From: Escherichia phage EC100 | Strand: one strand, 5' to 3' | Length of the DNA: 64,000 nucleotides | Sequence record: NC_105587.1 | In this document: positions 1 through 64,000 of the stretch, in pieces | Position numbering within the stretch: the stretch's first letter is position 1 | Layout of the letters: each line of letters starts with the position of its first letter | The notes under the pieces: model-generated | Databases searched by the model: none | Seen by the model: the letters and a program-made list of their open reading frames with translations, nothing else | What the model was told of the DNA's origin: nothing | Made by a program: the position numbers and the translations under genes

Positions 1-256
1 AGCTCAGGGAAACTGGGACAGATTTGTGGCCGTAATTTTCTACATACATAACCATTTTGTAAGATTTACGGGTGGCATTTTTAGCTTTAGGCTTCTGACG
101 AATCGGAGCCGGATTATTCAGTGCTTGCGCAGCCTGAGCATCGGTAGGGTGCTTACGCAGGTGGCGTTCCAGACGAGCTTTGCGATTAGCCTCGGTCTGT
201 GGGAAAGTTTTAACTGTAGTAGCTGCTTGAGTTTTTGCGTTTTTCTGCTTAGCCAT
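1..256 (-). CDS. hypothetical protein, 3' end beyond window (start ATG at 254-256)
   Basis: Manual reverse translation gives an open frame from ATG 256 to the window edge (MAKQKNAKTQAATTVKTF...); AAGGAA Shine-Dalgarno 7 nt upstream; codon usage like other strongly expressed genes here; preceded by a cassette promoter. Confidence 0.45.
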   Translation of the reverse strand, partial: MAKQKNAKTQAATTVKTFPQTEANRKARLERHLRKHPTDAQAAQALNNPAPIRQKPKAKNATRKSYKMVMYVENYGHKSVPVSLS

Positions 257-294
257 TATTTGTTTTCCTTTTTGTTTATCAATTTATGAAGTAT

Positions 295-323
295 ATTATA
301 CGAGAATTTGAAGCGTTTAGCAA
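295..323 (-). promoter_or_regulatory. sigma70-type promoter, TTGCTA-17-TATAAT
   Basis: -35 TTGCTA (318-323 rc), 17-nt spacer, -10 TATAAT (295-300 rc); member of the repeated cassette. Confidence 0.55.
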
Positions 324-331
324 ATGAATTT

Positions 332-781
332 TTAATTTATTAACTGTAAGCTTCTTTTAATTTCAGACCTTACCTGCATCAAAAGAACTCCCAAAGTATT
401 ATCCCCGATGCCTCGGCAAACACCCCAATATGTATCTCCCCAGGTATTTCCTTCAATCAAAGTTGCATTTTCTGTTGCTAACAGTTTATCTCTCAAATCA
501 GGGAGTGCAAACTTTAACCGTAAAAGCTCTAGCATTACATCATCTTTTACCTTATCCCAGTCAGAGCGTAGAGTTAATTTACGTCCTCTACGTTTAGCAA
601 CTCCTGCATTTAGGGAGCGTAGTACATGAGCTACATCATCTTTTTGGTCGGATTTCATAGCCTGAAAAGCATGTTCTACAGTATCAGCATGCCATATTTC
701 ATTTAGATATTCGAAAGTAATTGGTGATAAATAAAAGTTAGATAAGAAACTATAAGCACCTTTAAATTCAGTAATCTTCAT
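332..781 (-). CDS. NADAR (YbiA-like, DUF1768) domain protein
   Basis: 149 aa; N-terminal SNFY motif and ...HAFQAMK... conserved core typical of NADAR/YbiA. Confidence 0.65.
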   Translation of the reverse strand: MKITEFKGAYSFLSNFYLSPITFEYLNEIWHADTVEHAFQAMKSDQKDDVAHVLRSLNAGVAKRRGRKLTLRSDWDKVKDDVMLELLRLKFALPDLRDKLLATENATLIEGNTWGDTYWGVCRGIGDNTLGVLLMQVRSEIKRSLQLIN

Positions 782-1062
782 TTTTTACGCCCCGCATCTT
801 TGGCCTCTTCGGCTGTATAGATATACTGGTAAGCCCCTTTGGAGTAGGCTGGAGCAGTACACAGTTTCTTACGCTCAATCTCTTCTTGAGCTTTTCTTTC
901 GCGTTCAGCTAATTCTTCATCCAGATAAACTAAACGTTGTTCTGGAGGAGGTGGAAGACGTGTTTCTGGCTCACCAATATTAGCCTTTCTTATTTGACGA
1001 GGTGATTGTGCACGTTTTCTCAATGATTTAAACCCTAGTGAATTTGAGTTATAAATTCGCAT
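778..1062 (-). CDS. hypothetical protein
   Basis: 94-aa ORF overlapping the downstream gene by 4 nt; GAGGAGG SD; cassette promoter upstream. Confidence 0.5.
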   Translation of the reverse strand: MRIYNSNSLGFKSLRKRAQSPRQIRKANIGEPETRLPPPPEQRLVYLDEELAERERKAQEEIERKKLCTAPAYSKGAYQYIYTAEEAKDAGRKK

Positions 1063-1089
1063 AAAGCCCTCCTCACTTTCAATACGAAT

Positions 1090-1118
1090 ATTATACTAAA
1101 TTAGAGAGCTTTAAGCAA
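1090..1118 (-). promoter_or_regulatory. sigma70-type promoter, TTGCTT-17-TATAAT
   Basis: -35 rc of 1113-1118, -10 rc of 1090-1095. Confidence 0.55.
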
Positions 1119-1138
1119 GAAGATTTTTAATTTATTTA

Positions 1139-1615
1139 TCACATCTCAGCCATTTCAGCTTCAGTAATAACTGTGTTACACAAAGCATCTACAGCTTCAT
1201 TACCACTAATACCAGAATGTCCTTTAACCTTAATAAAGGTAGGATTAGTATTATGAAAGTTGATATACTGCTGTGTTAATTTAAATGCTTCCTGCCAAAG
1301 TTCTAGATTAAGAGGAACTTCACCATCTGCTTTCTTCCAGCCTTTTCTTTGCCAAGAAAACATCCAACTTTCCATACCATTTTTGCAATAAGCAGAGTCA
1401 GTATAGATAATAATTGGTCTATTATCTTTTTTAACGGACCAACGTAGAGCTTCTACAATAGCCGTGAGTTCCATCTCATTATTTGTAGTTTTAGGACTAT
1501 ACCCAGATTTAGAACCTAAACGATCGTCGTTATCATCATAGACAATAAAACCCCAAGCACCTAAACCCGGATTGCCTTTACATGCACCATCTGTGTAAAT
1601 GTGGAAAACCGACAT
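1139..1615 (-). CDS. rnh: ribonuclease H (RNase HI family)
   Basis: 158 aa; YTDGAC(K)GNPG, TNN(E)MEL, YTDS and KGH motifs of RNase HI. Confidence 0.85.
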   Translation of the reverse strand: MSVFHIYTDGACKGNPGLGAWGFIVYDDNDDRLGSKSGYSPKTTNNEMELTAIVEALRWSVKKDNRPIIIYTDSAYCKNGMESWMFSWQRKGWKKADGEVPLNLELWQEAFKLTQQYINFHNTNPTFIKVKGHSGISGNEAVDALCNTVITEAEMAEM

Positions 1616-1815
1616 TATTTTTCACCTTCTGTTATCTCTTTAGTTTTTGACTGGGTAGGAGACTTGGGTTTTATAGCCTCTAACTCTCTATCCAGAAATT
1701 CCTCTATTGCTCTATCTACAAAATAATCATATGGTAAATGATAATATTCTGATAGAGTAAGAAGTTTGAGTTCTTGCTTTTCTGTTAAATAAACTTTCTT
1801 TCTAAAGAGTCCCAT
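1615..1815 (-). CDS. hypothetical protein
   Basis: 66-aa ORF, start overlaps rnh; cassette promoter upstream. Confidence 0.45.
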   Translation of the reverse strand: MGLFRKKVYLTEKQELKLLTLSEYYHLPYDYFVDRAIEEFLDRELEAIKPKSPTQSKTKEITEGEK

Positions 1816-1841
1816 ATGTGTATCTCCAATTTATAAAATAT

Positions 1842-1870
1842 ATTATATTTAAATTTCACTAAATAAGCAA
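1842..1870 (-). promoter_or_regulatory. sigma70-type promoter, TTGCTT-17-TATAAT
   Basis: -35 rc of 1865-1870, -10 rc of 1842-1847. Confidence 0.55.
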
Positions 1871-1879
1871 ATGAAATTT

Positions 1880-1903
1880 AAATATAATAGCCCCGAAGGG
1901 CTA
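1880..1903 (-). terminator. rho-independent terminator after thyA
   Basis: TAGCCC-cgaa-GGGCTA hairpin followed by a T-rich tract on the minus strand. Confidence 0.5.
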
Positions 1904-1909
1904 TTTAAG

Positions 1910-2749
1910 TTAAGAGGACATTTTAGCTTTAAGAGCTGGATGAGGATCGTACCCCTCTAAATGGAATGACCAAGCTGCCGTATTATTTTCTAGTAAGTCG
2001 TAAAGATCTACAAACTCTGGCATTACTAGAGTTGGTAAAGAACGAGGTTTACGTTTTACCTGTTCTTCTACCTGTTCCATATGGTCATTATAGATATGAG
2101 TATCACCACCACTAAAGATAAGATAACGAGGTTTTAATCCTGTCAGTTTTGCTAATATATGTGTTAATAAAGCATAACTAGCAATATTGAAAGGTAAACC
2201 GAGGAAACAATCTACAGAACGTTGTGTCCATTTAAGGTCTAGGTATCCATCGTTACTTACATAGCATTGGAAGCCGTAGTGACAGGGTGGTAATGCCATC
2301 TTATCCAGTTCAGCAACGTTCCATGCAGAAACTAGATGTCTGCGGCCATGAGGATTATTCTTGAGTCCCTCAATAAGTTCTAGAATCTGATCTCGCCCAC
2401 CAAAGTTACGCCACTGTTTGCCATATACTGGTCCTAGATTACCCTTATCATACCCCATACTTATAGCTTGGTCTTCATAATTTGGAGTCCAGATGGTCCA
2501 CTGCCCTTCGTCACGACCAAATGTGAATACACGTAGATCATGAAGATTTGTGGAACCAGACAAGAACCATAAAAGTTCTCCTACTACTGATTTCCAGGCC
2601 AGGCGTTTGGTAGTTACAGCTGGGAACCCTTCACGTAGGTCGAACTTAGCATAGGAATCAAAAATTGAAACTGTGCCTGTTCCTGTACGGTCATTACGGG
2701 GTTCACCTAGTAAAATTACATCTGTCAAAATTTTTAAATATTGTTGCAT
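1910..2749 (-). CDS. thyA: thymidylate synthase
   Basis: 279 aa; ThyA-like N-terminus (RNDRTGTGT), active-site region and C-terminus. Confidence 0.9.
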   Translation of the reverse strand: MQQYLKILTDVILLGEPRNDRTGTGTVSIFDSYAKFDLREGFPAVTTKRLAWKSVVGELLWFLSGSTNLHDLRVFTFGRDEGQWTIWTPNYEDQAISMGYDKGNLGPVYGKQWRNFGGRDQILELIEGLKNNPHGRRHLVSAWNVAELDKMALPPCHYGFQCYVSNDGYLDLKWTQRSVDCFLGLPFNIASYALLTHILAKLTGLKPRYLIFSGGDTHIYNDHMEQVEEQVKRKPRSLPTLVMPEFVDLYDLLENNTAAWSFHLEGYDPHPALKAKMSS

Positions 2750-3282
2750 TAATAAGTAACCAATTCCTGTACAAATCGCAGGCTGTTATCACTGTTTGCG
2801 CCAACTGCATAGACTAATCGGGTGGATTCATAATTATAATCCAGTATCATACTATCTAGGTGTATATCTGCCTCTAGCTTCTGTTCGCTAAAGATTGTAG
2901 ATACAAAAGCACTTTCTATATGCCCATGTTGGTACATTTCTAGAAGAAGATTAGCTCCGCCTAGAACTACTGTTTGCTGATCTTTTAGAAAAGTAGGTAA
3001 TGTATCACCTATCATTGATATGGGAGTGTAAATATCATGTGTAATATCGTCTGGCAGTGGACGATCAGCACGAATAAATAGGTCAGAAGCTCCAATCATA
3101 CGTTCCCTAACGGCGTATGGAAGAGCTAAATAAGTACCTGCCCCAATAATAATATTATCAGGATTTAGTACATCTAATTGTGAATAAAAAGCATCTAGTT
3201 CTTCTTTAAAAGAACCCCAGGGAAGCTTACCTCGGAGGCCGAACTCCCCATTCGGCCCAACTGCATATATTGCTGTAATCAT
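2749..3282 (-). CDS. frd: dihydrofolate reductase
   Basis: 177 aa; DHFR-like N-terminus (IYAV...GxxGxLPW); sits between thyA and nrdB. Confidence 0.75.
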   Translation of the reverse strand: MITAIYAVGPNGEFGLRGKLPWGSFKEELDAFYSQLDVLNPDNIIIGAGTYLALPYAVRERMIGASDLFIRADRPLPDDITHDIYTPISMIGDTLPTFLKDQQTVVLGGANLLLEMYQHGHIESAFVSTIFSEQKLEADIHLDSMILDYNYESTRLVYAVGANSDNSLRFVQELVTY

Positions 3283-4424
3283 AGGAAATCTCCAAATTCA
3301 TTGCCCAGATCTTTCAGAGTATCAGTAGAGGTCTCAGTTACCTGACCTACACGGTAAGCTGCACCAATCTGGATTTCTTGTGGAGCAGGCTGTAGAGAAG
3401 TAGTATCCAACCAGTTCATGATCCACGGAATAGGGTTTTTGGTGATTACTGGTAAGTGACTAGGCCATTCTACACCAATGTGCATAAATGCGTTACGTCC
3501 CACAAAGTACAAGTATTCTTCTAGAAGTTCTGCATTCAAACCAATCAGACTACGACCTTTGAAGATGAAATGACCCCATTCAATTTCAGTTTTCAGAGTT
3601 TTCAGGAGCTGTGCTGGTGCTTTAGCCACTGCTTCATCTACCAGATCTTTGTCAAACTGCTGGAACATAATCTGGATGATTGTTTTAGACATCTGAGTAT
3701 GTAGGGCTTCATCTTTAGCAATCAACTGCAGATTTTTAGCAATACCTTGCAGAATATCGTTCTCTGCTAACGCAAAGGTACATGCAAAGGATGCGTAGAA
3801 CTGCATTGCTTCTAGACCGTAGATTGCAAAATAAGCGTCTAATAACTTAGCCTGAGTTTCACGTTTAACTTCAGGAAACTCTGTTTCTGGGTAAGTATTA
3901 TCACCACGATGATCGCGTACTGCGATGAAATACTGACCTAACTGGTACAATTCATCGAACAGTTCAACAGAATCAGCGATACGTGCGAATGCTTCTTGGT
4001 TTTTAGTTACAGAATCAATAAATTCTGCCGGATCAGTCAGCACATTACGGATAATATTGCTATACGCACGACTATGCAGGTCTTCAAAATAGCTCCACTG
4101 CTTGAGCATACCTTCCAATTCTGGACGGCTTACAAGCGGCATAATAGCTGCTTCAGGAGCACGACTGATAAAGGAATCTGTTTGAGTCTGCCATGCTAAG
4201 TTCAGGAGTGTGATTTCCTGGATTTCACGTGGGAGATTGGGCCATTGTTTCTTATCTGCTTCCAGACTGATTTCAGTTTCAGTCCAAAATTGAGAGCGTT
4301 GCAGAAGTGCCAGACGTTCTAGTTCTGGATGTGCTACACGTACATAATCTGCGATACCTAGAGAATCGCCCAGGAAAAGATCAGCGTTAGTATGATCCCA
4401 ATTCAGGTTTAGTAAAGTAGTCAT
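3279..4424 (-). CDS. nrdB: ribonucleotide reductase class Ia beta subunit
   Basis: 381 aa; ferritin-like di-iron RNR small-subunit pattern; GAGGA SD. Confidence 0.9.
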   Translation of the reverse strand: MTTLLNLNWDHTNADLFLGDSLGIADYVRVAHPELERLALLQRSQFWTETEISLEADKKQWPNLPREIQEITLLNLAWQTQTDSFISRAPEAAIMPLVSRPELEGMLKQWSYFEDLHSRAYSNIIRNVLTDPAEFIDSVTKNQEAFARIADSVELFDELYQLGQYFIAVRDHRGDNTYPETEFPEVKRETQAKLLDAYFAIYGLEAMQFYASFACTFALAENDILQGIAKNLQLIAKDEALHTQMSKTIIQIMFQQFDKDLVDEAVAKAPAQLLKTLKTEIEWGHFIFKGRSLIGLNAELLEEYLYFVGRNAFMHIGVEWPSHLPVITKNPIPWIMNWLDTTSLQPAPQEIQIGAAYRVGQVTETSTDTLKDLGNEFGDFL

Positions 4425-4455
4425 TGATTTTCCTCTTTCTCACTATTTCAGGAAT

Positions 4456-4484
4456 ATTATAGCAAATCAGGTAGCGATTAGCAA
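4456..4484 (-). promoter_or_regulatory. sigma70-type promoter, TTGCTA-17-TATAAT, for nrdB-frd-thyA
   Basis: -35 rc of 4479-4484, -10 rc of 4456-4461. Confidence 0.55.
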
Positions 4485-4494
4485 GTAAAATTTC

Positions 4495-4530
4495 AAAGAA
4501 AAAGGAGACCCGAAGATCTCCTTGTTTTTT
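4495..4530 (-). terminator. rho-independent terminator after nrdA
   Basis: 8-bp stem with UUCG tetraloop (AGGAGAUC-uucg-GGUCUCCU) followed by UUUUU. Confidence 0.65.
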
Positions 4531-4531
4531 A

Positions 4532-6862
4532 TTATAACTGGCAACCACCAGAAGCACAACCCGCTGCTTCTTCACCAGCTCCTCCACCATTCGCAGTGTT
4601 AAAGTTAGCATAATACCAAGTTTTTATACCGTACTTAACAGCAGTCATGAAATCACGAACTACTACTGGGCCAGGGATGATTTCATTCTCGAATTTAGAG
4701 TAATCATAATACATCTGGAAACTTGATGACTGATTCAAGAATTTTTGGTAAACGGCGTTCCACTTGATCCACTCAGTGCGATCAATATCATAGGCCAGTT
4801 TATAGCTCATTAATGTTTCCCAATCAGTCGCACCTGGGGCAATTGCAATTACTTTATTCACTGCACTACCCTTGATAGATACAATCTTACGAGGTGGCTC
4901 AATTGAGTTGGTAACACCTAACAGAACAGAGGAACTTTCTCCCGGCATCTGAGCAGTCAGAACAGAGTTACGCATACCGTATTTCAGAATATCTGCACGG
5001 AGAGATTCCCAATCCATTTCTAGACCTACGGATACCAGCTCATCAACAGTTTTCTTATACGTGTCGATTACCAGAATTCCTTTGGATGGTTTAGTACGAT
5101 TAAACCATTCACATGCACCTTGTTCTTTAGCCAGACGTACAGAGGCTTTATGTAGGAAGTAAGACAGTTTTTCAGCCTCACGGTGAATCCAGTTACGTGC
5201 TTCAACGCCTTCATAAGCCAGACCTTCTGCTGCCATTGCACCTGCTGCGTTCATAAGGCCAATACCAACGTTACGACGTTTCTTAGCTGTATATTCCATA
5301 GTTGGGAACGGATAGTCCTGAATTTCAATAATTGTATCAACGAATTTCAGGAGGATGTAGCAAGTTTTTTCCCACTCAGCCAGAGATTCCATGCGTCCTA
5401 GTACAACACCACCTAAGTTACACAGAGATACTTCCCCAATATCCTCCGGCTTCATTTGATCAAGTTGTTCTTTTGTTTTATACAGTTCCGTGATATGATG
5501 GAGCGGGCGTGTAGGCTGAGTAATTTCAACACAAAGGTTTGTCATACGGATTGGATCAAGGAAGTTACCGTGACGATTAGATTCCCCAATGTGGTGCGCA
5601 TACATGCGTCCTGTTTCCATTCGGATACGTAGCCAGGTATCTAGGATTTCTTTTGCAGAGACTTTAGGAGCTGCTGGAACTGTTTTTCCTTCGTGGTCGA
5701 TCTTTGTAAGAGATGCCACACGTTTCTCCGCTGCCACATAGATTTCTTCAAATTTAGCCTCGTCATCACTATAAAACGCTTCATGAACTTCTGGAGCATA
5801 GAAGTATGACATTAGCGTAATATCTTCATTTTTCAGATAACGTTTTAACAAAAGATTGTTGAAACTCAGAGAATAATCCATCTTATCGATTTTATTCTCA
5901 TCTGTAGCACGTTGTTGCTTAACCTGCATCAACTGGATGATTTCAGGGTCAAAGTAAGGATAGGATACAGTAGCAGAACCACCACGAGTTTGCTGAGTAT
6001 TAGCCTTTACTGATCGGTCAATGTGTCGATAATATGGCAGTTTTCCGGAATGCGGGAATGCCCCATTTCGCACCGGATCAGCAATTGATCGGCTTTCAAG
6101 ATGATACCCGATTCCCGCTCTGGCTGCGACCATTTTAAAAACGATGTGCTCGGCTGTGTCGATTGAATCCAATGTGTCAGTGGAATCCACGAGGCAGCAA
6201 CTAGCAAATCCACGGTCACTAGAGCGCAAGCCAACCAATGGCGGCGTAGGAACGTTGATTTTGTGGAGCGACATTGCATTGTAGAGGTCGATTGCATCTA
6301 GAATTGTCCAGTTAGGTTGAGATAACATCGCCATTGCCATGCCCATATAGGCAAATTGCGGGGTTTCGTAAATTTCGCCAGTTGCGATATTACGACGGGA
6401 ATACTTATCAAAGAATTGTTTCAGTCCTCCGCTAGTGAAAAGACGGTCACGATCATGATCAATAACCTGATTCAAAGCCTCAAACTGCTCATCGGTAATC
6501 CATGCACTCATGTCTTCCCATGCACCTACACTAACCATATGATCGTGGAAAAAGCGTAGAGAAGGTGGTTCGAAGGAATCATAAAGGCGTTTACGCATCT
6601 GCGCAAGACGTAATTCCTTTGCAGGCACGTCGTATGCTGGATTATCTTTGATAAGACTTTCAGCAGCTTTAATTAACGCATCCATCAGAGTATCGGAATC
6701 TACAACCCCTTTAGGCAGAGTTTTTTGAGCAGCCATAGTAATGGCTGACCAACTTACATCAACTGTTTTGCAACCATACTCTGCCCAACCATTGAGTTTT
6801 TCAGGAGCAAAGTCTTCTACAGTACCGTCACGTTTAATTACTTTTTCAATGCGATGGCTCAT
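4532..6862 (-). CDS. nrdA: ribonucleotide reductase class Ia alpha subunit
   Basis: ATP-cone N-terminus (IEKVIKRDGTVEDF), large catalytic body, C-terminal CxxC tail; start set at ATG 6862 (AAAGGAAAA SD) rather than the ORF-track ATG 6967. Confidence 0.9.
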   Translation of the reverse strand: MSHRIEKVIKRDGTVEDFAPEKLNGWAEYGCKTVDVSWSAITMAAQKTLPKGVVDSDTLMDALIKAAESLIKDNPAYDVPAKELRLAQMRKRLYDSFEPPSLRFFHDHMVSVGAWEDMSAWITDEQFEALNQVIDHDRDRLFTSGGLKQFFDKYSRRNIATGEIYETPQFAYMGMAMAMLSQPNWTILDAIDLYNAMSLHKINVPTPPLVGLRSSDRGFASCCLVDSTDTLDSIDTAEHIVFKMVAARAGIGYHLESRSIADPVRNGAFPHSGKLPYYRHIDRSVKANTQQTRGGSATVSYPYFDPEIIQLMQVKQQRATDENKIDKMDYSLSFNNLLLKRYLKNEDITLMSYFYAPEVHEAFYSDDEAKFEEIYVAAEKRVASLTKIDHEGKTVPAAPKVSAKEILDTWLRIRMETGRMYAHHIGESNRHGNFLDPIRMTNLCVEITQPTRPLHHITELYKTKEQLDQMKPEDIGEVSLCNLGGVVLGRMESLAEWEKTCYILLKFVDTIIEIQDYPFPTMEYTAKKRRNVGIGLMNAAGAMAAEGLAYEGVEARNWIHREAEKLSYFLHKASVRLAKEQGACEWFNRTKPSKGILVIDTYKKTVDELVSVGLEMDWESLRADILKYGMRNSVLTAQMPGESSSVLLGVTNSIEPPRKIVSIKGSAVNKVIAIAPGATDWETLMSYKLAYDIDRTEWIKWNAVYQKFLNQSSSFQMYYDYSKFENEIIPGPVVVRDFMTAVKYGIKTWYYANFNTANGGGAGEEAAGCASGGCQL

Positions 6863-7006
6863 TTGGTTTTCCTTTTTATAGTTATCAGGATTTAGGAAAT
6901 AGTTTACTTTATTCTCAGTCATTTGGCAAATAAAATTTTCTGATAGAAAAGGCCCGAGTATTTTCATACCCAGGCCTTCTGTGTTGTCAGTCTAGTTTTT
7001 GGCCAC

Positions 7007-7204
7007 TTAAGTTCTCAGCAGAATATCTATTGAGGTACTTAGTTCATTATAATTGAAGGGCCGATTTGGATTTGAGGTTACAATTTTCCACGCTAGGGTA
7101 GTCTTAGGACTATCTTCCCCTTCCTTACGTGTAATCATATTAGCAGCACTCAGTGAAGTACGATGTATTTTTGTTTTACGGTGTAGATGTACGACGTTTC
7201 CCAT
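7007..7204 (-). CDS. hypothetical small protein
   Basis: 65-aa ORF starting 1 nt after the phoH stop; no other support. Confidence 0.3.
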   Translation of the reverse strand: MGNVVHLHRKTKIHRTSLSAANMITRKEGEDSPKTTLAWKIVTSNPNRPFNYNELSTSIDILLRT

Positions 7205-7205
7205 A

Positions 7206-7967
7206 TTACACCTTCCCCATGTCTTTAAAAATATCGTAGAATGCTTTAGACTCAGCAGAACGAACGTTATCGATCAATTCGATCATTGAGAATGGAGCAT
7301 TTTCATATTTCTCATAAACTTCCATAAGAAGTGCTAGACCTGAGTCACCTTTAATGTCTTTCTGAGCTATATCTCCGCAGATAATTAAACGGCAGTCTTG
7401 TCCTACACGAGTTAGGAGACAAACCATTGCCTCAACGGAAATATTCTGAGCTTCATCGACAATTACATAGGAGTTGTTGAAAGTTCTGCCACGAGCATGT
7501 TCTATAGCCAAAAATTTAATTTTCTGGCGTTCGACATATCCCTTATAGGCATGATCACCGATGGCCCATTTCATACCATCAGCTATTGGCTCCAACCAAG
7601 GCTCTAGCTTTTCTGCTAGATCACCAGGAAGCATACCAAGAGACTTACCTAGAGGTTCATTAGGACGTACGAGAATCACTTGCTCAATATCTGAGTGAAT
7701 GTCTACGAGTTCCTGAGCTGCAAGAACGGACGGGATAAAGGTTTTACCTGTACCTGGTTCACCGATACCTACAGTCACTGTGTTGTTCTTGATCATATTG
7801 ATATATGATTTTTGCTCTCGGTTTTTACCTACTAGGGATTTAGCAACTGGGTTAGCGTAATCATTAGAAAAATCAGCCTGAATTACGTTATTCTCATATT
7901 TGTTGCCACGCTTTCTTGAACCATTGCGGTTCTCTCTTTTTTGACGTGCTTTTCCCATAAATAACAC
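7206..7967 (-). CDS. phoH: PhoH-like ATPase
   Basis: 253 aa; Walker A GEPGTGKT and Walker B VIVDEAQN. Confidence 0.85.
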   Translation of the reverse strand: MLFMGKARQKRENRNGSRKRGNKYENNVIQADFSNDYANPVAKSLVGKNREQKSYINMIKNNTVTVGIGEPGTGKTFIPSVLAAQELVDIHSDIEQVILVRPNEPLGKSLGMLPGDLAEKLEPWLEPIADGMKWAIGDHAYKGYVERQKIKFLAIEHARGRTFNNSYVIVDEAQNISVEAMVCLLTRVGQDCRLIICGDIAQKDIKGDSGLALLMEVYEKYENAPFSMIELIDNVRSAESKAFYDIFKDMGKV

Positions 7968-8031
7968 TCCTATAGTGTACTTCGCTAACAGAGGATCAAC
8001 AAAAAGATCTTGTTTATCAACTTACAAATAT

Positions 8032-8060
8032 ATTATACCAGTATATGCAGTAAAAAGCAA
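8032..8060 (-). promoter_or_regulatory. sigma70-type promoter, TTGCTT-17-TATAAT, for phoH
   Basis: -35 rc of 8055-8060, -10 rc of 8032-8037. Confidence 0.55.
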
Positions 8061-8270
8061 CTACAATTTTAAATAAGCCTATGATATTGCATTTAAATAA
8101 AAAATTTGCTTGCTTTTAACGGGAAATGTATGGTATTAGATAATCATTTTATACCGCGTACATAGGTGCGTGATTATACTATTTTAAGTACAAAATAGCA
8201 AATAAATTTTTTAACAATTTGCTAACCTTTTAGCACAGATCAAAATACAATATCTAAGAGAAAAATTATA

Positions 8271-8299
8271 TTGACATTTGCCCTTGAATAAGCTATAAT
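8271..8299 (+). promoter_or_regulatory. consensus sigma70 promoter, TTGACA-17-TATAAT, for nrdD
   Basis: Perfect -35 (8271-8276) and -10 (8294-8299) hexamers with 17-nt spacer, in an AT-rich 360-bp divergent region. Confidence 0.7.
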
Positions 8300-8328
8300 A
8301 GTAGTCTTAGCTAGAGAAGGAGAGTATA

Positions 8329-10203
8329 ATGAATCGCAATGATGAACTAAAGTACAAGGAAATGCAGTCCTTGATTAGAAACTGCAAAGAAATTATTGAG
8401 GGTTCTGCTGATGAAGAGCTTCTCTTTAATAATGCGAATAAACCCTCTGAGCGTTTCCCTACACAAAGGGATATGCTTGCAGGGGAATTGAGTAAATATC
8501 TGATTCTAGAAGAAATGCCAATTCAGATTCGAAATGCTCATATGATTGGTGATATTCACTTTCATGATGCTGATTACGCTGCTTTAGGCATGACTAACTG
8601 TTGCCTAGTAGCCCTGGAAGATATGTTGAAAAATGGTATGAAAGTTGGTAATGCTGAAATTAGCACTCCAAACTCTATCACTACTGCGGCTGCTATTACA
8701 GCTCAGATTATCACACAGGTTAGTTCCCATCAGTATGGAGGTACTTCTGTAGACCGATTAGATGAGGTATTGGCTCCTTATGTTCGTAAGTCTTATGATA
8801 AGAATCATGCGTTTGCAAAACGTTGGACTAAGGATGAAGCCAAAGCATCAGTAATGGCTACGGAGATGACTGAAAAAGAAGTCTATGATGCTTGTCAAGG
8901 TCTAGAGTATGAAATCAATACGATGTTCAACTCTAATGGTCAGAGTCCATTTATTACCTTTGGTTTTGGTCTAGGAACTTCTTGGGAAGCACGTCTAGTA
9001 CAGAAAGCAATACTGAAAGTACGTATGGATGGCTTAGGCATCAATAAACGTACAGCTATCTTTCCGAAACTGGTGTTTGTTCTGCGTGATGGCGTAAATA
9101 TGAAGCCAGGAGATGTTAATTATGACATCAAGAAGTTAGCTATGAAATGTACTGCTGAACGTATGTATCCGGACTATATAAGCTATGATAAGGTTGTGGA
9201 AGTTACGGGCGACTATAAAGTTTCTATGGGCTGCCGTTCATTCCTAGCTGCTACAGAAGATGGTGAAACTGCCGGTCGTAATAACTTAGGTGTTGTTTCT
9301 ATAAACTTGCCTAGAATTGCTATCGAAGCTGAGGGGAATATTGATCTATTCTTTGATTTGCTTGAGTTACGTGTGGATACAGCGTTAAAAGCATTGGAGT
9401 GGAGGGTTGATCGCTTAAAATACATTCAAGCTAAAGCCGCACCCATCCTCTATATGTCAGGAGCCTTTGGATTACGCTTAGGGCCTGATGAGTATGTATT
9501 CGATCATTTCTATAACCGTGCTTCTGTATCTCTGGGGTATATTGGTTGCCATGAAATGTTACAGTTCATGTTTGGCAAAGATGTGGATACAATGTCAGAC
9601 ACCTGTATTAAGTTTGTACAACGTGTTCTACAGTATATGCGGGATAGAGTGGATCAGAAGAAGGAAGAGACTCAGTTAGGCTATAGTCTGTATGCTACAC
9701 CATCAGAGTCCCTATGTGATCGCTTTTGTCGTCTAGACCATGAATATTTCCCGGAGCATGAAGATATTCTGTCCAAAGGTTACTACACTAACTCACACCA
9801 CCTCGATGTGGAGCGTAAGGTTGCTCCAAACGTGAAGTTTGACTATGAATCTAATTTTACTCCAATTGCATCTGGTGGGTGTATTTCCTACGTGGAATTA
9901 CCAGACATGAAACGATTCCCAGATGCACTGGAATGGGTTATTAACTATGCTGCTAGTAAGGTTCATTACTTTGGTATTAATACTCCAGTGGATTCTTGTG
10001 GTAAATGTGGATTCTTAGGTGAAACAGTAGCATCCGAAGATGGATTCAAGTGCCCTATCTGTGGTAATCATGACCCTGAAACTCTTGAAGTAACTCGTCG
10101 AGTTTGTGGGTATCTTGGAAATCCAGGTGCTCGTCCGTTTAACCCAGGCAAACAACATGAGGTTATGGGCAGGGTGAAACATCAGGATATTCTAGCTAAA
10201 TAA
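8329..10203 (+). CDS. nrdD: anaerobic ribonucleotide reductase, class III catalytic subunit
   Basis: 624 aa; C-terminal Zn-ribbon CGKCG...CPICG and glycyl-radical motif RVCGYLG. Confidence 0.85.
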   Translation: MNRNDELKYKEMQSLIRNCKEIIEGSADEELLFNNANKPSERFPTQRDMLAGELSKYLILEEMPIQIRNAHMIGDIHFHDADYAALGMTNCCLVALEDMLKNGMKVGNAEISTPNSITTAAAITAQIITQVSSHQYGGTSVDRLDEVLAPYVRKSYDKNHAFAKRWTKDEAKASVMATEMTEKEVYDACQGLEYEINTMFNSNGQSPFITFGFGLGTSWEARLVQKAILKVRMDGLGINKRTAIFPKLVFVLRDGVNMKPGDVNYDIKKLAMKCTAERMYPDYISYDKVVEVTGDYKVSMGCRSFLAATEDGETAGRNNLGVVSINLPRIAIEAEGNIDLFFDLLELRVDTALKALEWRVDRLKYIQAKAAPILYMSGAFGLRLGPDEYVFDHFYNRASVSLGYIGCHEMLQFMFGKDVDTMSDTCIKFVQRVLQYMRDRVDQKKEETQLGYSLYATPSESLCDRFCRLDHEYFPEHEDILSKGYYTNSHHLDVERKVAPNVKFDYESNFTPIASGGCISYVELPDMKRFPDALEWVINYAASKVHYFGINTPVDSCGKCGFLGETVASEDGFKCPICGNHDPETLEVTRRVCGYLGNPGARPFNPGKQHEVMGRVKHQDILAK

Positions 10204-10210
10204 GCTAATC

Positions 10211-10245
10211 AGCCAGGTTGCTAGTCGACCTGGCTTTTATTTTAT
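10211..10245 (+). terminator. rho-independent terminator after nrdD
   Basis: AGCCAGGT / ACCTGGCT 8-bp stem followed by TTTTATTTTATTT. Confidence 0.7.
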
Positions 10246-10274
10246 TTGCTTTCAGCTAAAAATTTATGTATAAT
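10246..10274 (+). promoter_or_regulatory. cassette promoter, TTGCTT-17-TATAAT
   Basis: Followed by the conserved leader ATAGATTTATAAATTTGAGAGGAG and ATG at 10303. Confidence 0.6.
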
Positions 10275-10302
10275 AGATTTATAAATTTGAGAGGAGAAAG
10301 AT

Positions 10303-10515
10303 ATGAGGATTCATAAGGTAGATAAAGATCGTATCTATTTTGTTATGGACTCAGGAGCATATGGTTCCATTCTCTGTGAGGATATAACTAAATTATGTTT
10401 AGTAAATACTTGGATGGACGAAGAGAAGATTGATCCTAGGGCGGGATTGTGCTTATCTGAGCCCGCCCTTTCTATTGCTAATGCAGAAATTGAAATGTTT
10501 GAGGAACAAGAATGA
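10303..10515 (+). CDS. hypothetical protein
   Basis: 70-aa ORF directly behind the cassette promoter and SD. Confidence 0.45.
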   Translation: MRIHKVDKDRIYFVMDSGAYGSILCEDITKLCLVNTWMDEEKIDPRAGLCLSEPALSIANAEIEMFEEQE

Positions 10516-10715
10516 AAAACGTAAAACATCTTAAATATCGCTTAATTTACAACGGACGTATGGAAACAGAAGATCTGGCCCAACTAGCTATTAATTCTAA
10601 TGAGGTTACAGTGCGTGCACTGGCAATTGAAAAGTTGCGTGCTTCTTATGAAAATCGTGTTATGGAACTAGAGGAGAAACTTTATGGACTTCTTGAATCA
10701 GAATCTAAAAAGTAA
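10512..10715 (+). CDS. hypothetical protein
   Basis: 67-aa ORF, 4-nt overlap with upstream gene. Confidence 0.4.
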   Translation: MKNVKHLKYRLIYNGRMETEDLAQLAINSNEVTVRALAIEKLRASYENRVMELEEKLYGLLESESKK

Positions 10716-10878
10716 TCCAGAAAACATGCTTATTGAGCAGTGGAACTTTGGTTATAATGCTGGTGTAGCTACTTGTATTGCTAGATTGGATATGCTTATT
10801 AAACAAGAAAAGGTACGCCCGGAGGAAGCAATTTTACTCCGAAATATTATCGAAGGATTTAAGCAAGGAATCGTATAG
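10684..10878 (+). CDS. hypothetical protein
   Basis: 64-aa ORF in operon context. Confidence 0.35.
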   Translation: MDFLNQNLKSNPENMLIEQWNFGYNAGVATCIARLDMLIKQEKVRPEEAILLRNIIEGFKQGIV

Positions 10879-11714
10879 TGCGTAGATTAATTATTATTAG
10901 CGGTGCGGGTTTGAGTGTTGAAAGTGGTGTACGAGCTTTTCGTACTGATACTGCTAGTGGTAAAGCATTGTGGGATGATTATGACTTAGAAGAGGTATGT
11001 AATATTCATGCCTTTCGTGGTAATTTTTATCATAAAACTCATATGTTTTACAACAAGCGTCGTGAAGAGCTAAAAACTGTTGAACCCAATCTTGCACACT
11101 TGCGTATTGGTGAATGGTATAAGAAATATCCGGGTCAAGTAGTAAACTTGACTACCAACGTTGATGACCTTATTGAGCGTGCTGGCGTTCCACATAGTGA
11201 CATTCTGCACATTCATGGGTATTTAAAAGAGGTTGTTGTAGCTGATAGCTACAATAGTAGCAATAAACGAATTATTGATATTGGGTATAGCTCTATTGAC
11301 CCAGATGATTATAAATGGGTTAAACCTAATGTAATCTTCTTCGGGGAACATGCTCCAGCATATGCAGAAATGTACAATGTTTTTGATGGTATTACCAGTC
11401 AAGATATGATCATTGTGGTTGGTTGCTCTAATCAAGTAATTAACTTCTACTGGGAATTATTCCCTGTTCTTAATCTGACTTCTGCAAAACTTATGGTAGT
11501 TAACTACTATGATAGTGCTCTAGCGGTGGAACCAGGCTATCAAGGTATGACTCGTAGTGAGATGTACCAATTGGAAGAACGCGGTATCCCTTACTGGAGT
11601 AAAGGTGCGGTAGATGCTTTCAGTGACCCTGGTTTTATTGCTCGTGTAGAAGCCCATTTAGAGGGTAGACCTTATGTGCCGGAGAGAATGGGGAACAAAT
11701 ATGTCCATAGTTAA
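10878..11714 (+). CDS. Sir2 (sirtuin)-like NAD-binding protein
   Basis: 278 aa, GTG start; GAGLSVESGVRAFR, TTNVDDL and HIHG motifs; no CxxC...CxxC zinc ribbon seen. Confidence 0.7.
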   Translation: MRRLIIISGAGLSVESGVRAFRTDTASGKALWDDYDLEEVCNIHAFRGNFYHKTHMFYNKRREELKTVEPNLAHLRIGEWYKKYPGQVVNLTTNVDDLIERAGVPHSDILHIHGYLKEVVVADSYNSSNKRIIDIGYSSIDPDDYKWVKPNVIFFGEHAPAYAEMYNVFDGITSQDMIIVVGCSNQVINFYWELFPVLNLTSAKLMVVNYYDSALAVEPGYQGMTRSEMYQLEERGIPYWSKGAVDAFSDPGFIARVEAHLEGRPYVPERMGNKYVHS

Positions 11715-11883
11715 ATCTGTGTATACACATCCCGATGATATATTTGTATGGGCGGATGGTAGTTGGTGTTATCGATGTGAGCTATGGGAAATGGACTATA
11801 AATCCGATGACTATGGTGTCATATATGTTGATACGGCTGAGTATGATACGTTCTTAGAAAGGAACAAAAATGGAAATAAGTAA
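11701..11883 (+). CDS. hypothetical protein
   Basis: ATG at 11701 overlaps the Sir2 gene end by 14 nt; ORF-track start at 11674 is less likely. Confidence 0.3.
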   Translation: MSIVKSVYTHPDDIFVWADGSWCYRCELWEMDYKSDDYGVIYVDTAEYDTFLERNKNGNK

Positions 11884-12376
11884 TACTCCAATTATTTTTC
11901 TAGACATTGATGGGGTGCTTAATTCGAGCATCTCCCACCATCATGCACCTGATGATGAAAAGATTTTCTTTGGAAGTGACTGGGTTTTTAAACCACTTCT
12001 CAAGGCTTTTCAGGACTTTATTCGTCCTTCTCCAATAATGATTGTTGGGGTATCTTCATGGTTCTCTGTCAAGAATGAGATGGAGAACGTTCAGATTATG
12101 GCCGGATTAGATCTTATCGATCGTTTTCTTGGTACAACGGATTTTACTGGTGGTGGGCTATCTAGAGGTAATTCTGTTCTTCGCTTCGTTGAAAAGCATA
12201 AGCTCAAACATTGGTGTGTGCTGGATGACGCTGGTGCTATGATGTATCAGTATCCAACGGTTATAGTCAACGGTAGAACTGGAATAAATCTTCAAGATTT
12301 AAGAGCTGTTAGCTATATGTTAGAATTTAGTCCAGATCTTGAAATGTGTAAAGCCCTACAACAATTTAAGGTGTAA
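11870..12376 (+). CDS. HAD-superfamily phosphatase-like protein
   Basis: 168 aa; motif I FLDIDGVL near N-terminus and a C-terminal LDD acidic motif. Confidence 0.45.
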   Translation: MEISNTPIIFLDIDGVLNSSISHHHAPDDEKIFFGSDWVFKPLLKAFQDFIRPSPIMIVGVSSWFSVKNEMENVQIMAGLDLIDRFLGTTDFTGGGLSRGNSVLRFVEKHKLKHWCVLDDAGAMMYQYPTVIVNGRTGINLQDLRAVSYMLEFSPDLEMCKALQQFKV

Positions 12377-12378
12377 AT

Positions 12379-12807
12379 ATGTTCAATAATGTATTCTCTA
12401 AAGAAGCTAACCCAATATTGGTTAATTTTTGGCGTACTCTTCCAGACAACCTGTACAATGAGGCTATTAATGCTCTGAAAATATGGTGTGAGAATAATGA
12501 AATCTCCTTTGCTTTTAAAGGTGAGATTGAAGAAGCTCCCTGTATTGGTTTAATTGTGCAGGTAGAGGATGGCTTTGAAGAGATTGTCGGCTGGAAAGAG
12601 TTAGATGAAATGGGCTTGGTTTTTGCGTTAAACTATAAGCTGTTTATGCCTAATAAGCACCGTATTGTTGTTAACTATAAAACCAGTGAATCTCCGGGCT
12701 TTCAAGTTAATGAACATTACGGTTGGTCTTACTCACCGGAAGAAGTAAATGATGGTATACAAAAACTTCGTCGTTTTGGTTATCAAATTCCGGGTTTAAC
12801 CGCCTAA
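12379..12807 (+). CDS. hypothetical protein, paralog 1
   Basis: 142 aa; shares E(L)D..MGL(V/I)(F/V)ALN(Y/F).LF.P core and C-terminal (I/Y)(P/V)GL with the next ORF. Confidence 0.5.
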   Translation: MFNNVFSKEANPILVNFWRTLPDNLYNEAINALKIWCENNEISFAFKGEIEEAPCIGLIVQVEDGFEEIVGWKELDEMGLVFALNYKLFMPNKHRIVVNYKTSESPGFQVNEHYGWSYSPEEVNDGIQKLRRFGYQIPGLTA

Positions 12808-12817
12808 AGGGGGCACA

Positions 12818-13210
12818 ATGGAACAAGTATATTGGCGTCAGATTGATCCTAGTTTGGTGAAGCGTGCGGAGAAGCTGCTACAACGTTGGTTGGGGGTAAG
12901 ACAAGCCTCCTTCACTTTTCCGGAGCAGCAAATAGACGATCCCTGTGTTGGTGTTTTCCTATCAGGCTACGCTAGGGAATGGGAATTGGATTGGAATGAA
13001 TTGTCTGCTATGGGTTTAATTGTTGCACTAAATTTCTCTTTGTTCCATCCACGTGGTTTGGCCATATGTCGTGTGCCTGATGACGGTTGTTCGCCCCATC
13101 TTTTACAGGTGGAAGATGATATTTGGGAGTACACTCCAGATATTCTCAAAGAAGCCAAAGAACAATTAAACCGTGTTGGGATCTATGTTCCGGGGCTAAA
13201 TGATAAATGA
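12818..13210 (+). CDS. hypothetical protein, paralog 2
   Basis: 130 aa; tandem paralog of 12379-12807. Confidence 0.5.
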   Translation: MEQVYWRQIDPSLVKRAEKLLQRWLGVRQASFTFPEQQIDDPCVGVFLSGYAREWELDWNELSAMGLIVALNFSLFHPRGLAICRVPDDGCSPHLLQVEDDIWEYTPDILKEAKEQLNRVGIYVPGLNDK

Positions 13211-13233
13211 TTTTTATTAGTTGACCTCTGATT

Positions 13234-13262
13234 ACCGAGTCATTTTGGCTCGGTTTTCTCTA
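13234..13262 (+). terminator. putative rho-independent terminator
   Basis: ACCGAG / CTCGGT stem followed by TTTCTC. Confidence 0.4.
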
Positions 13263-13301
13263 TGCTCAAAGACACTGATAGCACCATCCGGAAAATTTTA
13301 C

Positions 13302-13330
13302 TTGCAGGATGCCCAAAATCTTGATATAAT
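13302..13330 (+). promoter_or_regulatory. extended -10 promoter (TTGCAG-17-TATAAT with TGn) with no ORF behind it
   Basis: TGATATAAT extended -10 at 13322-13330; the next ORF starts about 500 nt downstream. Confidence 0.5.
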
Positions 13331-13827
13331 ATTTATATTGAATTGAGAGACATTAGTAAAAATTGATTTTGCTAATTTTTCTTGTTTACAATCCGCGATA
13401 CGGAACAGTTAGGCTGCCCCATTAAGGGTTGTTTTAACTATTACTAGTGTTTATATTGCATTAGTTAATCTTCAATTAAGTGATCTGTGTACCCTGAATT
13501 CGGAAAGGTAAATCCAAACCGTGCATATTTAGCTCGTTATATAGGCAGAGTTTTATATGGGGGTGCGAACGAAAAGAGCAGCGAATGGCGGCACGTACAG
13601 TAGTCACCTACCAATAGGATAGTGAGGACAAATAGAATCGGCTTAGCGGCCAATGACCTAGGTTCTATTCTGTATATGAGCGAAGAGAGCACAGCACTGA
13701 GATATGATAACTTATTCATATTGTTTGATGATAATTGATGTTTACGTAAATAGTAGTAATAGTTGTTCTATTCTTTCTGAATAGTCCTAAAGAAAAGATT
13801 TCGATTAACCAACACAGGAGTATTGTT

Positions 13828-15666
13828 GTGTTTTCTATCCTTCAAGGTCACGCCGGATTTTCTCGTGATTTAGCAACAGGTATTTGGCGAGAAATCAAAG
13901 CGGAAGATTATACCTTTGCCAAGCGATTCTCGAAAGAGCATCCAGAAGGTAAACCAGCTTCTATGCCCTTCAAATTTGATGTAATAGAAGAGCACGACCC
14001 ACAAAGCCTTGCCGAAATGTTACCCCTTATGAGACGTTTAACGTCTGACCCTCATATCGTTGCGGTACGAGGTCGATGTCTTGCACCTAAAAATAATGTG
14101 CGACGTAAGAAAGGTAACTTTAATGTATCTAATCCTAGTAATATTATTGCTATGGACGTGGATGGTATCCTAGATACCGGTGGGTACGACAAATTTAATC
14201 TTGTTGGTATGGCCCGCCACATTATTAAGATGTTGAATAGTATTAGTGAGGATATGTTTCCTCTTGATGCAGGCTTTATAGCTCATGCATCATCTTCGGC
14301 TGGGCTAAAACCAGGTATCCGAATGCACTTAATGCTAGAATCTAACGTCAAGGTAACTCAGGGTCAGCTAAAGTTCTTATTTACATCTATCAACGATAGT
14401 AGTAAGCAAAAATTTGGTTTTGATATTGCCGACCTAGCTTATTATTCATCTGTCCAGCTCCACTATTTTGCCGACCCCTTATTTAGCGATGGTATTGTTG
14501 ATCCGTTTAAAGCGGAGAGTAAGCCACGTCTGGTGTATGTTAAAGGTTCGAAAGTAAATTTGCCCAATAATCTAGTTGACTATGAAACAACTAGAGGGGA
14601 GTTTAAGGAAGAGTTTTATTCTTTACTTGATCAAATTAAAGGCAAAAAGATTGCTTCTGATAAAGTAGAAGAAACCATCAGCGAGTTAGAAGAGGCTGAT
14701 GATGGAGTGTATTTGCGTATTATCCCCAAACTATACCATAGAGCATTAGAGGATGGTGTTGATTTTGCATGGCTAGAACGTGAGATTAAACCAGCTTTAT
14801 CTGAATATATTGCAACTAAAGATAACAGTCGTAATATTCAAGATTACTTTAATAACGGTCGTAAGCAGGCTCTCAAAGCGTTTGTTAATAATTCTAAACG
14901 TGAGATTCCATTAAATCTGAAAGGTGTTCCACTTAAGAAATTAGAAGTGGATTCTCCACCAGAAGTTCCATACCTGAAGATTAATATTGTGCCCCCAAAA
15001 GGCCATATAACATTTGTTAAGGCAAGTCTTGGTACGGGTAAAACTACGGCAGTAACTAAATGGCTGGACGCAGGTGTTCTTCCGGGCAACTTTTTAGCAG
15101 TTACAAATACTAGAGCACTGGTATCTTCAAATGCCAAGAAATTTAGTGCAGGACAATACGATAAGTCTGTAGATATGCTCAACTTTAAGCGTGGAGCTAT
15201 TGATCGTATGTCCACAACTATTCACTCTTTGCATAAGTTCAAAAGTTTTATTGGGCAAATAGACACCATTTTTATTGATGAATGTGACGCTGTAATGAAT
15301 GACCTATTATTCGCCCCTGTTGTTAAACAACGTCGTGAGTGTATTCAAGTTCTACGTGACATCCTCATGACAGCTAAGACTGTAATCTTATCCGATGGTG
15401 ATATTAGTGCTGAGACGATTGAAGCATATGGTTCTCTAATTGATTTTGATAAACCGGTTGCATTTTATAATCATCACCGTAAAATGCTGTCAAAAGCTCA
15501 TGCTTATGAGTTCCCTGATGAGTCCAGTATTTGGGTTGCACTTCAGACTTCTCTAGAGATGGGTGAGAAATCTATTCTAGTATCTGATTGTGGCCCGGAT
15601 GAGCTAAATGAGAAAGGTATGGCACTGCGTCGTAATACGGGTGCGTTAGTTAAGGAAATCCATTGA
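13828..15666 (+). CDS. helicase-like protein, N-terminal portion, ends at in-frame TGA
   Basis: 612 aa, GTG start with AGGAG SD; Walker A GTGKTT and Walker B IFIDECD. Confidence 0.6.
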   Translation: MFSILQGHAGFSRDLATGIWREIKAEDYTFAKRFSKEHPEGKPASMPFKFDVIEEHDPQSLAEMLPLMRRLTSDPHIVAVRGRCLAPKNNVRRKKGNFNVSNPSNIIAMDVDGILDTGGYDKFNLVGMARHIIKMLNSISEDMFPLDAGFIAHASSSAGLKPGIRMHLMLESNVKVTQGQLKFLFTSINDSSKQKFGFDIADLAYYSSVQLHYFADPLFSDGIVDPFKAESKPRLVYVKGSKVNLPNNLVDYETTRGEFKEEFYSLLDQIKGKKIASDKVEETISELEEADDGVYLRIIPKLYHRALEDGVDFAWLEREIKPALSEYIATKDNSRNIQDYFNNGRKQALKAFVNNSKREIPLNLKGVPLKKLEVDSPPEVPYLKINIVPPKGHITFVKASLGTGKTTAVTKWLDAGVLPGNFLAVTNTRALVSSNAKKFSAGQYDKSVDMLNFKRGAIDRMSTTIHSLHKFKSFIGQIDTIFIDECDAVMNDLLFAPVVKQRRECIQVLRDILMTAKTVILSDGDISAETIEAYGSLIDFDKPVAFYNHHRKMLSKAHAYEFPDESSIWVALQTSLEMGEKSILVSDCGPDELNEKGMALRRNTGALVKEIH

Positions 15667-15681
15667 AACTCTACCTCAGAT

Positions 15682-16617
15682 GTGGATATTCGACGTATTC
15701 TGGATTACACAACTAATGAACTAATTGATCAACAAATTGATTGCTTATTATGTAGTCCATCCGTAACGAGTGGTGTTGACTTTAACTATTTTGATAACGT
15801 ATTTGTGATTACTAGAACTAGTAATCAAGCGCCAAACATGCGTTTCCAAGCAATCAGGCGCGACCGTGGTGCTCAGAATATCTATTATTTTATTGATAAA
15901 TCCACTAGTGGATTCTCCGCAGGTTCTGAACAATATAATATTGATGAGGGTTGGCTGGAGTTAGCACAGCAATTATATGCACGTCGCAGGGAGCTGGAAT
16001 CTAGGAACTATACTAGTACTTTACGTTATTACTTGCTTGATCAGGGTGCAACTATTGATATTTTCAGTGAAAGCTGGGGAACTATTGAAGGTGCTGGTAA
16101 AGAGTACACAGAAGAGCGAATCAAAGCTATTCTGCACTCAACTCCTGATTATTGTGCTCCACGTCATGCGGATGCGTATGAAGCTAAGCTACTTCTTGTT
16201 CGCTATTATCATCTCGAGTCTATTAAAGATGTAACAGTTGAGCATGTTGAACAATATATAAAAGATAAACCGAATGATCGAGCTGCATTCTTCCATAAGA
16301 TGCACGAGATGTTCTGGGAAGATATTAAGAAGTGTTCAAATGTGACCATTAAACCATTCATAGAGGCTCTGAAAGGTAAGAAGAAAGATTTCTTCCTTAA
16401 AACCGGTCAGAGTGCTAACCCAAAATATGCTAGAATGTATCTTGGCATGATGGGTATTGGTAAGGATATGAACACGGAGAATATCGTAGACTGGTACAGA
16501 ACCTACTGTAAAATCGAGTGTATGCCAATTCCTTATAAATTCATGACTGACGAGGAAAAACATATGCACGATGAAGCAATGTCAGAGCTAGGTGCTAGAA
16601 ATGACAGTGAAGAATAA
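15682..16617 (+). CDS. helicase-like protein, C-terminal portion (same frame as 13828-15666)
   Basis: 311 aa in the same reading frame 15 nt after the TGA; helicase-like SPSVTSGVDF motif; no SD in front of its GTG. Confidence 0.5.
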   Translation: MDIRRILDYTTNELIDQQIDCLLCSPSVTSGVDFNYFDNVFVITRTSNQAPNMRFQAIRRDRGAQNIYYFIDKSTSGFSAGSEQYNIDEGWLELAQQLYARRRELESRNYTSTLRYYLLDQGATIDIFSESWGTIEGAGKEYTEERIKAILHSTPDYCAPRHADAYEAKLLLVRYYHLESIKDVTVEHVEQYIKDKPNDRAAFFHKMHEMFWEDIKKCSNVTIKPFIEALKGKKKDFFLKTGQSANPKYARMYLGMMGIGKDMNTENIVDWYRTYCKIECMPIPYKFMTDEEKHMHDEAMSELGARNDSEE

Positions 16618-16834
16618 AAAATGGGAAACAAGGAAGTTTCCAGTAAAAGAACGTAAAGTTCCTGTTTATGATACTTCGGAAAAGCTATGTAGGGTGGTAC
16701 CACATAGATTAGCTGGTATCCCTAACATATCCGAGTGGTTACTTAAACAACGGAGGACTAACGTATCTCTTCGCATAGGGTTTGAGTTAGATAAAGTATA
16801 TGCTGAACTTTCTTCTTTGCTCAAGGAATCGTAA
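16592..16834 (+). CDS. hypothetical protein
   Basis: 80-aa ORF overlapping the helicase 3' end. Confidence 0.3.
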   Translation: MLEMTVKNKKWETRKFPVKERKVPVYDTSEKLCRVVPHRLAGIPNISEWLLKQRRTNVSLRIGFELDKVYAELSSLLKES

Positions 16835-16842
16835 AAATTTAT

Positions 16843-16871
16843 TTGCTTTCAGGAAAATTTTTCTGTATAAT
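16843..16871 (+). promoter_or_regulatory. cassette promoter, TTGCTT-17-TATAAT
   Basis: Near-identical to the 10241-10302 cassette, including the leader ATAGATTCATAAATTTGAGAGAGGAG. Confidence 0.6.
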
Positions 16872-16902
16872 AGATTCATAAATTTGAGAGAGGAGTTTAA
16901 AT

Positions 16903-17607
16903 ATGGCTGGTTCTCGCAGAAAGAAACATATCCATGAAATCCCGGATGAAGTCTTTAAAAAAGTTATAGAGCATCTGGAGAATGGTGGTACTAAGAAAGC
17001 AGCATGTGAAATGCTCGGCGTATCATCCAATCCAACTATGGAAAGGATGATTGAAGAATGGCAAGACCGCCAGATTCAAGTTGCCGAAATGAAGAAAAAG
17101 AAACGTGGCACACTTATTGAAGGCATAGAGTTAGCCAACGTTATTGAGCAGTATTTATCTGGTGATTCTTTTGAAGAAATTGCCGATCGTAATTATCGCT
17201 CTGTAGCAATGGTTAAATCTGTTCTGGAACGATATGGTGCTCTACTTCGTTTTAACGATATTGTAGATCCATTGAATCCTCCAATTATTCCTGATGATGC
17301 TGTAGCAGAAGAATTTGCAGTTGGTGAGCTTGTTTGGGTTCCTGGATACCAGTGTATCGGTGAAATCAAAAAAGCAATGGATAATCCTGTTGGTTGTTAC
17401 CGTGTTTGGCTTCTATCAGAAGGCAAACAACAGAACGTTCATTATATGAATTACGAGCTGGCTTCTGTTAAACATCTGGAAAAGTTAGGAGTAGACGTAA
17501 AATCTTTAGGATATAAGTGGACTCGTGAAGAAATTATTACGTTGATTAACGAAGCTGTTAAGGCCGCCTTGAAACTTGATAAAGAAAAAGGAAAACGCCG
17601 TGAGTAA
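16903..17607 (+). CDS. hypothetical protein, possible HTH DNA-binding protein
   Basis: 234 aa behind a cassette promoter; N-terminal GGTKKAACEMLGVS helix-turn-helix-like stretch. Confidence 0.5.
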   Translation: MAGSRRKKHIHEIPDEVFKKVIEHLENGGTKKAACEMLGVSSNPTMERMIEEWQDRQIQVAEMKKKKRGTLIEGIELANVIEQYLSGDSFEEIADRNYRSVAMVKSVLERYGALLRFNDIVDPLNPPIIPDDAVAEEFAVGELVWVPGYQCIGEIKKAMDNPVGCYRVWLLSEGKQQNVHYMNYELASVKHLEKLGVDVKSLGYKWTREEIITLINEAVKAALKLDKEKGKRRE

Positions 17608-17863
17608 ACTAACAGATTTGCTTAAAGATGGAGATGTAAAATATCTCCAGCGGGATAGCTGGGGTAACTGGGATGCTCGTACTTATTACTCTACTATTAT
17701 AAAAGTAGATGTTGATAATAATGATATTGTCGAGTTTACCTGGTGGCCCAATGAAGATGGGTATACCAAGTTCGGTATAAAAGACGCAACATGGAAAACC
17801 ACCTCCCTAACCCTAGAAGAAGCTCTGGCGGATGATTGGGAGATCGTTGAGCTAGATGTGTAG
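17600..17863 (+). CDS. hypothetical protein
   Basis: GTG start at 17600 with AAAGGA SD overlapping the upstream stop; ORF-track TTG start at 17576 is less likely. Confidence 0.35.
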   Translation: MSKLTDLLKDGDVKYLQRDSWGNWDARTYYSTIIKVDVDNNDIVEFTWWPNEDGYTKFGIKDATWKTTSLTLEEALADDWEIVELDV

Positions 17864-17883
17864 CAATTACTGAAAAATTTCAG

Positions 17884-17912
17884 TTGCTTAATCCTATAAT
17901 TCTTGATATAAT
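17884..17912 (+). promoter_or_regulatory. sigma70-type promoter, TTGCTT-17-TATAAT
   Basis: -35 17884-17889, -10 17907-17912 with TGn. Confidence 0.5.
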
Positions 17913-17969
17913 ATTCTCATAGTTTGAAAGAACTATTCTGTTTAATTCTTAATTAAGGAAATATAAAAT

Positions 17970-18380
17970 ATGACTACTCCAACTCAGTGGACTGATGAAC
18001 TGTTTGAAAAAATGTCTTCCGAATATGTTGCTCGTATGGAGCAATTCCCAGAGGATGAACGTCCGGGCGTTAGCATGGAAATTGTTAGTGAAATTGCCCA
18101 GGAAAATGGTGTAACTCCGAACGGTTTTCGTATGAAGCTGACTAAAGCAGGTTTGTATATCAAGAAAGCTGCTGGTTCTACTTCTAAATCTAGCGCATCT
18201 ACTGGAGAAAAAGCTTCCGGTGGTTCTCGTACCTCCAAAGCTCAAGCCCATGCCGACCTTCGTTCAGCGTTCTCTGATGCTGGCTTAGCACCAGATTTTC
18301 TGGATGATGCAATTATCGACAAATTGACCGGTAAAGCGGCTGCTCATCTGGCAGAAGCAATCCGAGCTATCACTAAGTAA
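17970..18380 (+). CDS. hypothetical protein
   Basis: 136-aa ORF with AAGGAAA SD; codon usage like strongly expressed genes. Confidence 0.5.
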   Translation: MTTPTQWTDELFEKMSSEYVARMEQFPEDERPGVSMEIVSEIAQENGVTPNGFRMKLTKAGLYIKKAAGSTSKSSASTGEKASGGSRTSKAQAHADLRSAFSDAGLAPDFLDDAIIDKLTGKAAAHLAEAIRAITK

Positions 18381-18415
18381 TTTTAGATAAATCCACCACA
18401 AAAGGAACTATAGCT

Positions 18416-18712
18416 ATGACTAAAGCTGAAATTATTGCACAGTGCGAAAAATTTGGTGAGTTTTATCTTCATTACGAGAAACTTCGTCAGAAAGGAACCA
18501 CGTACCTTCAGGGTACAATGGAATTTGATCCAGCCCAAGATAAATATCTGGCTGAGCGTATTAAACGTGAACGTATTCGTAAAGCGAAAGATGATGAAAT
18601 CCTTGTCTTCTCTCGTACTAATGATAGCTTCCGTTTTATTCCTGTCGAGAAAGTTCGTCGTGTGACTAGCCTCCAATCAGAGTTAGATCGTGCTTCTCCA
18701 GTAGGCCGATAA
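18416..18712 (+). CDS. hypothetical protein
   Basis: 98-aa ORF with AAGGAA SD. Confidence 0.5.
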   Translation: MTKAEIIAQCEKFGEFYLHYEKLRQKGTTYLQGTMEFDPAQDKYLAERIKRERIRKAKDDEILVFSRTNDSFRFIPVEKVRRVTSLQSELDRASPVGR

Positions 18713-18721
18713 GAAAACAAT

Positions 18722-18745
18722 TAGCCCCTATATGGGGCTTTTTGT
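18722..18745 (+). terminator. rho-independent terminator
   Basis: AGCCCC-tata-GGGGCT hairpin followed by TTTTTGTG. Confidence 0.65.
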
Positions 18746-18762
18746 GTATTTGGGATATGTAA

Positions 18763-19071
18763 ATGAGCGAACAGGTAAATCAAAACTATGAAGGACACGT
18801 TGATGACCAGTCCATCATACTTTGGGAGAAGGAGGGAGAACAAGTAAGATTAACAGTATCTGAATTTCGTGGGAATCTATACATGGGTATTCGTTACTGG
18901 CTTCTTGATATTAATGATGAATGGTTTCCAACGAAATCTGGCTTCTCTTTTCCTTACACCCTAGAAACAACATCACAGCTTTTCTATGCGTTTACACAGA
19001 TTCTCAGCGAATCTGAGGTTTTACATGAAGTACAGAAACGAGCTGAAGAACTCAAAGCCAAGAATGCCTAG
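18763..19071 (+). CDS. hypothetical protein
   Basis: 102-aa ORF between two terminators. Confidence 0.45.
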   Translation: MSEQVNQNYEGHVDDQSIILWEKEGEQVRLTVSEFRGNLYMGIRYWLLDINDEWFPTKSGFSFPYTLETTSQLFYAFTQILSESEVLHEVQKRAEELKAKNA

Positions 19072-19088
19072 TTCTTGGCTTTTTCTTT
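19057..19088 (+). terminator. rho-independent terminator
   Basis: GCCAAGAA / TTCTTGGC 8-bp stem followed by TTTTTCTTT; the stop codon lies in the loop. Confidence 0.65.
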
Positions 19089-19098
19089 ATAAATGTAT

Positions 19099-19127
19099 TT
19101 GCTTTCAACTCAGTTTTGATATATAAT
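19099..19127 (+). promoter_or_regulatory. cassette promoter, TTGCTT-17-TATAAT, for ligase subunit A
   Basis: -35 19099-19104, -10 19122-19127. Confidence 0.6.
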
Positions 19128-19158
19128 ATTTATATAAATTAATGAGAGATATAAATAA

Positions 19159-20130
19159 ATGACCAATGTAAAAGAATTTATTAAACGCTGTCAAGAAGCA
19201 TATTATCAAGGCATGTCTTTAATCTCTGATGAAGAATATGATCGCCTGGTAAAACGCTTCCCGTTAGAGGAAGAGATCGGGCCTAAGGGTGATATTCCAC
19301 ACCTATATCGTATGTATTCTTTACAGAAAGTTTATTATAACCGTGGGGATAAACCACCATTTAATCCTTTAGGTCAGGTAGAAACTGATAAGTTAGATGG
19401 TTGTGCAATTTCTCTGCTATATATTAACGGTGAATTTGTTCAAGCATTAACCCGTGGTAATGGTATTCTGGGAAATGATGTAACAAGCAACGTAAGATTG
19501 CTGAACATTCCTAAAAAGATTTCCCAAAAAGTACCTACTCAAATCACTGGTGAAGTTCTAATTACAAAAGAAGTAGAAAATAAACGTAACTTTGCCTCTG
19601 GTGCTATTAACCTCAAAGATAGTGATGCTTTCGTACAACGCATTGGAGAAGGCGGTTTAATCTTTGTTGCTTACGGTATCCAATGTTCTGCTGAATCTGT
19701 AGGTATTACAGAAGCATATTTAAAAGATATGCTTTGGCTAGAGAAGGAGAACTTCTTAACAGTTGTTAATGTGCGTTCCTTTTTTAAATGGATTCCTACG
19801 GACGGTAAAGTTGTTCGTATTAATGACAATAACAAATTCTTCCGTGAAGGCTGGACTAATAAATTCCCTCGTGGAGCATTCGCCATTAAAGAGGATGAAG
19901 AAGGCGAAATTACAACTCTTACTAAAGTTGAATGGCAGGTAGGGGCTTCTGGTAAAGTAACTCCAGTTGGTTATTTCGAACCGGTAATTATTGATGATGC
20001 TACAATTGTTAAAGCGACTCTTAATAACGTTGATTATATTAACTCTCTTGATCTAGAGATCGGTTGCCAGATTCGAGTGATTCGTGCTGGTGGTGTAATC
20101 CCGTGCATAGTAGAGCGAGTATACGATTAA
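19159..20130 (+). CDS. lig: NAD-dependent DNA ligase, subunit A (adenylation and OB domains)
   Basis: 323 aa; KxDG adenylation motif (KLDGCA) and LigA-type OB-fold segment (WQVGASGKVTPV...RAGGVIP). Confidence 0.8.
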   Translation: MTNVKEFIKRCQEAYYQGMSLISDEEYDRLVKRFPLEEEIGPKGDIPHLYRMYSLQKVYYNRGDKPPFNPLGQVETDKLDGCAISLLYINGEFVQALTRGNGILGNDVTSNVRLLNIPKKISQKVPTQITGEVLITKEVENKRNFASGAINLKDSDAFVQRIGEGGLIFVAYGIQCSAESVGITEAYLKDMLWLEKENFLTVVNVRSFFKWIPTDGKVVRINDNNKFFREGWTNKFPRGAFAIKEDEEGEITTLTKVEWQVGASGKVTPVGYFEPVIIDDATIVKATLNNVDYINSLDLEIGCQIRVIRAGGVIPCIVERVYD

Positions 20131-20180
20131 TACATAACCCTTTGCTACCCATCTACCATATCGGAATTATAAAGTGGTTA

Positions 20181-20209
20181 TTGACATTTTCGCCGCTTAG
20201 GTATATACT
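20181..20209 (+). promoter_or_regulatory. sigma70 promoter, TTGACA-17-TATACT, inside the ligase spacer
   Basis: Consensus -35 with near-consensus -10. Confidence 0.5.
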
Positions 20210-20274
20210 ATTATCATTCAGTTGAGGGATAGAAAGTTATGGCGAGGGTAAGCAAAGTTAGTTAAAATTGTAGT

Positions 20275-20302
20275 TGCTAAATGCTTAAATACTTGCTATA
20301 AT
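20275..20302 (+). promoter_or_regulatory. cassette promoter, TTGCTA-17-TATAAT, for ligase subunit B
   Basis: -35 20275-20280, -10 20297-20302. Confidence 0.55.
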
Positions 20303-20332
20303 ATTTATATAAATTGATAAGGAAGAAATTTG

Positions 20333-21112
20333 ATGAAAATCGAAATTCCAACACAATGTCCCTCTTGTGGTTCTAAGCTAGATCTTGTCAACGGACAATT
20401 ATTCTGTCGTAATAAGTCCAACTGTCCAGCGCAATCAAGTAAGTTAATTGAGAACTTCTGTTCAAAAATGAAGTTAAAGGGCTTTGGCCCAAAAACTATT
20501 GAGAAGCTGGAGCTGACGAAGATTTCAGAACTATTTTACCTAACCGAAGAAGATTTGGTTAGAGCCGTGGGTAGCAAGGTTGCCGCTAAGTTAATTAGCG
20601 AATTAAATACTAAAGTTCGCGGAGACATTGACTTTGGTTCAGTTCTCGGTTCTTTAGGAATCCCTCTAATTGGAGAGGTTGCAGCAAAGAAATTGTCCCA
20701 AAATTGCACCAGTTTTCAAGATGTGAAGGCTGACGGCAAGGCTGGAGAAAACTATAAAGCCTGGCTAAATTCCCCACAAGGCAAGGATGTTATCGAATTA
20801 CCGTGGAAATTCACAACTGGTATTAAAGGTGCTAAAGCTGAGGTCATCATTACTGATGGTCTAGTAGCCCAGCCAAATGGAATCGCGGTGTGTATTACCG
20901 GGTCTTTGCAAGATTTTGCAAATCGAACGGATGCAACAAACTATTTAGAAGGTCTAGGATATACGGTTAAGAAATCCGTTACCAAAGACGTCAAATACCT
21001 AATCTGTGAGGATGAATCTAAGCGTTCTTCCTCATCTTATAAGAAAGCCGAAACGAATGGGATAGAAATCCTGTCGATTAAAGAACTATTGGAGAAAAAT
21101 AATAATGTCTAA
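20333..21112 (+). CDS. lig: NAD-dependent DNA ligase, subunit B (Zn finger, HhH, BRCT-like)
   Basis: C4 zinc finger CPSCGSKLD...CRNKSNCPAQ at the N-terminus, then HhH-like GFGPKT; ATG at 20333 (ORF track starts at TTG 20330). Confidence 0.75.
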   Translation: MKIEIPTQCPSCGSKLDLVNGQLFCRNKSNCPAQSSKLIENFCSKMKLKGFGPKTIEKLELTKISELFYLTEEDLVRAVGSKVAAKLISELNTKVRGDIDFGSVLGSLGIPLIGEVAAKKLSQNCTSFQDVKADGKAGENYKAWLNSPQGKDVIELPWKFTTGIKGAKAEVIITDGLVAQPNGIAVCITGSLQDFANRTDATNYLEGLGYTVKKSVTKDVKYLICEDESKRSSSSYKKAETNGIEILSIKELLEKNNNV

Positions 21113-21872
21113 ACTGAACTGGAACGTAGAAGGTGTAACCGAGTCTCTGAAAGCAAAAGCCACTGCTCTGGGTGTTGCTGTAATCTCTCAAGAACAAGTA
21201 GCGGCTATCGCTGCTGAACTGGCTGCTGAAACTGGCAAAGACGTTACCGCTCGCTCTGTTGGCTCTAAGCTGCGTAAAGAAGGTTTCGAAGTACAGAAAG
21301 CTAACGAAGTACAGAAATCCCCGTGGACTCCTGAGCAGGAAGCTGAACTGGTTGATTTCCTGAACGCTCATGCTGGTCAGTATACCTATGCTGAAATCGC
21401 TGCTGCTGTAGCTGGTGGTCAGTTCGGTGCTAAGCAGGTACAGGGTAAGATCCTGAGTCTGGAAATGACCGCTTCTGTTAAACCAACTGAAAAAGCTGCT
21501 GCTGTTCGTTCCTTCACTCCGGATGAAGAAACTGACTTTGTTAATCAGGTTGTTGCTGGAGCTACTATTGAAGCTATCGCTGCTCACTTCGGTCGTAATA
21601 TCAAACAGATCCGTGGTAAAGCTCTGAGTCTGCTTCGTGAAGGTCGTATCGCCGCTATGCCGGTACAGGAAACTTCAAGTGCTAAAACTCGTGAAGATCT
21701 GTTAGAAGGTCTGGATCTGGCTAACATGACCGTTGCTGAGATCGCTGAGAAAACTGGTAAGTCTGAGCGCGGTGTTAAATCTATGCTGTCTCGTCGTGGT
21801 CTGGTTGCTAAGGACTATGATGGTGCCGCTAAGCGTGCTAAACTGGATGCAAAAGCTGCGGCTGCTGAATAA
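21105..21872 (+). CDS. hypothetical protein with four HTH-like repeats
   Basis: 255 aa; four ~35-aa repeats of pattern xxE(I/V)AAxx...(K/R)x(V/I)xxKxLSL; Ala-rich; codon bias like highly expressed genes. Confidence 0.6.
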   Translation: MSKLNWNVEGVTESLKAKATALGVAVISQEQVAAIAAELAAETGKDVTARSVGSKLRKEGFEVQKANEVQKSPWTPEQEAELVDFLNAHAGQYTYAEIAAAVAGGQFGAKQVQGKILSLEMTASVKPTEKAAAVRSFTPDEETDFVNQVVAGATIEAIAAHFGRNIKQIRGKALSLLREGRIAAMPVQETSSAKTREDLLEGLDLANMTVAEIAEKTGKSERGVKSMLSRRGLVAKDYDGAAKRAKLDAKAAAAE

Positions 21873-21888
21873 TCTGGTAAATTAAACC

Positions 21889-21922
21889 TAAGGGGAGGGG
21901 GCTATGCTCCTTCCCCTTTTTG
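21889..21922 (+). terminator. rho-independent terminator
   Basis: AAGGGGAGGG / CCTTCCCCTT stem followed by TTTGCATTT. Confidence 0.55.
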
Positions 21923-21954
21923 CATTTAGAAGGCACGAAAGCGTGCAAAGGAGA

Positions 21955-23427
21955 ATGACCTTGTTTAACGTGCAAGCTGTAGTGTTGAAGATGCTTCTAG
22001 CTTCCGAACAGAAGCAAATAGCATTGGAAACATTCTCAAAACTGCATAAAGATCATTTTAATGACGCTTTCTCCTCAATTTACCAAGCCGTCCAGAATTA
22101 TTATAAAAAATATAACACAATGCCGTCCATTGACGCACTGATGCTTGAGTCTAATAGGAACGCCCGCCTTTCTCAAGCTCTAGTCGTCTTAGCTAACACT
22201 CAAATTCCAGAAGTGAGCATGGAACAGGCACTTGAAGTCCTAGAGGCCGAATATACACAGGATTTATTCCTGAAGCTTCTAGAAACAGACGTGCTTCAAG
22301 ATTTAACAATGCTGGATCAGGGAGAAATTCTCAACCGAGTTGCCTCCCTTCACTTAAAATTAGAAGAGAAAGTAACGAATACTGGAAAAGTATTCAACGC
22401 AGATAACATGCGTATTTTCCAGAGAGAAGAAGATACCAAACTGAACTTAATCGCTCTTGGTATTTGTAATGAGTTCGACGCTCAAATTGGTTTAGCTCGC
22501 ACAGAAACGTTACTGCTTGGTGGTTGGCGTGGTACTGGTAAATCCATTATCTGTTCAAACATACAGGTTCAGCAATATTTGAATGGAGATATTGCTCCAT
22601 ACTTCTCAATTGAGATGAAAGAACATGAAGTATTTAGACGTAATCTAGCCATGTTAGCTGGTGTATCAGCATTAGCAATGCGTAATAATACTCTAGAAGG
22701 TGCAGCTCTGTTGAGGTTGGCCAGAACTAGAGCTAGAATGTTTAATGGTGGTGAAGAGCTTTTTGATAACTTCGTTAAACAGTACACAATGGCTAAGATG
22801 AGTGATTTCTACGATATGGAGAGTAAGCTAATAGAGGGATATGAACTACATACTCCTATGATTATTGTTTATGATCCTGAGCTGTCCATTACAACAGTTG
22901 ACGTAGAATTAAATAAATTAGTTGCTAGATATGGTGATAAAGTTACAGTAGCTTTACTGGACTATATTAACCAAACCCGACTTCCAGACTCTAAAACCAT
23001 TGATATGTATGACTGGAAAGAACAGATGGTTGTTAGCTCGTCTTTCAAATCTATCTGCCAGAAACATAACGTGGCTGGAGTAGCTCCTTACCAGATCGAT
23101 CAAGATGGTAGAACACGTATGTCAAAGGGGATTCTTGATTCCGCAGACATGGCTGCTAATCTTAATGCTGCAAAAGCTGATAATGGTCAAGGTGCTATTA
23201 TGTTTGACTTCGTTAAGACTCGTTCTTCTGATAGCGTGAAGTTTATGCCTAAAATGAACTGGGAAACTCTGCGAATGGATAACACTACCAATCTAGCAAT
23301 GGAAGATATATCTCAAATGGAAGCTGAGTTCGTTATCCCTATTGAGAAGGATAAGTCGGCTCAACCTAAACGTGCTAAGAAAGACAAAGCTGAAAATTCA
23401 ACAGGTGAACAGGCCAGCGATATATGA
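21955..23427 (+). CDS. DnaB-like replicative helicase
   Basis: ATG 21955 with AAGGAG SD (ORF-track start 21904 lies inside the terminator); Walker A GGWRGTGKS; gene immediately precedes primase. Confidence 0.6.
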   Translation: MTLFNVQAVVLKMLLASEQKQIALETFSKLHKDHFNDAFSSIYQAVQNYYKKYNTMPSIDALMLESNRNARLSQALVVLANTQIPEVSMEQALEVLEAEYTQDLFLKLLETDVLQDLTMLDQGEILNRVASLHLKLEEKVTNTGKVFNADNMRIFQREEDTKLNLIALGICNEFDAQIGLARTETLLLGGWRGTGKSIICSNIQVQQYLNGDIAPYFSIEMKEHEVFRRNLAMLAGVSALAMRNNTLEGAALLRLARTRARMFNGGEELFDNFVKQYTMAKMSDFYDMESKLIEGYELHTPMIIVYDPELSITTVDVELNKLVARYGDKVTVALLDYINQTRLPDSKTIDMYDWKEQMVVSSSFKSICQKHNVAGVAPYQIDQDGRTRMSKGILDSADMAANLNAAKADNGQGAIMFDFVKTRSSDSVKFMPKMNWETLRMDNTTNLAMEDISQMEAEFVIPIEKDKSAQPKRAKKDKAENSTGEQASDI

Positions 23428-24314
23428 GTAGAATAACAGAACTACTTGATCTGAAAGGCATTGAATATAAAGACACAGGTGGGGACATCCTCATCTGTTG
23501 TCTCAATCCAGATCATGACGATAAACACCCAAGTTTGCGTATTGATCCTGAAACAGGTATTATGCACTGCTTGAGTTGTGGCTTCGGTAAAGGTATACCG
23601 AGCATTTACCATTATTTTAATGAGACTCAGTACCGACAGTCTCCAAGACTATCACAGGTACGTAAAAAGATTTCAGAGATTAGGAATGGATCTACGAATC
23701 TTGCAATTCCTGAATCTGCTTACCTTTTCGAAGGTGATTTCCGAGGTATAAGTTCTAAGACCTTGAAGAAATATTTTGCTTTCCAACACCAAGCAGACTG
23801 GGAAGGCAGAATTGTATTCCCAATCACAGATGCTGTTGGACGCAATATCCTATTTTTGGGTCGTTCTATAAACAGTTCTGCCCCTCCTAAATACTTAGTA
23901 AAACCAAAACAAGTTTCACCACCAATTTTTCCTGTACGATATAATACTCCAGTTCTTATTCTAGTTGAAGGTATCTTTGATCTGCTAAATCTAGAGGATA
24001 ATGGTATAGACTATGCTTCTTGTTGCTTTGGTACACATCAGTTTACTTCAGACAACATTGCGGATAAGTTTAGTCCTTATATTATTGCTGGTGTAAAAGT
24101 TGTTGTTATCTTACTAGATAATGATGCTTCGGGTAATAAAGCTGCACAAGCACTGGCCAAGCTAATTCGTACAAAAACGCGTTTAACACCTGTAGTTGCT
24201 AACTTTCTTCTACCTGAAGGTAAAGACCCAGGTGACCTAAATAAAGAAGAAATTGATATGTTAGCAAAACGTATTGAAATTTTAGTTGCTGAATCGCTTA
24301 AAGATTTGGTATAA
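23424..24314 (+). CDS. DNA primase (zinc-binding plus TOPRIM)
   Basis: 296 aa; CHC2-type zinc motif CCLNPDHDDKHPS...HCLSCG and TOPRIM motifs LVEG, DNDASG. Confidence 0.8.
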   Translation: MSRITELLDLKGIEYKDTGGDILICCLNPDHDDKHPSLRIDPETGIMHCLSCGFGKGIPSIYHYFNETQYRQSPRLSQVRKKISEIRNGSTNLAIPESAYLFEGDFRGISSKTLKKYFAFQHQADWEGRIVFPITDAVGRNILFLGRSINSSAPPKYLVKPKQVSPPIFPVRYNTPVLILVEGIFDLLNLEDNGIDYASCCFGTHQFTSDNIADKFSPYIIAGVKVVVILLDNDASGNKAAQALAKLIRTKTRLTPVVANFLLPEGKDPGDLNKEEIDMLAKRIEILVAESLKDLV

Positions 24315-24376
24315 TATATTGGTAAGTTAGAGAAGAAACACTGAAGTTATACTTACTTACCAAGAGGAGATTAAAT

Positions 24377-26944
24377 TTGAAAATCGCAGTAGTTGATAAA
24401 GCTCTAAATAACACTCGTTACGATAAATATTTCCAGCTATACGGCGAGGAAGTTGATGTATTTCATATGTGTAACGAGAAGTTATCTGGTCGTTTGCTTA
24501 AAAAGCACATTACTATTGGAACACCAGAAAACCCATTTGATCCGAATGATTATGATTTTGTTATACTGGTAGGTGCCGAACCTTTTCTGTACTTTGCAGG
24601 TAAGAAAGGTATTGGTGATTATACCGGTAAACGTGTAGAGTATAATGGATATGCTAACTGGATTGCGAGTATCAGCCCAGCCCAACTACACTTTAAACCT
24701 GAAATGAAACCAGTTTTCGATGCAACAGTAGAGAATATCCACGATATTATCAATGGTCGTGAGAAGATTGCAAAAGCTGGTGATTATCGTCCTATTACTG
24801 ACCCTGATGAGGCAGAAGAATATATCAAGATGGTGTATAATATGGTTATCGGACCTGTCGCATTCGACTCCGAAACCTCAGCACTATACTGTCGAGATGG
24901 TTATCTGCTCGGTGTTTCTATGTCTCACCAAGAGTATCAGGGTGTATATATCGATTCTGATTGTCTCACAGAGGTTGCAGTATATTATCTCCAGAAAATT
25001 CTGGATAGTGAAAACCACACTATTGTTTTTCACAACTTGAAGTTTGATATGCACTTTTATAAGTACCATCTGGGACTTACTTTTGATAAAGCGCATAAAG
25101 AACGCAGGCTTCATGATACCATGTTGCAACACTATGTTCTAGATGAACGTCGTGGTACTCATGGCTTGAAATCTCTAGCGATGAAGTACACCGATATGGG
25201 TGACTATGACTTCGAACTAGATAAGTTTAAAGATGATTACTGCAAAGCACATAAAATTAAGAAAGAAGATTTCAGTTATGATCTGATTCCTTTTGATATT
25301 ATGTGGCCATATGCTGCAAAAGATACAGATGCTACTCTACGTCTTCATAACTTCTTCTTACCAAAAATTGAGAAGAATGAAAAACTTTGCAGTCTGTATT
25401 ATGATGTTCTAATGCCTGGTTGTGTATTTCTCCAGCGTGTTGAGGATCGTGGTGTACCTATTTCTATTGATCGTTTAAAAGAAGCTCAGTACCAATTAAC
25501 CCATAATCTGAATAAAGCTCGTGAAAAGCTGTATACTTATCCAGAAGTAGTTCAGCTAGAGAAAGATCAGAACGAGGCATTTAACCCTAACTCTGTTAAG
25601 CAGCTACGTGTTCTTCTGTTTGACTATGTTGGCTTAACTCCAACAGGTAAACTGACGGATACTGGAGCAGACTCTACAGATGCAGAAGCTCTGAACGAAT
25701 TGTCTACGCAGCATCCAATTGCTAAGACTCTACTAGAGATTCGTAAGCTGACTAAGCTGATCTCTACTTATGTTGAGAAAATTCTTCTGAGCATTGATGC
25801 TGATGGTTGCATTCGTACTGGCTTCCACGAACACATGACTACTTCTGGTCGTCTGAGTTCTTCTGGTAAACTGAACCTGCAACAGTTACCTCGTGATGAA
25901 TCTATTATCAAGGGTTGTGTAGTAGCTCCTCCTGGGTATCGTGTAATTGCATGGGACTTAACAACTGCGGAAGTTTATTATGCTGCTGTTCTATCTGGTG
26001 ATAGAAATATGCAACAAGTATTTATCAACATGAGAAATGAACCAGATAAATACCCCGACTTCCACTCTAACATCGCACACATGGTATTTAAGCTCCAATG
26101 CGAGCCTCGTGATGTTAAAAAGTTATTCCCAGCTCTGCGTCAAGCAGCTAAAGCAATCACCTTTGGTATTCTGTATGGTTCTGGCCCAGCTAAAGTAGCT
26201 CATTCTGTTAACGAAGCTCTTCTGGAACAGGCTGCTAAGACAGGCGAACCGTTTGTAGAATGTACGGTTGCAGATGCGAAGGACTATATCGAAACTTACT
26301 TCGGTCAGTTCCCGCAGCTTAAGCGTTGGATTGATAAGTGCCATGATCAGATCAAGAATCATGGGTTTATCTATAGTCACTTTGGTCGTAAGCGTCGTCT
26401 GCACAATATCCACTCCGAAGACCGTGGTGTTCAGGGTGAAGAAATTCGTTCTGGATTTAACGCAATCATTCAGTCTGCTTCCTCTGATAGCCTCCTTTTA
26501 GGTGCTGTAGATGCAGATAATGAGATCATTTCTCTTGGCCTGGAACAAGAGATGAAGATTGTTATGCTGGTTCATGACTCCGTAGTTGCTATTGTTCGTG
26601 AAGATTTGATCGACCAATACAATGAAATCCTGATTCGTAATATCCAAAAAGACCGTGGTATTAGTATTCCTGGCTGTCCGATTGGTATTGATTCTGATTC
26701 TGAGGCTGGAGGTTCTCGTGACTATTCCTGTGGTAAGATGAAGAAGCAGCATCCATCAATCGCTTGTATTGATGATGATGAATATACTCGTTATGTCAAA
26801 GGTGTGTTACTTGATGCAGATTTCGAGTATAAGAAACTAGCTGCAATGGATAAAGAGCATCCAGATCATAGCAAATACAAGGATGATAAGTTTATTGCTG
26901 TATGTAAAGATTTGGATAACGTAAGAAGGATTCTCGGTGCTTGA
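24377..26944 (+). CDS. DNA polymerase, family A, with 3'-5' exonuclease domain
   Basis: 855 aa, TTG start with GAGGAG SD; exonuclease motif FDSET; polymerase motifs KAITFGILYG and VHDS. Confidence 0.9.
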   Translation: MKIAVVDKALNNTRYDKYFQLYGEEVDVFHMCNEKLSGRLLKKHITIGTPENPFDPNDYDFVILVGAEPFLYFAGKKGIGDYTGKRVEYNGYANWIASISPAQLHFKPEMKPVFDATVENIHDIINGREKIAKAGDYRPITDPDEAEEYIKMVYNMVIGPVAFDSETSALYCRDGYLLGVSMSHQEYQGVYIDSDCLTEVAVYYLQKILDSENHTIVFHNLKFDMHFYKYHLGLTFDKAHKERRLHDTMLQHYVLDERRGTHGLKSLAMKYTDMGDYDFELDKFKDDYCKAHKIKKEDFSYDLIPFDIMWPYAAKDTDATLRLHNFFLPKIEKNEKLCSLYYDVLMPGCVFLQRVEDRGVPISIDRLKEAQYQLTHNLNKAREKLYTYPEVVQLEKDQNEAFNPNSVKQLRVLLFDYVGLTPTGKLTDTGADSTDAEALNELSTQHPIAKTLLEIRKLTKLISTYVEKILLSIDADGCIRTGFHEHMTTSGRLSSSGKLNLQQLPRDESIIKGCVVAPPGYRVIAWDLTTAEVYYAAVLSGDRNMQQVFINMRNEPDKYPDFHSNIAHMVFKLQCEPRDVKKLFPALRQAAKAITFGILYGSGPAKVAHSVNEALLEQAAKTGEPFVECTVADAKDYIETYFGQFPQLKRWIDKCHDQIKNHGFIYSHFGRKRRLHNIHSEDRGVQGEEIRSGFNAIIQSASSDSLLLGAVDADNEIISLGLEQEMKIVMLVHDSVVAIVREDLIDQYNEILIRNIQKDRGISIPGCPIGIDSDSEAGGSRDYSCGKMKKQHPSIACIDDDEYTRYVKGVLLDADFEYKKLAAMDKEHPDHSKYKDDKFIAVCKDLDNVRRILGA

Positions 26945-27434
26945 TTTCAAATTGCCCGTCTATGCGTTACGGGCGTTTGTATCAATTGAGCAAGAAGGTG
27001 ATTATTCCGTAATTACAACAAGATATAATAAATATGTGCTAGATAACAGGAAGTTGCCTGGCACGTTTTCTCAACGTAGGCTTATTCTATTTGAGAAACG
27101 GAAAGAATTACCGTACAAGCTCTATCCTATTAGAGGTAGAATATCAATGTTGTCCCAATTAGTTGGGTCAAAGCGTAGCCAATTTATAGATTCTGATGGA
27201 AATCTTATTAATTGGAAGAAAACTACGTTCTATGATGTTGTTACCTCTAAAGTTTTGCATTCAGCTAGAATTTATAACGGAAAATACCAATGCTATGTAG
27301 CTAAAGTTCCATATCCATTTGTATTATCCTATGTTCCAGCGTATATAAGCTATATTCTGGTAAATAATAGCCCTGTTATTTATCAAGTCCATCAAGAGGA
27401 GCCTGAAATTCCTAGACTTAGAATAAAATTATGA
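26937..27434 (+). CDS. hypothetical protein
   Basis: 165-aa ORF, GTG start overlapping the polymerase stop. Confidence 0.4.
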   Translation: MLDFKLPVYALRAFVSIEQEGDYSVITTRYNKYVLDNRKLPGTFSQRRLILFEKRKELPYKLYPIRGRISMLSQLVGSKRSQFIDSDGNLINWKKTTFYDVVTSKVLHSARIYNGKYQCYVAKVPYPFVLSYVPAYISYILVNNSPVIYQVHQEEPEIPRLRIKL

Positions 27435-28783
27435 AGGTTGTTATATCTAATAAAGCCTATTTCAAGCCCGATGATGAACTTTGGGATTATTGTAGTAAGC
27501 AAACCACTTATCACATTGAGACAATGACTAGTAAATACCCTATTATGTATAAGAATAGTGGTGTTGTTGCTAAAGAGATTAAGTGGATTCCTATCACGCG
27601 TCTAGATTTACTAGATGCTAAAGGAGTAAAATACGAATTAGTCGATAAACGCACATTAGCCCCAGTAGATATACCAAAACCTAAGTTTAAGCTGCGTGAA
27701 GAAGACCAGCTCCCAATATATGAAGAGTGCGATGATACCTGTATTATTAATGGTAAGCCTGGATTTGGCAAAACTATCCTAGCCCTGGCACTTGCGTATA
27801 AATTTGGCCAGAAAACTTTGGTAATTTGTACCAACACATCTATTCGTGAAATGTGGGCGGCAGAAGTTCGTAAATGGTTTGGGTTCGAACCGGGCATTAT
27901 AGGTTCTGGGAAATACAATATTGATCCACCAATTGTAGTCAGTAATATTCAAACAGTAAATAAACATGCGAATAATCTTTCTAAAGTATTCGGTACTGTT
28001 ATAGTTGACGAAGTTCACCATTGTGTGGCTACAACTTTCACTAACTTCCTAGAAATATCATGTGCTCGCTATAAGATTGGACTATCTGGAACATTAAAAC
28101 GTAAAGATGGTCTACAAGTTATGTTCAAAGACTTCTTTGGATATAAGATCTTCAGCCCGCCTGTTAATAATACTGTTGCACCTACAATCCATAGGTACTC
28201 TGTACCTGTTGAGTTATCAGGAAATCAGAATGTGCCATGGGCATTACGTGCTAATGATGTGTACAACCATCCTGAATATCGAGAGACTATTATAAACTTA
28301 GCACACTTATACGTGAATATGGGGCATAAAGTACTCATTGTAAGTGACAGAACAGAGTTAATCCAAACAGTACTAGAAGCTCTCGCACAGCGTGGTGTTA
28401 CAACATATGAAATTATAGGGGCAACTCACTTAGATGACCGATTAAAAATTCAGGAAGATATAGCAAAAGGTGGACCTTGTGTACTTGCAGCAGCTCAAAG
28501 TATCTTCTCTGAAGGTATTTCCCTTAATGAGTTGTCTTGTTTAATAATGGGAAGTCTCATTAATAATGAATCTCTCATCGAACAGCTTGCAGGACGTGTT
28601 CAACGTATTGTCGATGGTAAACTAGACCCTATTGTTGTAGATCTAATTATGAAAGGTGGCACTGGACTAAGACAGGCTTCTGGACGTATGGCAGTATATC
28701 GTAACAACGGGTGGAAAACTATTACCATGACCCCTGAGAAAGCAGTTCAATTAGCTAAAATTGCATTTGGCAACAGCTCATAA
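27431..28783 (+). CDS. SF2 DEAH-box helicase (T5 D10-like)
   Basis: 450 aa; Walker A GKPGFGKT, motif II DEVHH, C-terminal helicase motifs. Confidence 0.8.
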   Translation: MKVVISNKAYFKPDDELWDYCSKQTTYHIETMTSKYPIMYKNSGVVAKEIKWIPITRLDLLDAKGVKYELVDKRTLAPVDIPKPKFKLREEDQLPIYEECDDTCIINGKPGFGKTILALALAYKFGQKTLVICTNTSIREMWAAEVRKWFGFEPGIIGSGKYNIDPPIVVSNIQTVNKHANNLSKVFGTVIVDEVHHCVATTFTNFLEISCARYKIGLSGTLKRKDGLQVMFKDFFGYKIFSPPVNNTVAPTIHRYSVPVELSGNQNVPWALRANDVYNHPEYRETIINLAHLYVNMGHKVLIVSDRTELIQTVLEALAQRGVTTYEIIGATHLDDRLKIQEDIAKGGPCVLAAAQSIFSEGISLNELSCLIMGSLINNESLIEQLAGRVQRIVDGKLDPIVVDLIMKGGTGLRQASGRMAVYRNNGWKTITMTPEKAVQLAKIAFGNSS

Positions 28784-28795
28784 ATGATGTATAAT
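28767..28795 (+). promoter_or_regulatory. sigma70-type promoter, TTGGCA-17-TATAAT, first of a tandem pair
   Basis: Followed by the conserved leader ATAAATTTGAGAGAG but no ORF. Confidence 0.45.
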
Positions 28796-28866
28796 ATATA
28801 CATAAATTTGAGAGAGAAAGTTTCGGATTGATAAGAAAGTCCGAAGCAGAAAAATAAAAATTTTAG

Positions 28867-28896
28867 TTGCTAAATTCTCTCGAAATCTAGTATAAT
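28867..28896 (+). promoter_or_regulatory. cassette promoter, TTGCTA-18-TATAAT
   Basis: Followed by leader ATAAATTCGAGGAG. Confidence 0.5.
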
Positions 28897-29003
28897 ATAT
28901 ACATAAATTCGAGGAGAAAATAAAAATTAAATTCTTCGATTATGAAAAGCTATACTTACTAGCTAGAGGAAATTCCGACCTAATTATTAAGCTATTCAAA
29001 AGA

Positions 29004-29288
29004 ATGCTTACAGAGCCTGATGCTCACCAATTATTGGTCGGTCCCTCATTCATTTTGAATGAATCAACTATTGTTGATAATCCAAATAAATTGTCTAATA
29101 GACAACTGGCAGAATATCTAGGAATTTTAAGTCTACGAAATTATGCCGAATACAAGTTTACAAACGATCCTAGTTTGGACATACAATATGTTCCAGTATG
29201 GATACCACGTTTAGTAATCGACACTAACCCACTAATCGCAATTAACAAATCGAAATTAATCTTTAAAGAGGAAATAAAATATGGCTAA
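29004..29288 (+). CDS. hypothetical protein
   Basis: 94-aa ORF with weak SD overlapping the next gene start. Confidence 0.3.
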   Translation: MLTEPDAHQLLVGPSFILNESTIVDNPNKLSNRQLAEYLGILSLRNYAEYKFTNDPSLDIQYVPVWIPRLVIDTNPLIAINKSKLIFKEEIKYG

Positions 29289-30054
29289 GTCTTGGGGCGA
29301 AACTACTGGCGGTTCTAACGATAAAATCGAATTCCTGAAGTTCAACAACGGTATCACTCGTGTTCGTATCGTTTCTGGTGTTCTTCCACGTTATGTCTAT
29401 TGGCTGACCAATAAAGAGGGTAACGTAGCTCCTTTCGAATGTCTCCGTTTTAACCGTGACAAAGAGAGCTTTGTTCGTGGTAAAGCTGATCCGGTTCATG
29501 AGATGGGCTTCTTCGAGAAAGAGCTGGATAAAGACGGTAATCGTGTTCCGCTGAAACCGAAGAAAAACTATATCGCTTTTGTTATCGACCGTTCTGATAA
29601 CAAACTGAAAGTAATGGAAGTCAAGGCTACTATTCTGAAAGGCATCCAGTCTATCATGAAGCAGCTGAGCCTGGCAACTCCGTTTGATATTGATATTTCT
29701 ATCGAGAAAAAAGGTAAAGGTTTCGATACTGAGTATGATGTACAGCAGATTGCTGCTATGCAGTTCCAGATTAAGCTGCAAGATCCTAACAGTGCAGAAT
29801 CTAAGCAATATGCTGCAGATGTAGATCTGATCGGTGAAGCTATGTGTGATGAAGATGGCGACATCATTAAGTTCGAAAAAGTTCCTTCTCTGGAACAAAC
29901 CTATCCGGTTCCTACCTATGAAGAGCAGAAAGAAGCAATTCAAGCCTTCATGGAGGGTCGTGAGAATAAAGATGATGATGCCAAATCTGGTAATAGCAAT
30001 GCAGGCTCCCAGAAAGGTATTGACACAGAAGCTGCAAGCGATCTGGATGACTAA
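29281..30054 (+). CDS. hypothetical early protein with acidic C-terminal tail, possibly ssDNA-binding
   Basis: 257 aa; strong SD AAGAGGAAA; codon bias like highly expressed genes; C-terminus DTEAASDLDD; located between helicase and SbcCD-like genes. Confidence 0.5.
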   Translation: MAKSWGETTGGSNDKIEFLKFNNGITRVRIVSGVLPRYVYWLTNKEGNVAPFECLRFNRDKESFVRGKADPVHEMGFFEKELDKDGNRVPLKPKKNYIAFVIDRSDNKLKVMEVKATILKGIQSIMKQLSLATPFDIDISIEKKGKGFDTEYDVQQIAAMQFQIKLQDPNSAESKQYAADVDLIGEAMCDEDGDIIKFEKVPSLEQTYPVPTYEEQKEAIQAFMEGRENKDDDAKSGNSNAGSQKGIDTEAASDLDD

Positions 30055-30059
30055 TAAAT

Positions 30060-30085
30060 AGAGGGGCTTCGGCCCCTTTCTTTTT
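30060..30085 (+). terminator. rho-independent terminator or attenuator just upstream of sbcD
   Basis: AGGGGC-ttcg-GCCCCT hairpin followed by TTCTTTTT, 6 nt before the sbcD ATG. Confidence 0.65.
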
Positions 30086-30090
30086 AACCA

Positions 30091-31068
30091 ATGAGAATAT
30101 TATTTAGTGCTGATCATCATATCAAACTAGGACAAGATAAAGTTCCAAAGGAATGGCAGAAGCGTCGCTTCCTGATGCTAGGAGAACGGTTAAATGATAT
30201 ATTCCATAATCATAACTGTGATCTTCATATTGCTGGTGGTGATATACTTGATGTTGCCGACCCGTCGTCAGAAGAAATAGAACTGCTTGAACAGTTCATG
30301 TCAAGACTCGACCATCCAGGCAAAATCTTTACTGGAAATCATGAAATGCTAACTAAAACCATTTCATGTCTATATCACTATGCAGGAGTTATTAATAAAG
30401 TAACTAGTGGGAAGTGGGAAGTAATTACCAAACCATATCGTTCTCCTGAATTTGATATTGTTCCATATGATGAGATCCATAAATCTAAGTGGAAATCTCC
30501 TGAATCAAAACTATGTTTCACACATGTTCGTGGTGAAATCCCTCCACATGTAAAACCAGAAATTGATCTAACTAAGTACAACTGTTATGATACTGTAATT
30601 GCTGGTGATTTACATTCTTATACTAATAGCCAGACTATCGGACCTACTAGACTTCTCTACCCAGGGTCTCCATTAACTACGTCGTTCCATAGAGAACGCA
30701 CAAAAGGTACAAATGGTTGCTTTATCGTTGATACCGACACATTAAAAGTAGAATGGATTGAACTAGGTGATTTACCTCAACTGATTCGTAAAACAATCGG
30801 AGTTGGTGAAGAGATGGAACCTAGTGATTATGATCGTGTAGTCTATGAAGTTACTGGTGACGTTGTTCAATTAAAGTCTATCAAAGACTCTGATTTATTA
30901 GATAAGAAGATTAACCATCGAGTTACTAAAGACGCTAAGTTAAATCTTGTTGATCTTGATATGTTAGGTGAACTTGAACTTTACTTCCGTGAAGTTGAGA
31001 AGCTATCTCAAGGCGACATTGATAGAATCTTGGCTAGAGCTGCGAAATATGTCAAAGATTACAATTAA
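30091..31068 (+). CDS. sbcD: SbcD/Mre11-like nuclease subunit
   Basis: 325 aa; calcineurin-like phosphoesterase motifs DHH, GGD, GNHE. Confidence 0.85.
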   Translation: MRILFSADHHIKLGQDKVPKEWQKRRFLMLGERLNDIFHNHNCDLHIAGGDILDVADPSSEEIELLEQFMSRLDHPGKIFTGNHEMLTKTISCLYHYAGVINKVTSGKWEVITKPYRSPEFDIVPYDEIHKSKWKSPESKLCFTHVRGEIPPHVKPEIDLTKYNCYDTVIAGDLHSYTNSQTIGPTRLLYPGSPLTTSFHRERTKGTNGCFIVDTDTLKVEWIELGDLPQLIRKTIGVGEEMEPSDYDRVVYEVTGDVVQLKSIKDSDLLDKKINHRVTKDAKLNLVDLDMLGELELYFREVEKLSQGDIDRILARAAKYVKDYN

Positions 31069-32887
31069 GACACTAAAATTTAGTAACGTTATGTCTTACG
31101 GTAAGGACATCGTAATCCATTTCGATAAGAATCCAGTTACTCAACTAATTGGTGGCAATGGGCTAGGGAAATCCACCATCGCTACGGTTATCGAGGAATT
31201 GTTTTATAACAAGAACTCACGGGGTATTAAGAAGGATGCTCTGTTCTCTTGGTCTTCCCCGAAAAAAGAGTATGATATGCACGCTTATTTCTCGAAAGAT
31301 GAAGATGAGTATGAACTGCATAAAGTAGTTAAGTCAACTGCTAAAGTAACTCTTATTAAGAATGGGGAAGATATTAGTGGGCACACGGCAACCCAAACAT
31401 ACAAGATGATTGAAGAGATTATGGGTGGTGACTTCCAAACATTCACCAAACTAATTTATCAATCAGTAGGTTCCAATCTAGACTTTCTAAAAGCAACAGA
31501 TGCAACACGTAAGGCTTTTCTTGTTAACTTGTTCAATCAAGAACAGTACAAAGAAATGTCAGAAACTATTAAGGCAGACCGTAAAGAAATAGCAAATACC
31601 TTAAATAATTTGCAGGGCCAAATGGCTGTAATTACGAAAATCCTTGATGGAAAGAATAATCTAGGAACTTTGCAGGAACCTGTAGAAGTACCAGAGTTTG
31701 ATGAAGAGCCATTAGCACAAGAACTTACTAAATCGAAAATTAAGGCGGCATTAGCCAAGTCTCAAGAGGCTAATATTACTAAATTGCGTAATTTGGACAA
31801 AGCTGTACAAGTTGCCGAACAATCTTTCGAGCCTTTCAAAAATTTACCCGCGCCCACTGACCAAAATGAAGAGATCTCGAGTGTTACGCGTGACCTAACG
31901 ATTGTGACCTCACGTGCGGGCGAAGTTAAGAAACGTTATCAGAAGTTCAAGCAAGAGGCTTCAAATACTGAATGTCCTACCTGTGGTACTCATCTGGATA
32001 CAACTGCTGCGCAAAAAGCAATGGATATGGCTAGAACAGAATATGATCCTCTGTTCAAAGAGAAGCAATCTCTTGAAGCTAAGCTAGAACAGTTGAAGAA
32101 AGAACAACTTGAGTACGTTGCATATACTAGAGCAAAAGATGCTTTGGATAAGGCAGTAGCAGCTAGAGACGAATTCAAGAATTCAATGAGTGATACTTCT
32201 TTTGAAGAACTCAATGTGCAAAACCTACAGGTGCAAATCCGACAACTAGAACAGGAAATCGCCGATGGCCGTTCTAAGGTTGCAATTGCCAAAGAGCATA
32301 ATGCAAATGTTGAATTAGCCAATGCAAAATATAAAGCGAAACTAGAACAGATTGAGAAAGCTGAGGCAGAAATGTCTGAGATTACTTCCAAACTGGATGG
32401 AGTATCAGAAGCTGTTGCTGATCTCGATATTCTGATCGCCGCATTGAAAAATCTGGTAGGGTATAAACTAGAGCATAGTGTGAAAGTATTTGAAGAGCTT
32501 ATCAATAAATATCTTTCTATTATGACTGGCGGTAAATTCGCACTTGGATTTGAACTTGATGAAACAAAATTACAAGTAGTAATCTTCAATGATGGAAACC
32601 GTACTAGTATGGAGAACTGCTCCACTGGTCAGCAAAGTCGAATCAATCTAGCAACCCTGTTAGCTATTCGGATGCTGTTAACATCTATTAGTAAAGTTAA
32701 TATTAATCTTCTATTCCTTGATGAAGTAATTAGCTTTATTGATACAAAAGGACTTGATACTCTCGTTGAACTATTAAATGAGGAAGAAAGTCTAAATTCT
32801 ATCATTGTTTCTCATGGGCATACGCATCCATTAGCCCATAAGATTACTGTTAAAAAAGATGCAGAAGGATTTTCCTACTTAGAATAA
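31049..32887 (+). CDS. sbcC: SbcC/Rad50-like ATPase subunit
   Basis: ATG 31049 (ORF-track start 30968 is upstream in-frame); Walker A GGNGLGKST, long coiled coil, ABC signature STGQQS and Walker B LLFLDE. Confidence 0.85.
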   Translation: MSKITIKTLKFSNVMSYGKDIVIHFDKNPVTQLIGGNGLGKSTIATVIEELFYNKNSRGIKKDALFSWSSPKKEYDMHAYFSKDEDEYELHKVVKSTAKVTLIKNGEDISGHTATQTYKMIEEIMGGDFQTFTKLIYQSVGSNLDFLKATDATRKAFLVNLFNQEQYKEMSETIKADRKEIANTLNNLQGQMAVITKILDGKNNLGTLQEPVEVPEFDEEPLAQELTKSKIKAALAKSQEANITKLRNLDKAVQVAEQSFEPFKNLPAPTDQNEEISSVTRDLTIVTSRAGEVKKRYQKFKQEASNTECPTCGTHLDTTAAQKAMDMARTEYDPLFKEKQSLEAKLEQLKKEQLEYVAYTRAKDALDKAVAARDEFKNSMSDTSFEELNVQNLQVQIRQLEQEIADGRSKVAIAKEHNANVELANAKYKAKLEQIEKAEAEMSEITSKLDGVSEAVADLDILIAALKNLVGYKLEHSVKVFEELINKYLSIMTGGKFALGFELDETKLQVVIFNDGNRTSMENCSTGQQSRINLATLLAIRMLLTSISKVNINLLFLDEVISFIDTKGLDTLVELLNEEESLNSIIVSHGHTHPLAHKITVKKDAEGFSYLE

Positions 32888-32890
32888 AAC

Positions 32891-33373
32891 ATGGCCGTAG
32901 ATAGTAGAGAGAAAGGTAAGCGTGGTGAATATCAGGTAAGAGATATTCTACGTGAGCGTACAGGTCTTGAGTGGGAACGTGTTCCTGGCTCTGGTGCTTT
33001 TGGCCAGAGCCACGGATTGAAGGGTGACATCTACCTTCCACCACAAAGCGGACACATTAGTAAATACTGCTTCGAAGTTAAGTGGTATAAAGATGATAAT
33101 ATATCAAGTAATTTATTTAATGTTGGTGAATCCACTCTAGAGAAGTGGTGGCAGCAGTGCTCACGTGAAGGCGAGCAGATGAACTCCAAACCTGCATTAA
33201 TATTCAAAAAAGACAGAGGACAGTGGTTAATAGCTTTGGATAGCTCAGACCCGATGGTTGACAACTTAATGAGTCGTACCCATATGGTGTTAAATAAGAA
33301 AGGCATGGAAATCGTAATCGGTTTATTTGAGCCGTGGCTACATAATGCATCTGTTGAGGACTTAATTAAATAA
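32891..33373 (+). CDS. putative Hjc-like / PD-(D/E)xK nuclease
   Basis: 160 aa; pattern GKRGEY...VPGSG...GDIYL...FEVKW resembles archaeal Hjc-type resolvase core. Confidence 0.4.
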   Translation: MAVDSREKGKRGEYQVRDILRERTGLEWERVPGSGAFGQSHGLKGDIYLPPQSGHISKYCFEVKWYKDDNISSNLFNVGESTLEKWWQQCSREGEQMNSKPALIFKKDRGQWLIALDSSDPMVDNLMSRTHMVLNKKGMEIVIGLFEPWLHNASVEDLIK

Positions 33374-34248
33374 TGAGCAAATCCTGGGGAAAATTTATTG
33401 AAGAAGAGGAAGCTGAAATGGCTTCCCGTCGTAACCTAATGATTGTCGATGGAACTAACTTAGGCTTTCGCTTCAAACATAACAACAGTAAAAAACCATT
33501 TGCCTCAAGTTATGTTTCAACTATTCAATCTTTAGCAAAATCCTACTCCGCAAGAACTACGATTGTTCTAGGTGATAAGGGGAAATCTGTATTTCGTCTA
33601 GAACATCTACCAGAGTATAAAGGTAATCGTGATGAAAAATACTCACAACGTACAGAGGAAGAGAAAGCACTGGATGAACAGTTCTTTGAGTACCTGCGTG
33701 ATGCTTTCGAGTTGTGTGAAACCACATTCCCAACTTTTACCATTCGTGGTGTAGAAGCTGATGATATGGCAGCTTATATTGTTAAGCTCATCGGGCATCT
33801 TTATGATCACGTTTGGTTGATTTCTACCGATGGTGACTGGGATACTTTATTAACGGATAAAGTTTCCCGATTTTCTTTTACTACACGTCGTGAGTATCAT
33901 CTTCGTGATATGTATGAACATCATAATGTTGATGATGTTGAGCAGTTTATTTCCCTGAAAGCAATTATGGGAGATCTAGGGGATAATATCCGTGGTGTTG
34001 AAGGTATTGGGGCAAAACGCGGGTATAACATTATTCGTGAATTCGGTAACGTTCTGGATATTATTGATCAGCTTCCACTACCCGGAAAACAGAAATATAT
34101 ACAGAATTTAAATGCTTCGGAAGAATTGCTTTACCGAAACCTAATTCTGGTTGATTTACCTACCTACTGTGTGGATGCTATTGCTGCTGTAGGTCAAGAC
34201 GTATTAGATAAGTTTACAAAAGATATTTTGGAGATTGCAGAACAATGA
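33373..34248 (+). CDS. 5'-3' exonuclease / flap endonuclease (T5 D15-like)
   Basis: 291 aa; FEN-family N-terminus LMIVDGTNLGFRF, acidic active-site clusters, HhH-like GIGAKRG. Confidence 0.9.
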   Translation: MSKSWGKFIEEEEAEMASRRNLMIVDGTNLGFRFKHNNSKKPFASSYVSTIQSLAKSYSARTTIVLGDKGKSVFRLEHLPEYKGNRDEKYSQRTEEEKALDEQFFEYLRDAFELCETTFPTFTIRGVEADDMAAYIVKLIGHLYDHVWLISTDGDWDTLLTDKVSRFSFTTRREYHLRDMYEHHNVDDVEQFISLKAIMGDLGDNIRGVEGIGAKRGYNIIREFGNVLDIIDQLPLPGKQKYIQNLNASEELLYRNLILVDLPTYCVDAIAAVGQDVLDKFTKDILEIAEQ

Positions 34249-34691
34249 TTAAAATTAAGTTAACTCATCCAGATTGTATGCCTAAGATTGGATCTGAAGA
34301 TGCCGCAGGTATGGATCTGCGAGCATTCTTTGGTACTAACCCTGCAGCGGATTTACGTGCTATTGCACCCGGCAAATCCCTGATGATTGACACCGGTGTC
34401 GCGGTAGAAATTCCGCGAGGTTGGTTCGGTTTGGTAGTTCCGCGTAGTTCTCTAGGAAAGCGTCATCTGATGATTGCAAATACCGCGGGGGTGATTGATT
34501 CAGACTATCGTGGTACTATTAAGATGAACTTGTTCAATTACGGTTCTGAAATTCAAACTCTGGAGAATTTTGAAAGACTTTGTCAGTTAGTGGTACTACC
34601 GCATTACTCAACCCATAATTTTAAAATCGTTGACAAACTAGGAGAGACTGATCGTGGTGAAGGTGGGTTTGGAAGTTCGGGAAGCAAATAA
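34245..34691 (+). CDS. dut: dUTPase
   Basis: 148 aa; dUTPase motifs AAGMDLRA, VPRSSLG, GVIDSDYRG and C-terminal RGEGGFGSSG. Confidence 0.9.
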   Translation: MIKIKLTHPDCMPKIGSEDAAGMDLRAFFGTNPAADLRAIAPGKSLMIDTGVAVEIPRGWFGLVVPRSSLGKRHLMIANTAGVIDSDYRGTIKMNLFNYGSEIQTLENFERLCQLVVLPHYSTHNFKIVDKLGETDRGEGGFGSSGSK

Positions 34692-34715
34692 CCTACATAT
34701 CAAATAAATAATAAA

Positions 34716-34750
34716 CCCCAGAGGATTTTGTCCTCTGGGGTTTTCTTTTA
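34716..34750. terminator. bidirectional rho-independent terminator between convergent early and late operons
   Basis: 10-bp perfect stem CCCCAGAGGA / TCCTCTGGGG flanked by an A-run upstream and T-run downstream. Confidence 0.75.
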
Positions 34751-36478
34751 CTTAGCTTTCAATATATTTATTTCTTCTTGCAATTCTTCAACTTTATTAA
34801 TAAGCCACTTAACCGCAGCAACGGAATCAAGCAACATAACATTTTCATCGATGGCTAACGTTTTCTCTCTTCCTGGATCTCCGTATTCCCGTACATATTG
34901 GGGATCTATTTTCTGTAAATCCTGGGCTATAAAACCGCGCCTCACTTGTTCATTCTCATCATTTTTATAGATGTATGATTTATAGGGCATCTGCTTAATA
35001 TTACTTATTGCAATATTAGTATCGATGGACTGAATATTTTTCTTTAGTCTTTCATCACAAATCGGAGATTTTGAAAAAATATAATTTAACGAACCATCGT
35101 TGTACCCATATTGAATATCAAATGAATTATCAATAAATGTAAACACGGTAATACTCTTGCCATTACCTTGTTCACCATCTGGCAGTGCCCAATCCCTTAC
35201 TTGAGCAATTGCAGCTCTAGGATAACTATTGCTAGAATCAGGATAAGATATTTGTCCAAAACAAGCAAAAGATCTATAGTTTTTTAGTGAATTACCGCTA
35301 CCACCCCCAAGAATTGGAACGAAGGCACTATACGCTGTGTTATTCCACCAGTCTGGCGCGCGATAAGCGCAGTGACTATAGGAATTCCCTGTACCGACTC
35401 CGGCCGGCCTATGAGATGTTGAAAACTGACCATTACTGTCATACTTAATGCTTACAGGGATTCCTCTATCATCTGATATAGTTAAACTAACACCCCATGC
35501 ACCATTAACCACTTTACTTGATTTTAGTTCCGCTACTACATTTGCACTGGGTGATTTATACTCAGATTTAACACTACCTCCAAAAACGACAACACCTGAA
35601 TTGGGGGTTGTTTTATCCGCATTAATAACACTCCACGAGGTATTAGCAGCCACGAACCCACCAGAAGCACGGATTACCCACACACCGACAAAGTTTCGTG
35701 TAAGAATCTCATCTGTTGATGCCCCGTAAATCGGACTTGATATTGAGGCATTGAATTCGCAGGTATTATAACGCCCAGATAAAGCTGTAGACCCTGGAGC
35801 GATTCCGTCACCTCTTCCGTCAGGAAACGCATTATTGTTTGCATTAAAGCAACCACCTGTATGTCCTAATACCTGGGCATAGGTTTGAGAGGCATATGTG
35901 GTGAAAAAACCTGTAATATTAGGCGCAGCGGATTCGAACAGTTGCCCATTTGCACCACTATTCCCACCATCTCCACGGCCATAAAGAGCACGTATTGATC
36001 CCTCCTGCACCCCATTCTTATCTGGAACACGAAAGGTTGTTGTCCCATCCCCAGATGAGTATCTGCCACGCTGAAATTTATCTGCTAACCAAACTGAATC
36101 ATCTATAGCCCCAACCATTTGTGCATACGCCCAAAGTTCAGGCCAGTCAGCCCTATTAAGAAGCTGTCCATCCGAAACGACTTCGTATGGTTGAATATAC
36201 GCACGACTATCTCGGAGGTGAAAATCACCAACACCGTAGTTCATAACACCATTCATAGTGGGTCCAACTGTACCAGTGTTAATCTTATTCTCTACCCAAC
36301 GTTTAGTTGCGGCATCATAATCCCCAACAGGATCACCAGCAAGAGGGGTTGAACCAATAGGTCTTACATTTAGCCACGCTGCTGCACGGTCTGCTAAGTC
36401 ACTCAGGTTATTATTTTTATTAAGTGACTCATTTTTAAGTTTTGTAATATCCGTAGGAATTACTGTTTTAGTTACCAT
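34748..36478 (-). CDS. L-shaped tail fibre distal subunit with C-terminal intramolecular-chaperone (S74-like) domain
   Basis: 576 aa; C-terminal ...CDERLKKNIQSID...IAQDLQKIDPQYV resembles the autoproteolytic chaperone domain of tail fibres. Confidence 0.65.
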   Translation of the reverse strand: MVTKTVIPTDITKLKNESLNKNNNLSDLADRAAAWLNVRPIGSTPLAGDPVGDYDAATKRWVENKINTGTVGPTMNGVMNYGVGDFHLRDSRAYIQPYEVVSDGQLLNRADWPELWAYAQMVGAIDDSVWLADKFQRGRYSSGDGTTTFRVPDKNGVQEGSIRALYGRGDGGNSGANGQLFESAAPNITGFFTTYASQTYAQVLGHTGGCFNANNNAFPDGRGDGIAPGSTALSGRYNTCEFNASISSPIYGASTDEILTRNFVGVWVIRASGGFVAANTSWSVINADKTTPNSGVVVFGGSVKSEYKSPSANVVAELKSSKVVNGAWGVSLTISDDRGIPVSIKYDSNGQFSTSHRPAGVGTGNSYSHCAYRAPDWWNNTAYSAFVPILGGGSGNSLKNYRSFACFGQISYPDSSNSYPRAAIAQVRDWALPDGEQGNGKSITVFTFIDNSFDIQYGYNDGSLNYIFSKSPICDERLKKNIQSIDTNIAISNIKQMPYKSYIYKNDENEQVRRGFIAQDLQKIDPQYVREYGDPGREKTLAIDENVMLLDSVAAVKWLINKVEELQEEINILKAK

Positions 36479-36487
36479 TATAAAACC

Positions 36488-36766
36488 TTATGCCCATACT
36501 CTAAGAGGCTGTTCTAGCTGAACTATAAAAGGCTCGAAGTATTCGTAAGTAAAGGATTCATCAAGAATCCTTACATTAACATAGTATCCTTCATTACGGA
36601 CGTACATAGGCTCCTCATCATCTGGCGAGGAGATTTCAGTATAAGTATAGCCAATCTCGTCCAGGAGAAACATATCTCGTAACTCTTCATTTTCTTGCCA
36701 ACTTATTCCAACTAAGAAATTTTTATATTCATTCTTGTCTTTAAATTTTAGTGTTATGTCTTTCAT
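36488..36766 (-). CDS. hypothetical acidic protein between tail-fibre genes
   Basis: 92-aa ORF, 4-nt overlap with the upstream gene. Confidence 0.4.
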   Translation of the reverse strand: MKDITLKFKDKNEYKNFLVGISWQENEELRDMFLLDEIGYTYTEISSPDDEEPMYVRNEGYYVNVRILDESFTYEYFEPFIVQLEQPLRVWA

Positions 36767-39177
36767 ACAGACTCCCTCATTTGACGATCTGTTAATTCTT
36801 TATGCCAGATTCTAAAGTTTCTGACATGCCCGAAAAGATGTTTCCCACCATCTGCACTAATGCCGCCAATACGAAGATTTTTAGATAAACCAGCTTTCCA
36901 TGTTGTTTTTACAGGCGCACCGAACACAGCGTTTGTTACGCATCTTAATTCTGAGTTTTTGTTACAAACGAAACCTGTCACCATTTTCCCGCTTGTTTTT
37001 GTTGATACTGGCGTATATGACTGACTTACTCCCAACTGAGAATAAGGCAGCGGTTCTACTGTATCACTTGATGGAGCTCTGAAAGCAACTAATAACTGGT
37101 CTTCTGGTAAATTTGCTACATGTACTATCCTTGGGGCTGAGTTTGGAGGTATATCCCAGTTTCTGTTTACCTCAACAAGTAGACTTAATGGTATAGATGA
37201 TGGTTGATTGCAATCAGTTGGTATTAAAACCATGTCACTAGCGCGAGTTGCTGGCGCACCTCCTGTGATTATGAATGAAGAAGCGCACGATCCGGTCTCT
37301 ACTTGAGGTGTAGCTAAGTTAAGCGATGCACCTGTTTGTATAACACTTTCATTTTCAGGGCATACAATCTCAAAACGACAAACAGCAGATAGATCTGTAT
37401 CAAATCCGAATGTCGTTTCAAAGTACCACCAATCACCATCTTTTACCGATCTTGATGTGTATAAAGGACCAGAAGTTACCTTACCAGTATCAAGATCGAG
37501 AACTGAATCAGAATGAAAAATTGCTACACCATCAGTTACTTTTGCAAGCCTCATTCGAAGCCTAGAATTAGACCCTGCTTTAGCACGACATGACACTGTA
37601 ATATAATCACCCGTTGTTCCGCTAATAGCATTACCTATCACCATGCTCAAAATTTGATAGCCGGCAGCGTTTGGTGCTTCGTTTGTTACAGTTACACGCC
37701 CATAATTGAATCTACCATCGTTTGACTCCTCGATACCTATCGATGCTGTTTTATTCCATAATGCCGGTGAGTTGGAATTTAAGAAATAATTAGTTCTTTG
37801 CCCTTCAATAAGCAAACCATCTCGTTCAAATCGCGGTTCGTCAACTTCAGCAATGGTCAATATACCGGACTTATTAATATATGTCGCAGTTGATGCACGG
37901 GTAAAGCTAACAATCTTGTCGCTAGGCAGTGTTATTTCCTCATCACCGACTGTTATTTTTTTATAGCCTGGTGCAAAGCCGGTGATCATATCTAGAGAAT
38001 CGTTAAACGGTATCCATACATCTGGAAGAGGTTGAATGTCGGGGGTAGAATTAGCAGCAGCTTCTGATCTATCAGCCTCAGTTTTTGAACGGTCGGCTTC
38101 AGTTTTAGCAGTATTAGCACTATTGGCAGCATTAGTAGCTTGTTTTCCAGCTTCAGTAGCAGAATTTGCAGCATTAGTTGCAGAAGCAGCAGCTTGGTTT
38201 TTTAAAGTTGTTGTCTCAGATACCGCGCTATCCTTAATACCTTGTGTATCTATTTTTAATTGCTCAACATCTGCTTTTAAAGCTGTTGTCTCTGTTACAG
38301 CACTATTTTTAATGGCTTGGGTATCTGTTTTTAATTGCTCAACATCTGCTTTTAAAGCTGTTGTCTCTGTTACAGCACTATTTTTAATGGCTTGGGTATC
38401 AGATTTTAACTGTTCAACATCTGATTTAAGTCCTTGAATAGTAGTTACAGATTGACTGGCGGAAGTTGCAGATCCTGCAGCATTAGTTTCACTAGCCTTA
38501 GCTTTTGTTTCCGAGGTTTTTGCATTGGTTTCAGAGATTTTTGCCGCAGATGCCGATGCAGCAGCTTGCTCAGAGAATATTTCCGCCTCATTCCTAAAAC
38601 CGTTAGAAGCAGCAGCTGATTGAGCTGCATTAGTCTCACTGATTTTTGCTTTATCTTCACTAATTTTTGCAGCTGCAGTCGAAGCAGCAGCATTAGTTTC
38701 ACTAGCCTTAGCATTAGTCTCGGAGGCCTTAGCTTTGGTTTCACTAGACTTTGCATTAGTTTCTGATGTTTTTGCATTAGTCTCGGAGGTTTTAGCCTTA
38801 GTTTCACTAGCTTTCGCATTAGTCTCGGATACTTTAGCTGCTGCAGCTGATTCTGCAGATTTAGTAGCAGAAGTGGCAGACTGAGTAGCAGAAGTAGCTG
38901 ATTGGGTAGCCGATGCTTCAGAAGCTCCAGCGGAAATAGCAGCTTCCTGCTCCGAATTCTTAGCATTAAGTTCTGAGGTTTTAGCTGCTATTTCAGAATC
39001 TTTTGCAGCCGCAGCAGATTTAGCAGCGGCCTCTATAGAGGATACTAACTCATTAGCAGTAATAGAGCTAATAGAATTTCCAAGAGTTACTGTGTATCTA
39101 GGAAATTTACTAGCAGTAGCTTTAGTATCATCAATATTTAATATTTGTTGTACAATAATCTTAGTAGTTATTGCCAT
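36763..39177 (-). CDS. L-shaped tail fibre proximal subunit (pb1-like N-terminal part)
   Basis: 804 aa; long Ala/Ser/Thr-rich low-complexity region with SETNAK heptad repeats and three 25-aa tandem repeats. Confidence 0.65.
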   Translation of the reverse strand: MAITTKIIVQQILNIDDTKATASKFPRYTVTLGNSISSITANELVSSIEAAAKSAAAAKDSEIAAKTSELNAKNSEQEAAISAGASEASATQSATSATQSATSATKSAESAAAAKVSETNAKASETKAKTSETNAKTSETNAKSSETKAKASETNAKASETNAAASTAAAKISEDKAKISETNAAQSAAASNGFRNEAEIFSEQAAASASAAKISETNAKTSETKAKASETNAAGSATSASQSVTTIQGLKSDVEQLKSDTQAIKNSAVTETTALKADVEQLKTDTQAIKNSAVTETTALKADVEQLKIDTQGIKDSAVSETTTLKNQAAASATNAANSATEAGKQATNAANSANTAKTEADRSKTEADRSEAAANSTPDIQPLPDVWIPFNDSLDMITGFAPGYKKITVGDEEITLPSDKIVSFTRASTATYINKSGILTIAEVDEPRFERDGLLIEGQRTNYFLNSNSPALWNKTASIGIEESNDGRFNYGRVTVTNEAPNAAGYQILSMVIGNAISGTTGDYITVSCRAKAGSNSRLRMRLAKVTDGVAIFHSDSVLDLDTGKVTSGPLYTSRSVKDGDWWYFETTFGFDTDLSAVCRFEIVCPENESVIQTGASLNLATPQVETGSCASSFIITGGAPATRASDMVLIPTDCNQPSSIPLSLLVEVNRNWDIPPNSAPRIVHVANLPEDQLLVAFRAPSSDTVEPLPYSQLGVSQSYTPVSTKTSGKMVTGFVCNKNSELRCVTNAVFGAPVKTTWKAGLSKNLRIGGISADGGKHLFGHVRNFRIWHKELTDRQMRESV
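38206..38430 (-). repeat. three 75-bp in-frame tandem repeats inside the tail-fibre gene
   Basis: Near-identical 75-nt units encoding ALKADVEQLK(T/S/I)DTQAIKNSAVTETT. Confidence 0.8.
38680..38870 (-). repeat. 21-bp in-frame repeat array (SETNAK units) inside the tail-fibre gene
   Basis: Reiterated GCATTAGTCTCGGAGG / TTTGCATTAGTTTC units on the plus strand. Confidence 0.7.
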
Positions 39178-39599
39178 TATCTAGTTACCCCATCACTGAT
39201 AAATACTTTACCCTCCATTATACGAAAAGAGCTAATAGCTGATCCTATGACATCTCGTGTCATAATTATATCATAGTATCCTGCAAAACGTTGGCGAGGG
39301 TTATACTTATCTCTCTCTTTGGTAGCTTTTTCACCAATATTATCTACCGCCTCTACAGGTAAACTTATAGCTATGGCACCTTGAGCAGCATCAATAATTT
39401 TAGTAGTAAAAGATGCCAAAGTTTCCGCATTCTCATCAAGCCCGGCCTTTATAGTACCCCTTAGAGAATACCCCGTTAAGTTAACAGGGGTATTTGTAGG
39501 TGGATAAGTACTATCATCAACATCTAAGAATTGCATCATTAGACCATAAGGTACTTTCTCATCTATCACTAAGTCTATAACTCTATTTTCAGTACTCAT
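39177..39599 (-). CDS. tail collar protein (T5 p132-like)
   Basis: 140 aa, between pb4-like and tail-fibre genes; assignment by size and position. Confidence 0.45.
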
Positions 39600-39605
39600 T
39601 ATTTA

Positions 39606-41678
39606 TTACCTTATATGGATATACCCACTATTTAGGTCTATCTTCATCTTGTAGTATGCCTCAGGATTCCCGGATAACGCAGCATTTCTATCATAAATGA
39701 TGTTAACACCGATCTGAGATAAGAAAGCATTTCCTGCTACAATTTTATCTGCCGTCACCGTCCCATTAACAATCATGTTTCCGTGGAGAACCATTGCAGG
39801 GCTAACCCAACCAGACCCATTCCATTGCCTTGTAAATGCTGATTGTGGAGCATTACTATTAAATTCGGTTAATACATCATATCTAACAGGAGGACTACCA
39901 AAGTTATTCTGGAAGAAGGCATTAGCCTGCCCATCATCCCAGCCCCCAAGACCAGGAATACCTAAGGAGTACATTCCAGGACCACGTTGTCCATCATGTC
40001 CTATAGTACCCTCAGTACCACTCCACTGAACTACATCAGACCAGCTAGTACCTTCAAGAAGTTTGTTAGTAACGGGATCAAGCGTACCTGTAGTGGCATA
40101 GATATTCTGTGTCATATCTGTACGGTTAGGTGGAGTTTTTGACCAACCAGGAGGCGGATAATCTTGTTCTAGTGGTTTAGCAGGTAGAGATGTTGCTAAC
40201 TTATAAACAAATACTGTTTGCTTACCTTGCATACCAGTACCCAGATCTACATCACCATTAGGAGTTCCAATAACTACTCCACTAGAAATACGTAGCACAT
40301 CACCATCATAACGAATCCACTGTGTGGCATTACCAATGTCTAATTTAGCTTTGGCAGAGGTATTATCCATACCCATCCAAATACCAGAGTTATTATCCCC
40401 CCAAGATTTACCTTGAGTGTAAATTGCTGGATTATCCTTACCAGATAAGTTAGTCATGATAAAGTTCGCAGCATTAATATCTCTAGTAATTACTTTACCA
40501 TCAACGTTAACAACACGGTTTATAGGGTCAAAAGAAATAGGTGCTTTTCCTTCTTCATCTAGCAGACCAATGTTAATAGCACCAGTAGCTGCGTCGATTA
40601 AGAATGTCTGTCTCCAGATTTCTCCATCTTTCATGCTGCCCTTAATAAAGGCATAATTAACATCAATACCCGTCTCATTGACAAAGCTGTTGTCTAGAGG
40701 AGTATCTTCATTAAGTATAAACGTTACAGGAGCTGATTCTGTTATATCTTGCTTATTTGGTCCCCAGGCAATTGATGATACCTTAAAAGTATGCTCAACT
40801 TTCCATGGGAATGATATAATCGTTGCAGCTCTAGCAGCCCCAACGTTTATCTTTTGAGCTTTAGCCCAGCCAGTCTTAGCGTATTCTTCAGAGTTTATAT
40901 AAGTAACCAGAAATTCACGGACATTAGCACCCGCACCACGTTCCCAGTCCCACTCTATTCTGACATCATATCGTTCCTTACCATCTGCAATTCGTGCAGC
41001 TTTAAAGGCAATGTTAGTAGGTGCAGTAGGTGGTACAAAATTATAAGCTACAGTGAAAACGCTAGGATATTCATAATAACCAGATGAGTCAACTGTAACA
41101 CCATCTGGCATCGTAACTTGACCAGATATTCTGATCTTATAGTCGCCAACAGGAACACCACCAAATTTGATAGTAGGTCCCAGCGCACCTATATAATACT
41201 TAACCCATTCACTATCTTCTGATGCAGTACTTTTTAATTCAATAGTGCAGTAACTAGCTTCACCAGTAGTATCTACAACAACTATTGGAGCACCAACACC
41301 TACGTCGACGGGTTCTGATTCAGATCTTGCTGCAACAATTATTGGCTTTTCCTTTGTTCTAAAGTTAGTTTCATTAGAGAGGTTGATACCAATTTTTGCA
41401 TTTAAAAGCTCTGAGTCAATAATTGAGTCATAGAAAGCCCCCTGAATCTCATAGGAGGTAGAGGGGGTTAGATTATTAATCATTACGAAGAAAGTATCTA
41501 TACCGGTGTAATCACGTCTATCTATACTTTCTCCTATTTTTAACCAAAAAGATCTACCAATAACATCATAATCAGTATAAATGGAGTGCTGGACATAAGC
41601 CAAAGTATATCCAGTCATTATACTATTTAAGACCATTTTGGCTGGTGCATTATTTGAAATCATTAAATGGATGCCCAC
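39606..41678 (-). CDS. baseplate / tail tip protein (T5 pb4-like)
   Basis: 690 aa, downstream of the hub gene; assignment by size and position. Confidence 0.5.
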   Translation of the reverse strand: MGIHLMISNNAPAKMVLNSIMTGYTLAYVQHSIYTDYDVIGRSFWLKIGESIDRRDYTGIDTFFVMINNLTPSTSYEIQGAFYDSIIDSELLNAKIGINLSNETNFRTKEKPIIVAARSESEPVDVGVGAPIVVVDTTGEASYCTIELKSTASEDSEWVKYYIGALGPTIKFGGVPVGDYKIRISGQVTMPDGVTVDSSGYYEYPSVFTVAYNFVPPTAPTNIAFKAARIADGKERYDVRIEWDWERGAGANVREFLVTYINSEEYAKTGWAKAQKINVGAARAATIISFPWKVEHTFKVSSIAWGPNKQDITESAPVTFILNEDTPLDNSFVNETGIDVNYAFIKGSMKDGEIWRQTFLIDAATGAINIGLLDEEGKAPISFDPINRVVNVDGKVITRDINAANFIMTNLSGKDNPAIYTQGKSWGDNNSGIWMGMDNTSAKAKLDIGNATQWIRYDGDVLRISSGVVIGTPNGDVDLGTGMQGKQTVFVYKLATSLPAKPLEQDYPPPGWSKTPPNRTDMTQNIYATTGTLDPVTNKLLEGTSWSDVVQWSGTEGTIGHDGQRGPGMYSLGIPGLGGWDDGQANAFFQNNFGSPPVRYDVLTEFNSNAPQSAFTRQWNGSGWVSPAMVLHGNMIVNGTVTADKIVAGNAFLSQIGVNIIYDRNAALSGNPEAYYKMKIDLNSGYIHIR

Positions 41679-44512
41679 TCCACAGACTGTTCTCCATCAT
41701 CCCCTTCAGCTCTAATACGAAAATACAATTTTCTATTTATACCTAGAGCACCGCTGTTCTGGAGAGCAAAATCTGCCTTATTATACGTTAATAAATAGTC
41801 ATAAGTATACTGATTTTCAATACGTACACTTCTTAACATCCTATTTTGTGAATCGTGTATTTCAAGGGTATAAAATATACTCTCTATTATATCTTCTTCA
41901 GGTATTCTATCCCAGGCTAGTTTCACATCTGGGCCAACAAACTCAGTTACATCTCCAGAAGCAGTATTAGTTACCCTAAAATTAGATACTACACTAAGAT
42001 TTTTAGCGGAGTTAAGTTCTATGGACAGAGTCACCGGAGAACTTCTTCTACCATTAATATCTACTGCCCTTATTTCAAATATTGCTAAACCTGCAGGCTC
42101 TCCAATTACCTCTTGGATCATGCGTTCATTGGGATTTGTTTCTAGTTGCTGCACAATATAAGGTTCAGCATGACCGGAATGCACAATAGAGTAGTAAACT
42201 ACATTATTGGTTAGACTCGGAAACCAGGATAACTCACCATTTTTACCTATAGAGCCTACTAAACCGCCAGGAGTAGGAGTATATTTAAAGTCTCTAGGAG
42301 GAAGGACATTGTTACTAATATCAGGAATATCATTACTGCTATTATCAACCTGCTCAGAGTTGATGAATACATCCTCTCCATACTCCTGTAAGGTAACATT
42401 TATCTTTCCTTCTCTAGAGTTTTCCACTTCGTCTACTAGGAAGTACTTTTTATCCCATCCGTAACGATCGTAAGTAAAGGCGATAGCATCATTGGGTTCA
42501 ATCCCTATGAACTGGTATGGTAATGAGAAAGAAAGTGTTCTTGAGTATCTGGATTTCTTAAGTTCTCTGTCTGCAAAACTTCTAGCAGTATAGTAGTTAG
42601 TTATATTTGCAAAAGATAATTGTAATTTTTTATCTAAATTTTTATCTTGCTCTTTATATTTAGAATTATAGAATGTGATGGCATTCGTTTTCCAGCTTAA
42701 TGCAGGATCTACAATAGATGCCTGCACTGAGTTGAATTTATTTCTACCAGTAGTATCTGATAGCTCCAAATCACCGTAAGTATCTAGAAAATTAATCTCT
42801 AATGGAGTATTAGAGTATTTTTCTACAGTAACTCTATACTGGCCAGATAAGTTGTTAATAGCCCCGCCATAGGACTCTAACAAACCTTGCACATTTTTAA
42901 ATACTGATTCAGATGTATCTAGAATAGTATTCATTTGTACTATTTGTCTATTTTCTGCTACTGGGTCAGTCCACCCAACGTATCTCCAGTATGGCTGCCA
43001 AGATACTTGGTATGATTCATCTATAATATCTAGGATAGCAGCTTCTTGTATTAATTGCTGAAGAGGGAACTGATCAATAGTAATGTTTGCGCCATACCTA
43101 TCTGAAGTTAAGTAGTCAAGCGTTTGCCAGATACCATTTAAACTAGTACTATTAGCCGTTACTCTACCATCAGAATGATAGATTTTTATCTTCTTACCCT
43201 GAATTTCAGCACTAACTTCTGGAATCTCAGTTCTATTTTCATTAATAGTAAAGCGCACTACCGCATATGCAGTATCCAATAGCTTATACCTAGCATCCCA
43301 GTATTCAGGTCCATTGCCATTCATATTTTGAAGATAGAACCCTCGTTCTTTCGCTATGTTTACTAATACTTCAGAAGCCGTTTGATTAGATTTCCCATGA
43401 TAAGTCCAAATTCTTATATCACCATTACCATCGTTGTATTTATACTCCTGTCCATGTACGGAAGGGCTACTAGAAGATGTTCCTGATGCTATTCTCTGCA
43501 TGGTATCTCCGGCTACTTTTTTAACACCGAAACAGGTTCTAGCAGAGCTATCATTAGAGTCCATACAAATCATAGGATTATCACCAAAGGAAAAATCAAG
43601 AAAACCGTCTATCTCTCCCTCAGCAAAAGCATATACTACGTAAACTATATTAGGATTGTGTAGTTCTGTATCCGCAAAAACAGGTATTCCAGGTATTTTC
43701 TGTACACCATAAACTACTGGTATATACTTAGCAGCAAGGTTAAAATCTATATCTACTTCTTTAGTAACAGTCTCATAGTATTTTTTAAGACTATAGCTTC
43801 TAGATAAACCAAATAGTTTTTTCTTAGACTTTAGTTTATATCTTTCTTCCTGTACCTGATACTTTGCTAGAATAGAGATACTTTTATTGGCATGAAAGAA
43901 TCCATAGTCTTCTTGATATTCAGGTCTTTTAGCACCGTTAGATGGAACTAATTGTCCTGCTACAACTTCAAGTCCTCTATGAGAAGCATCATCAGTATAT
44001 CTACCATTAACTCTATCGAAGTCATAGAACTGATTAGAACAATTCCAAGTAATTGTAGAGGTTCCAACTCCAGAAGTACTAACGTTGTCCTTAATACCTC
44101 CCCCAGTAATTCTCCCCCTAAAATATAGTAGAGGACCATTTGTATCTGGGTCTACAGGTAAAATGGAGCCATCCTCCATAATAATTGCTTGGTGAATTGA
44201 TACTATTCTATCTAAAAAGGACACACCATTCTGCACTAATTTCAGTACTTCATCCTGCGCTGTACCCGTAATAGTAAAAGATAGACTGCCAATAGATAAA
44301 TCTCTATTTTGTTTATGTGTGCTAATGGACTTAACCTTACCGGCCTGGTACAAAATACCATTATATAGTACATCTCTAAAATAATCAGTTAAATAAATAA
44401 AAGCAGTACTAGTACCAGTAGAGCCAGGTAATTCTAGGGAAATTAGACTAGCAGTTTTTATTCTGCTATTATTTTTTAAGTAGTTTCTAGCACTATCTAG
44501 TATTTTCTTCAT
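41663..44512 (-). CDS. baseplate hub protein (T5 pb3-like)
   Basis: 949 aa, follows the distal tail protein gene; assignment by size and position. Confidence 0.6.
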   Translation of the reverse strand: MKKILDSARNYLKNNSRIKTASLISLELPGSTGTSTAFIYLTDYFRDVLYNGILYQAGKVKSISTHKQNRDLSIGSLSFTITGTAQDEVLKLVQNGVSFLDRIVSIHQAIIMEDGSILPVDPDTNGPLLYFRGRITGGGIKDNVSTSGVGTSTITWNCSNQFYDFDRVNGRYTDDASHRGLEVVAGQLVPSNGAKRPEYQEDYGFFHANKSISILAKYQVQEERYKLKSKKKLFGLSRSYSLKKYYETVTKEVDIDFNLAAKYIPVVYGVQKIPGIPVFADTELHNPNIVYVVYAFAEGEIDGFLDFSFGDNPMICMDSNDSSARTCFGVKKVAGDTMQRIASGTSSSSPSVHGQEYKYNDGNGDIRIWTYHGKSNQTASEVLVNIAKERGFYLQNMNGNGPEYWDARYKLLDTAYAVVRFTINENRTEIPEVSAEIQGKKIKIYHSDGRVTANSTSLNGIWQTLDYLTSDRYGANITIDQFPLQQLIQEAAILDIIDESYQVSWQPYWRYVGWTDPVAENRQIVQMNTILDTSESVFKNVQGLLESYGGAINNLSGQYRVTVEKYSNTPLEINFLDTYGDLELSDTTGRNKFNSVQASIVDPALSWKTNAITFYNSKYKEQDKNLDKKLQLSFANITNYYTARSFADRELKKSRYSRTLSFSLPYQFIGIEPNDAIAFTYDRYGWDKKYFLVDEVENSREGKINVTLQEYGEDVFINSEQVDNSSNDIPDISNNVLPPRDFKYTPTPGGLVGSIGKNGELSWFPSLTNNVVYYSIVHSGHAEPYIVQQLETNPNERMIQEVIGEPAGLAIFEIRAVDINGRRSSPVTLSIELNSAKNLSVVSNFRVTNTASGDVTEFVGPDVKLAWDRIPEEDIIESIFYTLEIHDSQNRMLRSVRIENQYTYDYLLTYNKADFALQNSGALGINRKLYFRIRAEGDDGEQSVEWASI

Positions 44513-45123
44513 AAACTTTCCCGTAAATTTAATGAGATGCCGGAATATGTTCCGTTATTATTTAATGTAGATCCGAAAGCATCACCATTCATGAGTTTTG
44601 TTCTAAATAGTATTCCGTTAAACACTGGTTTCTCAGCCCCAGTAGTAGTTATAAATAAATCAGGGTATAAGTTTATAGACCACGTATTGCCTGATTTATT
44701 GAATGATGTTATTTTATATACTTTTGGATGGTTAGATAGCTTAAATAGATCCCCCGGTTTTGGAGTACCGATAAGAAGTCCTTTTGTATCCATAGTTATA
44801 TTAGAACCCTTCTGTCCAGCAGGTATACTTACTAGACTAGTATTACCTCTAACTCTAAAAGCTTCGTATTGTGGTAATATAACATCTATATAACCACCAG
44901 TCCTTTTGTATTCTAGAATAAAAGCATCTAGAACACTATATTCATCTGGAAATAATTCTGGGTAAGAAATATTTATACCCCAGTATTGAGCGGATACCTT
45001 AACTTCGTTAACTTTACCATTTGGTAACTCATCACGAATTACTGGGTCATTATCAATCAGGTTAACACTTTCGAATCCTAAGCCTGAAAGTTCCGGATTC
45101 GTGTATGGGTCTGGTAATCTCAT
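44509..45123 (-). CDS. distal tail protein (T5 pb9-like)
   Basis: 204 aa, directly downstream of the tape measure gene. Confidence 0.6.
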   Translation of the reverse strand: MRLPDPYTNPELSGLGFESVNLIDNDPVIRDELPNGKVNEVKVSAQYWGINISYPELFPDEYSVLDAFILEYKRTGGYIDVILPQYEAFRVRGNTSLVSIPAGQKGSNITMDTKGLLIGTPKPGDLFKLSNHPKVYKITSFNKSGNTWSINLYPDLFITTTGAEKPVFNGILFRTKLMNGDAFGSTLNNNGTYSGISLNLRESL

Positions 45124-45194
45124 AGTTAATTTCTCCTCTTTAATAACAATATTATAATAGTATTAGAAAATTTTATCAAGAAATTTTTATTTTT

Positions 45195-45225
45195 CCATAA
45201 AGAAAAGGAGGACTCAAAGTCCTCC
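45195..45225 (-). terminator. rho-independent terminator after the tape measure gene
   Basis: GGAGGAC / GTCCTCC hairpin followed by UUUUCUUUAUGG on the minus strand. Confidence 0.6.
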
Positions 45226-45232
45226 TCCAGTT

Positions 45233-48200
45233 TTAAGAATTTCCTAATGTTTTCAGACTAGCACCGTTCTCATTCAGAGCTAATTCTACTGCGTCTCTTA
45301 GAGCACTACTATTACTAGAAGCAAACTCTCTAAAACTTGCAGCATCCATAGCACTAATATTCAAGATGATAGGTCTTCCTGAAGTTGAGTTAGATGAGGT
45401 TTTTAACTCATCATTAGGTGTAGCTTTCATAGGAACCATAGGGGTAACTACTTCTGTACCATGCTCACCCATTTGATAGCTAACCCCAGGGTACATATTA
45501 CCACCCTCAGCACGAGGAACGAAAGAGTTAGCACCGCCTATGCCTTTATCGCCACGAATATAAGATAATTCACCAGCATTAGCAGACATGGACACATCTA
45601 TATTCTTCTGACGTTCTCCTAAGGTTAAATAACTAGTTGTATCCGCCCCAGAATCTGCAATAGAAGACATGCCAGATGCAGAAGATGCTTGTGCTAACGC
45701 CAATGCACCCGCTAAACCTGCCGCAACCATTAAAGGAATAGAGAACGGGTATGGTACAGCTGTTGCCGCTTGCATTACAGCTACTGCAGTTTGGATGATA
45801 ATCTGCTTCTTAGCTGCGTCTTGTTGAATCTTCAGCTTTTCAGCTTCCAACTTCTTCAACTTAGCTTTAGATGCTTCTGATTTACCATCACGTTTCTGTT
45901 CTGCTGCAATAGCCTGATCAATTGCACTAACTTGTTGGCTAGTACTATATTGAATCATCGAGGCTACAGTCTGCATACCAGAAGCAATCATAGACGTAGT
46001 ATCTAGGGATCCCTGGGAGAACTGAATCATAGAGTTAGTTAAATTACCCATGCTTTGAGCTACAGCAGTTGCTTCGGAATTTAACTCAGATAGTTTAGAA
46101 ATTGCTTGGTCATACGAAGACATCCTATTCTGCATATCAGCAAAATCTTTATCTGCTCCAGATAGGCCAGTTGTAGGAGTATAAGTAGCTCCAACAGAAG
46201 AACCTACCTGTTGCTGCATCTGAGCATTACGTTGTGCTGTTAAAGCTGACATCTGAGCCCTTGTCTTAGCTATTTCAGCATTCCAACGCATTTGCTCATT
46301 AGCGTTACCTTTGGTAAGTTCTTTCATCTGAGTATAAAAATCTAACTGCATTTCCATTTTTTGCATTTCCCCTGCCAGAGGGAACATGGAAGTTAGAGTA
46401 TTTTCAAAGGCTTCTTGCCTTTTACTGGTCATTTCAGCTTGCTGGTTCTGACGGAATTTCCATATTTCACGTTCAATTTGGGCTTGAGAACGTCTAGACT
46501 GTTCAGCCTCTTTCTGTTTGTCCGCTTGTTTTGTATACCATTCGTACTTCTCTTTTTCAATGGTCAATTCAAGATTTAACTGTGCTAGACGATACTGAGT
46601 ATCTGTCATAGTACGGTTATTTAAGAGAGCTATCTCACGATCTACACCAAGAATTTTATCTGTGTAATCCTTGACCTTCTTCTGAGCTTCCATACCCTGA
46701 TTGGTAAGTTTAAGTTTCTCCAGCTGAATTTTTTCAATTTCTTTCTCAACAGCTTTATTTCCCTGGTTTGTTTGAAGAACACGGCGTAAAGCAGCTTCTT
46801 GCTCTTCTAACTGTTGGAGTTCTAAACGCCTACCGGCTTCCTGTGCTTTTTCTTTATCCTTAGTTTGGTTATATACATCAGCTATCTTCTGTTGAACTGC
46901 TAACTGATTTTTAGTTTCATTACCGGTTAGTTTAACATACTCAGATAAGGCCTGAGACGCAGTTTTCATTTCAGACAGAGTGTTATAGCCTAGGTTAAGA
47001 TTTTTAACGTACTCATCTGCACTTTTACCAGTACCTAGAGATAGAGATTCTATATTTTTTATAGCATCTGCTAAAGTAGCACTAGTTTTAGCAGCAGTAT
47101 CTGTATTCTGAGCAACGTTCTGTATGTCATTAGCTAAGTCACTAGCCGTTTTCTTAGTCTGATTGTACGCTTTCTGCTGCTCAGTTAGTCCTTTTAATAC
47201 AGTAGAGTTAAAATCGTATACAGCATCAGGATCAGTAGTATCTCTCTGTAGATTAATCTGTTTCTGAAACTCTGGATTAGCTTTTGCAGCAGCAGCACCC
47301 GCAGCTTGATAGGCTGACTTCCAAGCATTAAGGTTTTCAGTAGAATCTTCTACTTCCTTACCTAGTCTGGTTACTTGTAGACCCATAGCCGCAGTTTCTT
47401 CTACGAACTTTTTATTAGCTTCGGAAGCACCAGCAGCAGCAAGACCAACAGGAATACCTTCACCAACTTGACGTATGGCTAGTTTTGTATAGAAATCTGC
47501 TTGTTCCATTCGTTTGTCGAACTCAGATTTTAGCTTATTACGCTTATCAAGAGATTCCTTATACATATCTAGAGCTTTATTATAGCCTTCTTCAGAAGCA
47601 GCCAAACTTAAAGCAACAGCACCAACGTTGGTAGGATCTATCTGTCTATTAGTTTTTTCTTGCGCTCTAGCTGCCTCAGCAGATATCGAAGCCTGAGAAG
47701 TGTAGAATACAGTATTGATAGCATCAATTACTGGCCCTAAATACTTAGCAGCAGCCTGCTGAATCTTTCTCAGGGCGGCATCTGCATTAGCAGCAAATTG
47801 CTCCCATGGAGTTGCACGTAGTACTTCATCTAGGTAGCCAAACCTCTTAGTAGATTCAGCAATTACCGCGTTAGCGTATGCTTGTTGTTTCTGGAAAGTG
47901 GTAAGACTATTAACATTATATGTTATACCTGTGTTTGCAGCATTTAACTGTTTAACATAATCGGCGTATGCGTCATTAAGACGGATGGTGACACCAAGTT
48001 CATCCAGAAGTTCGATTTCTTGTTTAGATACGCCCTTAATTACACGGTTAAGTGCATCAGTCATATCAACACCAAGAACAGCAGCAGCACGACGAGCTAC
48101 TAAACCAAATTTATTAAGTTGTTCGGCATCAAATCCATAAGCAGATGCTGAAGATGCCTGTCTCATTGCTTCCTCAAAAGAAATAGCATATCCAGCAGCT

Positions 48201-48916
48201 TCTTGTAGTGATCTAGCAAGGGTCTGAACAGGAGTACCTGTCTGAGTACCTACTATAACACCAAATTTTTCTAGACGATTTAGCTGGTCACCTAGTTTAA
48301 GTTGTTCGAACGCTGATTGCAAAACGAAGATGTTGGAAGCAAGAGCTGCGTACATAATAGGTAAACTACCACCTATCTTAGCCATTGCTGCAAAATCACG
48401 AGTTGCACCACGTGCTGAACCAGAAGTATTACCAATAGCTCTAGAAGCTCTACCAGCGGCACCAGCAGTGTCATTAAAACCCCTAGCTGTGCCACCTAAT
48501 GCTCTATTAGTATCATATAACCTATCTTGAACTTTCTCTGTTGCAGCTGCAACATCATTGCCCATTGTTTTAACAGATCTAGAAACCCCATCGAATCCAA
48601 CTTCTAGCTTATCAGCTACCTCTATCATTGTAATAGCAAGGTCGTCCAGCTTAGTTCCTATATCATTAATAGATTTAGTAACACTAAGCATACCCCTACT
48701 AGCTTGCATTTTAGTAAGACTTTTTGCTGCTCTATCTGCTGCCCTCTCAATGGAGTATAGAGTTTTGGGCATTTTACCTAACTGTTCATTCGTTAGCTCA
48801 GAAGCCGCAGCAGCATTCTCTAATGCATCAGATACGTTTTCAATAGACTTTGCAGTACGAGTTGCCCCCTTCTGTTTAACGTCTATTAGTAATTCTCGTA
48901 TTAGCTTATCAGTCAT
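45233..48916 (-). CDS. tape measure protein (T5 pb2-like)
   Basis: 1227 aa, long coiled-coil and Ala/Gln-rich stretches, hydrophobic segment near the C-terminus. Confidence 0.85.
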   Translation of the reverse strand: MTDKLIRELLIDVKQKGATRTAKSIENVSDALENAAAASELTNEQLGKMPKTLYSIERAADRAAKSLTKMQASRGMLSVTKSINDIGTKLDDLAITMIEVADKLEVGFDGVSRSVKTMGNDVAAATEKVQDRLYDTNRALGGTARGFNDTAGAAGRASRAIGNTSGSARGATRDFAAMAKIGGSLPIMYAALASNIFVLQSAFEQLKLGDQLNRLEKFGVIVGTQTGTPVQTLARSLQEAAGYAISFEEAMRQASSASAYGFDAEQLNKFGLVARRAAAVLGVDMTDALNRVIKGVSKQEIELLDELGVTIRLNDAYADYVKQLNAANTGITYNVNSLTTFQKQQAYANAVIAESTKRFGYLDEVLRATPWEQFAANADAALRKIQQAAAKYLGPVIDAINTVFYTSQASISAEAARAQEKTNRQIDPTNVGAVALSLAASEEGYNKALDMYKESLDKRNKLKSEFDKRMEQADFYTKLAIRQVGEGIPVGLAAAGASEANKKFVEETAAMGLQVTRLGKEVEDSTENLNAWKSAYQAAGAAAAKANPEFQKQINLQRDTTDPDAVYDFNSTVLKGLTEQQKAYNQTKKTASDLANDIQNVAQNTDTAAKTSATLADAIKNIESLSLGTGKSADEYVKNLNLGYNTLSEMKTASQALSEYVKLTGNETKNQLAVQQKIADVYNQTKDKEKAQEAGRRLELQQLEEQEAALRRVLQTNQGNKAVEKEIEKIQLEKLKLTNQGMEAQKKVKDYTDKILGVDREIALLNNRTMTDTQYRLAQLNLELTIEKEKYEWYTKQADKQKEAEQSRRSQAQIEREIWKFRQNQQAEMTSKRQEAFENTLTSMFPLAGEMQKMEMQLDFYTQMKELTKGNANEQMRWNAEIAKTRAQMSALTAQRNAQMQQQVGSSVGATYTPTTGLSGADKDFADMQNRMSSYDQAISKLSELNSEATAVAQSMGNLTNSMIQFSQGSLDTTSMIASGMQTVASMIQYSTSQQVSAIDQAIAAEQKRDGKSEASKAKLKKLEAEKLKIQQDAAKKQIIIQTAVAVMQAATAVPYPFSIPLMVAAGLAGALALAQASSASGMSSIADSGADTTSYLTLGERQKNIDVSMSANAGELSYIRGDKGIGGANSFVPRAEGGNMYPGVSYQMGEHGTEVVTPMVPMKATPNDELKTSSNSTSGRPIILNISAMDAASFREFASSNSSALRDAVELALNENGASLKTLGNS

Positions 48917-48924
48917 ATTTTATT

Positions 48925-48964
48925 TTTCCCAATAAAAAAGGCTCTGGGCAAATCACCCAGAGCC
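48925..48964 (-). terminator. rho-independent terminator directly upstream of the tape measure start
   Basis: GGCTCTGGG / CCCAGAGCC 9-bp stem followed by UUUUUUAUU; the ATG follows 23 nt later. Confidence 0.6.
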
Positions 48965-48998
48965 AAGCCTCATCGTGGAACGCCCATTGGAGGAAACT

Positions 48999-49490
48999 TT
49001 ACCGTGCTCGAGATTTGGCATGCGGCTTAACGTTAGGTATTCTACCGTTTTGCGGCTTATGCTTCTCAGCACGTTTACGTGCAGCGTCTACAGCTTTAGC
49101 ATCAAATATATTGATAATGTGTAGAACAAATTCTTTTTCTATAGGGTCGGTAATCCCATAAATATCAAATAAAACACCTAAAGCAGCCTTGTCTTTACCT
49201 ATAAAGATAGGGAAGTCACCAGGTATGAAACAGTCAACTAGACTATTATAAATATTCATACTAATAGCTACAATAGGTGGAAAGTCTTCAAGTTCAACAG
49301 GCATAGCCTTAGGATCAGGTTCTATACCCATTGACTCACAAAGTATTAAATATTGTTGTTTAGTCATTTTAGATGCTGAGCTTTTAATACACTTATCTGC
49401 AAAATCAGCAACAGCATCTAGTAGTTCTTTACGCTTTTGAGCTACGAAAAGTGTCGAGGTGGAACACTGTCTGGTTGATCCAAGAATCAA
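48999..49490 (-). CDS. tail assembly chaperone, downstream frame (possible frameshift extension)
   Basis: 163-aa ORF in the +1 frame relative to 49429-49848, overlapping it by 62 nt; the only start is a non-ATG codon. Confidence 0.35.
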   Translation of the reverse strand: MILGSTRQCSTSTLFVAQKRKELLDAVADFADKCIKSSASKMTKQQYLILCESMGIEPDPKAMPVELEDFPPIVAISMNIYNSLVDCFIPGDFPIFIGKDKAALGVLFDIYGITDPIEKEFVLHIINIFDAKAVDAARKRAEKHKPQNGRIPNVKPHAKSRAR

Positions 49491-49848
49491 ACGCAGCAGA
49501 GTTCTGCATAAGCATTACAGCATTATCACGACTAAATGGAACTTCAGTAGTAGGATCAGCATCTGTCTCAATCAGCATCAGCTTTTCAACGTCACCTACA
49601 GTCAAACCAGTCCAACCTTTAATTGCAGCATCAACGAAAGCTTCAATAAACTTATCGTCATCCTGTACTTGAATTAGAGTACCATTAACCCACTCATCGC
49701 GTTTGGCGGAAGAGATAACACGCTTAGAGGTAGCACGAGACATATAGTTAAGCTCTAGCTTAAAGTTTGGCATACCTGGGTATGAAAGAGTAATAGTACG
49801 GGTATCAAGGGTAATATCTTTTAAATTAATCATTTTTAATTTCTCCAA
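49429..49848 (-). CDS. tail assembly chaperone
   Basis: 139 aa immediately upstream of the tape measure gene. Confidence 0.5.
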   Translation of the reverse strand: MEKLKMINLKDITLDTRTITLSYPGMPNFKLELNYMSRATSKRVISSAKRDEWVNGTLIQVQDDDKFIEAFVDAAIKGWTGLTVGDVEKLMLIETDADPTTEVPFSRDNAVMLMQNSAAFDSWINQTVFHLDTFRSSKA

Positions 49849-50728
49849 AGAAATCTATTCTCACTGGGTCTGAAGAAGCAGTAGGTATAATATCCCACTC
49901 AACTTTATACACATCTGAGAAATCTAGGCGTTTTGTAATACGTGCTAAAGGAAAATCTATAGAAATACTATTATTTCTTATATTTAAAGGTACATCGGTC
50001 TCTGGTTCGATATTGTAAACCATATCTCCAGCAAAACGTTTTAAGTAATATAGAGAAATGGTTGCCGAAGCATTCATTTCATTTACATAGGCTCTTTTAT
50101 TATTATAGATTTTATTTATATCAAAAACACTCTTATCTTCTCTCCAAGAGCATTGCTGTTGAAAAGATAAAGAGGCGGAAATAAGGCCAGGTAAGATGCT
50201 ACCGTTAGTAGAAACTATTACCGGGCTATAAGACATTGCTTCACCCTGTATAATAGAAGCTGCTTCTCTATATGTAGATACTTCGGAGAATTTCCCTGAC
50301 TCAATACCAACGTTAAGAATTGGTATATTCTTATCTAAAGAAAAATCTACTGTAGATACATAACAGTTTTCAAAATATACACAGTTGTTATCTTTATTTA
50401 CTATATAGATATTAAACATAATAGGTTCAATATTGTTACTATATAGTGGTAGTAAGAAAGTATTACCTTTTCTGTCAAAACCTAGCCATTCAAAAAAGTT
50501 AGCTTCAGTAAGTGTATTACTAAAATTTATTGCTAGAGAGATAGAAGAAGGAGTTTGAGCATTTATAATAGAGTCTGCATAGTTAGTTCTACGATGAATA
50601 GTCCTACGAAGGGTCTTAAATTCTTCGTAGGATGTTTGTACATCATAGTTTGATAGGGCATCAAAATGAAATGCCCTACCATCATACTCAACTATAACTT
50701 TTGACTCTCGCATTAGAGAGTAGTACAT
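49826..50728 (-). CDS. tail structural protein (T5 p140-like)
   Basis: 300 aa between tube and chaperone genes; assignment by size and position. Confidence 0.4.
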   Translation of the reverse strand: MYYSLMRESKVIVEYDGRAFHFDALSNYDVQTSYEEFKTLRRTIHRRTNYADSIINAQTPSSISLAINFSNTLTEANFFEWLGFDRKGNTFLLPLYSNNIEPIMFNIYIVNKDNNCVYFENCYVSTVDFSLDKNIPILNVGIESGKFSEVSTYREAASIIQGEAMSYSPVIVSTNGSILPGLISASLSFQQQCSWREDKSVFDINKIYNNKRAYVNEMNASATISLYYLKRFAGDMVYNIEPETDVPLNIRNNSISIDFPLARITKRLDFSDVYKVEWDIIPTASSDPVRIDFFGEIKND

Positions 50729-50732
50729 TTAT

Positions 50733-52139
50733 TTAACCACCAGCACTAACTGTGATAGTTTTAGTACCTTCTACACCAGAACCGTCTTTAGCTACAGCCT
50801 TCACAATAACTGCACCAGTTTTAGAAGCGTCAGCTGTTAATAGCCCAGATTCTGCATCAATCGTAGCTGCGTTACCACTAGAAATAGACCAAGTTACAGC
50901 CTTATTAGTAGCTTCTGGAGGTGTTACCTCAACAGACATCTGTAAAGTATTACTATTTGTTACAGAAACAGCCTCACCTGCAGATTTAACTATAATGGAT
51001 TTAACGGGAACTGGAGGAGTTTTAGCACCATCTCCGGTAGCAATTAGATTCGCTATTGTAGTTTTGGTATACTTGTTAGAGAAGCCTAAGTATCCTTCGT
51101 CACCAGTATCCAAATCAGTAGGAATAGCTTTAAACTCTACTGAAGTACCAAGTACATCATCAGTCTCAATAGTAGGAATGTTAACGTGCGCCTGTTTAGC
51201 AACTAACACAGCTGCCGGACGTTCATCATCGTATTCACCACCCAAAATAAGTGCAATTTCAAAACGGTTAACTACCTTAAGGGTTTTGACAAGATCTTTG
51301 TACAGTTCCATAGAACCAAGAGACTTATCATTAAGGTATGCTGTCAAAGAACCCGTTAACTCAAACGCACCTGTAAATGAGCCGATTGGAATATTTACAC
51401 GGGACATAATATTCGGGGTTAGGTACGTGATGTTGTTATTAATGGTAAAAGTACCACCAGTAATAGGAATATCATATGCCTTATCAGAATCCATATCCTT
51501 AATTTTTAGGATAGTTAACTTGTTCTTAATGTAAGAACTCTGAATAGTCATATAGGTTTCATCATCAATACCTAGTGCATCTGGATCAAATGGTTGGCTA
51601 TCTAACGGGATGAGCTGATTACCATTACCAGACCAAGTTACACGACCAATATCCTCAATATCAACGTTAACTTCTGCCTGGTTGATCTGGCAAGAGTCAA
51701 TATAGCTCCATGCTTTGTCAGTAAGAATGTAGATGTGCAGCATAGCCAACTCATGATAAGAGTTATCTTTAAAGTTAACCATGAAGTTAGCTTCATTATT
51801 ATGCGCACCTGTGTCTCCCTCAAGGTTTAGTGCTTTACCACTAGAAAGAGCATGCCATAACATGTAGTCGGGAACAATCTGTTTATTAGAGGTTTTATCC
51901 TTGTATGGCAGGATATAAGTAGAAAAACTCCACTCAGCCGCATTTAAGGAATCGTTAAAACGTTTAGAACCACGAGTAGGCCGCGGACCAGCTTCGTTAA
52001 CAGTAATATCTGTTGAGTTACTGTCCTGACCCCAAGAAATATCATCCTGAACTAGAATCTCTTGCGTGTTGGTCTTATCGTGACCAGTCTTAACCGTAGA
52101 CACGAAGATTCGAGTATTACGTAATAGTTGTAAAGACAT
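50733..52139 (-). CDS. major tail tube protein with C-terminal Ig-like domain (T5 pb6-like)
   Basis: 468 aa; C-terminal ~90 aa with bacterial Ig-like (Big_2-type) pattern; AGGAG SD. Confidence 0.75.
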   Translation of the reverse strand: MSLQLLRNTRIFVSTVKTGHDKTNTQEILVQDDISWGQDSNSTDITVNEAGPRPTRGSKRFNDSLNAAEWSFSTYILPYKDKTSNKQIVPDYMLWHALSSGKALNLEGDTGAHNNEANFMVNFKDNSYHELAMLHIYILTDKAWSYIDSCQINQAEVNVDIEDIGRVTWSGNGNQLIPLDSQPFDPDALGIDDETYMTIQSSYIKNKLTILKIKDMDSDKAYDIPITGGTFTINNNITYLTPNIMSRVNIPIGSFTGAFELTGSLTAYLNDKSLGSMELYKDLVKTLKVVNRFEIALILGGEYDDERPAAVLVAKQAHVNIPTIETDDVLGTSVEFKAIPTDLDTGDEGYLGFSNKYTKTTIANLIATGDGAKTPPVPVKSIIVKSAGEAVSVTNSNTLQMSVEVTPPEATNKAVTWSISSGNAATIDAESGLLTADASKTGAVIVKAVAKDGSGVEGTKTITVSAGG

Positions 52140-52165
52140 TTAATTATTTTCTCCTAATCTGTAAC

Positions 52166-52651
52166 TTATCTGCGAAGTGACCTACGTGGAGGCTGATACC
52201 TCACTGTTACATTTATTTCTGCTAAACCATATGGGGCCAGTAGACCCTCATCTGTACTAACTGATGTAATGCTCATATCAGTCGCCTCACATGGGAAGGT
52301 CGATCCATTAGGTTTACTAACAGTATATTCTAAATTTCCACCTGTGTCAATAACGGTTTTTATATCCGCTACGAGTTTTTCAAGTTGCTCTTGAATGTCT
52401 GTTTTCTCTTTATCATACACCAGGATAGGAAGTTCTAAAAACATCCACTGTTGACCTGAGGGAAGATACTGCCCAGTTTCAGTTCCGATATGAACTGCAA
52501 CATAAGGAAACTCTCTTATCTCCTCAAACTTATAAGTTTGACGTGAGACGTTTCCATACAAGTTATTAAAATATTCATCTGGTTGGGAGCCATCCATTTG
52601 TTTGGCTATTCGATCAACCAGAGCTTGTGCTATACTTGTTCTGTGATCCAT
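52166..52651 (-). CDS. putative tail terminator / head-tail joining protein
   Basis: 161 aa directly upstream of the tube gene. Confidence 0.4.
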   Translation of the reverse strand: MDHRTSIAQALVDRIAKQMDGSQPDEYFNNLYGNVSRQTYKFEEIREFPYVAVHIGTETGQYLPSGQQWMFLELPILVYDKEKTDIQEQLEKLVADIKTVIDTGGNLEYTVSKPNGSTFPCEATDMSITSVSTDEGLLAPYGLAEINVTVRYQPPRRSLRR

Positions 52652-52654
52652 TTA

Positions 52655-53422
52655 TTAGGTTCCTTGATTAACCTTAATTTTGTATCTGGAGTGAATTAAG
52701 TCTCTTGCAGCTTTAGCTATCGCCTCTCCAATTAATCTTTGAGGGTTTCTAGCACCTGGGTAGGGTCGTAATGACAATCTTCGATATGTGGATACTGCAG
52801 GATTAAATACTGAATATGGACGTACCATATAATTATATGTAACATTTAATTCAGGAGCACCTTTGCTAGTTCCAACATCTCTAAGCATAACATCTTTAAC
52901 TTTTAGAGAATTTGCAAAACGACCTGTTCTAAATTTAAGTGGAGCTCCTGCTTTTTTCATATCCTTTATTAAGTATTCTTTAGCAACCAACTCCAGAATA
53001 ACCTTCATATTGCTATTAGATACAAAACGTCCTGAAGCACCTGTTACTGCACCTGAGTATCCATCCTCTACGTCTCTAGGATCCCCAAAGTTTACCTGTA
53101 CTCTGCCTGTAGAACGTTTTTTACCTACAGCGGATTTTTTGCCAGCGGTTGCTTGTATTAAACTCTCTAGAGCACCTAAATCTCCCGAAAGATCTAAACT
53201 AGAGGATACGGCTTTTAGTATAGAGGCTGTTCTAACATCAAGAAGATCTTGTGATACGGGTTTTGAAAATTTAAAAGATACTTGAGCAACAGTACCATCT
53301 CTGGTAGGATCTTTTAACCCTGTCTCAACAGAGTACACAACAGTATTCTTATTATTTTCAGATCGTCCTGCAGTATCTAGCTGCTCTTTAATAATTTGTT
53401 TAGCTAGATCGGAAAGAGACAT
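52655..53422 (-). CDS. hypothetical structural protein
   Basis: 255 aa in the head-tail connector block. Confidence 0.4.
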   Translation of the reverse strand: MSLSDLAKQIIKEQLDTAGRSENNKNTVVYSVETGLKDPTRDGTVAQVSFKFSKPVSQDLLDVRTASILKAVSSSLDLSGDLGALESLIQATAGKKSAVGKKRSTGRVQVNFGDPRDVEDGYSGAVTGASGRFVSNSNMKVILELVAKEYLIKDMKKAGAPLKFRTGRFANSLKVKDVMLRDVGTSKGAPELNVTYNYMVRPYSVFNPAVSTYRRLSLRPYPGARNPQRLIGEAIAKAARDLIHSRYKIKVNQGT

Positions 53423-53934
53423 TATACTCTCCTATATACTTCAATAATAGTACGAATATGCTCTGGGATACCAGACTTAGTGCTATTGAAGGTTACTGTT
53501 TCACCACCAATTGTTTTAGCTTGGCGATAATCTTGTTTATGCCAATGATCTACTAGCATACACGCTGCAAGTTTGAGATCTTCAGGCACTGGGTTAAATC
53601 CACCTTGTGTATATGCTACATCCATATAACCTTCTGGAGGATTAAATTTGAGAAGGATAATACCGTCAGAGTATAGCTTATACTGCTCTGGGTCAATCTC
53701 ATTATCGTTAATCGTCACTTTAGTTACGGAGGTAGCAGATGGTGAACTCAGAAAATATTTCCTACGTGTAGGTTTTGTATTGATTAACTGGTCTACCGCA
53801 TCAGCATCATCCATGCCTAGAAGGCTCGTAATCAGCGCATTGGCAGCAGTAATCATCATTTCTACACCAGATTCTAATTCAGGTCGTTTTAAGCTACCAT
53901 ATAATCTATAATCTTCGGCTGTGATGATTTGCAT
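53422..53934 (-). CDS. putative head-tail adaptor / head completion protein
   Basis: 170 aa; N-terminal MQIITAEDY...L pattern typical of head-tail connector proteins; first gene after the capsid terminator. Confidence 0.45.
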   Translation of the reverse strand: MQIITAEDYRLYGSLKRPELESGVEMMITAANALITSLLGMDDADAVDQLINTKPTRRKYFLSSPSATSVTKVTINDNEIDPEQYKLYSDGIILLKFNPPEGYMDVAYTQGGFNPVPEDLKLAACMLVDHWHKQDYRQAKTIGGETVTFNSTKSGIPEHIRTIIEVYRRV

Positions 53935-53939
53935 TTATT

Positions 53940-53974
53940 TTTCCCAATAAAAAAGGAGAGCCGAAGCTCTCCTT
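53940..53974 (-). terminator. rho-independent terminator after the major capsid gene
   Basis: AAGGAGAGC-cgaa-GCTCTCCTT hairpin followed by UUUUAUUGG on the minus strand. Confidence 0.65.
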
Positions 53975-53993
53975 ATCGGCTGAAAAGCCTGTA

Positions 53994-55370
53994 TTAAGAT
54001 GCAGCGTAAGCACCAGATACAACGCCGTTTTCGAAGTAACGTTGCAGGTTAACACGCTGAGTAACGTAGTACGCATCACGCTGTTTACCAGCTTGGCGCT
54101 CACGTTCAACAGTAACAGCACGCTGACGCGGCATTACGAAGTTATCTTTATAAACAATAACTGCGAACTCTGCAGAGTTAGCTTTAGCTGGGAAGTACTC
54201 AGAAACTACAACCGGCAGACCATAAATACGACCAACCTGACCCTGCAGTTTAACAGCATCATTACCAACCTGTGCAACATCCTGCCATTCTTCATCTTCC
54301 AGCAGATCGTAGTAAGCATCCATAGATACGATCAGTACCAGTTTGCTCAGTTTCAGACCATGACGGCCCAGTTTACGACGCAGTTTAGAGATAGTTTTAG
54401 CAGTTACCAGAACAGAACCATCAGCTTTAGCTTCAGTAATAACTTTAGCACTGTCGCCTTCAGCCAGTTTCAACAGACCTTTCGGCTTACCAGTACCATC
54501 ACCAGTCATAAACGCTTCTTCGATAGAAACAGCATGTGCTTCGATCAGGCGCTTACGCAGCAGCGGTAGCAAGGAGAAGATTGCATCTTCTTCAGTTTCA
54601 TCAGTAATGAATGACTTAGCAGCCAGTTTATAGGTTTTGAACTGAATTTCAGTCAGAGCACCTTTAACTTCGTTACCAGTAGTAGTGTCAGTACCGTATG
54701 TGTTAGCATCTACCCAAGTAGCTTTACCAGCATCTGGTTCAACCAGCATAGTAAGAATTTTGCTGGACATTGGCAGTTCTTCAAACAGAGCACCAACTAC
54801 CAGTTCTTTCTGCAGATCACGAATAATACGCTGAGAGAAAATAGTTTCATAGCTTTCACTAGAAACTTCTACTGAAGAGGACTGGTTTACAGTTTTCAGG
54901 TGTCTCTGGCCATGTTCGGTATCAAATACACCTTTTTCCATCACGTAAGACAGAAGAACCAGTTTTTCAACTTCATCTTCAAAGTTTTCCTGAGTACCGT
55001 ACAGTGCTTTAGCTACGCTATCACCAACGAAGGAACGTCCTTCACGAGCTGCCAGCAGAGATTTGATTTCGTCCTGAAGACCAACAATAGTTTCCTGTTG
55101 TTTTTCTACGGTCTGTGCGAACAGTTCATTACTCTTCTTAGATTTCTCATCCAGCGACTTAACCAGTTCCAGAGCCTCTTCCAGACGCTTACGGTCTTCG
55201 CCAACTGCTTTAGAAACCAGGTCATTCATACGAGCCAGTTCTTTTTCTTCCTGCTCTTTACGCATACGTTCAGCTTCCTGAGCTTTCTGAGCAGCGGTCA
55301 GACCTTCCAGAGATTTAGCCAGATCACCCAGACCAAGTTCTTCTTTCAGCTTATTAATATCAATAGTCAT
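53994..55370 (-). CDS. major capsid protein precursor (HK97 fold with N-terminal delta domain; T5 pb8-like)
   Basis: 458 aa; N-terminal ~150-aa coiled-coil scaffold-like domain, then capsid body; strong codon bias; terminator downstream. Confidence 0.85.
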   Translation of the reverse strand: MTIDINKLKEELGLGDLAKSLEGLTAAQKAQEAERMRKEQEEKELARMNDLVSKAVGEDRKRLEEALELVKSLDEKSKKSNELFAQTVEKQQETIVGLQDEIKSLLAAREGRSFVGDSVAKALYGTQENFEDEVEKLVLLSYVMEKGVFDTEHGQRHLKTVNQSSSVEVSSESYETIFSQRIIRDLQKELVVGALFEELPMSSKILTMLVEPDAGKATWVDANTYGTDTTTGNEVKGALTEIQFKTYKLAAKSFITDETEEDAIFSLLPLLRKRLIEAHAVSIEEAFMTGDGTGKPKGLLKLAEGDSAKVITEAKADGSVLVTAKTISKLRRKLGRHGLKLSKLVLIVSMDAYYDLLEDEEWQDVAQVGNDAVKLQGQVGRIYGLPVVVSEYFPAKANSAEFAVIVYKDNFVMPRQRAVTVERERQAGKQRDAYYVTQRVNLQRYFENGVVSGAYAAS

Positions 55371-55387
55371 TTTTAAATAATTCTCCG

Positions 55388-56020
55388 TTATTCTTTAACG
55401 TAGCCTAAAGCTATCGCAAGTTTTTCTAGTTCAGAAAGATTACGTTCTTGAGCTGGGACAGCTTTAGAACTTATTGCAGTAAAAGATTTACGCCATTCAG
55501 TATAATCATGACCATTCATGCTCTTAGCGAGATTGAACGTTGAGTCCTGATTACAAGGTACAGAAACTACCGAAACTTCGTATAGTTCTAAATCTTTAAT
55601 AATAAATATATCAGTAGCTTCATCCCACTCTGCATCTAGGCAGCGGAATCCGATACTAAAAGTTTTCAGTACACCGTTTTTAATTAGTGAAAAGATAGCC
55701 GGATCAGAACTTTCATAGATCTCGCATTCTATTTCGAGACCCATTTCAGTAGGATTAAGATCAATACACTTGCCGATTGGACGACGATGGTCGTGTCCGA
55801 AAAGAATAATCGGGTTTTTCATGTAGTTAGCAAGTGCATTAGATGTTTTCCATGCCGAGGCAGGAATTACATCACCAGCGCGATCTTTACTAATTGTATT
55901 AGCGAATCCACGGATTTTTACAACACCTTCTTTGGATTCGCTATCAATAGATTTAATATAAGCATCTAAATGAACCGGTGCTGATTTTAACTTGTTATAG
56001 TCAATAGCAGCTTGTGTCAT
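55388..56020 (-). CDS. prohead protease (HK97 S78-like)
   Basis: 210 aa, directly upstream of the capsid gene; prohead-protease-like composition with conserved His and Ser. Confidence 0.7.
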   Translation of the reverse strand: MTQAAIDYNKLKSAPVHLDAYIKSIDSESKEGVVKIRGFANTISKDRAGDVIPASAWKTSNALANYMKNPIILFGHDHRRPIGKCIDLNPTEMGLEIECEIYESSDPAIFSLIKNGVLKTFSIGFRCLDAEWDEATDIFIIKDLELYEVSVVSVPCNQDSTFNLAKSMNGHDYTEWRKSFTAISSKAVPAQERNLSELEKLAIALGYVKE

Positions 56021-56023
56021 TTA

Positions 56024-56509
56024 TTAGCCTCCAGGAACAGTAGGATTAACTGTTACAGCACATGCAGTAGAATCCTTACTTACTTGCTTACTATCTGTTA
56101 CAGTTACTTTATAAGAGCCGGCATCCTCAGCTGCTGCTGTAGGCTTAGTATAGGTAGCTCCTGAAGCATCCGGAATCGGAGAACCATCTTTAGTCCATGC
56201 ATAAGTATATGGACCAGTACCACCAGCTGCAGTAACAGAAAGTGTTAATGCTGCTCCCTCTTCAACGGACATGCTAGCAGTTAAATCTTTAGAAAGAGTT
56301 AATGGTGGAGCAGGAGGAACTGCTTTACCATAAGCCTCTACAAATTTCTTCCATACTTTACGGTTAGTATGCGCAGATGAAAGCCCTAGTTCTCTACGCA
56401 GAAAAGCATAGCTAGGAACATATTTATGCGCAGCAACCGTAGCAAAGAAGATATGAGATTCTGGCAGTTTTTCACCAAAAATGGTCTTTAGACCATTATA
56501 ATCAATCAT
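56024..56509 (-). CDS. capsid decoration protein with Ig-like domain (T5 pb10-like)
   Basis: 161 aa; C-terminal Ig-like segment LTLSVTAAGGTGPYTYAWTKDG...YKVTVTD. Confidence 0.5.
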   Translation of the reverse strand: MIDYNGLKTIFGEKLPESHIFFATVAAHKYVPSYAFLRRELGLSSAHTNRKVWKKFVEAYGKAVPPAPPLTLSKDLTASMSVEEGAALTLSVTAAGGTGPYTYAWTKDGSPIPDASGATYTKPTAAAEDAGSYKVTVTDSKQVSKDSTACAVTVNPTVPGG

Positions 56510-57723
56510 TCTTTATCTCCCTCGGTGGAACCCTGAGGTCTACCACCTTCTTGACCAGATACACCTGTTGCAGAACCAGCAACGTTAGCAGGAATACGAA
56601 TCCTATCCATCTGCTCATCATCTAAAGGTTCAAGGTTCAGCTCTAAACGAGCTTCGTTACCAGTCATAATACCATTATTAACCAATGAGGTTAAATGTTT
56701 AGCCTCAGCTTCTTTATCTGGTGTTAATGCAGCTACTTCCTTAGTATTAGGAGTAATCTTATAACCAAAAAAGAAAGTAAGAGAACTAGTCAGTTTGTTC
56801 AGCATAGGAATGATAGTCATATAATAGAACAATTCGATGTTTGGTCGAATATTCGCATTATTACCACCATCAAGCAGTACTTGCGGAACTCCAAAGGCTA
56901 GACAAATAGATTTATTAAATCCTTCGATGTCTTCCTTAAAGTCTAGATCTTTAAAAGAGGATATTTGGGAGTACGGTTTAGCTTTCATACCACCATCTAG
57001 AATCAGGACAGAGGACTGACCAGTACTAGGATTATAATCTAGTTGTAATTCTTCTTGTTTACGCTCACGCAATTTCTTGTTCAGGATTTCATCCGTCTCA
57101 AGAATAAGACCAATCACGGTTCCGTTATCGAGGAATTTCTCTTTAAAGTTAAGCATCTTAGAACGCTTCTCAAGAGAATCAATAACAGTAGCAACACGAG
57201 ATTGTCCAGAAATTTGAGAATTTGTGCCGCACACGTAACTGTTATCCTTTATAAAGATAATCTCATCTACGCGATAGTCTATCTGATTATTAAATATAAA
57301 TTTTTTGATAAACTTATTGGCATCTGCCTCTACTTGCATTAGTGCAGCAGGGACATGGTAAAGTGCTGTGCCATCCCAATAGATGTATGCACAACCTTCA
57401 AAAAGTAGGTCAGTGACTACAAGTCTACGGAATGTGCTTATATCCATGAATGGATTAGGTCGTACATTTAAGAGAGTGTCTAGAGTCTTTGTCTTGATGC
57501 CATTAGCATACGTGACAATATTATATTTATCTCCGACAGTATAAGAACACTCCGCCGCACTATCTATAACCATATTAGCAGTTCTATTGAGAATCTCAAT
57601 TTTACTGTAGGCTTGTCCAGTGGTAAAAGGCTTACGGTTAGTGCGATGACTAACTGGTTCCATGTCTCTTATAATACGTTGACCCGGATTTAGCTTTTCA
57701 GTAATCCAGCTTTTAAAACCCAT
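56506..57723 (-). CDS. portal protein
   Basis: 405 aa, position between terminase/HE genes and the protease; acidic C-terminal region. Confidence 0.75.
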   Translation of the reverse strand: MGFKSWITEKLNPGQRIIRDMEPVSHRTNRKPFTTGQAYSKIEILNRTANMVIDSAAECSYTVGDKYNIVTYANGIKTKTLDTLLNVRPNPFMDISTFRRLVVTDLLFEGCAYIYWDGTALYHVPAALMQVEADANKFIKKFIFNNQIDYRVDEIIFIKDNSYVCGTNSQISGQSRVATVIDSLEKRSKMLNFKEKFLDNGTVIGLILETDEILNKKLRERKQEELQLDYNPSTGQSSVLILDGGMKAKPYSQISSFKDLDFKEDIEGFNKSICLAFGVPQVLLDGGNNANIRPNIELFYYMTIIPMLNKLTSSLTFFFGYKITPNTKEVAALTPDKEAEAKHLTSLVNNGIMTGNEARLELNLEPLDDEQMDRIRIPANVAGSATGVSGQEGGRPQGSTEGDKE

Positions 57724-58175
57724 TATAAGAACCTTGCGAATCCTGATTTTGTTTCAGTCTTGACTTGTGTCTTTTCTTGAGGATTCTGTAATTTGTCTTT
57801 CTGCTTTTGAACCCACACTTTTTGCTTATTAGCAGAAAATAAAGGAGGTTCTTTTGTGTAAACCTTATGTAATAATTGGTGATGGTGCTGGCACAATGTT
57901 ACCACGTCCCTAACTAACTCATGCTCATATTTCTTGTAGAATGCTTCCCTATTTGAAAGGACGATATTCTCATCAGTGAAATCCAGCTGGAGTTCTTTAG
58001 CAAATTTTTTTATTAGCTGAGATATAGTATGATAATGATGAAGTTCTAGGTCTTCACTACTACCACATATAGCACAGCAACCATCCTTACTATACCTAGA
58101 TTTTATACCATCCCTCATTATGGAAATGGCATCACGTTTGTACTTAGTATTAGTGGCCATAATCCTCCAATCCAA
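57723..58175 (-). CDS. HNH homing endonuclease
   Basis: 150 aa; HNH motif CAICGSSEDLELHHY...N...LCQHHHQLLH. Confidence 0.65.
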   Translation of the reverse strand: MDWRIMATNTKYKRDAISIMRDGIKSRYSKDGCCAICGSSEDLELHHYHTISQLIKKFAKELQLDFTDENIVLSNREAFYKKYEHELVRDVVTLCQHHHQLLHKVYTKEPPLFSANKQKVWVQKQKDKLQNPQEKTQVKTETKSGFARFL

Positions 58176-58824
58176 AGCTACTTAGAAAGATTACTATATC
58201 CTCAGGAGCAACATTAAAAAATTCCGTGCTTCCTGTAAAATTAGAAAACCCACAGTTTTTATTATAATATTCTCTGTGAACTTCCTTTTCTAAATCTAAA
58301 GCAGTCTCTCTATCTGGCAGATGATACATGGTGAACAAGTATAGGTCAGAAAATCCAGATTCTCTTTTAACTTCATTCAACCGTTTCTCAGGGTATAAGC
58401 TTATGCCTACTTTAGTACCGCTAGAGGAGGACATGATATAAAGGAATCCACCATTCTCCCACTTAAGAGAACAATAAGGGCATCTCTTACCTTGAGTCAA
58501 TCCATCTAAGGTAATGAAACAGTCATGCCCATTATTGCAGCGTAGATGTAGTTTTGTTTTAGCATTAGTATAGCTGCTTAACAGAGTATACCCTATATTA
58601 GATATTCTGTTACTAACTTCATCTAACGATATTGTATTATTGGAGCAGTGTGGACAACCTCTCCCCATATGGAGTATAGAATGTGGTGTTGCTTCCCAAA
58701 CGTGTGCTCTCTGGCATTTAAATACTGTTTTTGTACGTTGGTTTACATATTCACCGACAATTTGGATTCCACGATCAGCTAATCTAATATTTATATCTTT
58801 TATTGTTAGCTTTTGTCGACCCAT
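58150..58824 (-). CDS. GIY-YIG-like (T5orf172-type) endonuclease with two zinc ribbons
   Basis: 224 aa; two C...H...GxGCPxC zinc-ribbon repeats, then GGFLYIM...KVGIS...RLNE module; AGGAG SD. Confidence 0.5.
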   Translation of the reverse strand: MGRQKLTIKDINIRLADRGIQIVGEYVNQRTKTVFKCQRAHVWEATPHSILHMGRGCPHCSNNTISLDEVSNRISNIGYTLLSSYTNAKTKLHLRCNNGHDCFITLDGLTQGKRCPYCSLKWENGGFLYIMSSSSGTKVGISLYPEKRLNEVKRESGFSDLYLFTMYHLPDRETALDLEKEVHREYYNKNCGFSNFTGSTEFFNVAPEDIVIFLSSFGLEDYGH

Positions 58825-58954
58825 AGAATCTCCTACACCTCATGTAGAGCATTAATTTTTCTTGTTTACGTTCTATTATGGGAGAAGTTCTCCCGATCAA
58901 TGAATATAGTATACATAATCGTATCGAATTTGTAAAGGGGATTTTAAAATGCAG

Positions 58955-58985
58955 GAATGGGATACCAACTGAGTAGTATCCCATC
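58955..58985 (-). terminator. putative terminator after the terminase large subunit
   Basis: ATGGGATAC / GTATCCCAT stem followed by a T-rich tract on the minus strand. Confidence 0.4.
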
Positions 58986-58995
58986 CTATATTTAT

Positions 58996-60312
58996 TTATT
59001 TACCACGGGAAATAGAGTAAATTCCATAGCGCAGCGCATCACAGAGGTGAGAGTTAGCATCATGACGTGGTTTTTCACGTGATAATTTTTCTTCACCTTC
59101 TTGGAAGTCCCATTTATAGTTCTGCAACGCATGGATTAATGAGGAACATGAAGCATCTACAATAATCTTGCCCTGCTGGAATAGCGCTTGCAAGCATGCT
59201 AGACCGTCTAGGACAGATTTTTTAGCTGGAGCTGATGCAATTTCATGTTCATAAGCTAAGTCCTGACGGAACTGAGCTGCGGCAGAGTCAACAAAAATAC
59301 GATCAACTTTATAACGATCTATACAGTGCTGAATATAAGCAGCATGCTGAGCTGTGGTCTTCTCCGCCTGCTGGTACTCTTCTAATACATAGTAAGTATC
59401 CGTATCGTAATGATACTTGATAGTAAGAACTGCTGTAGGATCACGATAACCAACGTCAATGCCAAGCAATGTTTCGAATGCTTCATCATCTTTAAAGAAG
59501 TGACGCATACCTTTGAGATCTTTAACATGGTCGATGGCATTAAAGGTATCGAAGATCTGACCTTCGAATACAGAGAAGTCAGCCTCGTATTCTTGTCGGA
59601 AGTAGTTTTTACTAACAGTACGACGTGCTTCTTCGATGTCATTAAGGTCAGCACGTGGGTTATCACGATATGTACCATGAATAGATACCCAGTTAGGTAA
59701 TGTATCATCAAATCCATAGGCGTAAAACTCTTTAAACCAGTTACCCCCACGAGGAGTAGAGATAAATAGAGCCTTAGAATTAGGCTTATCTAGAGTAGGA
59801 CGCAACTGAACTCTAAAGGCATCACCACCCACATCAGAAATTGCCGCCTCATCGAAGATGATAAAATCATATGAACGTCCAACTGCGGAGTCAGCCTGAG
59901 CGGCAGAAGCTAGTTTAAATAGAGAACCATTAGCTAACTCAATCTCTTTATCTTTAGCGTTCTCACGTTCGGTCTGTAGGCCATACTTCTTAATAAGACC
60001 ACGAATCTGAGACCATCCGATGTTGGCCAGTGAGTAGTTAGGAGCAACTACTAACACTTTCACATTAGGTTCCAACAATTTTAGGAATCCAAGTGTATAT
60101 GCTATAAAGGATTTGCCTACACGGCGTGACACACACGCCGTTACAAAACGATGTCTAGGGTCCTCTAAAGCATTAATGATTGCTATTTGAGGACCATTAG
60201 GTGTAATACCTTCTTGTGCTAGTATTCCTGAAACAGGTAAACGAAAGAAACGTTTATCTATCCCGAAATCAATAACATCTACTGTGTTAACGTAGGGTCT
60301 TGATACTTCCAT
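58996..60312 (-). CDS. terminase large subunit
   Basis: 438 aa; Walker A-like RRVGKS, Walker B-like DFIIFDEAA, C-terminal nuclease domain acidic residues. Confidence 0.85.
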   Translation of the reverse strand: MEVSRPYVNTVDVIDFGIDKRFFRLPVSGILAQEGITPNGPQIAIINALEDPRHRFVTACVSRRVGKSFIAYTLGFLKLLEPNVKVLVVAPNYSLANIGWSQIRGLIKKYGLQTERENAKDKEIELANGSLFKLASAAQADSAVGRSYDFIIFDEAAISDVGGDAFRVQLRPTLDKPNSKALFISTPRGGNWFKEFYAYGFDDTLPNWVSIHGTYRDNPRADLNDIEEARRTVSKNYFRQEYEADFSVFEGQIFDTFNAIDHVKDLKGMRHFFKDDEAFETLLGIDVGYRDPTAVLTIKYHYDTDTYYVLEEYQQAEKTTAQHAAYIQHCIDRYKVDRIFVDSAAAQFRQDLAYEHEIASAPAKKSVLDGLACLQALFQQGKIIVDASCSSLIHALQNYKWDFQEGEEKLSREKPRHDANSHLCDALRYGIYSISRGK

Positions 60313-60794
60313 TACTTCTTACCTCCAGTAGCTAGGGAAGTAATTAGGTCCATGTAGTTTTGATCCCCAGCTCCAGCAATAATATTATTCTGGATATTGG
60401 TCTGGTTAGCTGGAGTACGGGCTGCTGCCTTCACTTTCTCCAATTCTACCATCATTTTCATTTCTTCCATCTTCATCTTGTGTGCCTTCCAGAGAATGTC
60501 CATAATATCCTGGTCAGAACCCATGCCAGTTTCTTCTAGCTCTTCTAGCTTACGCTTAATAACTTCATCTAGAACACCAAATAAACGATCTCTATTACGG
60601 AATCCACTCTCCATAAAAATATCATTTAAGTAGTTTTTAACTTCGCTACGATTCATAATATCTCGGAAAGCAATTTCAGACATTCCAAGACTACGTGCGG
60701 CAGAAGGCACATCACTCCCGCACTGTAAATAAGCTTCAATTACATCCATCCCTTCAGGGGACATAAGATCTGGTACTAATACATCATTTGCCAT
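60312..60794 (-). CDS. putative terminase small subunit
   Basis: 160 aa, immediately upstream and overlapping the large subunit; HTH-like [12 protein letters not shown]. Confidence 0.5.
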
Positions 60795-60804
60795 ATTTCC
60801 TCCT

Positions 60805-62727
60805 TTAGGTAAGGCGTTGAATTATAAGTTTAATATTTGGTAAGCATGCTTTCATGCCAATTATATTGCTCATAGAGGATTCTAACCAAATAGAGATATT
60901 ATTATTTCCATCATTTCTCATATAGTATGTTAGAGTATAGTAACCCGTTTGACCTACGGATCCTGGCAACCCAGATACCCAGTACGGAGTTGGAGTATAC
61001 CCAGCAGCCTGTAATTTACAAGCATTTACTACAGTACCTTTAATAGTAAAAAATGGTACATATTCTCCTGCAGGTAGGGACAATATTTGGTGAAGTTTTT
61101 TATCGATAGTATTGCCACCCATTCTAAACCTACTATCGCCATATTCAGCGCCTTTAGATAGCATTTCCGTAGGATTAAAGCAGCCAATACCTCCTGCAGA
61201 CAACCATGTGTCATCCAGGAACTCCATAGTACATACAATTGCGCCATTTCTACTACTATTAAGATCTAGTCCCACGGTGCCAACATGCACGGAACCATTA
61301 CCCTGAAATACTATGTTACCAGATAGTACAGTACTTCCGCTACCACCTAGAAGTCTTAAAGGTAAAAGATTCTCACTCCAAACATCTCCATAATTGCTGC
61401 CTATTTTTGGAGGATTACTAGAAACATACCAAGATGCTGAAGGTAAAAAGTTATAAATACTAACTACATTAGTATTTAAACCACCAACGTTACCGCCTTT
61501 AATACTTGGTGCGTTATTGCTTTCCGTAGTGGGCAGCCCAAATGTTGCTATGCCAGAGATCCCAGTAGAGGGGGCACCCATACTCAAGTTACACCCAACA
61601 TCACGAAAATCAGCCCTGTTACCGACATTGAAGTTTTTCTCTATAAAGTTGATAAACTTCCAAGATGTATTATTAACGTTAATCCCTTTAATAATAAATT
61701 CAGTGGGGCTTAATTTTATATCATTACCTGTGAATAATCCAGCATCAATACTATAACCTGAACCATTATACACTAAGTTAGTAACATACCAGGTAATTTT
61801 AGATGGATAAATACCGAGGTGCTCACTATATATACCTATGGGCCCATTAGCAGCATCATTCGGATCACCCATACTTTCCCAATACGCATAGTTAGTGGGA
61901 TCAGCACGTGCGAAACCTACAGAGTACTTAGGGGCCGAGGGATTGCTAGGATTAGACATAAAGTTAAGAGCCCCAGAACTAGAAGCACCGTGCACGGCTC
62001 CAGCAGTAGTATAGTTAGGCCCCTCCATACCGTAAAGAACTCTATTACAAGACCTTCCACGAACATATATGGCATTAAATCCAAAGTTTCTAGCTCCGGG
62101 ATGCCTAACGTAGTCGCTAGGGATAGTTAGAGTTCCTGAATCCGGCACTACATATCCTGAACCATCCCAGGCAGACTTATAAAGAGCGGCACCCCCTAAG
62201 TACATTGCACTAGATGCAAACCCTCTACGTCCACTAAAGGCTCCAAATATATGCTGACATCCAGTACCATCTCTTAACTTTTGTGGTATAGTGCCACTAG
62301 TACCTGTATTAAAATAGCCTACATCAAGTGAAAGATCGGCACTAGCTGTTATTTGTGTTTTTAACCCACCCTGAGACATAACCTGAGGATTTATAATACC
62401 ATAGGCTTTTGCACCTACCCCCATAGACATGCCAGATAACATATGTCTAGAGCCATCAGAAAACTCAATTTCTGTTAATACAACCCTATTAGGGTCATTA
62501 TTATGTAGCTGTGTAATTCTACTAGGCATTTCAGACCAGTAATAGTCACCAGCGCCCTGATCCAATCTTAATCCAGTAGAATGAGTTTCCGTTATAATTA
62601 CGTGCGGCATATCTGAATGAAAGATGGTTTGGGAATCAGGGTTGATATGTTGGTTAGTATCTCCACCACTACCCCTTCGCAGTGAGAGTATAGATTTGTT
62701 ATTTAGCTTACCAGCGAAAAAACTCAT
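60805..62727 (-). CDS. oad: receptor-binding tail protein (T5 pb5/oad-like)
   Basis: 640 aa; Gly/Ser/Asn-rich beta-type composition; divergent from an Llp-like lipoprotein gene. Confidence 0.6.
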
Positions 62728-62746
62728 AAGTTCTCCAAAAATTTAG

Positions 62747-62775
62747 TTGCTTATACTGCCATAATTCTGTATAAT
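62747..62775 (+). promoter_or_regulatory. cassette promoter, TTGCTT-17-TATAAT, for llp
   Basis: -35 62747-62752, -10 62770-62775, GAGGAG SD before ATG 62807. Confidence 0.6.
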
Positions 62776-62806
62776 AGTATTATAAATTAAATAGAGGAGA
62801 ATGTAA

Positions 62807-63040
62807 ATGAAAAAATTATTTTTAGCTCTGGCAGTGGTACTTCTTTCGGCTTGCTCTACTTTTGGGCCTAAGGATATTAAATGTGAGGCCTACTATATAC
62901 AGGATCATGTGAAATATAAGGCTAATGTTTTTGATAGAAAAGGGGATATGTTTTTGGTGTCACCAATTATGGCCTATGGGTCTTTCTGGGCCCCGGTAAG
63001 CTACTTTACCGAAGGAAATACATGCGAGGGAGTTTTCTAA
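62807..63040 (+). CDS. llp: Llp-like lytic-conversion lipoprotein (superinfection exclusion)
   Basis: 77 aa; signal peptide with lipobox LLSAC; small Cys-containing mature domain; adjacent and divergent to the receptor-binding gene. Confidence 0.7.
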   Translation: MKKLFLALAVVLLSACSTFGPKDIKCEAYYIQDHVKYKANVFDRKGDMFLVSPIMAYGSFWAPVSYFTEGNTCEGVF

Positions 63041-63194
63041 GTAAAAACCACCCCAGTAACCATCACCACTTAAGATGAATCTAGTGCAGAATTAGTTCAG
63101 GATGCCACACAAGACACTATGGAGGGTGTGATGGGAATATTTACACTAATCGCTGCAATTGCTAGAATATTTTAAATACCACACTTATAGGAGC

Positions 63195-63332
63195 ATGAAA
63201 GATATGTCAAACAAAAGAAAGAGCAGACGTGGAGAAGTGTACGATAGCTGGATTAATAGCTTTGGGTTCGGAACTATCCTATTCTTTATTTTCGTAGGTT
63301 TTTGGTTAGCAGCTATGGCGGGGTGGATTTAA
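63195..63332 (+). CDS. small membrane protein (45 aa)
   Basis: Hand-found ORF with AGGAG SD; basic N-terminus then one hydrophobic helix (TILFFIFVGFWLAAMAGW). Confidence 0.3.
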   Translation: MKDMSNKRKSRRGEVYDSWINSFGFGTILFFIFVGFWLAAMAGWI

Positions 63333-63439
63333 TGGAATGGGTAATTATTGCACTACTAGGGATTGTGATTATTGGGCAATGTATTTTAGATAATCACTTA
63401 GCTAGAGTTGAAACTTTATTAACGGAGAAACGTAAATGA
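63332..63439 (+). CDS. small membrane protein (35 aa)
   Basis: ATG overlaps the upstream stop (TAATG); hydrophobic helix EWVIIALLGIVIIG. Confidence 0.3.
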   Translation: MEWVIIALLGIVIIGQCILDNHLARVETLLTEKRK

Positions 63440-63630
63440 TGGAGGTAGCAATTACACTAATAGTAATACTAGTTTGGGTAATCTTTATTGCCTCTCGTAT
63501 TGTGTACGTTCGCCTAAAAACTCTAGAAGCCCAGGTAAAACAACAACAAGTTGCTCTAGAAAAGCTAGTATTACTCCAACGTTGTGATAGCACCCGTATT
63601 CTGCAAATTGAGAGGGAATTAGATGTTTAG
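63436..63630 (+). CDS. small membrane protein (64 aa)
   Basis: ATGA overlap with the upstream ORF; N-terminal TM helix then coiled-coil tail. Confidence 0.35.
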   Translation: MMEVAITLIVILVWVIFIASRIVYVRLKTLEAQVKQQQVALEKLVLLQRCDSTRILQIERELDV

Positions 63631-63868
63631 TATTATAGTTGCTTTTATTATCGGAGTAATCGCGGGAGTTTTCGGAATGACTGCGGCTATTAACAAGCAT
63701 CGTAAGTATACTGCGGAAGTATCGCGGGAGATTGCGGAAAGAGAGCGGAAGTTTGACGAGAAACGTGCGGAGTTTGAGCGGGAGTGGTCGGATGGATCTC
63801 GGGCGTCGCGGAAGAGATTTCGTGAGTTTAGACCAGAGCACAGGTTTGATGACCCTTCTATGCGCTAA
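63623..63868 (+). CDS. small membrane protein (81 aa)
   Basis: Overlaps the upstream ORF; N-terminal TM helix then charged Arg/Glu-rich tail. Confidence 0.35.
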   Translation: MFSIIVAFIIGVIAGVFGMTAAINKHRKYTAEVSREIAERERKFDEKRAEFEREWSDGSRASRKRFREFRPEHRFDDPSMR

Positions 63869-64000
63869 TTTGGAAATCTCGAAATTTCATAAGATTACAC
63901 ATGGAGGTGTGTCCAGTGGCCCTCCAGATGAGAATGAGTCTCATTACCGCCTGGTACTTAGCAGGCTAATAGTCACGGCATGTTATCATTACACACCGTG

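Follow-up and report, generated by a model that had tools for sequence, protein, structure and literature searches.

Early promoter cassettes of the T5 type in Escherichia phage EC100 and a candidate structured leader RNA behind one of them

Introduction

A promoter-like element recurs on both strands of the 64,000-nt stretch of Escherichia phage EC100 analyzed here (NC_105587.1; hereafter the window), and an initial annotation proposed that some fifteen copies of one promoter-leader cassette drive the early genes, that two orphan copies might yield small RNAs and that the repeats could serve as recombination substrates. This raises the question of what the element is and what the orphan copies head. 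The window belongs to a Tequintavirus (T5-like coliphage), differs from Escherichia phage EC122 by three bases across the first 35 kb and shows 76-98% identity to T5 over aligned blocks.

Results and Discussion

The exact motif TTGCTW-N17-TATAAT was found 12 times on the two strands against 0.08 expected, a count reached in 0 of 100 dinucleotide-preserving shuffles, so that the stereotyped repeat is real. A position weight matrix (PWM) trained on the 12 exact copies, with spacers of 16-18 nt allowed, returned 16 strong copies scoring 26-55 bits, against a top score per Markov shuffle (n = 5) of 2-12 bits, and TATAAT-N6/7-ATAAATT matched nine times against 0.04 expected. All 16 copies point in the same direction as the genes that follow them, and the PWM scan of the window placed none in the 28-kb late block (34.7-62.7 kb; 0.5625^16, ~1e-4). 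The coordinates first given hold for the exact copies except 20275, which is actually 20274, and the copies at 13302 (-35 TTGCAG), 28767 (-35 TTGGCA) and 28867 (TTGCTA, 18-nt spacer) proved to be genuine variants of the element. Two further copies, 8173-8201 on the minus strand and 24286-24315 on the plus strand, had been overlooked. Strength probably varies among the copies, as the -35 hexamer is non-canonical or the spacer 18 nt long in four of them. The copies are listed below with PWM score, corresponding T5 promoter feature and, where given, matching positions out of 75.

269..337, minus: T5 P-H207 orthologue; -35 TTGCTA 318-323, -10 TATAAT 295-300, predicted transcription start (TSS) ~288; exact motif, 49.3 bits; best match T5 P-H207 45985-46059, 67/75
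1064..1132, minus: cassette upstream of a 94-aa ORF (778-1062); exact, 42.0 bits; T5 46337-46411, 73/75
1816..1884, minus: cassette upstream of a 66-aa ORF and the RNase H gene; exact, 44.8 bits; T5 46937-47011
4430..4498, minus: cassette upstream of nrdB-frd-thy; exact, 46.6 bits; T5 50061-50135
8006..8074, minus: cassette preceding phoH, second promoter of a tandem pair; exact, 50.2 bits; T5 53638-53712, 71/75
8147..8215, minus: core promoter (UP-like tract, TTGCTA-17-TATAAT), upstream member of the pair; exact, 23.1 bits in the upstream half and only 2.9 in the downstream half; T5 53776-53850
10232..10300, plus: cassette upstream of a 70-aa ORF (10303-10515); exact, 48.8 bits; T5 55708-55782
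13288..13356, plus: cassette with -35 TTGCAG, heading the helicase leader; 35.1 bits; T5 58999-59073, 75/75
16829..16897, plus: T5 P-N25 orthologue, TTGCTT-17-TATAAT AGATTC ATAAATTTGAGAGAGGAG; exact, 54.9 bits (top copy); T5 'promoter P-N 25' 63043-63117
17870..17938, plus: T5 P-N26 orthologue, upstream of D3; exact, 48.5 bits; T5 P-N 26 64068-64142
19085..19153, plus: cassette upstream of ligA; exact, 49.6 bits; T5 65284-65358, 73/75
20161-20235: P-K28b, of another class (TTGACA/TATACT), before P-K28a; 75/75
20260..20328, plus: T5 P-K28a orthologue, upstream of ligB-D5-D6; exact, 51.8 bits; P-K 28a, 75/75
24272..24341, plus: Ppol, TTGCTG with 18-nt spacer, preceding the DNA polymerase gene; 40.8 bits; T5 70987-71061, 75/75
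28753..28821, plus: T5 P31A orthologue, -35 TTGGCA; 38.3 bits; P31A, 75/75
28853..28922, plus: T5 P31B orthologue, 18-nt spacer, ~100 nt upstream of ORF 29004-29288; 44.0 bits; P31B, 73/75
62733..62801, plus: early-type cassette preceding llp/cor (lipoprotein gene), with no other copy past the late block; exact, 50.5 bits; T5 110349-110423, 73/75

TTGACA promoters of other classes are also present in the window (8271-8299, P-K28b and P-J5).

All 16 copies map within sites annotated as 'promoter' in the T5 reference genome, among them P-H207, P-N25, P-N26, P-K28a, P31A and P31B, and in a second T5 record (AY587007) the homologue of the 13302 copy is annotated as 'putative early promoter T5P32'. 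In T5 the motif occurs 32 times, at 16-76 kb (the early region) and at 110.4 kb (llp), with 0 of the 32 in its pre-early repeats and late genes. The P-N25 cassette is detectable in Klebsiella phages at ~80% identity in a blastn match that covers just the promoter and leader of the query and excludes its upstream 52 nt. T5 promoters of this set are active in vitro, Ppol is early in T5 in vivo by primer extension, and Klimuk et al. obtained in vivo primer-extension products for 11 of 19 promoters tested (PMC7472727). Such experimental tests cover only some of the T5 orthologues.

We conclude, with a probability of about 95%, that the repeats are early-class promoters of a T5-like phage which are read by the host sigma-70 RNA polymerase. 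The initial proposal, that the early genes are driven by one promoter-leader cassette, is borne out by the T5 promoter features, by confinement to the early region in T5 and by published activity. As T5-type sigma-70 early promoters the cassettes belong to a family known since the 1980s; the promoters were reportedly described by Gentz and Bujard in 1985, and the genome annotation is said to be that of Wang and colleagues (2005). The commercial and laboratory 'T5 promoter' derives from P-N25. The repeated element is thus real but ordinary, and the surprise is the large RNA of one orphan copy.

Conservation reaches beyond the core hexamers to an UP-like tract, the discriminator and the initial transcribed sequence (ITS). 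The A/T tract (AAAAATTT) conserved immediately upstream of the -35 was absent from the initial annotation. What was there called a leader is indeed conserved, but its first six nucleotides (A[TG]ATT[CT]) are an untranscribed discriminator, and the whole is a 6-nt discriminator followed by the ITS and the ribosome-binding site. Start sites in this phage were assigned by homology with P-N25, which has a -35/17 bp/-10 core and a 6-bp discriminator (PMC12464699), and transcription would accordingly be placed to begin at the A of ATAAATT. The complete cassette comprises a UP-like tract rich in A/T, a core close to consensus (TTGCT(T/A), 17 (sometimes 18) bp and TATAAT), a 6-nt A/T-rich discriminator, an ITS like ATAAATTTGAGAG, and a Shine-Dalgarno sequence. 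In most copies the start codon follows at ~+20 to +33; in a few it lies as far out as ~+68. The 8173-8201 copy is without the conserved discriminator and ITS.

The core of the 16829..16897 copy agrees with published N25 (PMC12464699) and the remainder with the annotated P-N25 feature of T5. N25 is TTGctt/17/TATAAT with an UP element; its open complex is extremely stable and the promoter is escape-limited, its native ITS being optimal for escape and a swapped ITS giving ~10-fold less full-length RNA (PMC12464699). Core and UP tract would together allow very fast and very stable polymerase binding, escape would be the limiting step, and the conserved ITS would permit efficient escape, a role shown for P-N25 and extended to the other copies by homology. 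The discriminator, with ATATT common to early T5 promoters (PMC7472727), is what separates early from late T5 promoters. Spaced through the early region, the cassettes would drive or re-drive strongly each of the nucleotide-metabolism and replication operons, some as tandem pairs; one copy heads the long structured leader that precedes the gene for the origin-binding helicase.

As originally claimed, no ORF directly follows the copies at 13302 and 28767; the suggestion that they are sources of small RNAs fares less well, the 28767 copy being the tandem promoter P31A and the 13302 copy heading the leader of the helicase gene. A terminator (13234-13254) lies just upstream of the 13302 promoter, and the following elements lie downstream of it.

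13337..13827, plus: ORF-free structured leader RNA of ~490 nt with a covariation-supported fold
13341-13358/13370-13387: 5' hairpin of the leader
13402-13408/13763-13769, 13438-13444/13756-13762, 13458-13466/13733-13741 and 13480-13490/13689-13697: long-range helices
13632-13643/13648-13668: hairpin bearing the invariant GCUUAGCGGC

No conserved ORF was found in 13337..13827. The consensus fold of 72 pairs, 32 of them compensatory, closes into a large domain of several helices in which single-stranded motifs are conserved. Its pairing reaches 96.7%, whereas slid controls gave 38-52% (0/500 shuffles), and the fold is strand-specific (74.8% on the opposite strand). With one match per genome (model R1) the leader is single-copy, and a search of Rfam gave no match even at E <= 5. 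It appears to be a candidate new phage RNA, large, conserved, folded and undescribed.

Our preferred reading, held tentatively and at slightly less than even odds, is that the leader is a cis-acting 5' element which would control how well the helicase mRNA is translated or how stable it is, possibly with the helicase regulating its own expression. The fold is supported on the transcribed strand, and no terminator was found within the leader, so that transcription runs on into the helicase gene. Length is near-constant: of the 29 distinct versions, 25 measure 484-497 nt and four have a ~98-nt insertion. A helicase gene of the Herpes_ori_bp family invariably lies immediately downstream, and leader sequence types follow the helicase protein types. 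The leader is, however, very big for a translational operator, and its structured core stops ~60 nt before the start codon.

It is rather unlikely, by comparison, that the ~490-nt transcript serves replication, as a primer or as an R-loop RNA that marks an origin beside the initiator gene, or is processed to a free non-coding RNA. ColE1 RNA II and the transcription-dependent origins of T4 and T7 are the models for an origin RNA. The strong early promoter, the closed multi-helix domain with its single-stranded motifs, the adjoining origin-binding protein gene, the phage's own RNase H (with a flap endonuclease in the T5 annotation) and its DNA polymerase of the Pol I type would all suit such a role, as would the 'multiple internal origins', still unmapped, of T5 replication (PMC3632103). 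The case is one of position and analogy only, however; iterons or obvious DNA-level origin features were not found at the leader, which also shows no sign of 3' processing.

A role of the cassettes as homologous-recombination substrates that shuffle gene modules among T5-like phages, as mobile regulatory cassettes, is improbable. The copies at 10241-10302 and 16839-16902, described as nearly identical over ~55 nt, are similar, if slightly less so than that wording implies (49 of 57 aligned core columns, 86%, the upper limit among cassette pairs). Homology between the window and T5 does break at cassette edges (333, 1834, 4451, 10291-10297 and 17858), with the end at 1834 close to the TSS of the 1816..1884 cassette and the break at 10297 recurring in 17 comparisons, and 13 of 61 breakpoint clusters fall in cassettes against 5.8% expected (p = 4e-5). 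Cassettes, however, take up a large share of the DNA between genes, and intergenic breakpoints considered alone show no excess in them (13/31; 42.6% expected, p = 0.6); breakpoints cluster between genes and not at promoters in particular, which leaves the idea of recombination substrates without specific support. Three HNH-endonuclease genes of T5 that are missing whole from the window, among the clearest differences between the two, reflect a different mechanism, and no hybrid promoter junctions or promoter-to-promoter deletions were seen.

Still less probable is a short independent RNA from the 28767 copy that ends before the next promoter. There is no ORF after this promoter and a 6-bp hairpin (TTCGGA...TCCGAA) lies ~20 nt downstream, but this hairpin lacks a U-tract and its loop is 12 nt long, and no terminator-like site was found between 28767 and 28896. 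In T5 this promoter bears the name P31A; P31B follows in tandem 101 nt downstream, and the same layout occurs at 8178/8037, where no terminator was found between the 8147..8215 promoter and the next of the pair, and at P-K28b/P-K28a. That the repeats are a chance output of the A/T-rich intergenic DNA of this 39% G+C genome, or transposable-element remnants, can be dismissed, being already refuted by motif counts in excess of the shuffles, by PWM scores and by matches to T5 promoter features, with position, orientation and orthology to tested T5 promoters all favouring function and no terminal inverted repeats or target duplications at the copies.

Comparison with Known Systems

ColE1 RNA II is a primer precursor of ~550 nt, and GOLLD and ROOL are large non-coding RNAs. 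The leader has no sequence or structure match to these at the Rfam threshold given above, is continuous with an mRNA and has a putative function; it resembles them in its length of several hundred nucleotides, closed multi-helix form, long-range pairings and phage context, and resembles RNA II in adjoining replication functions. The PeSL (promoter-early stem-loop) cassettes of T4-type phages were reportedly proposed by Arbiol and co-workers in 2010 to mediate modular gene shuffling. Unlike these, the window cassettes showed no stem-loop, no breakpoint enrichment over other intergenic DNA and no recombinant junctions; as in the PeSL case, repeated early-promoter sequences stand beside small variable genes, with several homology breakpoints at cassette edges.

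Strong sigma-70 promoters of E. coli that carry an UP element, such as rrnB P1 and lambda PR, are likewise recognized by the host sigma-70 holoenzyme through -35 and -10 hexamers 17 bp apart and have an A/T-rich upstream element, and N25 has been compared directly with lambda PR (PMC12464699). Strong E. coli sigma-70 promoters use TTGACA, whereas the T5 class has its own -35, TTGCTW, and a conserved ITS. The closest relatives are the T5 early promoters themselves (P-N25, P-N26, P-K28a, P-H207, P31A/B and Ppol), which lie at orthologous sites with 41-75 of 75 positions matching and share the architecture of UP-like tract, TTGCTW, 17 bp, TATAAT, A/T discriminator and ATAAATT...GAGAG. The downstream genes are the same, although the first gene differs after some promoters; what differs is the carrier phage, an EC122-like Tequintavirus, and the promoters are not different in kind.

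The repeated promoter cassette of the early genes adds nothing new in itself; the one lead of worth is the structured leader behind the copy at 13302 (+). We put at about 0.45, somewhat short of even odds, the probability that this copy transcribes a large structured RNA which has so far gone undescribed, in which GCUUAGCGGC is invariant, and which would represent either a phage regulatory RNA of a new class or a T5 replication-start RNA.

A conserved leader upstream of the origin-binding helicase gene

The operon upstream of 13302 is closed by a terminator at 13234-13254, and the promoter is then followed by about 490 nt in which no credible ORF occurs; the next ORF, with its GTG at 13828, is a helicase gene of the Herpes_ori_bp family, whose product is called 'D2' in PMC3632103. 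Two independent T5 reference annotations leave 470 nt blank from a strong early promoter to this origin-binding helicase gene. The initial annotation had pointed to the copies at 13302 and 28767 (+) as having no ORF directly behind them, and this holds for both, the first being followed by the leader and the second by another promoter, P31B. No tRNA or known RNA gene was found behind either of these orphan copies.

The leader (13337-13827, +) recurs in conserved form in over 500 phage records, the GenBank homologues numbering roughly 530. Of 29 distinct versions, 25 measure 484-497 nt and four are lengthened by an insertion of about 98 nt. The first ~115 nt and the last ~80 nt are almost invariant, and the middle falls into several very different sequence types which retain the small islands GAUCUG, GAGAAGUG, GCUUAGCGGC and GUUGCCACCCC. 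A covariance model built from part of the leader (R1; 13622-13730) gave one match in the window and one in the whole of T5. Among enterobacterial T5-like phages the leader RNA is kept in Tequintavirus, Epseptimavirus, Klebsiella and Pectobacterium phages and, with a marginal R1 match, in a Providencia phage, always with the origin-binding helicase gene immediately behind it. Metagenomes scanned for an 18-nt motif of the leader returned 120 loci, of which one was a real homologue and the rest chance matches.

The ~98-nt insertion (AGTGAAGCTGACAAGGGATTTACGGCGAGAGG...) sits within the 5' hairpin of the leader, at about 13376 of the window, with a duplicated TTTTTCTT flanking it. Three of the related loci compared (L022:613-1203, L027:611-1203 and L041:610-1203) carry it, as do phages Gostya9 (L006) and EH1 (L010); a multi-copy mobile element was rejected, the insertion occurring at this site only, in 3 IMG/VR phages. 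The leader of a further IMG/VR phage (L025) is of type A through the core and has a type-B 3' tail (AAAACTTATTTCATTTCC), and is thus an apparent recombinant within the leader.

The RNA could not be extended to the Vibrio and Aeromonas Demerecviridae, where R1 gave no match; in these relatives too the gene is preceded by 600-900 nt of DNA that is noncoding or of dubious coding capacity. Six Vibrio loci (L044 and L201-L205) have a leader of ~650-690 nt upstream of the helicase gene (obp), behind a TTGACA-17-TATAAA promoter, and its first transcribed bases, ATTGATTCGAAAGAG, resemble the initial transcribed sequence (ITS) of T5. Six aligned Vibrio sequences give a hint of a long-range closing helix with four compensatory pairs, in too few lineages to judge and with a positive (penalising) covariation term.

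The predicted fold

Twenty-eight leader versions, aligned with plain MAFFT and not fitted to structure, were folded with RNAalifold. The consensus has 72 pairs, 32 of them with double-sided compensatory changes. Pairing is possible in 96.7% of cells, against 38-52% when the partners are slid, and the covariation score is 0.321 against at most 0.073. On none of five measures, two of them robust to phylogeny, did any of 500 shuffles reach the observed value; these statistics rest on about six or seven independent lineages and on a structure derived from the same alignment. The fold is strand-specific because of 450 G·U cells, pairing falling from 96.7% on the + strand, that of the promoter, to 74.8% on the opposite strand. 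The central 200 nt cannot be aligned across types, yet on folding they give similar sub-hairpins. Compensatory pairing of this kind, on one strand, points to 13337-13827 being a structured RNA, whose core of ~370 nt (13402-13769) is enclosed by the following long-range helices.

Long-range helices of the leader (RNAalifold consensus)
13402-13408 with 13763-13769, + strand, long-range helix
13438-13444 with 13756-13762, + strand, long-range helix
13458-13466 with 13733-13741, + strand, long-range helix
13480-13490 with 13689-13697, + strand, long-range helix

None of the Rfam 15 covariance models matched the leader when the whole window was searched at gathering score, nor was there any match in 13250-13900 at E <= 5. 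At E <= 1 none was found in leaders from seven other lineages either; there were two sub-threshold matches, both upstream of the promoters. A likeness to RNase P, seen in the words ACAGAAC and GGCUUA, was dropped because no Rfam model matches. Small leader ORFs were rejected as well, their position and sequence varying between lineages and none being conserved across types.

We found no description of the leader RNA in the literature. Our preferred reading is that it would regulate the helicase mRNA in cis, as its leader, consistent with its constant place directly before that gene. Alternatively it may take part in initiating replication or act as a processed RNA. An iteron-type replication origin in the leader was set aside, as only weak two-copy repeats are present there, and the long inverted repeats are helices of the RNA. 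T5 is a classical model phage. Whether by controlling the helicase, as we prefer, or by joining replication initiation, the leader would bear on how and where T5 replication starts; the T5 replication origins are undefined (PMC3632103).

The cassettes match the T5 early promoters

The core TTGCTW-N17-TATAAT occurs in 12 exact copies in the window against 0.08 expected, a number that no shuffle comes near, and a weight matrix scanned with spacers of 16-18 nt returned 16 copies scoring 26-55 bits, against a maximum of 2-12 bits in shuffled sequence; the shuffles rule out an origin of the motif by chance or low complexity. The four further copies have one altered -35 base or an 18-nt spacer; the -35 is TTGCAG at 13302 and TTGGCA at 28767, and the spacer of the copy at 28867 is 18 nt. 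Every promoter site in the initial annotation proved real, as an exact match or as one of these three variants, but two copies had been overlooked, at 8173-8201 (-) and 24286-24315 (+). Each copy is oriented toward its downstream genes. The 28-kb late block is free of copies, and by our own arithmetic the chance of 16 randomly placed sites all avoiding it is ~1e-4.

Alignment of the copies showed an A/T-rich, UP-like tract upstream of the -35 in 16/16 copies (consensus TAAAAATTT, above 1 bit at several positions in the 2-9 nt immediately 5' of the hexamer), a conserved A after the -10 and a conserved downstream block, the ITS, which reads ATAAATTTGAGAG. The discriminator is A/T-rich in 15/16 copies (ATATTT, ATTTAT, AGATTC and similar), the exception being the copy at 8173-8201 (-), here called 8178, with CACGCA. 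ATAAATT is found at the inferred +1 in nine of the sixteen, related purine-rich variants in six, and neither in the remaining one; TATAAT-N6/7-ATAAATT has 9 matches against 0.04 expected. Most copies have their start codon at about +20 to +33. Two copies described as nearly identical, at 10241 and 16839, match in 49 of 57 core columns.

The T5 early promoter family is textbook material and the basis of a widely used expression system. At every homologous position (16/16 copies) the T5 reference genome carries a 75-nt promoter feature, some of them bearing names from the Bujard and Ksenzenko laboratories, and the homologue of 13302 is labelled 'putative early promoter T5P32' in a second T5 record.

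T5 promoter features matched in the window, by first base of the -10 hexamer
300, P-H207
16866, P-N25
17907, P-N26
20297, P-K28a
24310, polymerase promoter (Ppol)
28790, P31A
28891, P31B

A scan of T5 with the matrix derived from the window gave 32 copies, all within 16.2-75.6 kb save one at 110.4 kb before llp, and none in the pre-early terminal repeats or the late genes. The motif is specific to the early class, since the T5 copies are confined to the early region and llp. Judged by sequence, the cassettes are T5-type early sigma-70 promoters, a family already known, and their initial interpretation as promoter-leader cassettes of early genes was correct. In EC100 the inferred start sites are placed by homology, at the A 7 nt beyond each TATAAT (about 288, 1083, 1835, 4449, 8025, 8166, 10281, 13337, 16878, 17919, 19134, 20309, 24322, 28802, 28903 and 62782). 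T5 promoters have been mapped in vitro (Gentz & Bujard 1985, as cited in PMC7472727), and Ppol is early in vivo by primer extension in T5 (Klimuk et al., PMC7472727).

According to Klimuk et al. (PMC7472727), it is chiefly the discriminator that sets early T5 promoters apart from late ones, with ATATT common to all early ones, and N25 is described as TTGctt/17 bp/TATAAT with an UP element and a 6-bp discriminator (Hsu & Han, PMC12464699). The 'leader' first recognized behind the core is therefore not a single unit, dividing into an untranscribed discriminator, the ITS and a Shine-Dalgarno sequence. The open complex of N25 is extremely stable (half-life 180 min) and promoter escape is rate-limiting, its native ITS being the most efficient known for escape (PMC12464699); replacement of +3 to +20 lowered full-length RNA ~10-fold (Kammerer et al. 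1986, as cited in PMC12464699).

The orphan copy at 28767 is P31A, and P31B lies 101 nt further downstream. Since no terminator separates them (no terminator-like site was found in 28700-29050), the two form a tandem pair, a layout which is repeated at 8178/8037 and at P-K28b/P-K28a. The small-RNA product suggested for 28767 thus finds no support, the next feature being P31B, and a terminator-bounded small RNA behind 28767 or 8173 was rejected for want of terminators. Recognizing the cassettes helps annotation, because the record of the related phage EC122 labels no such site and calls most genes 'hypothetical'.

Other promoter classes were also seen. A perfect sigma-70 consensus, TTGACA-17-TATAAT (12/12), lies at 8271-8299 (+) upstream of nrdD; the divergent region of 130 nt between it and the two minus-strand early promoters that it opposes is also the cumulative GC-skew minimum. 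P-K28b (20161-20235, +) and the late P-J5 (52296-52370, -), the latter within a tail gene, are each 75/75 identical to T5 and share a separate TTGACA/TATACT design, TTATTGACA ... TATACT. The orthologue of the late promoter P-G25 lies at ~45121-45193 (-); its leader sequence, ATTAAAGAGGAGAAATTAACTATG, is one we take to be the same as the synthetic 'RBSII' used in pQE-type expression vectors.

Genome relationships and recombination

Over a 6-kb piece, the window matches Escherichia phage EC122 at 100% identity and many T5-like phages at ~96%; over the first 35 kb EC122 differs at three bases only (62, 15665 and 25912). Identity to T5 is 88-98% in blocks of the early region and 76-91% in the late block. 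Genes of nucleotide metabolism and replication span 1-8 kb (-) and 8-34.7 kb (+), and virion protein genes a minus-strand block at 34.7-62.7 kb. Within the origin-binding helicase ORF (13828-16617), a single G at 15665 produces an in-frame TGA at 15664-15666 (+) in place of the TCA (Ser) of EC122 and T5. Presumably the gene is essential; the TGA may represent natural nonsense variation, an error of sequencing or an edit.

The T5 HNH homing-endonuclease genes hegH, hegI and hegJ (~500 nt each) are cleanly missing from EC100, at 4449/4454, 16597-16604 and 23424-23427, and their absence explains three of the larger homology breaks against T5. Comparison of the window with T5 and ~30 partial T5-like genomes gave 61 breakpoint clusters in the first 24 kb, and 13 of these fell in cassettes, where random placement predicts 5.8% (p = 4e-5). 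Half of the breakpoints lie between genes, and cassettes make up 42.6% of the intergenic DNA; their share of the intergenic breakpoints (13/31) is no excess over other intergenic DNA (p = 0.6). The remark that the repeats might serve as recombination substrates is therefore unsupported, and promoters as preferred recombination sites were set aside. Set against PeSL-like recombination cassettes, the junctions in the cassettes exceed the level of the whole sequence (p = 4e-5) yet not that of intergenic DNA (p = 0.6); the data thus show mosaicism at gene boundaries rather than a special role of the promoters.

Follow-up and report, generated by a model that had tools for sequence, protein, structure and literature searches.

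An orphan NADAR protein of a T5-like Escherichia phage lies one conservative residue from the published anti-DarTG1 factor AdfN^Bas32

The stretch of DNA analyzed here (64,000 nucleotides of Escherichia phage EC100, NC_105587.1; the window) encodes on its minus strand a stand-alone NADAR protein of 149 aa. This protein is identical in 148 of 149 residues to the product of bas32_0066, the sole difference being the conservative exchange L93I, and in 146 of 149 residues to that of bas33_0070. According to the GenBank locus tags, the two genes belong to the phages IrisVonRoten (Bas32) and HildyBeyeler (Bas33), respectively, and when phage genomes were searched with tblastn, near-identical copies were limited to T5-like phages, these two members of the BASEL collection among them. 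The NADAR of Bas32 and Bas33 has been named AdfN^Bas32 (Johannesman et al, 2025; Nat Commun 16:1598; PMC11825919, of which selected sections are drawn on here and below). With a match of 148/149 residues to the tested AdfN^Bas32, the window protein is a rediscovery and not a new lead: its counter-defense function is already published for a protein one conservative residue away. Very probably, it is an allele of AdfN^Bas32, that is, an orphan antitoxin-like NADAR that would reverse the guanine ADP-ribosylation of phage DNA by DarT1.

Function reported for the near-identical protein

In the sections of PMC11825919 used here, AdfN^Bas32 is reported to neutralize DarT1 toxicity in phage-free cells of E. 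coli (Fig 5 of that paper). When supplied ectopically, which is how AdfN^Bas32 was tested in those sections, it brought three DarTG1-sensitive phages, RB69, T5, and Bas25, back to full titer on DarTG1 hosts; T5 is described as gaining nothing from it against DarTG2, which modifies thymidine. Direct evidence for the removal of ADP-ribose from guanine in DNA exists for AdfN^T4 as well as for other NADARs (the same sections, and parts of PMC11125620), and the published tree sets AdfN^Bas32 apart from both the DarG1 and the YbiA groups (PMC11825919, in the part describing the tree). A literature search for other studies of AdfN in T5-like phages returned Johannesman et al (2025) alone. An anti-defense role against DarT, which the earlier note had put forward as plausible, is thus supported by the near-identity to a protein that neutralizes DarT1 in the published experiments.

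The window and Bas32 share the locus order (rnh, T5.090 ortholog, NADAR, T5.089 ortholog), the protein length of 149 aa, and the genus Tequintavirus. They differ in L93I, and the function was shown for the Bas32 allele, not for that of phage EC122, whose sequence is the one found in the window (see below). The L93I allele presumably behaves the same as AdfN^Bas32, to judge from the sequence, and it appears likely that the native phage depends on its NADAR gene on DarTG1 hosts.

When compared codon by codon with the Bas33 allele, the window gene showed 13 synonymous vs three non-synonymous differences, which marks the ORF as a genuine gene on which purifying selection acts; its nucleotide identity ranged from 95 to 100% across 94 phage records. 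The NADAR proteins of Bas32 and Bas33 are called identical in the relevant section of PMC11825919. The deposited records (L002, 3001–3450, vs L004, 601–1050) differ from one another in two residues (A9T and E104K) and in 12 synonymous codons.

Fold, active site, and related NADARs

The Pfam NADAR family (PF08719, equivalent to DUF1768 and COG3236) matched the protein with 78.5 bits (E = 8.9e-22), well above the gathering cut-off of 35.1 bits, the alignment covering residues 9–142 of the protein and positions 9–163 of the 163 in the profile. The best-fitting PHROGs family, phrog_1017 (E = 1.8e-44), is one of unknown function. Among PDB sequences, phmmer retrieved 2b3w, which is YbiA of E. coli (E = 3.2e-15), and 8bau, the NADAR of Phytophthora nicotianae (PnNADAR; E = 7.8e-7). 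From an input of 112 homologs, which are only ~50% identical to the query, AlphaFold2 predicted a structure with a mean pLDDT of 97.6 and a pTM of 0.91, in which helices and strands follow the expected order and form the YbiA fold, a helical core with two small flanking β-sheets. Foldseek returned the same two proteins as the only significant matches in the PDB: YbiA 2b3w was the best (E = 8.6e-10, TM 0.82, probability 1.00), followed by PnNADAR in complex with ADP-ribose (8bau; E = 1.2e-6, TM 0.78, probability 1.00). The DarT1-linked NADAR from G. lovleyi (8bat) matched weakly (TM 0.51, E = 0.7).

The residues on which catalysis by NADARs depends are present as well. In PnNADAR, E43, K50, and E125, which correspond to E88, K95, and D171 of the E. 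coli C7 NADAR, touch the phosphates and the distal ribose, and mutational analysis showed that guanine-ADPr is not hydrolyzed without them (Schuller et al, 2023; PMC11543638). Their counterparts in the window protein, E36, K43, and E110 (Table 1), are invariant across the 112 homologs, and the active-site motifs read TVEHAFQAMK and LIEGNTWGDTYWG. The earlier note had predicted an ORF at 332–781 whose 149-aa product has a NADAR/YbiA-like core. The coordinates proved exact (ATG start, minus strand), and the core is borne out by the profile search, by the superposition of the model on both solved structures, and by the invariant catalytic residues.

Table 1. Positions of the NADAR gene, its codons for active-site residues, and its surroundings in the window.
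Feature	Position	Strand	Basis or remark
adfN-type gene, stand-alone NADAR (YbiA fold)	332..781	minus	ORF, Pfam, AlphaFold2, Foldseek, 148/149 to bas32_0066
E36 codon, catalytic glutamate (PnNADAR E43, C7 E88)	674..676	minus	alignment to 8bau and 2b3w
K43 codon, phosphate-coordinating lysine (PnNADAR K50, C7 K95)	653..655	minus	alignment to 8bau and 2b3w
E110 codon, last-strand acidic residue (PnNADAR E125)	452..454	minus	alignment to 8bau and 2b3w
94-aa ORF, T5.090 ortholog, phrog_4593	778..1062	minus	first gene of two-gene unit
RNase H (rnh)	1139..1615	minus	upstream neighbor of NADAR gene
Promoter-like cassette TTGCTT-17-TATAAT, probable promoter of 94-aa ORF and NADAR gene	1118..1090	minus	ahead of 94-aa ORF
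Promoter-like cassette TTGCTA-17-TATAAT (T5 promoter P-H207)	323..295	minus	immediately 3′ of NADAR stop

The acidic residue of the last strand varies with the subfamily: YbiA-type and free-standing NADARs have Glu there, the DarT1-associated BC4488/DarG1 proteins Asp, and gp30.3 of T4 His (PMC11125620, PMC11543638). The window protein is of the Glu type and consists of the bare domain without an N-terminal extension. With AdfN^T4 (gp30.3), it shares the YbiA-fold core, the conserved Glu and Lys, and the nature of a phage orphan NADAR directed at DarT1 guanine ADP-ribosylation, but AdfN^T4 has 208 aa and His at the last-strand position, and these features of the gp30.3 "phage NADAR" family (His, about 208 aa) are absent from the window protein. 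In addition, AdfN^T4 needs the context of T-even infection and alone fails to rescue DarT1 toxicity, whereas AdfN^Bas32 works alone, and the published tree presents the two as independent acquisitions (PMC11825919, in the sections comparing them; for the former also PMC11125620, in part). [quoted passage not shown] With Glu at position 110, a domain beginning at residue 9 of 149, no ART gene nearby, and a TM of 0.51 to 8bat, it falls outside the DarG1/BC4488 type. E. coli YbiA (2b3w) is the closest solved structure (36% identity, TM 0.82) and likewise a bare YbiA domain with a Glu-type active site. It confers no protection from DarT1 in vivo (PMC11125620), in contrast to AdfN^Bas32, reported as protective in the sections of PMC11825919 used here; moreover, the window gene belongs to the accessory genes of a phage and lacks a LexA or rib context, and its product scores under the cut-off of TIGR02464, the YbiA family.

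The NADAR gene contains two direct copies of a 13-bp sequence, AAAAGATGATGTA, at 536–548 and 632–644 (minus strand), which encode KDDV at residues 79–82 and 47–50 of the protein. A public variant of 117 aa (P0002, on a 109-kb contig) equals the protein minus residues 51–82, corresponding to a deletion between the repeats, and lacks the near-invariant residues A62, K63, G66, R72, and W75. Because these are lost, the variant is probably a naturally inactivated allele.

Gene order, promoters, and accessory distribution

Over its first 3 kb, the window matches Escherichia phage EC122 (ON185583; a T5-like Tequintavirus of the Demerecviridae) and three sibling phages at 100% identity; for many further T5-like phages, infecting E. 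coli or Salmonella, the value lies between 90 and 97%. Beyond the 94-aa ORF, which has no Pfam domain, and rnh, the same strand carries farther upstream a 66-aa ORF and the genes for thymidylate synthase (thy), dihydrofolate reductase (frd), NrdB, and NrdA; in T5-like genomes, this is the block devoted to replication and nucleotide metabolism. No ART toxin gene was found among the neighbors of the NADAR gene (T5.090 ortholog, RNase H, and T5.089 ortholog), which makes it an orphan. Elsewhere in the block, the gap between nrdB and nrdA (window 4425–4531) measures only ~107 bp; at this position, T5 carries an HNH homing endonuclease gene (hegH, T5.095) and a promoter.

The ATG of the NADAR gene (781–779) overlaps the TGA of the 94-aa ORF in the tetranucleotide ATGA (781–778). 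As this overlap leaves no intergenic space, and only the upstream cassette precedes the 94-aa ORF, a promoter of its own for the NADAR gene is ruled out. The claim of the earlier note that the gene has its own cassette promoter was therefore not upheld: the cassette upstream is shared, and the one at 323..295 serves the next gene. The shared cassette, with an A/T-rich tract upstream and a GAGGAGGG ribosome-binding site downstream, is identical to the annotated "promoter" upstream of T5.090 in the T5 record NC_005859. It had been missed in a generic promoter scan because TTGCTT matches only three of the six positions of TTGACA. The downstream cassette, which also forms the 3′ limit of the segment inserted in comparison with T5, drives the T5.089 ortholog. 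The NADAR gene thus reads as the second cistron of a two-gene unit between two T5-type promoters, and its context makes early expression likely. A convincing terminator between the genes was not found; the scan gave two terminator-like sites against 2.0 expected, neither of them at the 3′ end of the NADAR gene.

The distribution of the gene is patchy. With megablast, it was detected in 94 phage records, compared with 223 for the adjacent rnh, and in T5 the order is rnh, promoter, T5.090, P-H207, and T5.089, without a NADAR gene. On this comparison, the gene is accessory, and the DarTG1 sensitivity of T5 fits its absence there. In a three-way alignment of the window, Bas33, and T5, identity extends to ~70 nt before the end of T5.090; beyond that point, a divergent 3′ end and the 450-bp NADAR gene are present in the window and Bas33 only, and identity resumes at P-H207. 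The 94-aa ORF is 89% identical to T5.090, the differences being concentrated in the last ~12 aligned C-terminal residues. Its tail (window 778–850) ends in …YQYIYTAEEAKDAGRKK, that of T5 in …YQYVSDEEQAKMVGR. Since the divergence starts ~70 nt before the NADAR ATG, the incoming DNA took the place of the upstream gene's 3′ end and thereby created the ATGA overlap.

As to the origin of the gene, no close cellular relative was found in the species-representative genome set, where the best matches are 46–54% identical and scattered over Bryobacterales, Planctomycetota, Clostridia, Pseudomonadales, and a few archaea (e.g., Helarchaeota and Woesearchaeota). With the best cellular homologs at ≤54% identity and taxonomically scattered, a recent capture from an enterobacterial host is unsupported. 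Such scattered and distant relatives are in keeping with the published tree, in which AdfN^Bas32 stands apart from DarG1 and YbiA alike. Two of the cellular genomes, a Bryobacterales MAG (OZ241991; L007, L010, and L024) and an Azotimanducaceae MAG (OZ241908; L025, L042, and L060), contain three NADAR copies each, ~47–50% identical to the phage protein.

A second NADAR lineage was encountered in the Salmonella phage vB_SenS_UTK0009 (Epseptimavirus; L005, 2489–2938), whose protein has 149 aa as well and is only 60% identical. There, the gene is located straight after rnh and before the T5.090 ortholog, whereas that of the window follows this ortholog. Because it occupies a different point in the same neighborhood, the two lineages appear to have entered this variable spot of Markadamsvirinae genomes in separate insertion events. 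In Escherichia phage phiP4, the region corresponding to window 1–3000 is longer by ~280 bp within the rnh–NADAR neighborhood; the additional sequence bears the annotation DksA C4-type zinc-finger protein and is further evidence for a variable accessory-gene spot. Among contigs of 2–3.5 kb deposited as "Listeria phage LM 4-14-1 / 4-11-1," OR848833 and OR847649 carry the NADAR gene with ~98% nucleotide identity; they are probably contaminant or mislabeled fragments of enterobacterial T5-like phages. OR848924, from the same Listeria-labeled set, matches NADAR as protein only (38% identity).

Proposed mechanism, alternatives, and annotation

The following course of events would account for the published phenotype. 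After infection, the NADAR gene would be cotranscribed with the T5.090 ortholog from the T5-type promoter. In a DarTG1 host, DarT1 would ADP-ribosylate the N2 of guanine in single-stranded phage DNA, and replication would be blocked. [quoted passage not shown] Unmodified DNA would result and replication could proceed, while thymidine ADP-ribosylation by DarT2 would be left unreversed. For the Bas32 protein, the proposed glycohydrolase mechanism draws on homology and on the toxin-rescue phenotype.

Two points count against reversal of DarT1 modification. The last-strand Glu, E110, places the protein with YbiA and the free-standing NADARs, not with the DarT1-linked antitoxins (Asp) or AdfN^T4 (His); and the closest structure, housekeeping-type YbiA (36% identity), fails to rescue DarT1 toxicity in vivo (PMC11125620). 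The same Glu speaks for a broader or different target, namely, chiefly other ADP-ribosylations of nucleic acids (C-ADPr on DNA or RNA, G-ADPr on RNA) introduced by host ART toxins other than DarT1. NADARs of the Glu and YbiA types take C-ADPr off ssDNA and ssRNA, whereas DarG1s and the T4 NADAR do not (PMC12945103), and G-ADPr on RNA was removed by all NADARs tested (PMC11833690). The weak NADAR matches to the defense-side models NF053876 and PDC-M42C also point to an ADP-ribose conflict space wider than DarTG1. However, a cytidine-ADP-ribosylating defense of E. coli or Salmonella is not reported in the NADAR literature cited here, and the sole phenotype demonstrated for AdfN^Bas32 in the sections of PMC11825919 used here is the neutralization of DarT1/DarTG1. 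Such a target as the principal one is improbable, and it would add to the reversal of DarT1 modification rather than exclude it. That the T5-like AdfN is a broader eraser (C-ADPr and RNA G-ADPr) protecting beyond DarTG1, and that the rnh spot, with two ~60%-identical lineages in Markadamsvirinae, is a recurrent landing site for erasers, is a tentative and on the whole doubtful extension. The best PDB match to E. coli YbiA and the likewise Glu-type active site could also be taken to mean that the protein is a housekeeping N-glycosidase of the YbiA type, which would destroy reactive intermediates of the riboflavin pathway as the product of an auxiliary metabolic gene. The best NCBIfam match (TIGR02464, "riboflavin biosynthesis intermediates N-glycosidase"; E = 4e-18), the location of the gene amid nucleotide-metabolism genes, and the database labels "GTP cyclohydrolase II / COG3236" and "swarming motility protein YbiA" point in the same direction. 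Yet the TIGR02464 match, at 66.1 bits, stays below the curated equivalog-domain cut-off of 73.7, rib genes are absent nearby, the tree as described in PMC11825919 puts AdfN^Bas32 outside the YbiA-like group, and the accessory spread (94 vs 223 rnh records) fits counter-defense better than core metabolism. A role in riboflavin metabolism is thus very unlikely.

Hardly any weight can be given to a further alternative, in which the protein would neutralize DarT1 not by enzymatic reversal but by binding it stoichiometrically as an antitoxin mimic. There is a precedent, as the Vibrio phage ICP1 encodes a non-enzymatic mimic of DarG (PMC11481870; also alluded to in the discussion of PMC11825919). 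Nevertheless, the invariance of E36, K43, and E110 in 112 homologs argues for selection on catalysis. The sections of PMC11825919 drawn on here add that the Bas32 protein rescues unrelated phages and acts without other phage factors, that binding of DarT1 by NADAR antitoxins is not demonstrated, and, in the words of its authors as given there, that AdfN proteins require enzymatic activity. Enzymatic reversal of the DarT1 modification consequently remains the preferred reading.

The database labels of the gene are diverse: "GTP cyclohydrolase II," "swarming motility protein (YbiA)," "DUF1768 domain-containing protein," "hypothetical protein," "NADAR family protein," and "antitoxin-like enzyme," the last in one recent phage record and "NADAR family protein" in another. 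In the EC122 record, the gene bears the note "Uncharacterized domain COG3236 / GTP cyclohydrolase II." A GTP cyclohydrolase II can be dismissed, as Pfam finds the NADAR domain only and no RibA or GTP_cyclohydro2 domain; the label is a misnomer transferred from RibA-NADAR fusion proteins, just as "swarming motility protein" is one transferred from the phenotype of E. coli ybiA. A component of a defense system was likewise rejected: the PADLOC matches were weak (PDC-M42C, E = 5.6e-7; Drt5, 0.007), and the 44.5 bits obtained for NCBIfam NF053876 fall short of its cut-off of 240. Both sets of matches reflect shared similarity in the NADAR domain and not membership.

As the function was published in 2025, the value of the finding is practical, not conceptual. 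In EC122 and about 90 other T5-like genomes, the annotation of the gene can be changed to AdfN-type anti-DarTG1 factor. The presence or absence of this 450-bp gene would predict the plating of a T5-like phage on DarTG1 strains, including that of candidates for therapy and biocontrol directed at E. coli and Salmonella.

Follow-up and report, generated by a model that had tools for sequence, protein, structure and literature searches.

The window analysed here, 64,000 nucleotides of the genome of Escherichia phage EC100 (NC_105587.1), is of a Tequintavirus and near-identical to Escherichia phage EC122, with 3 base differences over its first 45.6 kb. Across bases 10200–13400 the identity is 100% to Escherichia phages EC122, EC105, EC104 and EC142 and 93–96% to many further Tequintavirus genomes. 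This segment encodes a Sir2-like protein (hereafter Sir2), which is also found in phage T5 (AY543070) with 95% identity, annotated there as "putative Sir2-like protein". The gene is located in the early region, with the genes for the aerobic ribonucleotide reductase, PhoH and NrdD upstream and genes for an origin-binding helicase, an NAD-dependent ligase and DNA polymerase downstream. Besides this ligase, the NAD- or ADP-ribose-related functions of the phage genome include a NADAR protein at 332–781, and NARP3 is present in T5-like relatives (PMC13464706). About 23 tRNA genes exist in the phage genome; none was found within the window, and an Rfam scan of positions 10000–14000 yielded no credible non-coding RNA.

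Sir2 belongs to a unit of eight plus-strand genes, packed or overlapping, that is bracketed by two terminator-like hairpins. The upstream boundary is a plus-strand hairpin after nrdD (10211..10235; 10-bp stem with 6 GC pairs, then a T-run). It is followed by the putative plus-strand promoter TTGCTT-17-TATAAT (10247..10275), which was read directly from the sequence and, with 3 of 6 positions matching in the −35 hexamer, lies under the scanner threshold, and by a strong GAGGAG ribosome-binding site serving the first small ORF. Three small ORFs precede Sir2: one of 70 aa at 10303..10515 (phrog_20147, E 1.6e-39), annotated as a CDS in relatives; a T5.101-like one of 67 aa at 10512..10715 (phrog_5236, E 1.3e-46), with a homologue in most T5-like loci; and one of 64 aa at 10684..10878 (phrog_5827, E 1.7e-31), which is annotated in VSe12 and the stop of which overlaps the Sir2 start. 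Sir2 itself, at 10878..11714 (278 aa), is assigned by Pfam, alignment and model as a zinc-less class III-type sirtuin. A 60-aa ORF at 11701..11883 (phrog_5116, E 2.3e-30) overlaps Sir2 and the following gene by 14 nt each. The latter, starting 156 nt past the Sir2 stop, encodes a capless HAD phosphatase of 168 aa (HAD_SAK_2; 11870..12376; PF18143, E 2.9e-20). Two DUF7415 genes, whose products have a phage-only orphan fold, complete the unit, paralogue A at 12379..12807 (142 aa; PF24187) and paralogue B at 12818..13210 (130 aa; PF24187, E 2.2e-31), and the closing plus-strand hairpin at 13234..13254 (9-bp stem, 5 GC pairs, T-run) lies 24 nt past the last stop. A preliminary description of this DNA had placed Sir2, a HAD-like phosphatase and two paralogous genes in one plus-strand operon. 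The Pfam assignments, the overlapping starts and stops, the flanking hairpins and the promoter-like site bear this out, as they do the three small upstream ORFs. Sir2 does not head the cluster, however, since it comes only fourth in the unit, after those ORFs, and the fourth small ORF, between Sir2 and the HAD gene, had been missed.

The Sir2 ORF begins with a GTG that overlaps the TAG codon ending the previous ORF, and AAGGA is located 9 nt before this start. This start is supported by the homologues, as 26 of 26 aligned sequences begin with M(P)RR. The sole Pfam match of the protein is SIR2 (PF02146), which covers profile positions 1–178 of 180 and is far beyond chance (E 9.1e-25, 88.1 bits against a cut-off of 24). 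All three sirtuin motifs named in the preliminary description were located, GAGLSVESGVRAFR at residues 9–22 (nt 10902–10943), TTNVDDL at residues 92–98 (nt 11151–11171) and HIHG at residues 111–114 (nt 11208–11219). The NAD motifs comprise GAGLS (residues 9–13), F21/R22, TTNVDD (92–97), GCS (182–184) and VVN (207–209), and His113 aligns with the catalytic H147 of CobB. That catalytic or NAD-binding residues might turn out to be missing had been considered beforehand; this is not the case, as the 26 homologues, with identities as low as 55%, all share His113, GAGxS, F21/R22, N94/D96, G182/S184 and N209. Across phage families, at 48–96% identity, 59 residues are invariant, all catalytic ones included. 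The protein is therefore predicted to be an apparently active, NAD-using sirtuin.

The AlphaFold model (pLDDT 87, pTM 0.86) predicts a Rossmann-type sirtuin fold. In a Foldseek search with this model CobB scored best (E 3e-16, TM 0.85); there were 286 matches in the PDB at E ≤0.001, and the best 50 of these 286 were all sirtuins. Profile-HMM classification and structure prediction, the two computational checks that had been proposed, both identify the protein as a sirtuin, and no homology to Tpt1, a member of the ART superfamily, was found. Identity as a defence-type SIR2 NADase was rejected: the PADLOC models for ThsA, DSR1/2, SIR2-HerA and SIR2-APAZ gave no match at E ≤0.01, and SIR2_2 was not matched either. 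The macrodomain gene that marks SirTM loci was not found adjacent to Sir2, and none of the eight operon proteins matched a Macro family.

Of the proteins with solved structures, E. coli CobB (E 1.7e-17), archaeal Sir2-Af1 and SIRT5 match best by sequence; the scores of class I sirtuins are lower, and the fold search ranks alike. The closest relatives of the phage protein are class III, and its origin probably lies in this CobB/SIRT5-type branch. It scores far under the curated cut-off of every NCBIfam CobB equivalog model (89.7 vs. 320 bits for NF040867; 98.9 vs. 243 bits for NF001753). The CobB active-site residues A76, Y92, R95, I131 and V187 were randomised by Spinck et al. (PMC7317389). 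In a pairwise alignment they correspond to C41, Y58, R61, V95 and V152 of the phage protein, conserved or conservatively replaced; the 26-sequence alignment shows all five, like His113, to be invariant. The phage protein thus retains the Y-x-x-R anion pocket of class III sirtuins. In addition to this pocket, phage Sir2 shares with E. coli CobB (PDB 1S5P, 6RXJ) and SIRT5 the fold, the catalytic His, GAGxS, FR, NxD and FGE. In contrast to CobB, the phage protein has TTNVD for TQNID, the Gln being replaced by a Thr (T93) that is invariant in the phage clade according to the 26-sequence alignment. It also lacks the VYP proline (V187-I188-N189), and this absence is invariant in the same alignment. 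Moreover, it has a 4-residue insert in the cofactor loop and, in the Tequintavirus subclade, a 16-residue insert after VVN. The clade is acidic, with pI values of 4.6–6.0.

A further difference from CobB is the lack of zinc ligands. The aligned segment of CobB contains four Cys (…VRC…KCHCC…) and that of the phage protein none; the two Cys that the latter possesses in total, C41 and C183, both lie outside, and there is no Cys between H113 and F154 of the FGE motif. The H..FGE segment could be recognised in 98 homologues, none of which has four Cys there and only 4 of which have two. The segment itself, at 28–46 aa (median 33), has about the length of the CobB ribbon, and the AlphaFold model places beta strands at 114–122, 131–134 and 147–152. 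In the model, the ribbon is kept as a beta-hairpin of CobB length without metal ligands, a vestige and not a deletion. The earlier observation that a zinc-binding CxxC...CxxC module is missing from a genuine sirtuin is hence correct for the ligands, but a hairpin of similar length persists. Given the retained segment length and modelled strands, "zinc-less ribbon" describes it more accurately than "no ribbon". Provision of zinc ligands in trans by the 60-aa ORF at 11701–11883, which contains WCYRC, was rejected; its CxxC is not conserved, the second Cys being E, S or F in relatives.

The clade appears to be restricted to phages, and among them to lytic ones. It is carried by 992 phage records, whereas a megablast search of 5,426 complete E. 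coli genomes gave 0 matches. A prophage or host origin was rejected on this basis.

The HAD protein has the motif residues D12xD14 (I), S62/S63 (II), R99 (III) and D119D120 (IV), which are invariant between it and the homologue from Erwinia phage KEY (40% identity). At 168 aa it is too short to hold a cap domain. Capless members of the HAD superfamily are associated with macromolecular substrates. The two DUF7415 paralogues share 31% identity (E 2e-19), B being nearer to the family consensus (WNELSxxGL..ALN...HP.GLA) than A. This family is tiny, with 62 representative clusters among 1.8 billion, and its predicted fold is confident (pLDDT 90). A sequence search of the PDB with the HAD and DUF7415 proteins returned nothing significant.

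The neighbourhood of Sir2 was surveyed by local tblastn in 59 IMG/VR loci, covering 8 kb around the gene. HAD_SAK_2 plus two DUF7415 genes occurred in 27 of the 59 loci and DUF7415 without the HAD in 3, all T5-like, so that DUF7415 genes follow Sir2 in 30 of 30 T5-like loci of this survey. Full-length but distant DUF7415 proteins (26–30% identity) are encoded directly after Sir2 in three further uncultured, HAD-less T5-like loci (L069, L070/L071 and L072); near a relative that consists of the C-terminal domain alone, Sir2 is absent. Phage DT57C has lost Sir2 but retains its two DUF7415 genes, and KEY and the 145-kb phages have Sir2 without DUF7415. The adjacency may reflect functional coupling or plain Demerecviridae synteny.

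The genes around Sir2 are arranged differently in other phages. Erwinia phage KEY has HAD_SAK_2 – ORF – SIR2. Raoultella phage Ro1 (145 kb) has a run of genes for an Rnl1 RNA ligase, cREC, an AAA_33 kinase, SIR2 and an ATP-ligase, and the same run occurs in an uncultured 133-kb phage; the Sir2 proteins of these two are 59–62% identical to that of the window, and a Metallophos phosphoesterase is encoded nearby. Ligase, kinase and phosphoesterase genes were found together within ~3.7 kb in 11 of the 59 IMG/VR loci, in several gene orders, and cREC accompanied them in 8 of these 11, once at a distance of 5.4 kb. Sir2 is thus recurrently linked to RNA end-processing genes across unrelated phages and in differing gene orders. 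The window itself conforms to the phage sirtuin neighbourhood tied to RNA repair, with its sirtuin beside HAD_SAK_2 and the orthologues beside Rnl1, cREC, kinase and Metallophos genes. The preliminary description had left the functional choice open and had missed this repeated linkage, which is the most telling evidence on function. None of the tested RNA-repair genes was found within 8 kb of Sir2 in ~15 of the 59 loci, and no RNA ligase, kinase, cREC or ATP-ligase partner was found elsewhere in the T5-like genome. In phages of the ECO340P2 type, which lack RNA-repair genes near Sir2, a sponge gene with an Acb2/Tad1 hairpin is located 4 kb upstream of Sir2.

A natural deletion exists in phage DT57C, in which two segments corresponding to window positions 10722–11370 and 11514–12267 are missing. 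What remains is a 90-aa chimera of Sir2 residues ~166–212 and HAD residues ~134–168. Sir2 and the HAD were hence lost together and are dispensable in this viable isolate.

Several of these features have been described before. The Sir2 gene has reportedly been annotated since the T5 genome paper, and it is known from T5 and hundreds of relatives. The zinc-less Sir2/CobB of the KVP40-like Vibrio phages phiSt2 and phiGrn1 was described in 2016, when the T5 homologue was named as well and deacetylation of Acs was proposed; the data given there are homology models and transcript levels (PMC5107563). These proteins belong to the same phage sirtuin group, with 41–42% identity over residues 3–209, but their context differs in that they are encoded beside NAD salvage genes (PMC5107563). 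The link between sirtuin and HAD goes back to Iyer, Burroughs, Anantharaman and Aravind, who in 2022 made T5-like Escherichia phage SP15 the type of their Sir2-HAD neighbourhood, type 3 (PMC9503650, section 3.7.3). The window is an instance of it, with a sirtuin and a Swiss-army-knife-type HAD in a T5-like phage, and the arrangements seen in the other phages examined here likewise agree with those of that paper. The same authors predict that the phage sirtuin removes RNA 2′-phosphates in the manner of KptA/Tpt1 (PMC9503650). The present analysis adds detail and no new kind of feature: the retention of the class III pocket residues, the invariant Gln-to-Thr replacement together with the missing proline, the adjacency of DUF7415 that persists in distant relatives, the co-deletion in DT57C and the lack of sealing enzymes in T5-like genomes. 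A literature search found no biochemical or genetic work on the zinc-less phage Sir2 clade.

We tentatively suggest that Sir2 functions in the NAD-dependent healing of RNA phosphate ends, a possible reading that we hold with limited confidence. Made from the early-region operon of a lytic T5-like phage, Sir2 would catalyse the attack of a substrate oxygen on C1″ of NAD+, with nicotinamide leaving, and the catalytic His would activate the 2″-OH of the ADP-ribose to resolve the adduct. The target would be broken RNA instead of acyl-lysine, and a 2′- or terminal phosphate would be ADP-ribosylated and thereby removed. This reaction would parallel that of the unrelated Tpt1/KptA enzymes, which are NAD+-dependent, likewise proceed by C1″ attack and 2″-OH resolution, and are tied to RNA ligase pathways. 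Sirtuin and Tpt1 chemistries are formally parallel, even though Tpt1/KptA has the ART superfamily fold and shares no sequence similarity with the Rossmann-type sirtuin. To our knowledge, Tpt1-type activity has been shown for no sirtuin. The adjacent capless HAD might remove the remaining terminal phosphate or the ADP-ribose-phosphate that the reaction leaves behind. As a pair, the two proteins would heal RNA ends and so help the phage to withstand host nucleases cutting tRNA or mRNA. That the substrate is RNA, that the reaction resembles that of Tpt1, that the HAD shares the work and that all this serves counter-defence is what we infer; catalytic competence is predicted from the intact catalytic and NAD-binding residues.

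The suggestion of RNA end healing draws support from the invariance of these residues and the confident model, from the recurrence of Sir2 among RNA end-processing genes in different orders, from the four catalytic motifs kept by the capless HAD, from the joint loss of both genes in DT57C and from the independent prediction by Iyer et al. (PMC9503650). The ~23 tRNA genes indicate that tRNA integrity matters to the phage. A known counter to anticodon nucleases is the tRNA-repairing Pnkp/Rnl1 pair of phage T4. The phosphatase of Pnkp is likewise HAD-type, and homologues of T4 Rnl1 flank the orthologous Sir2 in the 145-kb phages. The T5-like operon differs in having neither kinase nor ligase, while T4 has no sirtuin and makes no use of NAD+. 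As the T5-like genome encodes no recognisable RNA ligase, cREC or polynucleotide kinase, it would not support self-contained healing and sealing, and a host ligase would be required. A more far-reaching version appears doubtful to us, namely that the zinc-less phage sirtuin is a convergent replacement for Tpt1/KptA, with the Demerecviridae DUF7415 proteins as recognition or regulatory partners, in a counter-defence module against tRNA-cleaving immunity.

Judged by homology alone, the protein should be a deacylase like CobB, acting on anionic acyl-lysines. On that account, which we consider somewhat unlikely, Sir2 would be an ordinary lysine deacylase of the CobB/SIRT5 type that prefers negatively charged acyl groups (succinyl, malonyl) or acetyl and resets host or phage protein acylation during infection, the zinc being replaced structurally. 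CobB and SIRT5 are the best relatives by sequence and fold, FGE and the catalytic His are kept, and the Y58/R61 anion pair, the small C41 at the site of CobB A76, V95 and V152 are invariant, so that the retained pocket fits a deacylase at least as well as an enzyme acting on RNA (PMC7317389). The acidity of the clade also counts against the latter, being unusual for an RNA-binding enzyme. Such an activity was moreover argued for the zinc-less Vibrio phage Sir2/CobB by Skliros et al. in 2016, who named T5 (PMC5107563). A deacylase leaves unexplained, however, why RNA ligase, kinase, cREC, phosphoesterase and HAD genes recur as neighbours, and it is this linkage, which would be of no use to a generic deacylase, that makes us favour RNA ends as the substrate. 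The linkage is itself incomplete, since about a quarter of the loci lack it and three plus three T5-like loci keep Sir2 and DUF7415 without the HAD, and both facts count against an RNA substrate. The Gln-to-Thr replacement in TQNID and the missing VYP proline change conserved sirtuin positions and suggest a departure from canonical lysine deacylases at sites that contact the substrate or the NAD ribose (PMC5107563). The scores far short of the CobB cut-offs and the fact that the host already owns CobB likewise speak against a plain deacylase.

Some sirtuins, e.g. SirTM, are ADP-ribosyltransferases (PMC9503650), and Sir2 could instead be a counter-defence enzyme that modifies a host defence protein or nucleic acid or makes or destroys an ADP-ribose signal. 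We regard this as unlikely, and equally so that the HAD and/or DUF7415 proteins process its products or act as its partners. The genome is rich in NAD and ADP-ribose functions (NADAR and the NAD-dependent ligase; NARP3 in relatives, PMC13464706), which is consistent with such a role, as are the Acb2/Tad1-hairpin sponge gene at 4 kb from Sir2 in ECO340P2-type phages and the dispensability in DT57C, which is usual for accessory counter-defence genes. DUF7415 directly after Sir2 even in distant HAD-less T5-like relatives points the same way, but may be mere family synteny, to judge from DT57C, KEY and the 145-kb phages. According to Pfam, the operon contains neither a macrodomain nor another known ADP-ribose eraser, and the PADLOC and SIR2_2 results give no likeness to defence-type SIR2 NADases. 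It is highly improbable that Sir2 goes back to a host cobB captured by the phage and is now decaying and without function. The zinc ligands are gone and DT57C is viable despite its deletion, yet the 59 invariant residues, all catalytic ones among them, the presence in 992 phage records, the confident fold and the intact ORF, translationally coupled to its neighbours, all argue for a maintained protein.

If the prediction of an RNA substrate is true, sirtuin chemistry would reach from acyl-lysine to RNA phosphates, and T5-like, rV5-like and jumbo phages would share an NAD-consuming RNA-healing step against tRNA-cutting defences. This would fit the NAD economy of these phages, with NAD-dependent ligase, NADAR and NARP3 salvage. 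If Sir2 did replace Tpt1 by convergence, action on RNA would have been shown for a sirtuin for the first time. A plain deacylase would instead exemplify how a phage re-tunes the acylation of host proteins.

In RefSeq, two genes at this locus are labelled as Sir2. A second Sir2 gene was rejected, as the "Sir2" label of the HAD gene stems from phrog_18062, which matches HAD residues 77–168 as well as Sir2 residues 169–215 and thereby mirrors the deletion chimera of DT57C. This chimera explains why PHROG-based pipelines label the HAD gene "Sir2".

Besides Sir2, the zinc-less sirtuin encoded at 10878-11714 (+), the same phage possesses a further ADP-ribose-related function in the form of a NADAR-domain gene on the minus strand (332-781; PF08719, E 9e-22), which is mis-annotated as 'GTP cyclohydrolase II' in the near-identical Escherichia phage EC122. 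Moreover, we found an NAD-dependent DNA ligase encoded on the plus strand by two ORFs that are separated by a gap of 200 nt, the first comprising the adenylation and OB domains (19159-20130) and the second the HhH and BRCT domains (20333-21112). Because this ligase is NAD-dependent, DNA sealing in the phage also relies on NAD+.

In several uncultured T5-like phages, Sir2 is followed by one or two divergent DUF7415 genes without the HAD phosphatase gene (L069, 4211-5489; L070, 1747-3508; L072, 4201-5805). DUF7415 thus stands directly after Sir2 even where HAD is lacking and is the more constant Sir2 neighbour of the two in the T5-like lineage. In phage DT57C, a natural double deletion corresponding to 10722-11370 and 11514-12267 of the window joined a Sir2 fragment to the HAD C-terminus (L007, 3480-3752). 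The resulting chimera of 90 aa was likely the seed of phrog_18062, a family that leads annotation pipelines to assign the name 'Sir2 (NAD-dependent deacetylase)' to intact HAD genes.

In the Escherichia phage ECO340P2, a gene of the Acb2/Tad1-hairpin family of anti-CBASS/anti-Thoeris sponges (L067, 2940-3215) is located upstream of the Sir2 orthologue at a distance of 4 kb. In phages of this type, a Metallophos gene of different size is located approximately 6.5 kb upstream of Sir2, and no RNA ligase or kinase homologue was detected within 7-8 kb of it.

We noticed 570 nt without a credible ORF (13255-13827) between the terminator-like hairpin closing the Sir2 operon and the downstream helicase gene. 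This stretch contains promoter-like sites, e.g. at 13363-13392, had no match in Rfam and may play a part in regulation or be related to an origin. At 8271-8299, the plus strand carries a promoter that matches the sigma-70 consensus perfectly (TTGACA-17-TATAAT), and nrdD starts 30 nt downstream of it.

The origin-binding helicase gene (Herpes_ori_bp-like; 13828-16617, +), apparently an essential replication gene, is cut by an in-frame TGA at 15664-15666 into parts of 612 and 311 aa. A Ser codon (TCA, TCT or TCG) occupies this site in all 36 related loci, including EC122. Either the TGA is a nonsense mutation private to this phage, or it stems from a sequencing error.

Ahead of approximately 45.7 kb, the window differs from EC122 by only three SNPs, while from position 45692 on the identity falls abruptly: the tail tape-measure and tail genes show thousands of differences. 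This abrupt fall after so few SNPs indicates a mosaic or recombinant tail module.

Follow-up and report, generated by a model that had tools for sequence, protein, structure and literature searches.

Old tandem duplication and asymmetric divergence of two DUF7415 genes at the end of an early operon in a T5-like phage

The early operon of a T5-like phage ends with two adjacent genes, here called P1 and P2, which are real paralogs from the phage-restricted DUF7415 family. Their divergence has been asymmetric: P2 keeps the family motif (N..HP.G.A..R...G.S...W.Y), whereas P1 has lost most of it. The feature itself is already catalogued (T5.106/T5.107, adjacent members of Pfam DUF7415) and is no new kind of system. 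What we add here is the age and asymmetry of the duplication, the state before duplication that phage Slocum probably preserves, a distribution of the module restricted to phages, the lack of a fold relative, and the rejection of misleading labels.

The window, by which we mean the whole stretch of 64,000 nucleotides that was analyzed, belongs to a T5-like phage, and the region of interest matches Escherichia phages EC104, EC105, EC122, and EC142 at 100% identity and T5 at about 97%. The first-pass annotation had reported two adjacent ORFs of 142 and 130 aa, and these are present exactly at 12379-12807 and 12818-13210, both on the + strand. Their amino-acid identity to the T5 equivalents is 98.6% (P1 and T5.106) and 94.6% (P2 and T5.107). 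The operon and its boundaries comprise the following features.

10211..10235, + strand: nrdD terminator, the upstream operon boundary (the T5 annotation has a terminator and a promoter here)
10878..11714, + strand: Sir2-family gene (T5.102; Pfam SIR2, E = 9e-25)
11870..12376, + strand: HAD-family phosphatase gene (T5.105; Pfam HAD_SAK_2, E = 2.9e-20)
12379..12807, + strand: P1 gene, an ORF of 142 aa, equivalent to T5.106 / ORF098, with a degenerate family motif
12808..12813, + strand: P2 Shine-Dalgarno sequence AGGGGG, directly 3' of the P1 stop codon (12805-12807)
12818..13210, + strand: P2 gene, an ORF of 130 aa, equivalent to T5.107, with the canonical DUF7415 motif kept
13234..13254, + strand: Rho-independent terminator closing the operon (9-pair stem, then a T run; a T5 terminator is annotated at the same place)

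In order, the operon holds small ORFs, the Sir2 gene, a 69-aa ORF, the HAD phosphatase gene, P1, P2, and the terminator, with P1 and P2 as its final two genes. The anaerobic ribonucleotide reductase gene nrdD lies upstream of the operon, and the origin-binding protein gene follows downstream of P2, beyond about 570 bp of non-coding DNA. The HAD stop codon stands 2 nt before the P1 start and the P2 ATG 10 nt past the P1 stop, and both the AGGAGG/AGGGGG sequences and the layout of these junctions are kept in T5, Stitch, and RN29. Such tight junctions suggest that translation of the operon genes is coupled at P1 and P2. An Rfam scan of positions 10000-14000 found no non-coding RNA. As an aside on nomenclature, the label “Sir2” that T5.105 carries in records is misleading, as this gene encodes the HAD phosphatase (Pfam HAD_SAK_2).

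P1 and P2 are homologous across their whole length, with 31% identity over 126 aa (BLASTP, E = 2e-19). Their Smith-Waterman score of 158 compares with 27.8 ± 4.9 (maximum 55) for shuffled sequences (n = 2000), giving z = 26.7, and the pairwise similarity is thus significant by either measure. Both halves are homologous when taken separately (shuffle test; N-N z = 12.4, C-C z = 20.5). The shared core reads KELDEMGLVFALNYKLFMP in P1 and NELSAMGLIVALNFSLFHP in P2, and the proteins end in QIPGL and YVPGL, respectively, so that the common core motif and the C-terminal PGL noticed earlier are confirmed in both sequences. Each protein scores well above the 27-bit gathering threshold of Pfam PF24187 (DUF7415), with 114.2 bits for P1 and 108.3 bits for P2, and each matches the full-length phrog_2502 profile (positions 2-134 of 134) at E = 3.6e-62 and E = 1.9e-61, respectively. 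Both are therefore members of DUF7415 and of PHROG 2502.

Structure prediction yields confident AlphaFold models for both proteins (AF2; P1 pLDDT 88.1; P2 pLDDT 92.6, pTM 0.86). Both proteins are alpha/beta, soluble, and acidic (pI 4.7), with lengths of about 130-140 aa, and in both the N-terminal module is followed by the C-terminal DUF7415 module and then by a closing helix. The first-pass annotation had allowed for one copy being a degraded pseudogene; open frames, purifying selection, and the confident models exclude this for both copies. The modules map as follows.

12379..12420, + strand: P1 N-terminal extension, residues 1-14 (residues 1-11 predicted disordered, pLDDT < 50)
12421..12564, + strand: P1 N-terminal module, residues 15-62 (strand, helix, two strands; DUF7415 on the isolated N half, E = 6e-18)
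12580..12753, + strand: P1 C-terminal DUF7415 module, residues 68-125, with the degenerate motif LFMPNKHRIVVNYKTSES (isolated C half, E = 4e-14)
12824..12970, + strand: P2 N-terminal module, residues 3-51 (Pfam on the isolated N half, E = 8e-16)
12986..13159, + strand: P2 canonical C-terminal DUF7415 module, residues 57-114 (WNELSAMGLIVALNFSLFHPRGLAICRVPDDGCS...IWEY; 64.8 bits with the single-module HMM)

The 53-position DUF7415 model matches each half of P1 and of P2 alone with 53-65 bits, above the 27-bit cutoff (the isolated P2 C half, for instance, at E = 2e-14), and the order strand-helix-strand-strand repeats within both proteins in the AF2 secondary structure. This raises the idea of an internal repeat, i.e., of four consecutive modules across the two genes, which is plausible but unconfirmed, since independent profiles and pairwise tests did not reproduce homology between N and C halves. 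Profiles of the two halves align with an hhalign probability of 9%, pairwise shuffle tests reach z values of at most 2.1, and an HMM from single-module proteins detects no N half. The P2 C-terminal module also matches phrog_3954 (E = 2e-18) and is homologous to single-module proteins of T4-like phages (E = 1e-13 to 2e-14).

The asymmetry between the two copies shows in this C-terminal module. The P2 C module has the canonical motif W-N-x-L-S-x-x-G-L...N...H-P-x-G-x-A...R...G-x-S...W-x-Y, whereas that of P1 retains the W, the G-L, and the N, but the H, the G-x-A, and the R are gone, H-P-x-G-L-A...R having been replaced by M-P-N-K-H-R...V. The same division is seen across lineages when the C modules are scored with an HMM built from 34 single-module proteins only: P2-type modules score 64.8 (window phage), 50.5 (Sugarlandvirus), and 63.1 bits (Eos), versus 23.6, 5.1, and 22.2 bits for the corresponding P1-type modules. 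P1 has nonetheless retained features of its own. Its N-terminal extension has no counterpart in P2 in the alignments, a similar one being found in the single-copy Slocum protein, and its C-terminal tail (residues 119-142; LRRFGYQIPGLT) is near-invariant within the Markadamsvirinae.

Both copies are under purifying selection, as judged from their low pairwise dN/dS values (Nei-Gojobori), which are 0.04-0.11 for P1 and 0.20-0.30 for P2. By the same method, the neighboring genes have values of 0.08-0.27 (Sir2), 0.05-0.10 (HAD), and 0.00-0.10 (origin-binding protein). At the level of amino acids, the pair has diverged faster between genera than the replication protein, with about 35% identity between Tequintavirus and Sugarlandvirus for P1 and P2 versus 79% for the origin-binding protein.

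The duplication is old. Orthologous P1 and P2 genes were found in Tequintaviruses, Epseptimaviruses, Sugarlandviruses, and phage Eos, and across these lineages the best match of each copy is its ortholog (E of about 1e-23 to 1e-32) and not its paralog. In the Klebsiella Sugarlandvirus JIPh_Kp127, for example, two adjacent genes are present, of which 0125 matches P1 best (2e-23) and 0126 matches P2 best (1e-23), the cross-paralog matches being far weaker; phage Eos follows the same ortholog-wise pattern. With each copy matching its ortholog best, the duplication must be older than the separation of Tequintavirus/Epseptimavirus, Sugarlandvirus, and Eos. The earlier proposal of a tandem duplication followed by divergence was right.

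A candidate for the state before duplication comes from Serratia phage Slocum, where a single gene (CPT_Slocum_143) for a two-module protein of 164 aa takes the place of the pair. The gene starts in an overlap with the Sir2 stop, and downstream of it lie a terminator and the origin-binding gene. The Slocum protein is equidistant from P1 (2e-19) and P2 (8e-18) and joins a P1-type N-terminal extension and FGFQIPEL tail with a P2-type canonical motif. It thus resembles P1 and P2 in slot and architecture but differs from them in being a single copy with mixed features. The simplest reading of these comparisons is that a Slocum-like two-module gene was duplicated in tandem in the ancestor of the Markadamsvirinae, Sugarlandvirus, and Eos, within the enterobacterial branch of the Demerecviridae, with the Slocum gene probably representing the unduplicated state; alternatively, Slocum may have lost one copy after the duplication. 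Slocum is a member of the Demerecviridae outside the Tequintavirus, Epseptimavirus, Sugarlandvirus, and Eos groups.

Retention of the pair is nearly universal among enterobacterial T5-like phages. A P1-type gene is present in 516-518 and a P2-type gene in 521 of about 528 records (enterobacterial records with an origin-binding protein at ≥ 60% identity, Proteus excluded), and about 98% of these records have both. Distant two-module relatives were sought by tblastn against annotated phages. The P1 and P2 genes are not universal among the Demerecviridae: the origin-binding gene of Proteus phage Stubb and of Vibrio phages Bennett and D30 has neither a Sir2 nor a DUF7415 gene nearby. Disrupted copies occur in a few records, such as that of phage MM-2, in which the loss of 1 nt near codon 35 splits P2, and some cluster representatives of the family are truncated; these may be genuine losses or sequencing errors. 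Unless they are sequencing errors, the genes would be dispensable at least under laboratory conditions. Part of the first-pass reading survives in the P2 alleles (see below), in some disrupted copies, and in the absence from the Proteus and Vibrio phages examined.

The wider family is confined to phages. Among 1.84 billion representative proteins, an exhaustive search with profiles returned only 136 clusters at E ≤ 0.001, about 20 of which are two-module, the remainder being mostly single-module proteins of 60-200 aa. The family is acidic (median pI 4.9), and its conserved core approximates IDWNxLSxLGLIxRINxEILHPLGLAxxRxPETGxSxGxLVxDDGxWEY. PHROG 2502 is the two-module form of DUF7415 and PHROG 3954 the single-module form, and the module is common to T5-like, T4-like, and P2-like phages. 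Single-module proteins of T4-like and P2/186-like phages share the P2 C module and its motif; they differ from the T5 pair in having one module (60-90 aa) or fusions, in their neighborhoods, and in having no tandem duplication. In plasmids, which were searched for a leading-region association that would speak for an anti-restriction role, the family occurs in only 2 of 72,556 records.

A fusion census of the 70 longer relatives showed that they carry only heterogeneous small domains, namely DUF3850/ASCH, DUF551, DUF5405, Cox HTH, Lar and other zinc ribbons, and one thymidylate kinase. The zinc ribbons, Cox HTH, ASCH/DUF3850, and DUF5405 are typical of phage early-region accessory proteins. The Lar (PF14354) fusion, found in one prophage relative, scores 28.8 bits against a cutoff of 28.6, and the Lar domain has no match in P1 or P2. 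DUF7415 and the PHROG numbers are sequence labels with no assigned function, structure, or literature, and P1 has, moreover, lost most of the motif that defines the single-module members.

PDB sequence and profile searches with P1 and P2 found no match, NCBIfam gave no meaningful match for either, and PADLOC models had no match to P1, P2, HAD, or Sir2 at E ≤ 1. The small Cascade-binding anti-CRISPR AcrIC4 (type I-C; PDB 8dfo_M) shows no significant structural or sequence similarity to P1 or P2. The DUF7415 module is predicted to fold with confidence and lacks any relative by structure or function. Within the library searched, no paper mentions DUF7415, DUF5405, either PHROG identifier, or a T5 locus tag of the pair, and searches on T5 anti-defense and phage Sir2 likewise found no functional data. 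Recent functional studies of T5 concern pre-early genes only, and the T5 anti-retron protein Rad is ORF071, which is distinct from T5.106/T5.107 (PMC10644984).

Our preferred reading, which we put forward tentatively, is that P1 and P2 are a pair of non-enzymatic binding proteins whose target, engaged early in infection, would be a ligand or a conserved component of host or phage. Both proteins would act by binding, without catalysis; nothing in the sequences or predicted structures seems to point to catalysis, and no constant enzymatic partner is apparent. They would most likely form a hetero-oligomer, in which the binding site of the ancestor comes from P2, with P1 as a specialized partner or scaffold. 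We favor such a heteromer of a “live” and a “dead” subunit over redundancy because co-retention is near-universal and the motif is kept in one copy and lost in the other; a P1-P2 partnership fits this co-retention, the coupling, and the asymmetric divergence. The target would be one that does not change, rather than a fast-changing defense protein, because the motif is strongly conserved across T5-like, T4-like, and P2-like phages. Engaging it could be part of host takeover or counter-defense, both of which are possible roles for the pair. It is just as conceivable that the invariant residues N, H, R, and S make up a catalytic or ligand-binding site at a dimer interface.

We took a census of the neighborhoods of 80 IMG/VR loci with a single module, mostly from P2/186-like prophages. 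At about 19 of them, the module directly precedes replication gene A, in many cases fused to DUF5405 (DUF5405-DUF7415) and preceded in turn by a TraR/DksA zinc-finger gene, and at others it lies just downstream of gene A, beside a Dam-type methylase. About 12 loci, in turn, have the module between the head-completion gene gpL and the lysis genes. Among T4-like phages, Jiaodavirus has a single module between nrdD and nrdG, overlapping both, Aeh1 has one (ORF299c) directly 3' of rnlA, and Lw1 has one (gp175) near nudE. Across the 80 loci and several annotated phages, we found varied contexts and no constant partner or enzymatic neighbor. The hints thus diverge (replication initiators, nrdD/nrdG, rnlA, and the lysis cassette), and no single target is singled out.

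Some of these contexts would suit an accessory factor of replication or nucleotide supply, where the module would modulate the synthesis of phage DNA through its binding to a replication initiator, an origin complex, or an enzyme that makes dNTPs. The positions next to gene A and between nrdD and nrdG, the T5 nrdD gene that precedes the operon, the thymidylate kinase fusion in one relative, and the place of the pair, which immediately precedes the origin-binding gene in every member of the Demerecviridae that has the pair, agree with such a role. However, the Proteus and Vibrio T5-like phages examined have the same origin-binding protein and no DUF7415 gene, the gpL-lysis loci and the modules adjoining rnlA and nudE in Aeh1 and Lw1 lie elsewhere, and adjacency in dense early regions is a weak argument; between the pair and the origin-binding gene there are also a terminator and a promoter. 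On balance, we hold a replication factor to be possible but rather unlikely.

The operon itself points to another candidate partner. P1 and P2 could regulate, target, or neutralize the NAD-dependent Sir2 protein (and perhaps the HAD protein), for example, as a substrate adaptor or an inhibitor. Sir2 and DUF7415 are indeed co-present in five lineages of the Demerecviridae (Tequintavirus, Epseptimavirus, Sugarlandvirus, Eos, and Slocum) and co-absent in Stubb, Bennett, and D30, and in Slocum the two reading frames even overlap. A single ancestral gain explains this co-occurrence, which is therefore not independent evidence. Furthermore, Sir2 is a neighbor in none of the 80 single-module loci of other phages, nor in the T4-like contexts, and Sugarlandvirus, Eos, and Slocum retain DUF7415 genes without having the HAD gene. 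Altogether, we judge a Sir2 or HAD partnership to be improbable.

The first-pass annotation had placed the pair in a rapidly evolving accessory locus, of the kind that serves host range or anti-defense, and an arms-race locus of this type would be a recent tandem duplication diversifying under positive selection. The variation within P2 does lend this some color. P2 has at least three allele groups, with about 95%, 73%, and 65% identity to the window copy, and its variation centers on residues 27-57 (the second half of the N module and the linker), where the alignment and entropy profile show indels. The locus is also a recombinational mosaic (in RN29, Sir2 is T5-like, P1 is Stitch-like, and P2 is of a third allele), and the Lar fusion occurs in one relative. 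The duplication is ancient, however, both copies are retained nearly universally, and the gene-wide dN/dS is well below 1, lies in the range of the neighboring enzymes, and is lowest in P1, the more diverged-looking copy. The core motif is, in addition, conserved across phage families, and the family is essentially missing from plasmids, which commonly carry generic anti-restriction genes. We thus consider the arms-race reading doubtful, and the description as a rapidly evolving locus is not upheld. A host-range role via receptor binding is unlikely for acidic cytoplasmic proteins of an early operon.

Less probable still is a sponge for an immune-signaling molecule or nucleotide, in which an oligomer would form a pocket of invariant N, H, R, S, W, and Y residues, in the manner of Tad1, Tad2, and Acb2. 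In its favor, the module is small, phage-restricted, and found in unrelated phage families at varied genomic positions, its highly conserved polar and aromatic motif suggests an invariant ligand, and two-module proteins resemble covalent pseudo-dimers. Tad1, Tad2, Acb2, and Lar are also small, phage-borne, early, non-enzymatic binders, as we propose for P1 and P2. Yet neither P1 nor P2 resembles any of these in sequence or fold, and wild-type T5 has been used as a Pycsar- and CBASS-sensitive phage (preprint 10.1101/2025.08.24.671296), its sensitivity to Pycsar and to one CBASS system implying that it lacks activity against those signals.

Hardly credible, finally, are the database labels “exonuclease” (ACLAME 70; T5_ev219, ESCO40, and GEC_vB_N5) and “tail tube protein” (JLBYU43, HMD-7, and ZBSTP12), which have only the product names of a few GenBank records in their favor: no nuclease domain, fold, or catalytic motif and no tail-tube fold was recognized, searches of Pfam, NCBIfam, and PHROGs gave no nuclease or tail-tube family match and those of the PDB no sequence match, the early operon is far from the structural genes, and most records, including the T5 reference records for T5.106 and T5.107, say hypothetical. 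These two labels for the pair should be corrected, as should that of T5.105.

The pair shows, in a model phage, how old tandem duplicates can diverge asymmetrically, and since T5 is genetically tractable, it is accessible to experiment. The DUF7415 module, in turn, is a well-defined unknown of phage early biology: conserved, phage-restricted, and confidently folding. Our reading of P1 and P2 as a binding pair can be pushed further, to a version that we regard as unlikely as it stands. Here, DUF7415 would be an unrecognized phage-restricted binding fold that lacks a relative of solved structure and the T5 pair an obligate heterodimer of a live P2 and a dead P1, elaborating an ancestral homodimer and capturing a conserved host factor or nucleotide-derived ligand early, possibly together with Sir2. 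If this were true, the module would represent a new class of host-takeover or counter-defense proteins common to T5-, T4-, and P2-like phages.

Within the Demerecviridae, the slot that runs from PhoH/nrdD to the origin-binding protein gene is variable in content. Comparing this slot (positions 10240-13254 in the window) with loci of other phages (L004, L088, L091, L092, L093, L094, and L095), we found that Sir2 co-occurs with the DUF7415 gene(s) in Tequinta-, Epseptima-, and Sugarlandvirus, as well as in Eos and Slocum; Proteus phage Stubb and Vibrio phages Bennett and D30 carry neither Sir2 nor DUF7415 in the slot. Among the Demerecviridae compared, a HAD gene is present there in Markadamsvirinae only. 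Besides Sir2 and the tandem DUF7415 paralogues P1 and P2, the following features of the window are considered here:

11674-11883, 69-aa ORF, phrog_5116
11870-12376, HAD phosphatase gene (T5.105), Pfam HAD_SAK_2
13255-13827, non-coding stretch of ~570 bp, from the operon terminator to the origin-binding protein gene

Pfam assigns the T5.105 product to the HAD phosphatases, with a HAD_SAK_2 match over its full length (E = 2.9e-20), and it has a homologue in Aeh1 ORF303c. Both RefSeq and PHROG 18062 name it "Sir2 (NAD-dependent deacetylase)", in disagreement with Pfam; the true Sir2 gene lies at 10878-11714. The label on T5.105 looks like an annotation error that has been propagated. Between these two genes, the 69-aa ORF shares 41 nt with the 3' end of the Sir2 gene and 14 nt with the beginning of the HAD gene; the T5 annotation places two small ORFs, namely T5.103 and T5.104, in the equivalent interval.

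The non-coding stretch downstream of the operon holds promoter-like sites and an inverted repeat whose 18-nt arms, at 13436-13453 and 13747-13764, are 89% complementary; no Rfam family was matched within it. In Escherichia phage MM-2, an HNH endonuclease gene (L090 4032-4484) has been inserted in the non-coding DNA between the P1/P2 pair and the origin-binding gene. The same phage has a 1-nt deletion near codon 35 of P2, leaving two ORFs of ~66 aa (L090 3501-3892), and ESCO40 carries an additional 63-aa ORF immediately 3' of P2 (L003 2903-3094).

Single-module DUF7415 is found in other surroundings. In the Klebsiella Jiaodavirus KEN25_2, its gene (L006 2980-3213) overlaps the last part of nrdD as well as the first part of nrdG, and thus lies inside the operon for anaerobic ribonucleotide reductase. 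In 186/P2-like prophages from IMG/VR (L036, L046, L049, and similar ones), a 157-aa DUF5405-DUF7415 fusion is flanked by a TraR/DksA zinc-finger gene on one side and replication gene A on the other, a position at which GenBank P2-type phages have the DUF5405 part alone.

Some database hosts are doubtful. The match lists include partial "Enterococcus faecalis" proteins with 98-99% identity to P1, and the records of "Listeria phage LM 4-14-1" and "Campylobacter phage A148" are near-identical in sequence to T5-like phages. Contamination or mislabelling is the probable reason why T5-like sequences are filed under such implausible hosts (Enterococcus faecalis, Listeria, Campylobacter).

Set against the window and Stitch (L088), the operon of Salmonella phage RN29 (L089) is mosaic. 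It combines a Sir2 of the T5 type (95% identity) with a P1 of the Stitch type (96.5% identity) and a third allele of P2, which has 65-73% identity to the P2 of the window and of Stitch. Such a mixture of types implies recombination breakpoints within the operon.
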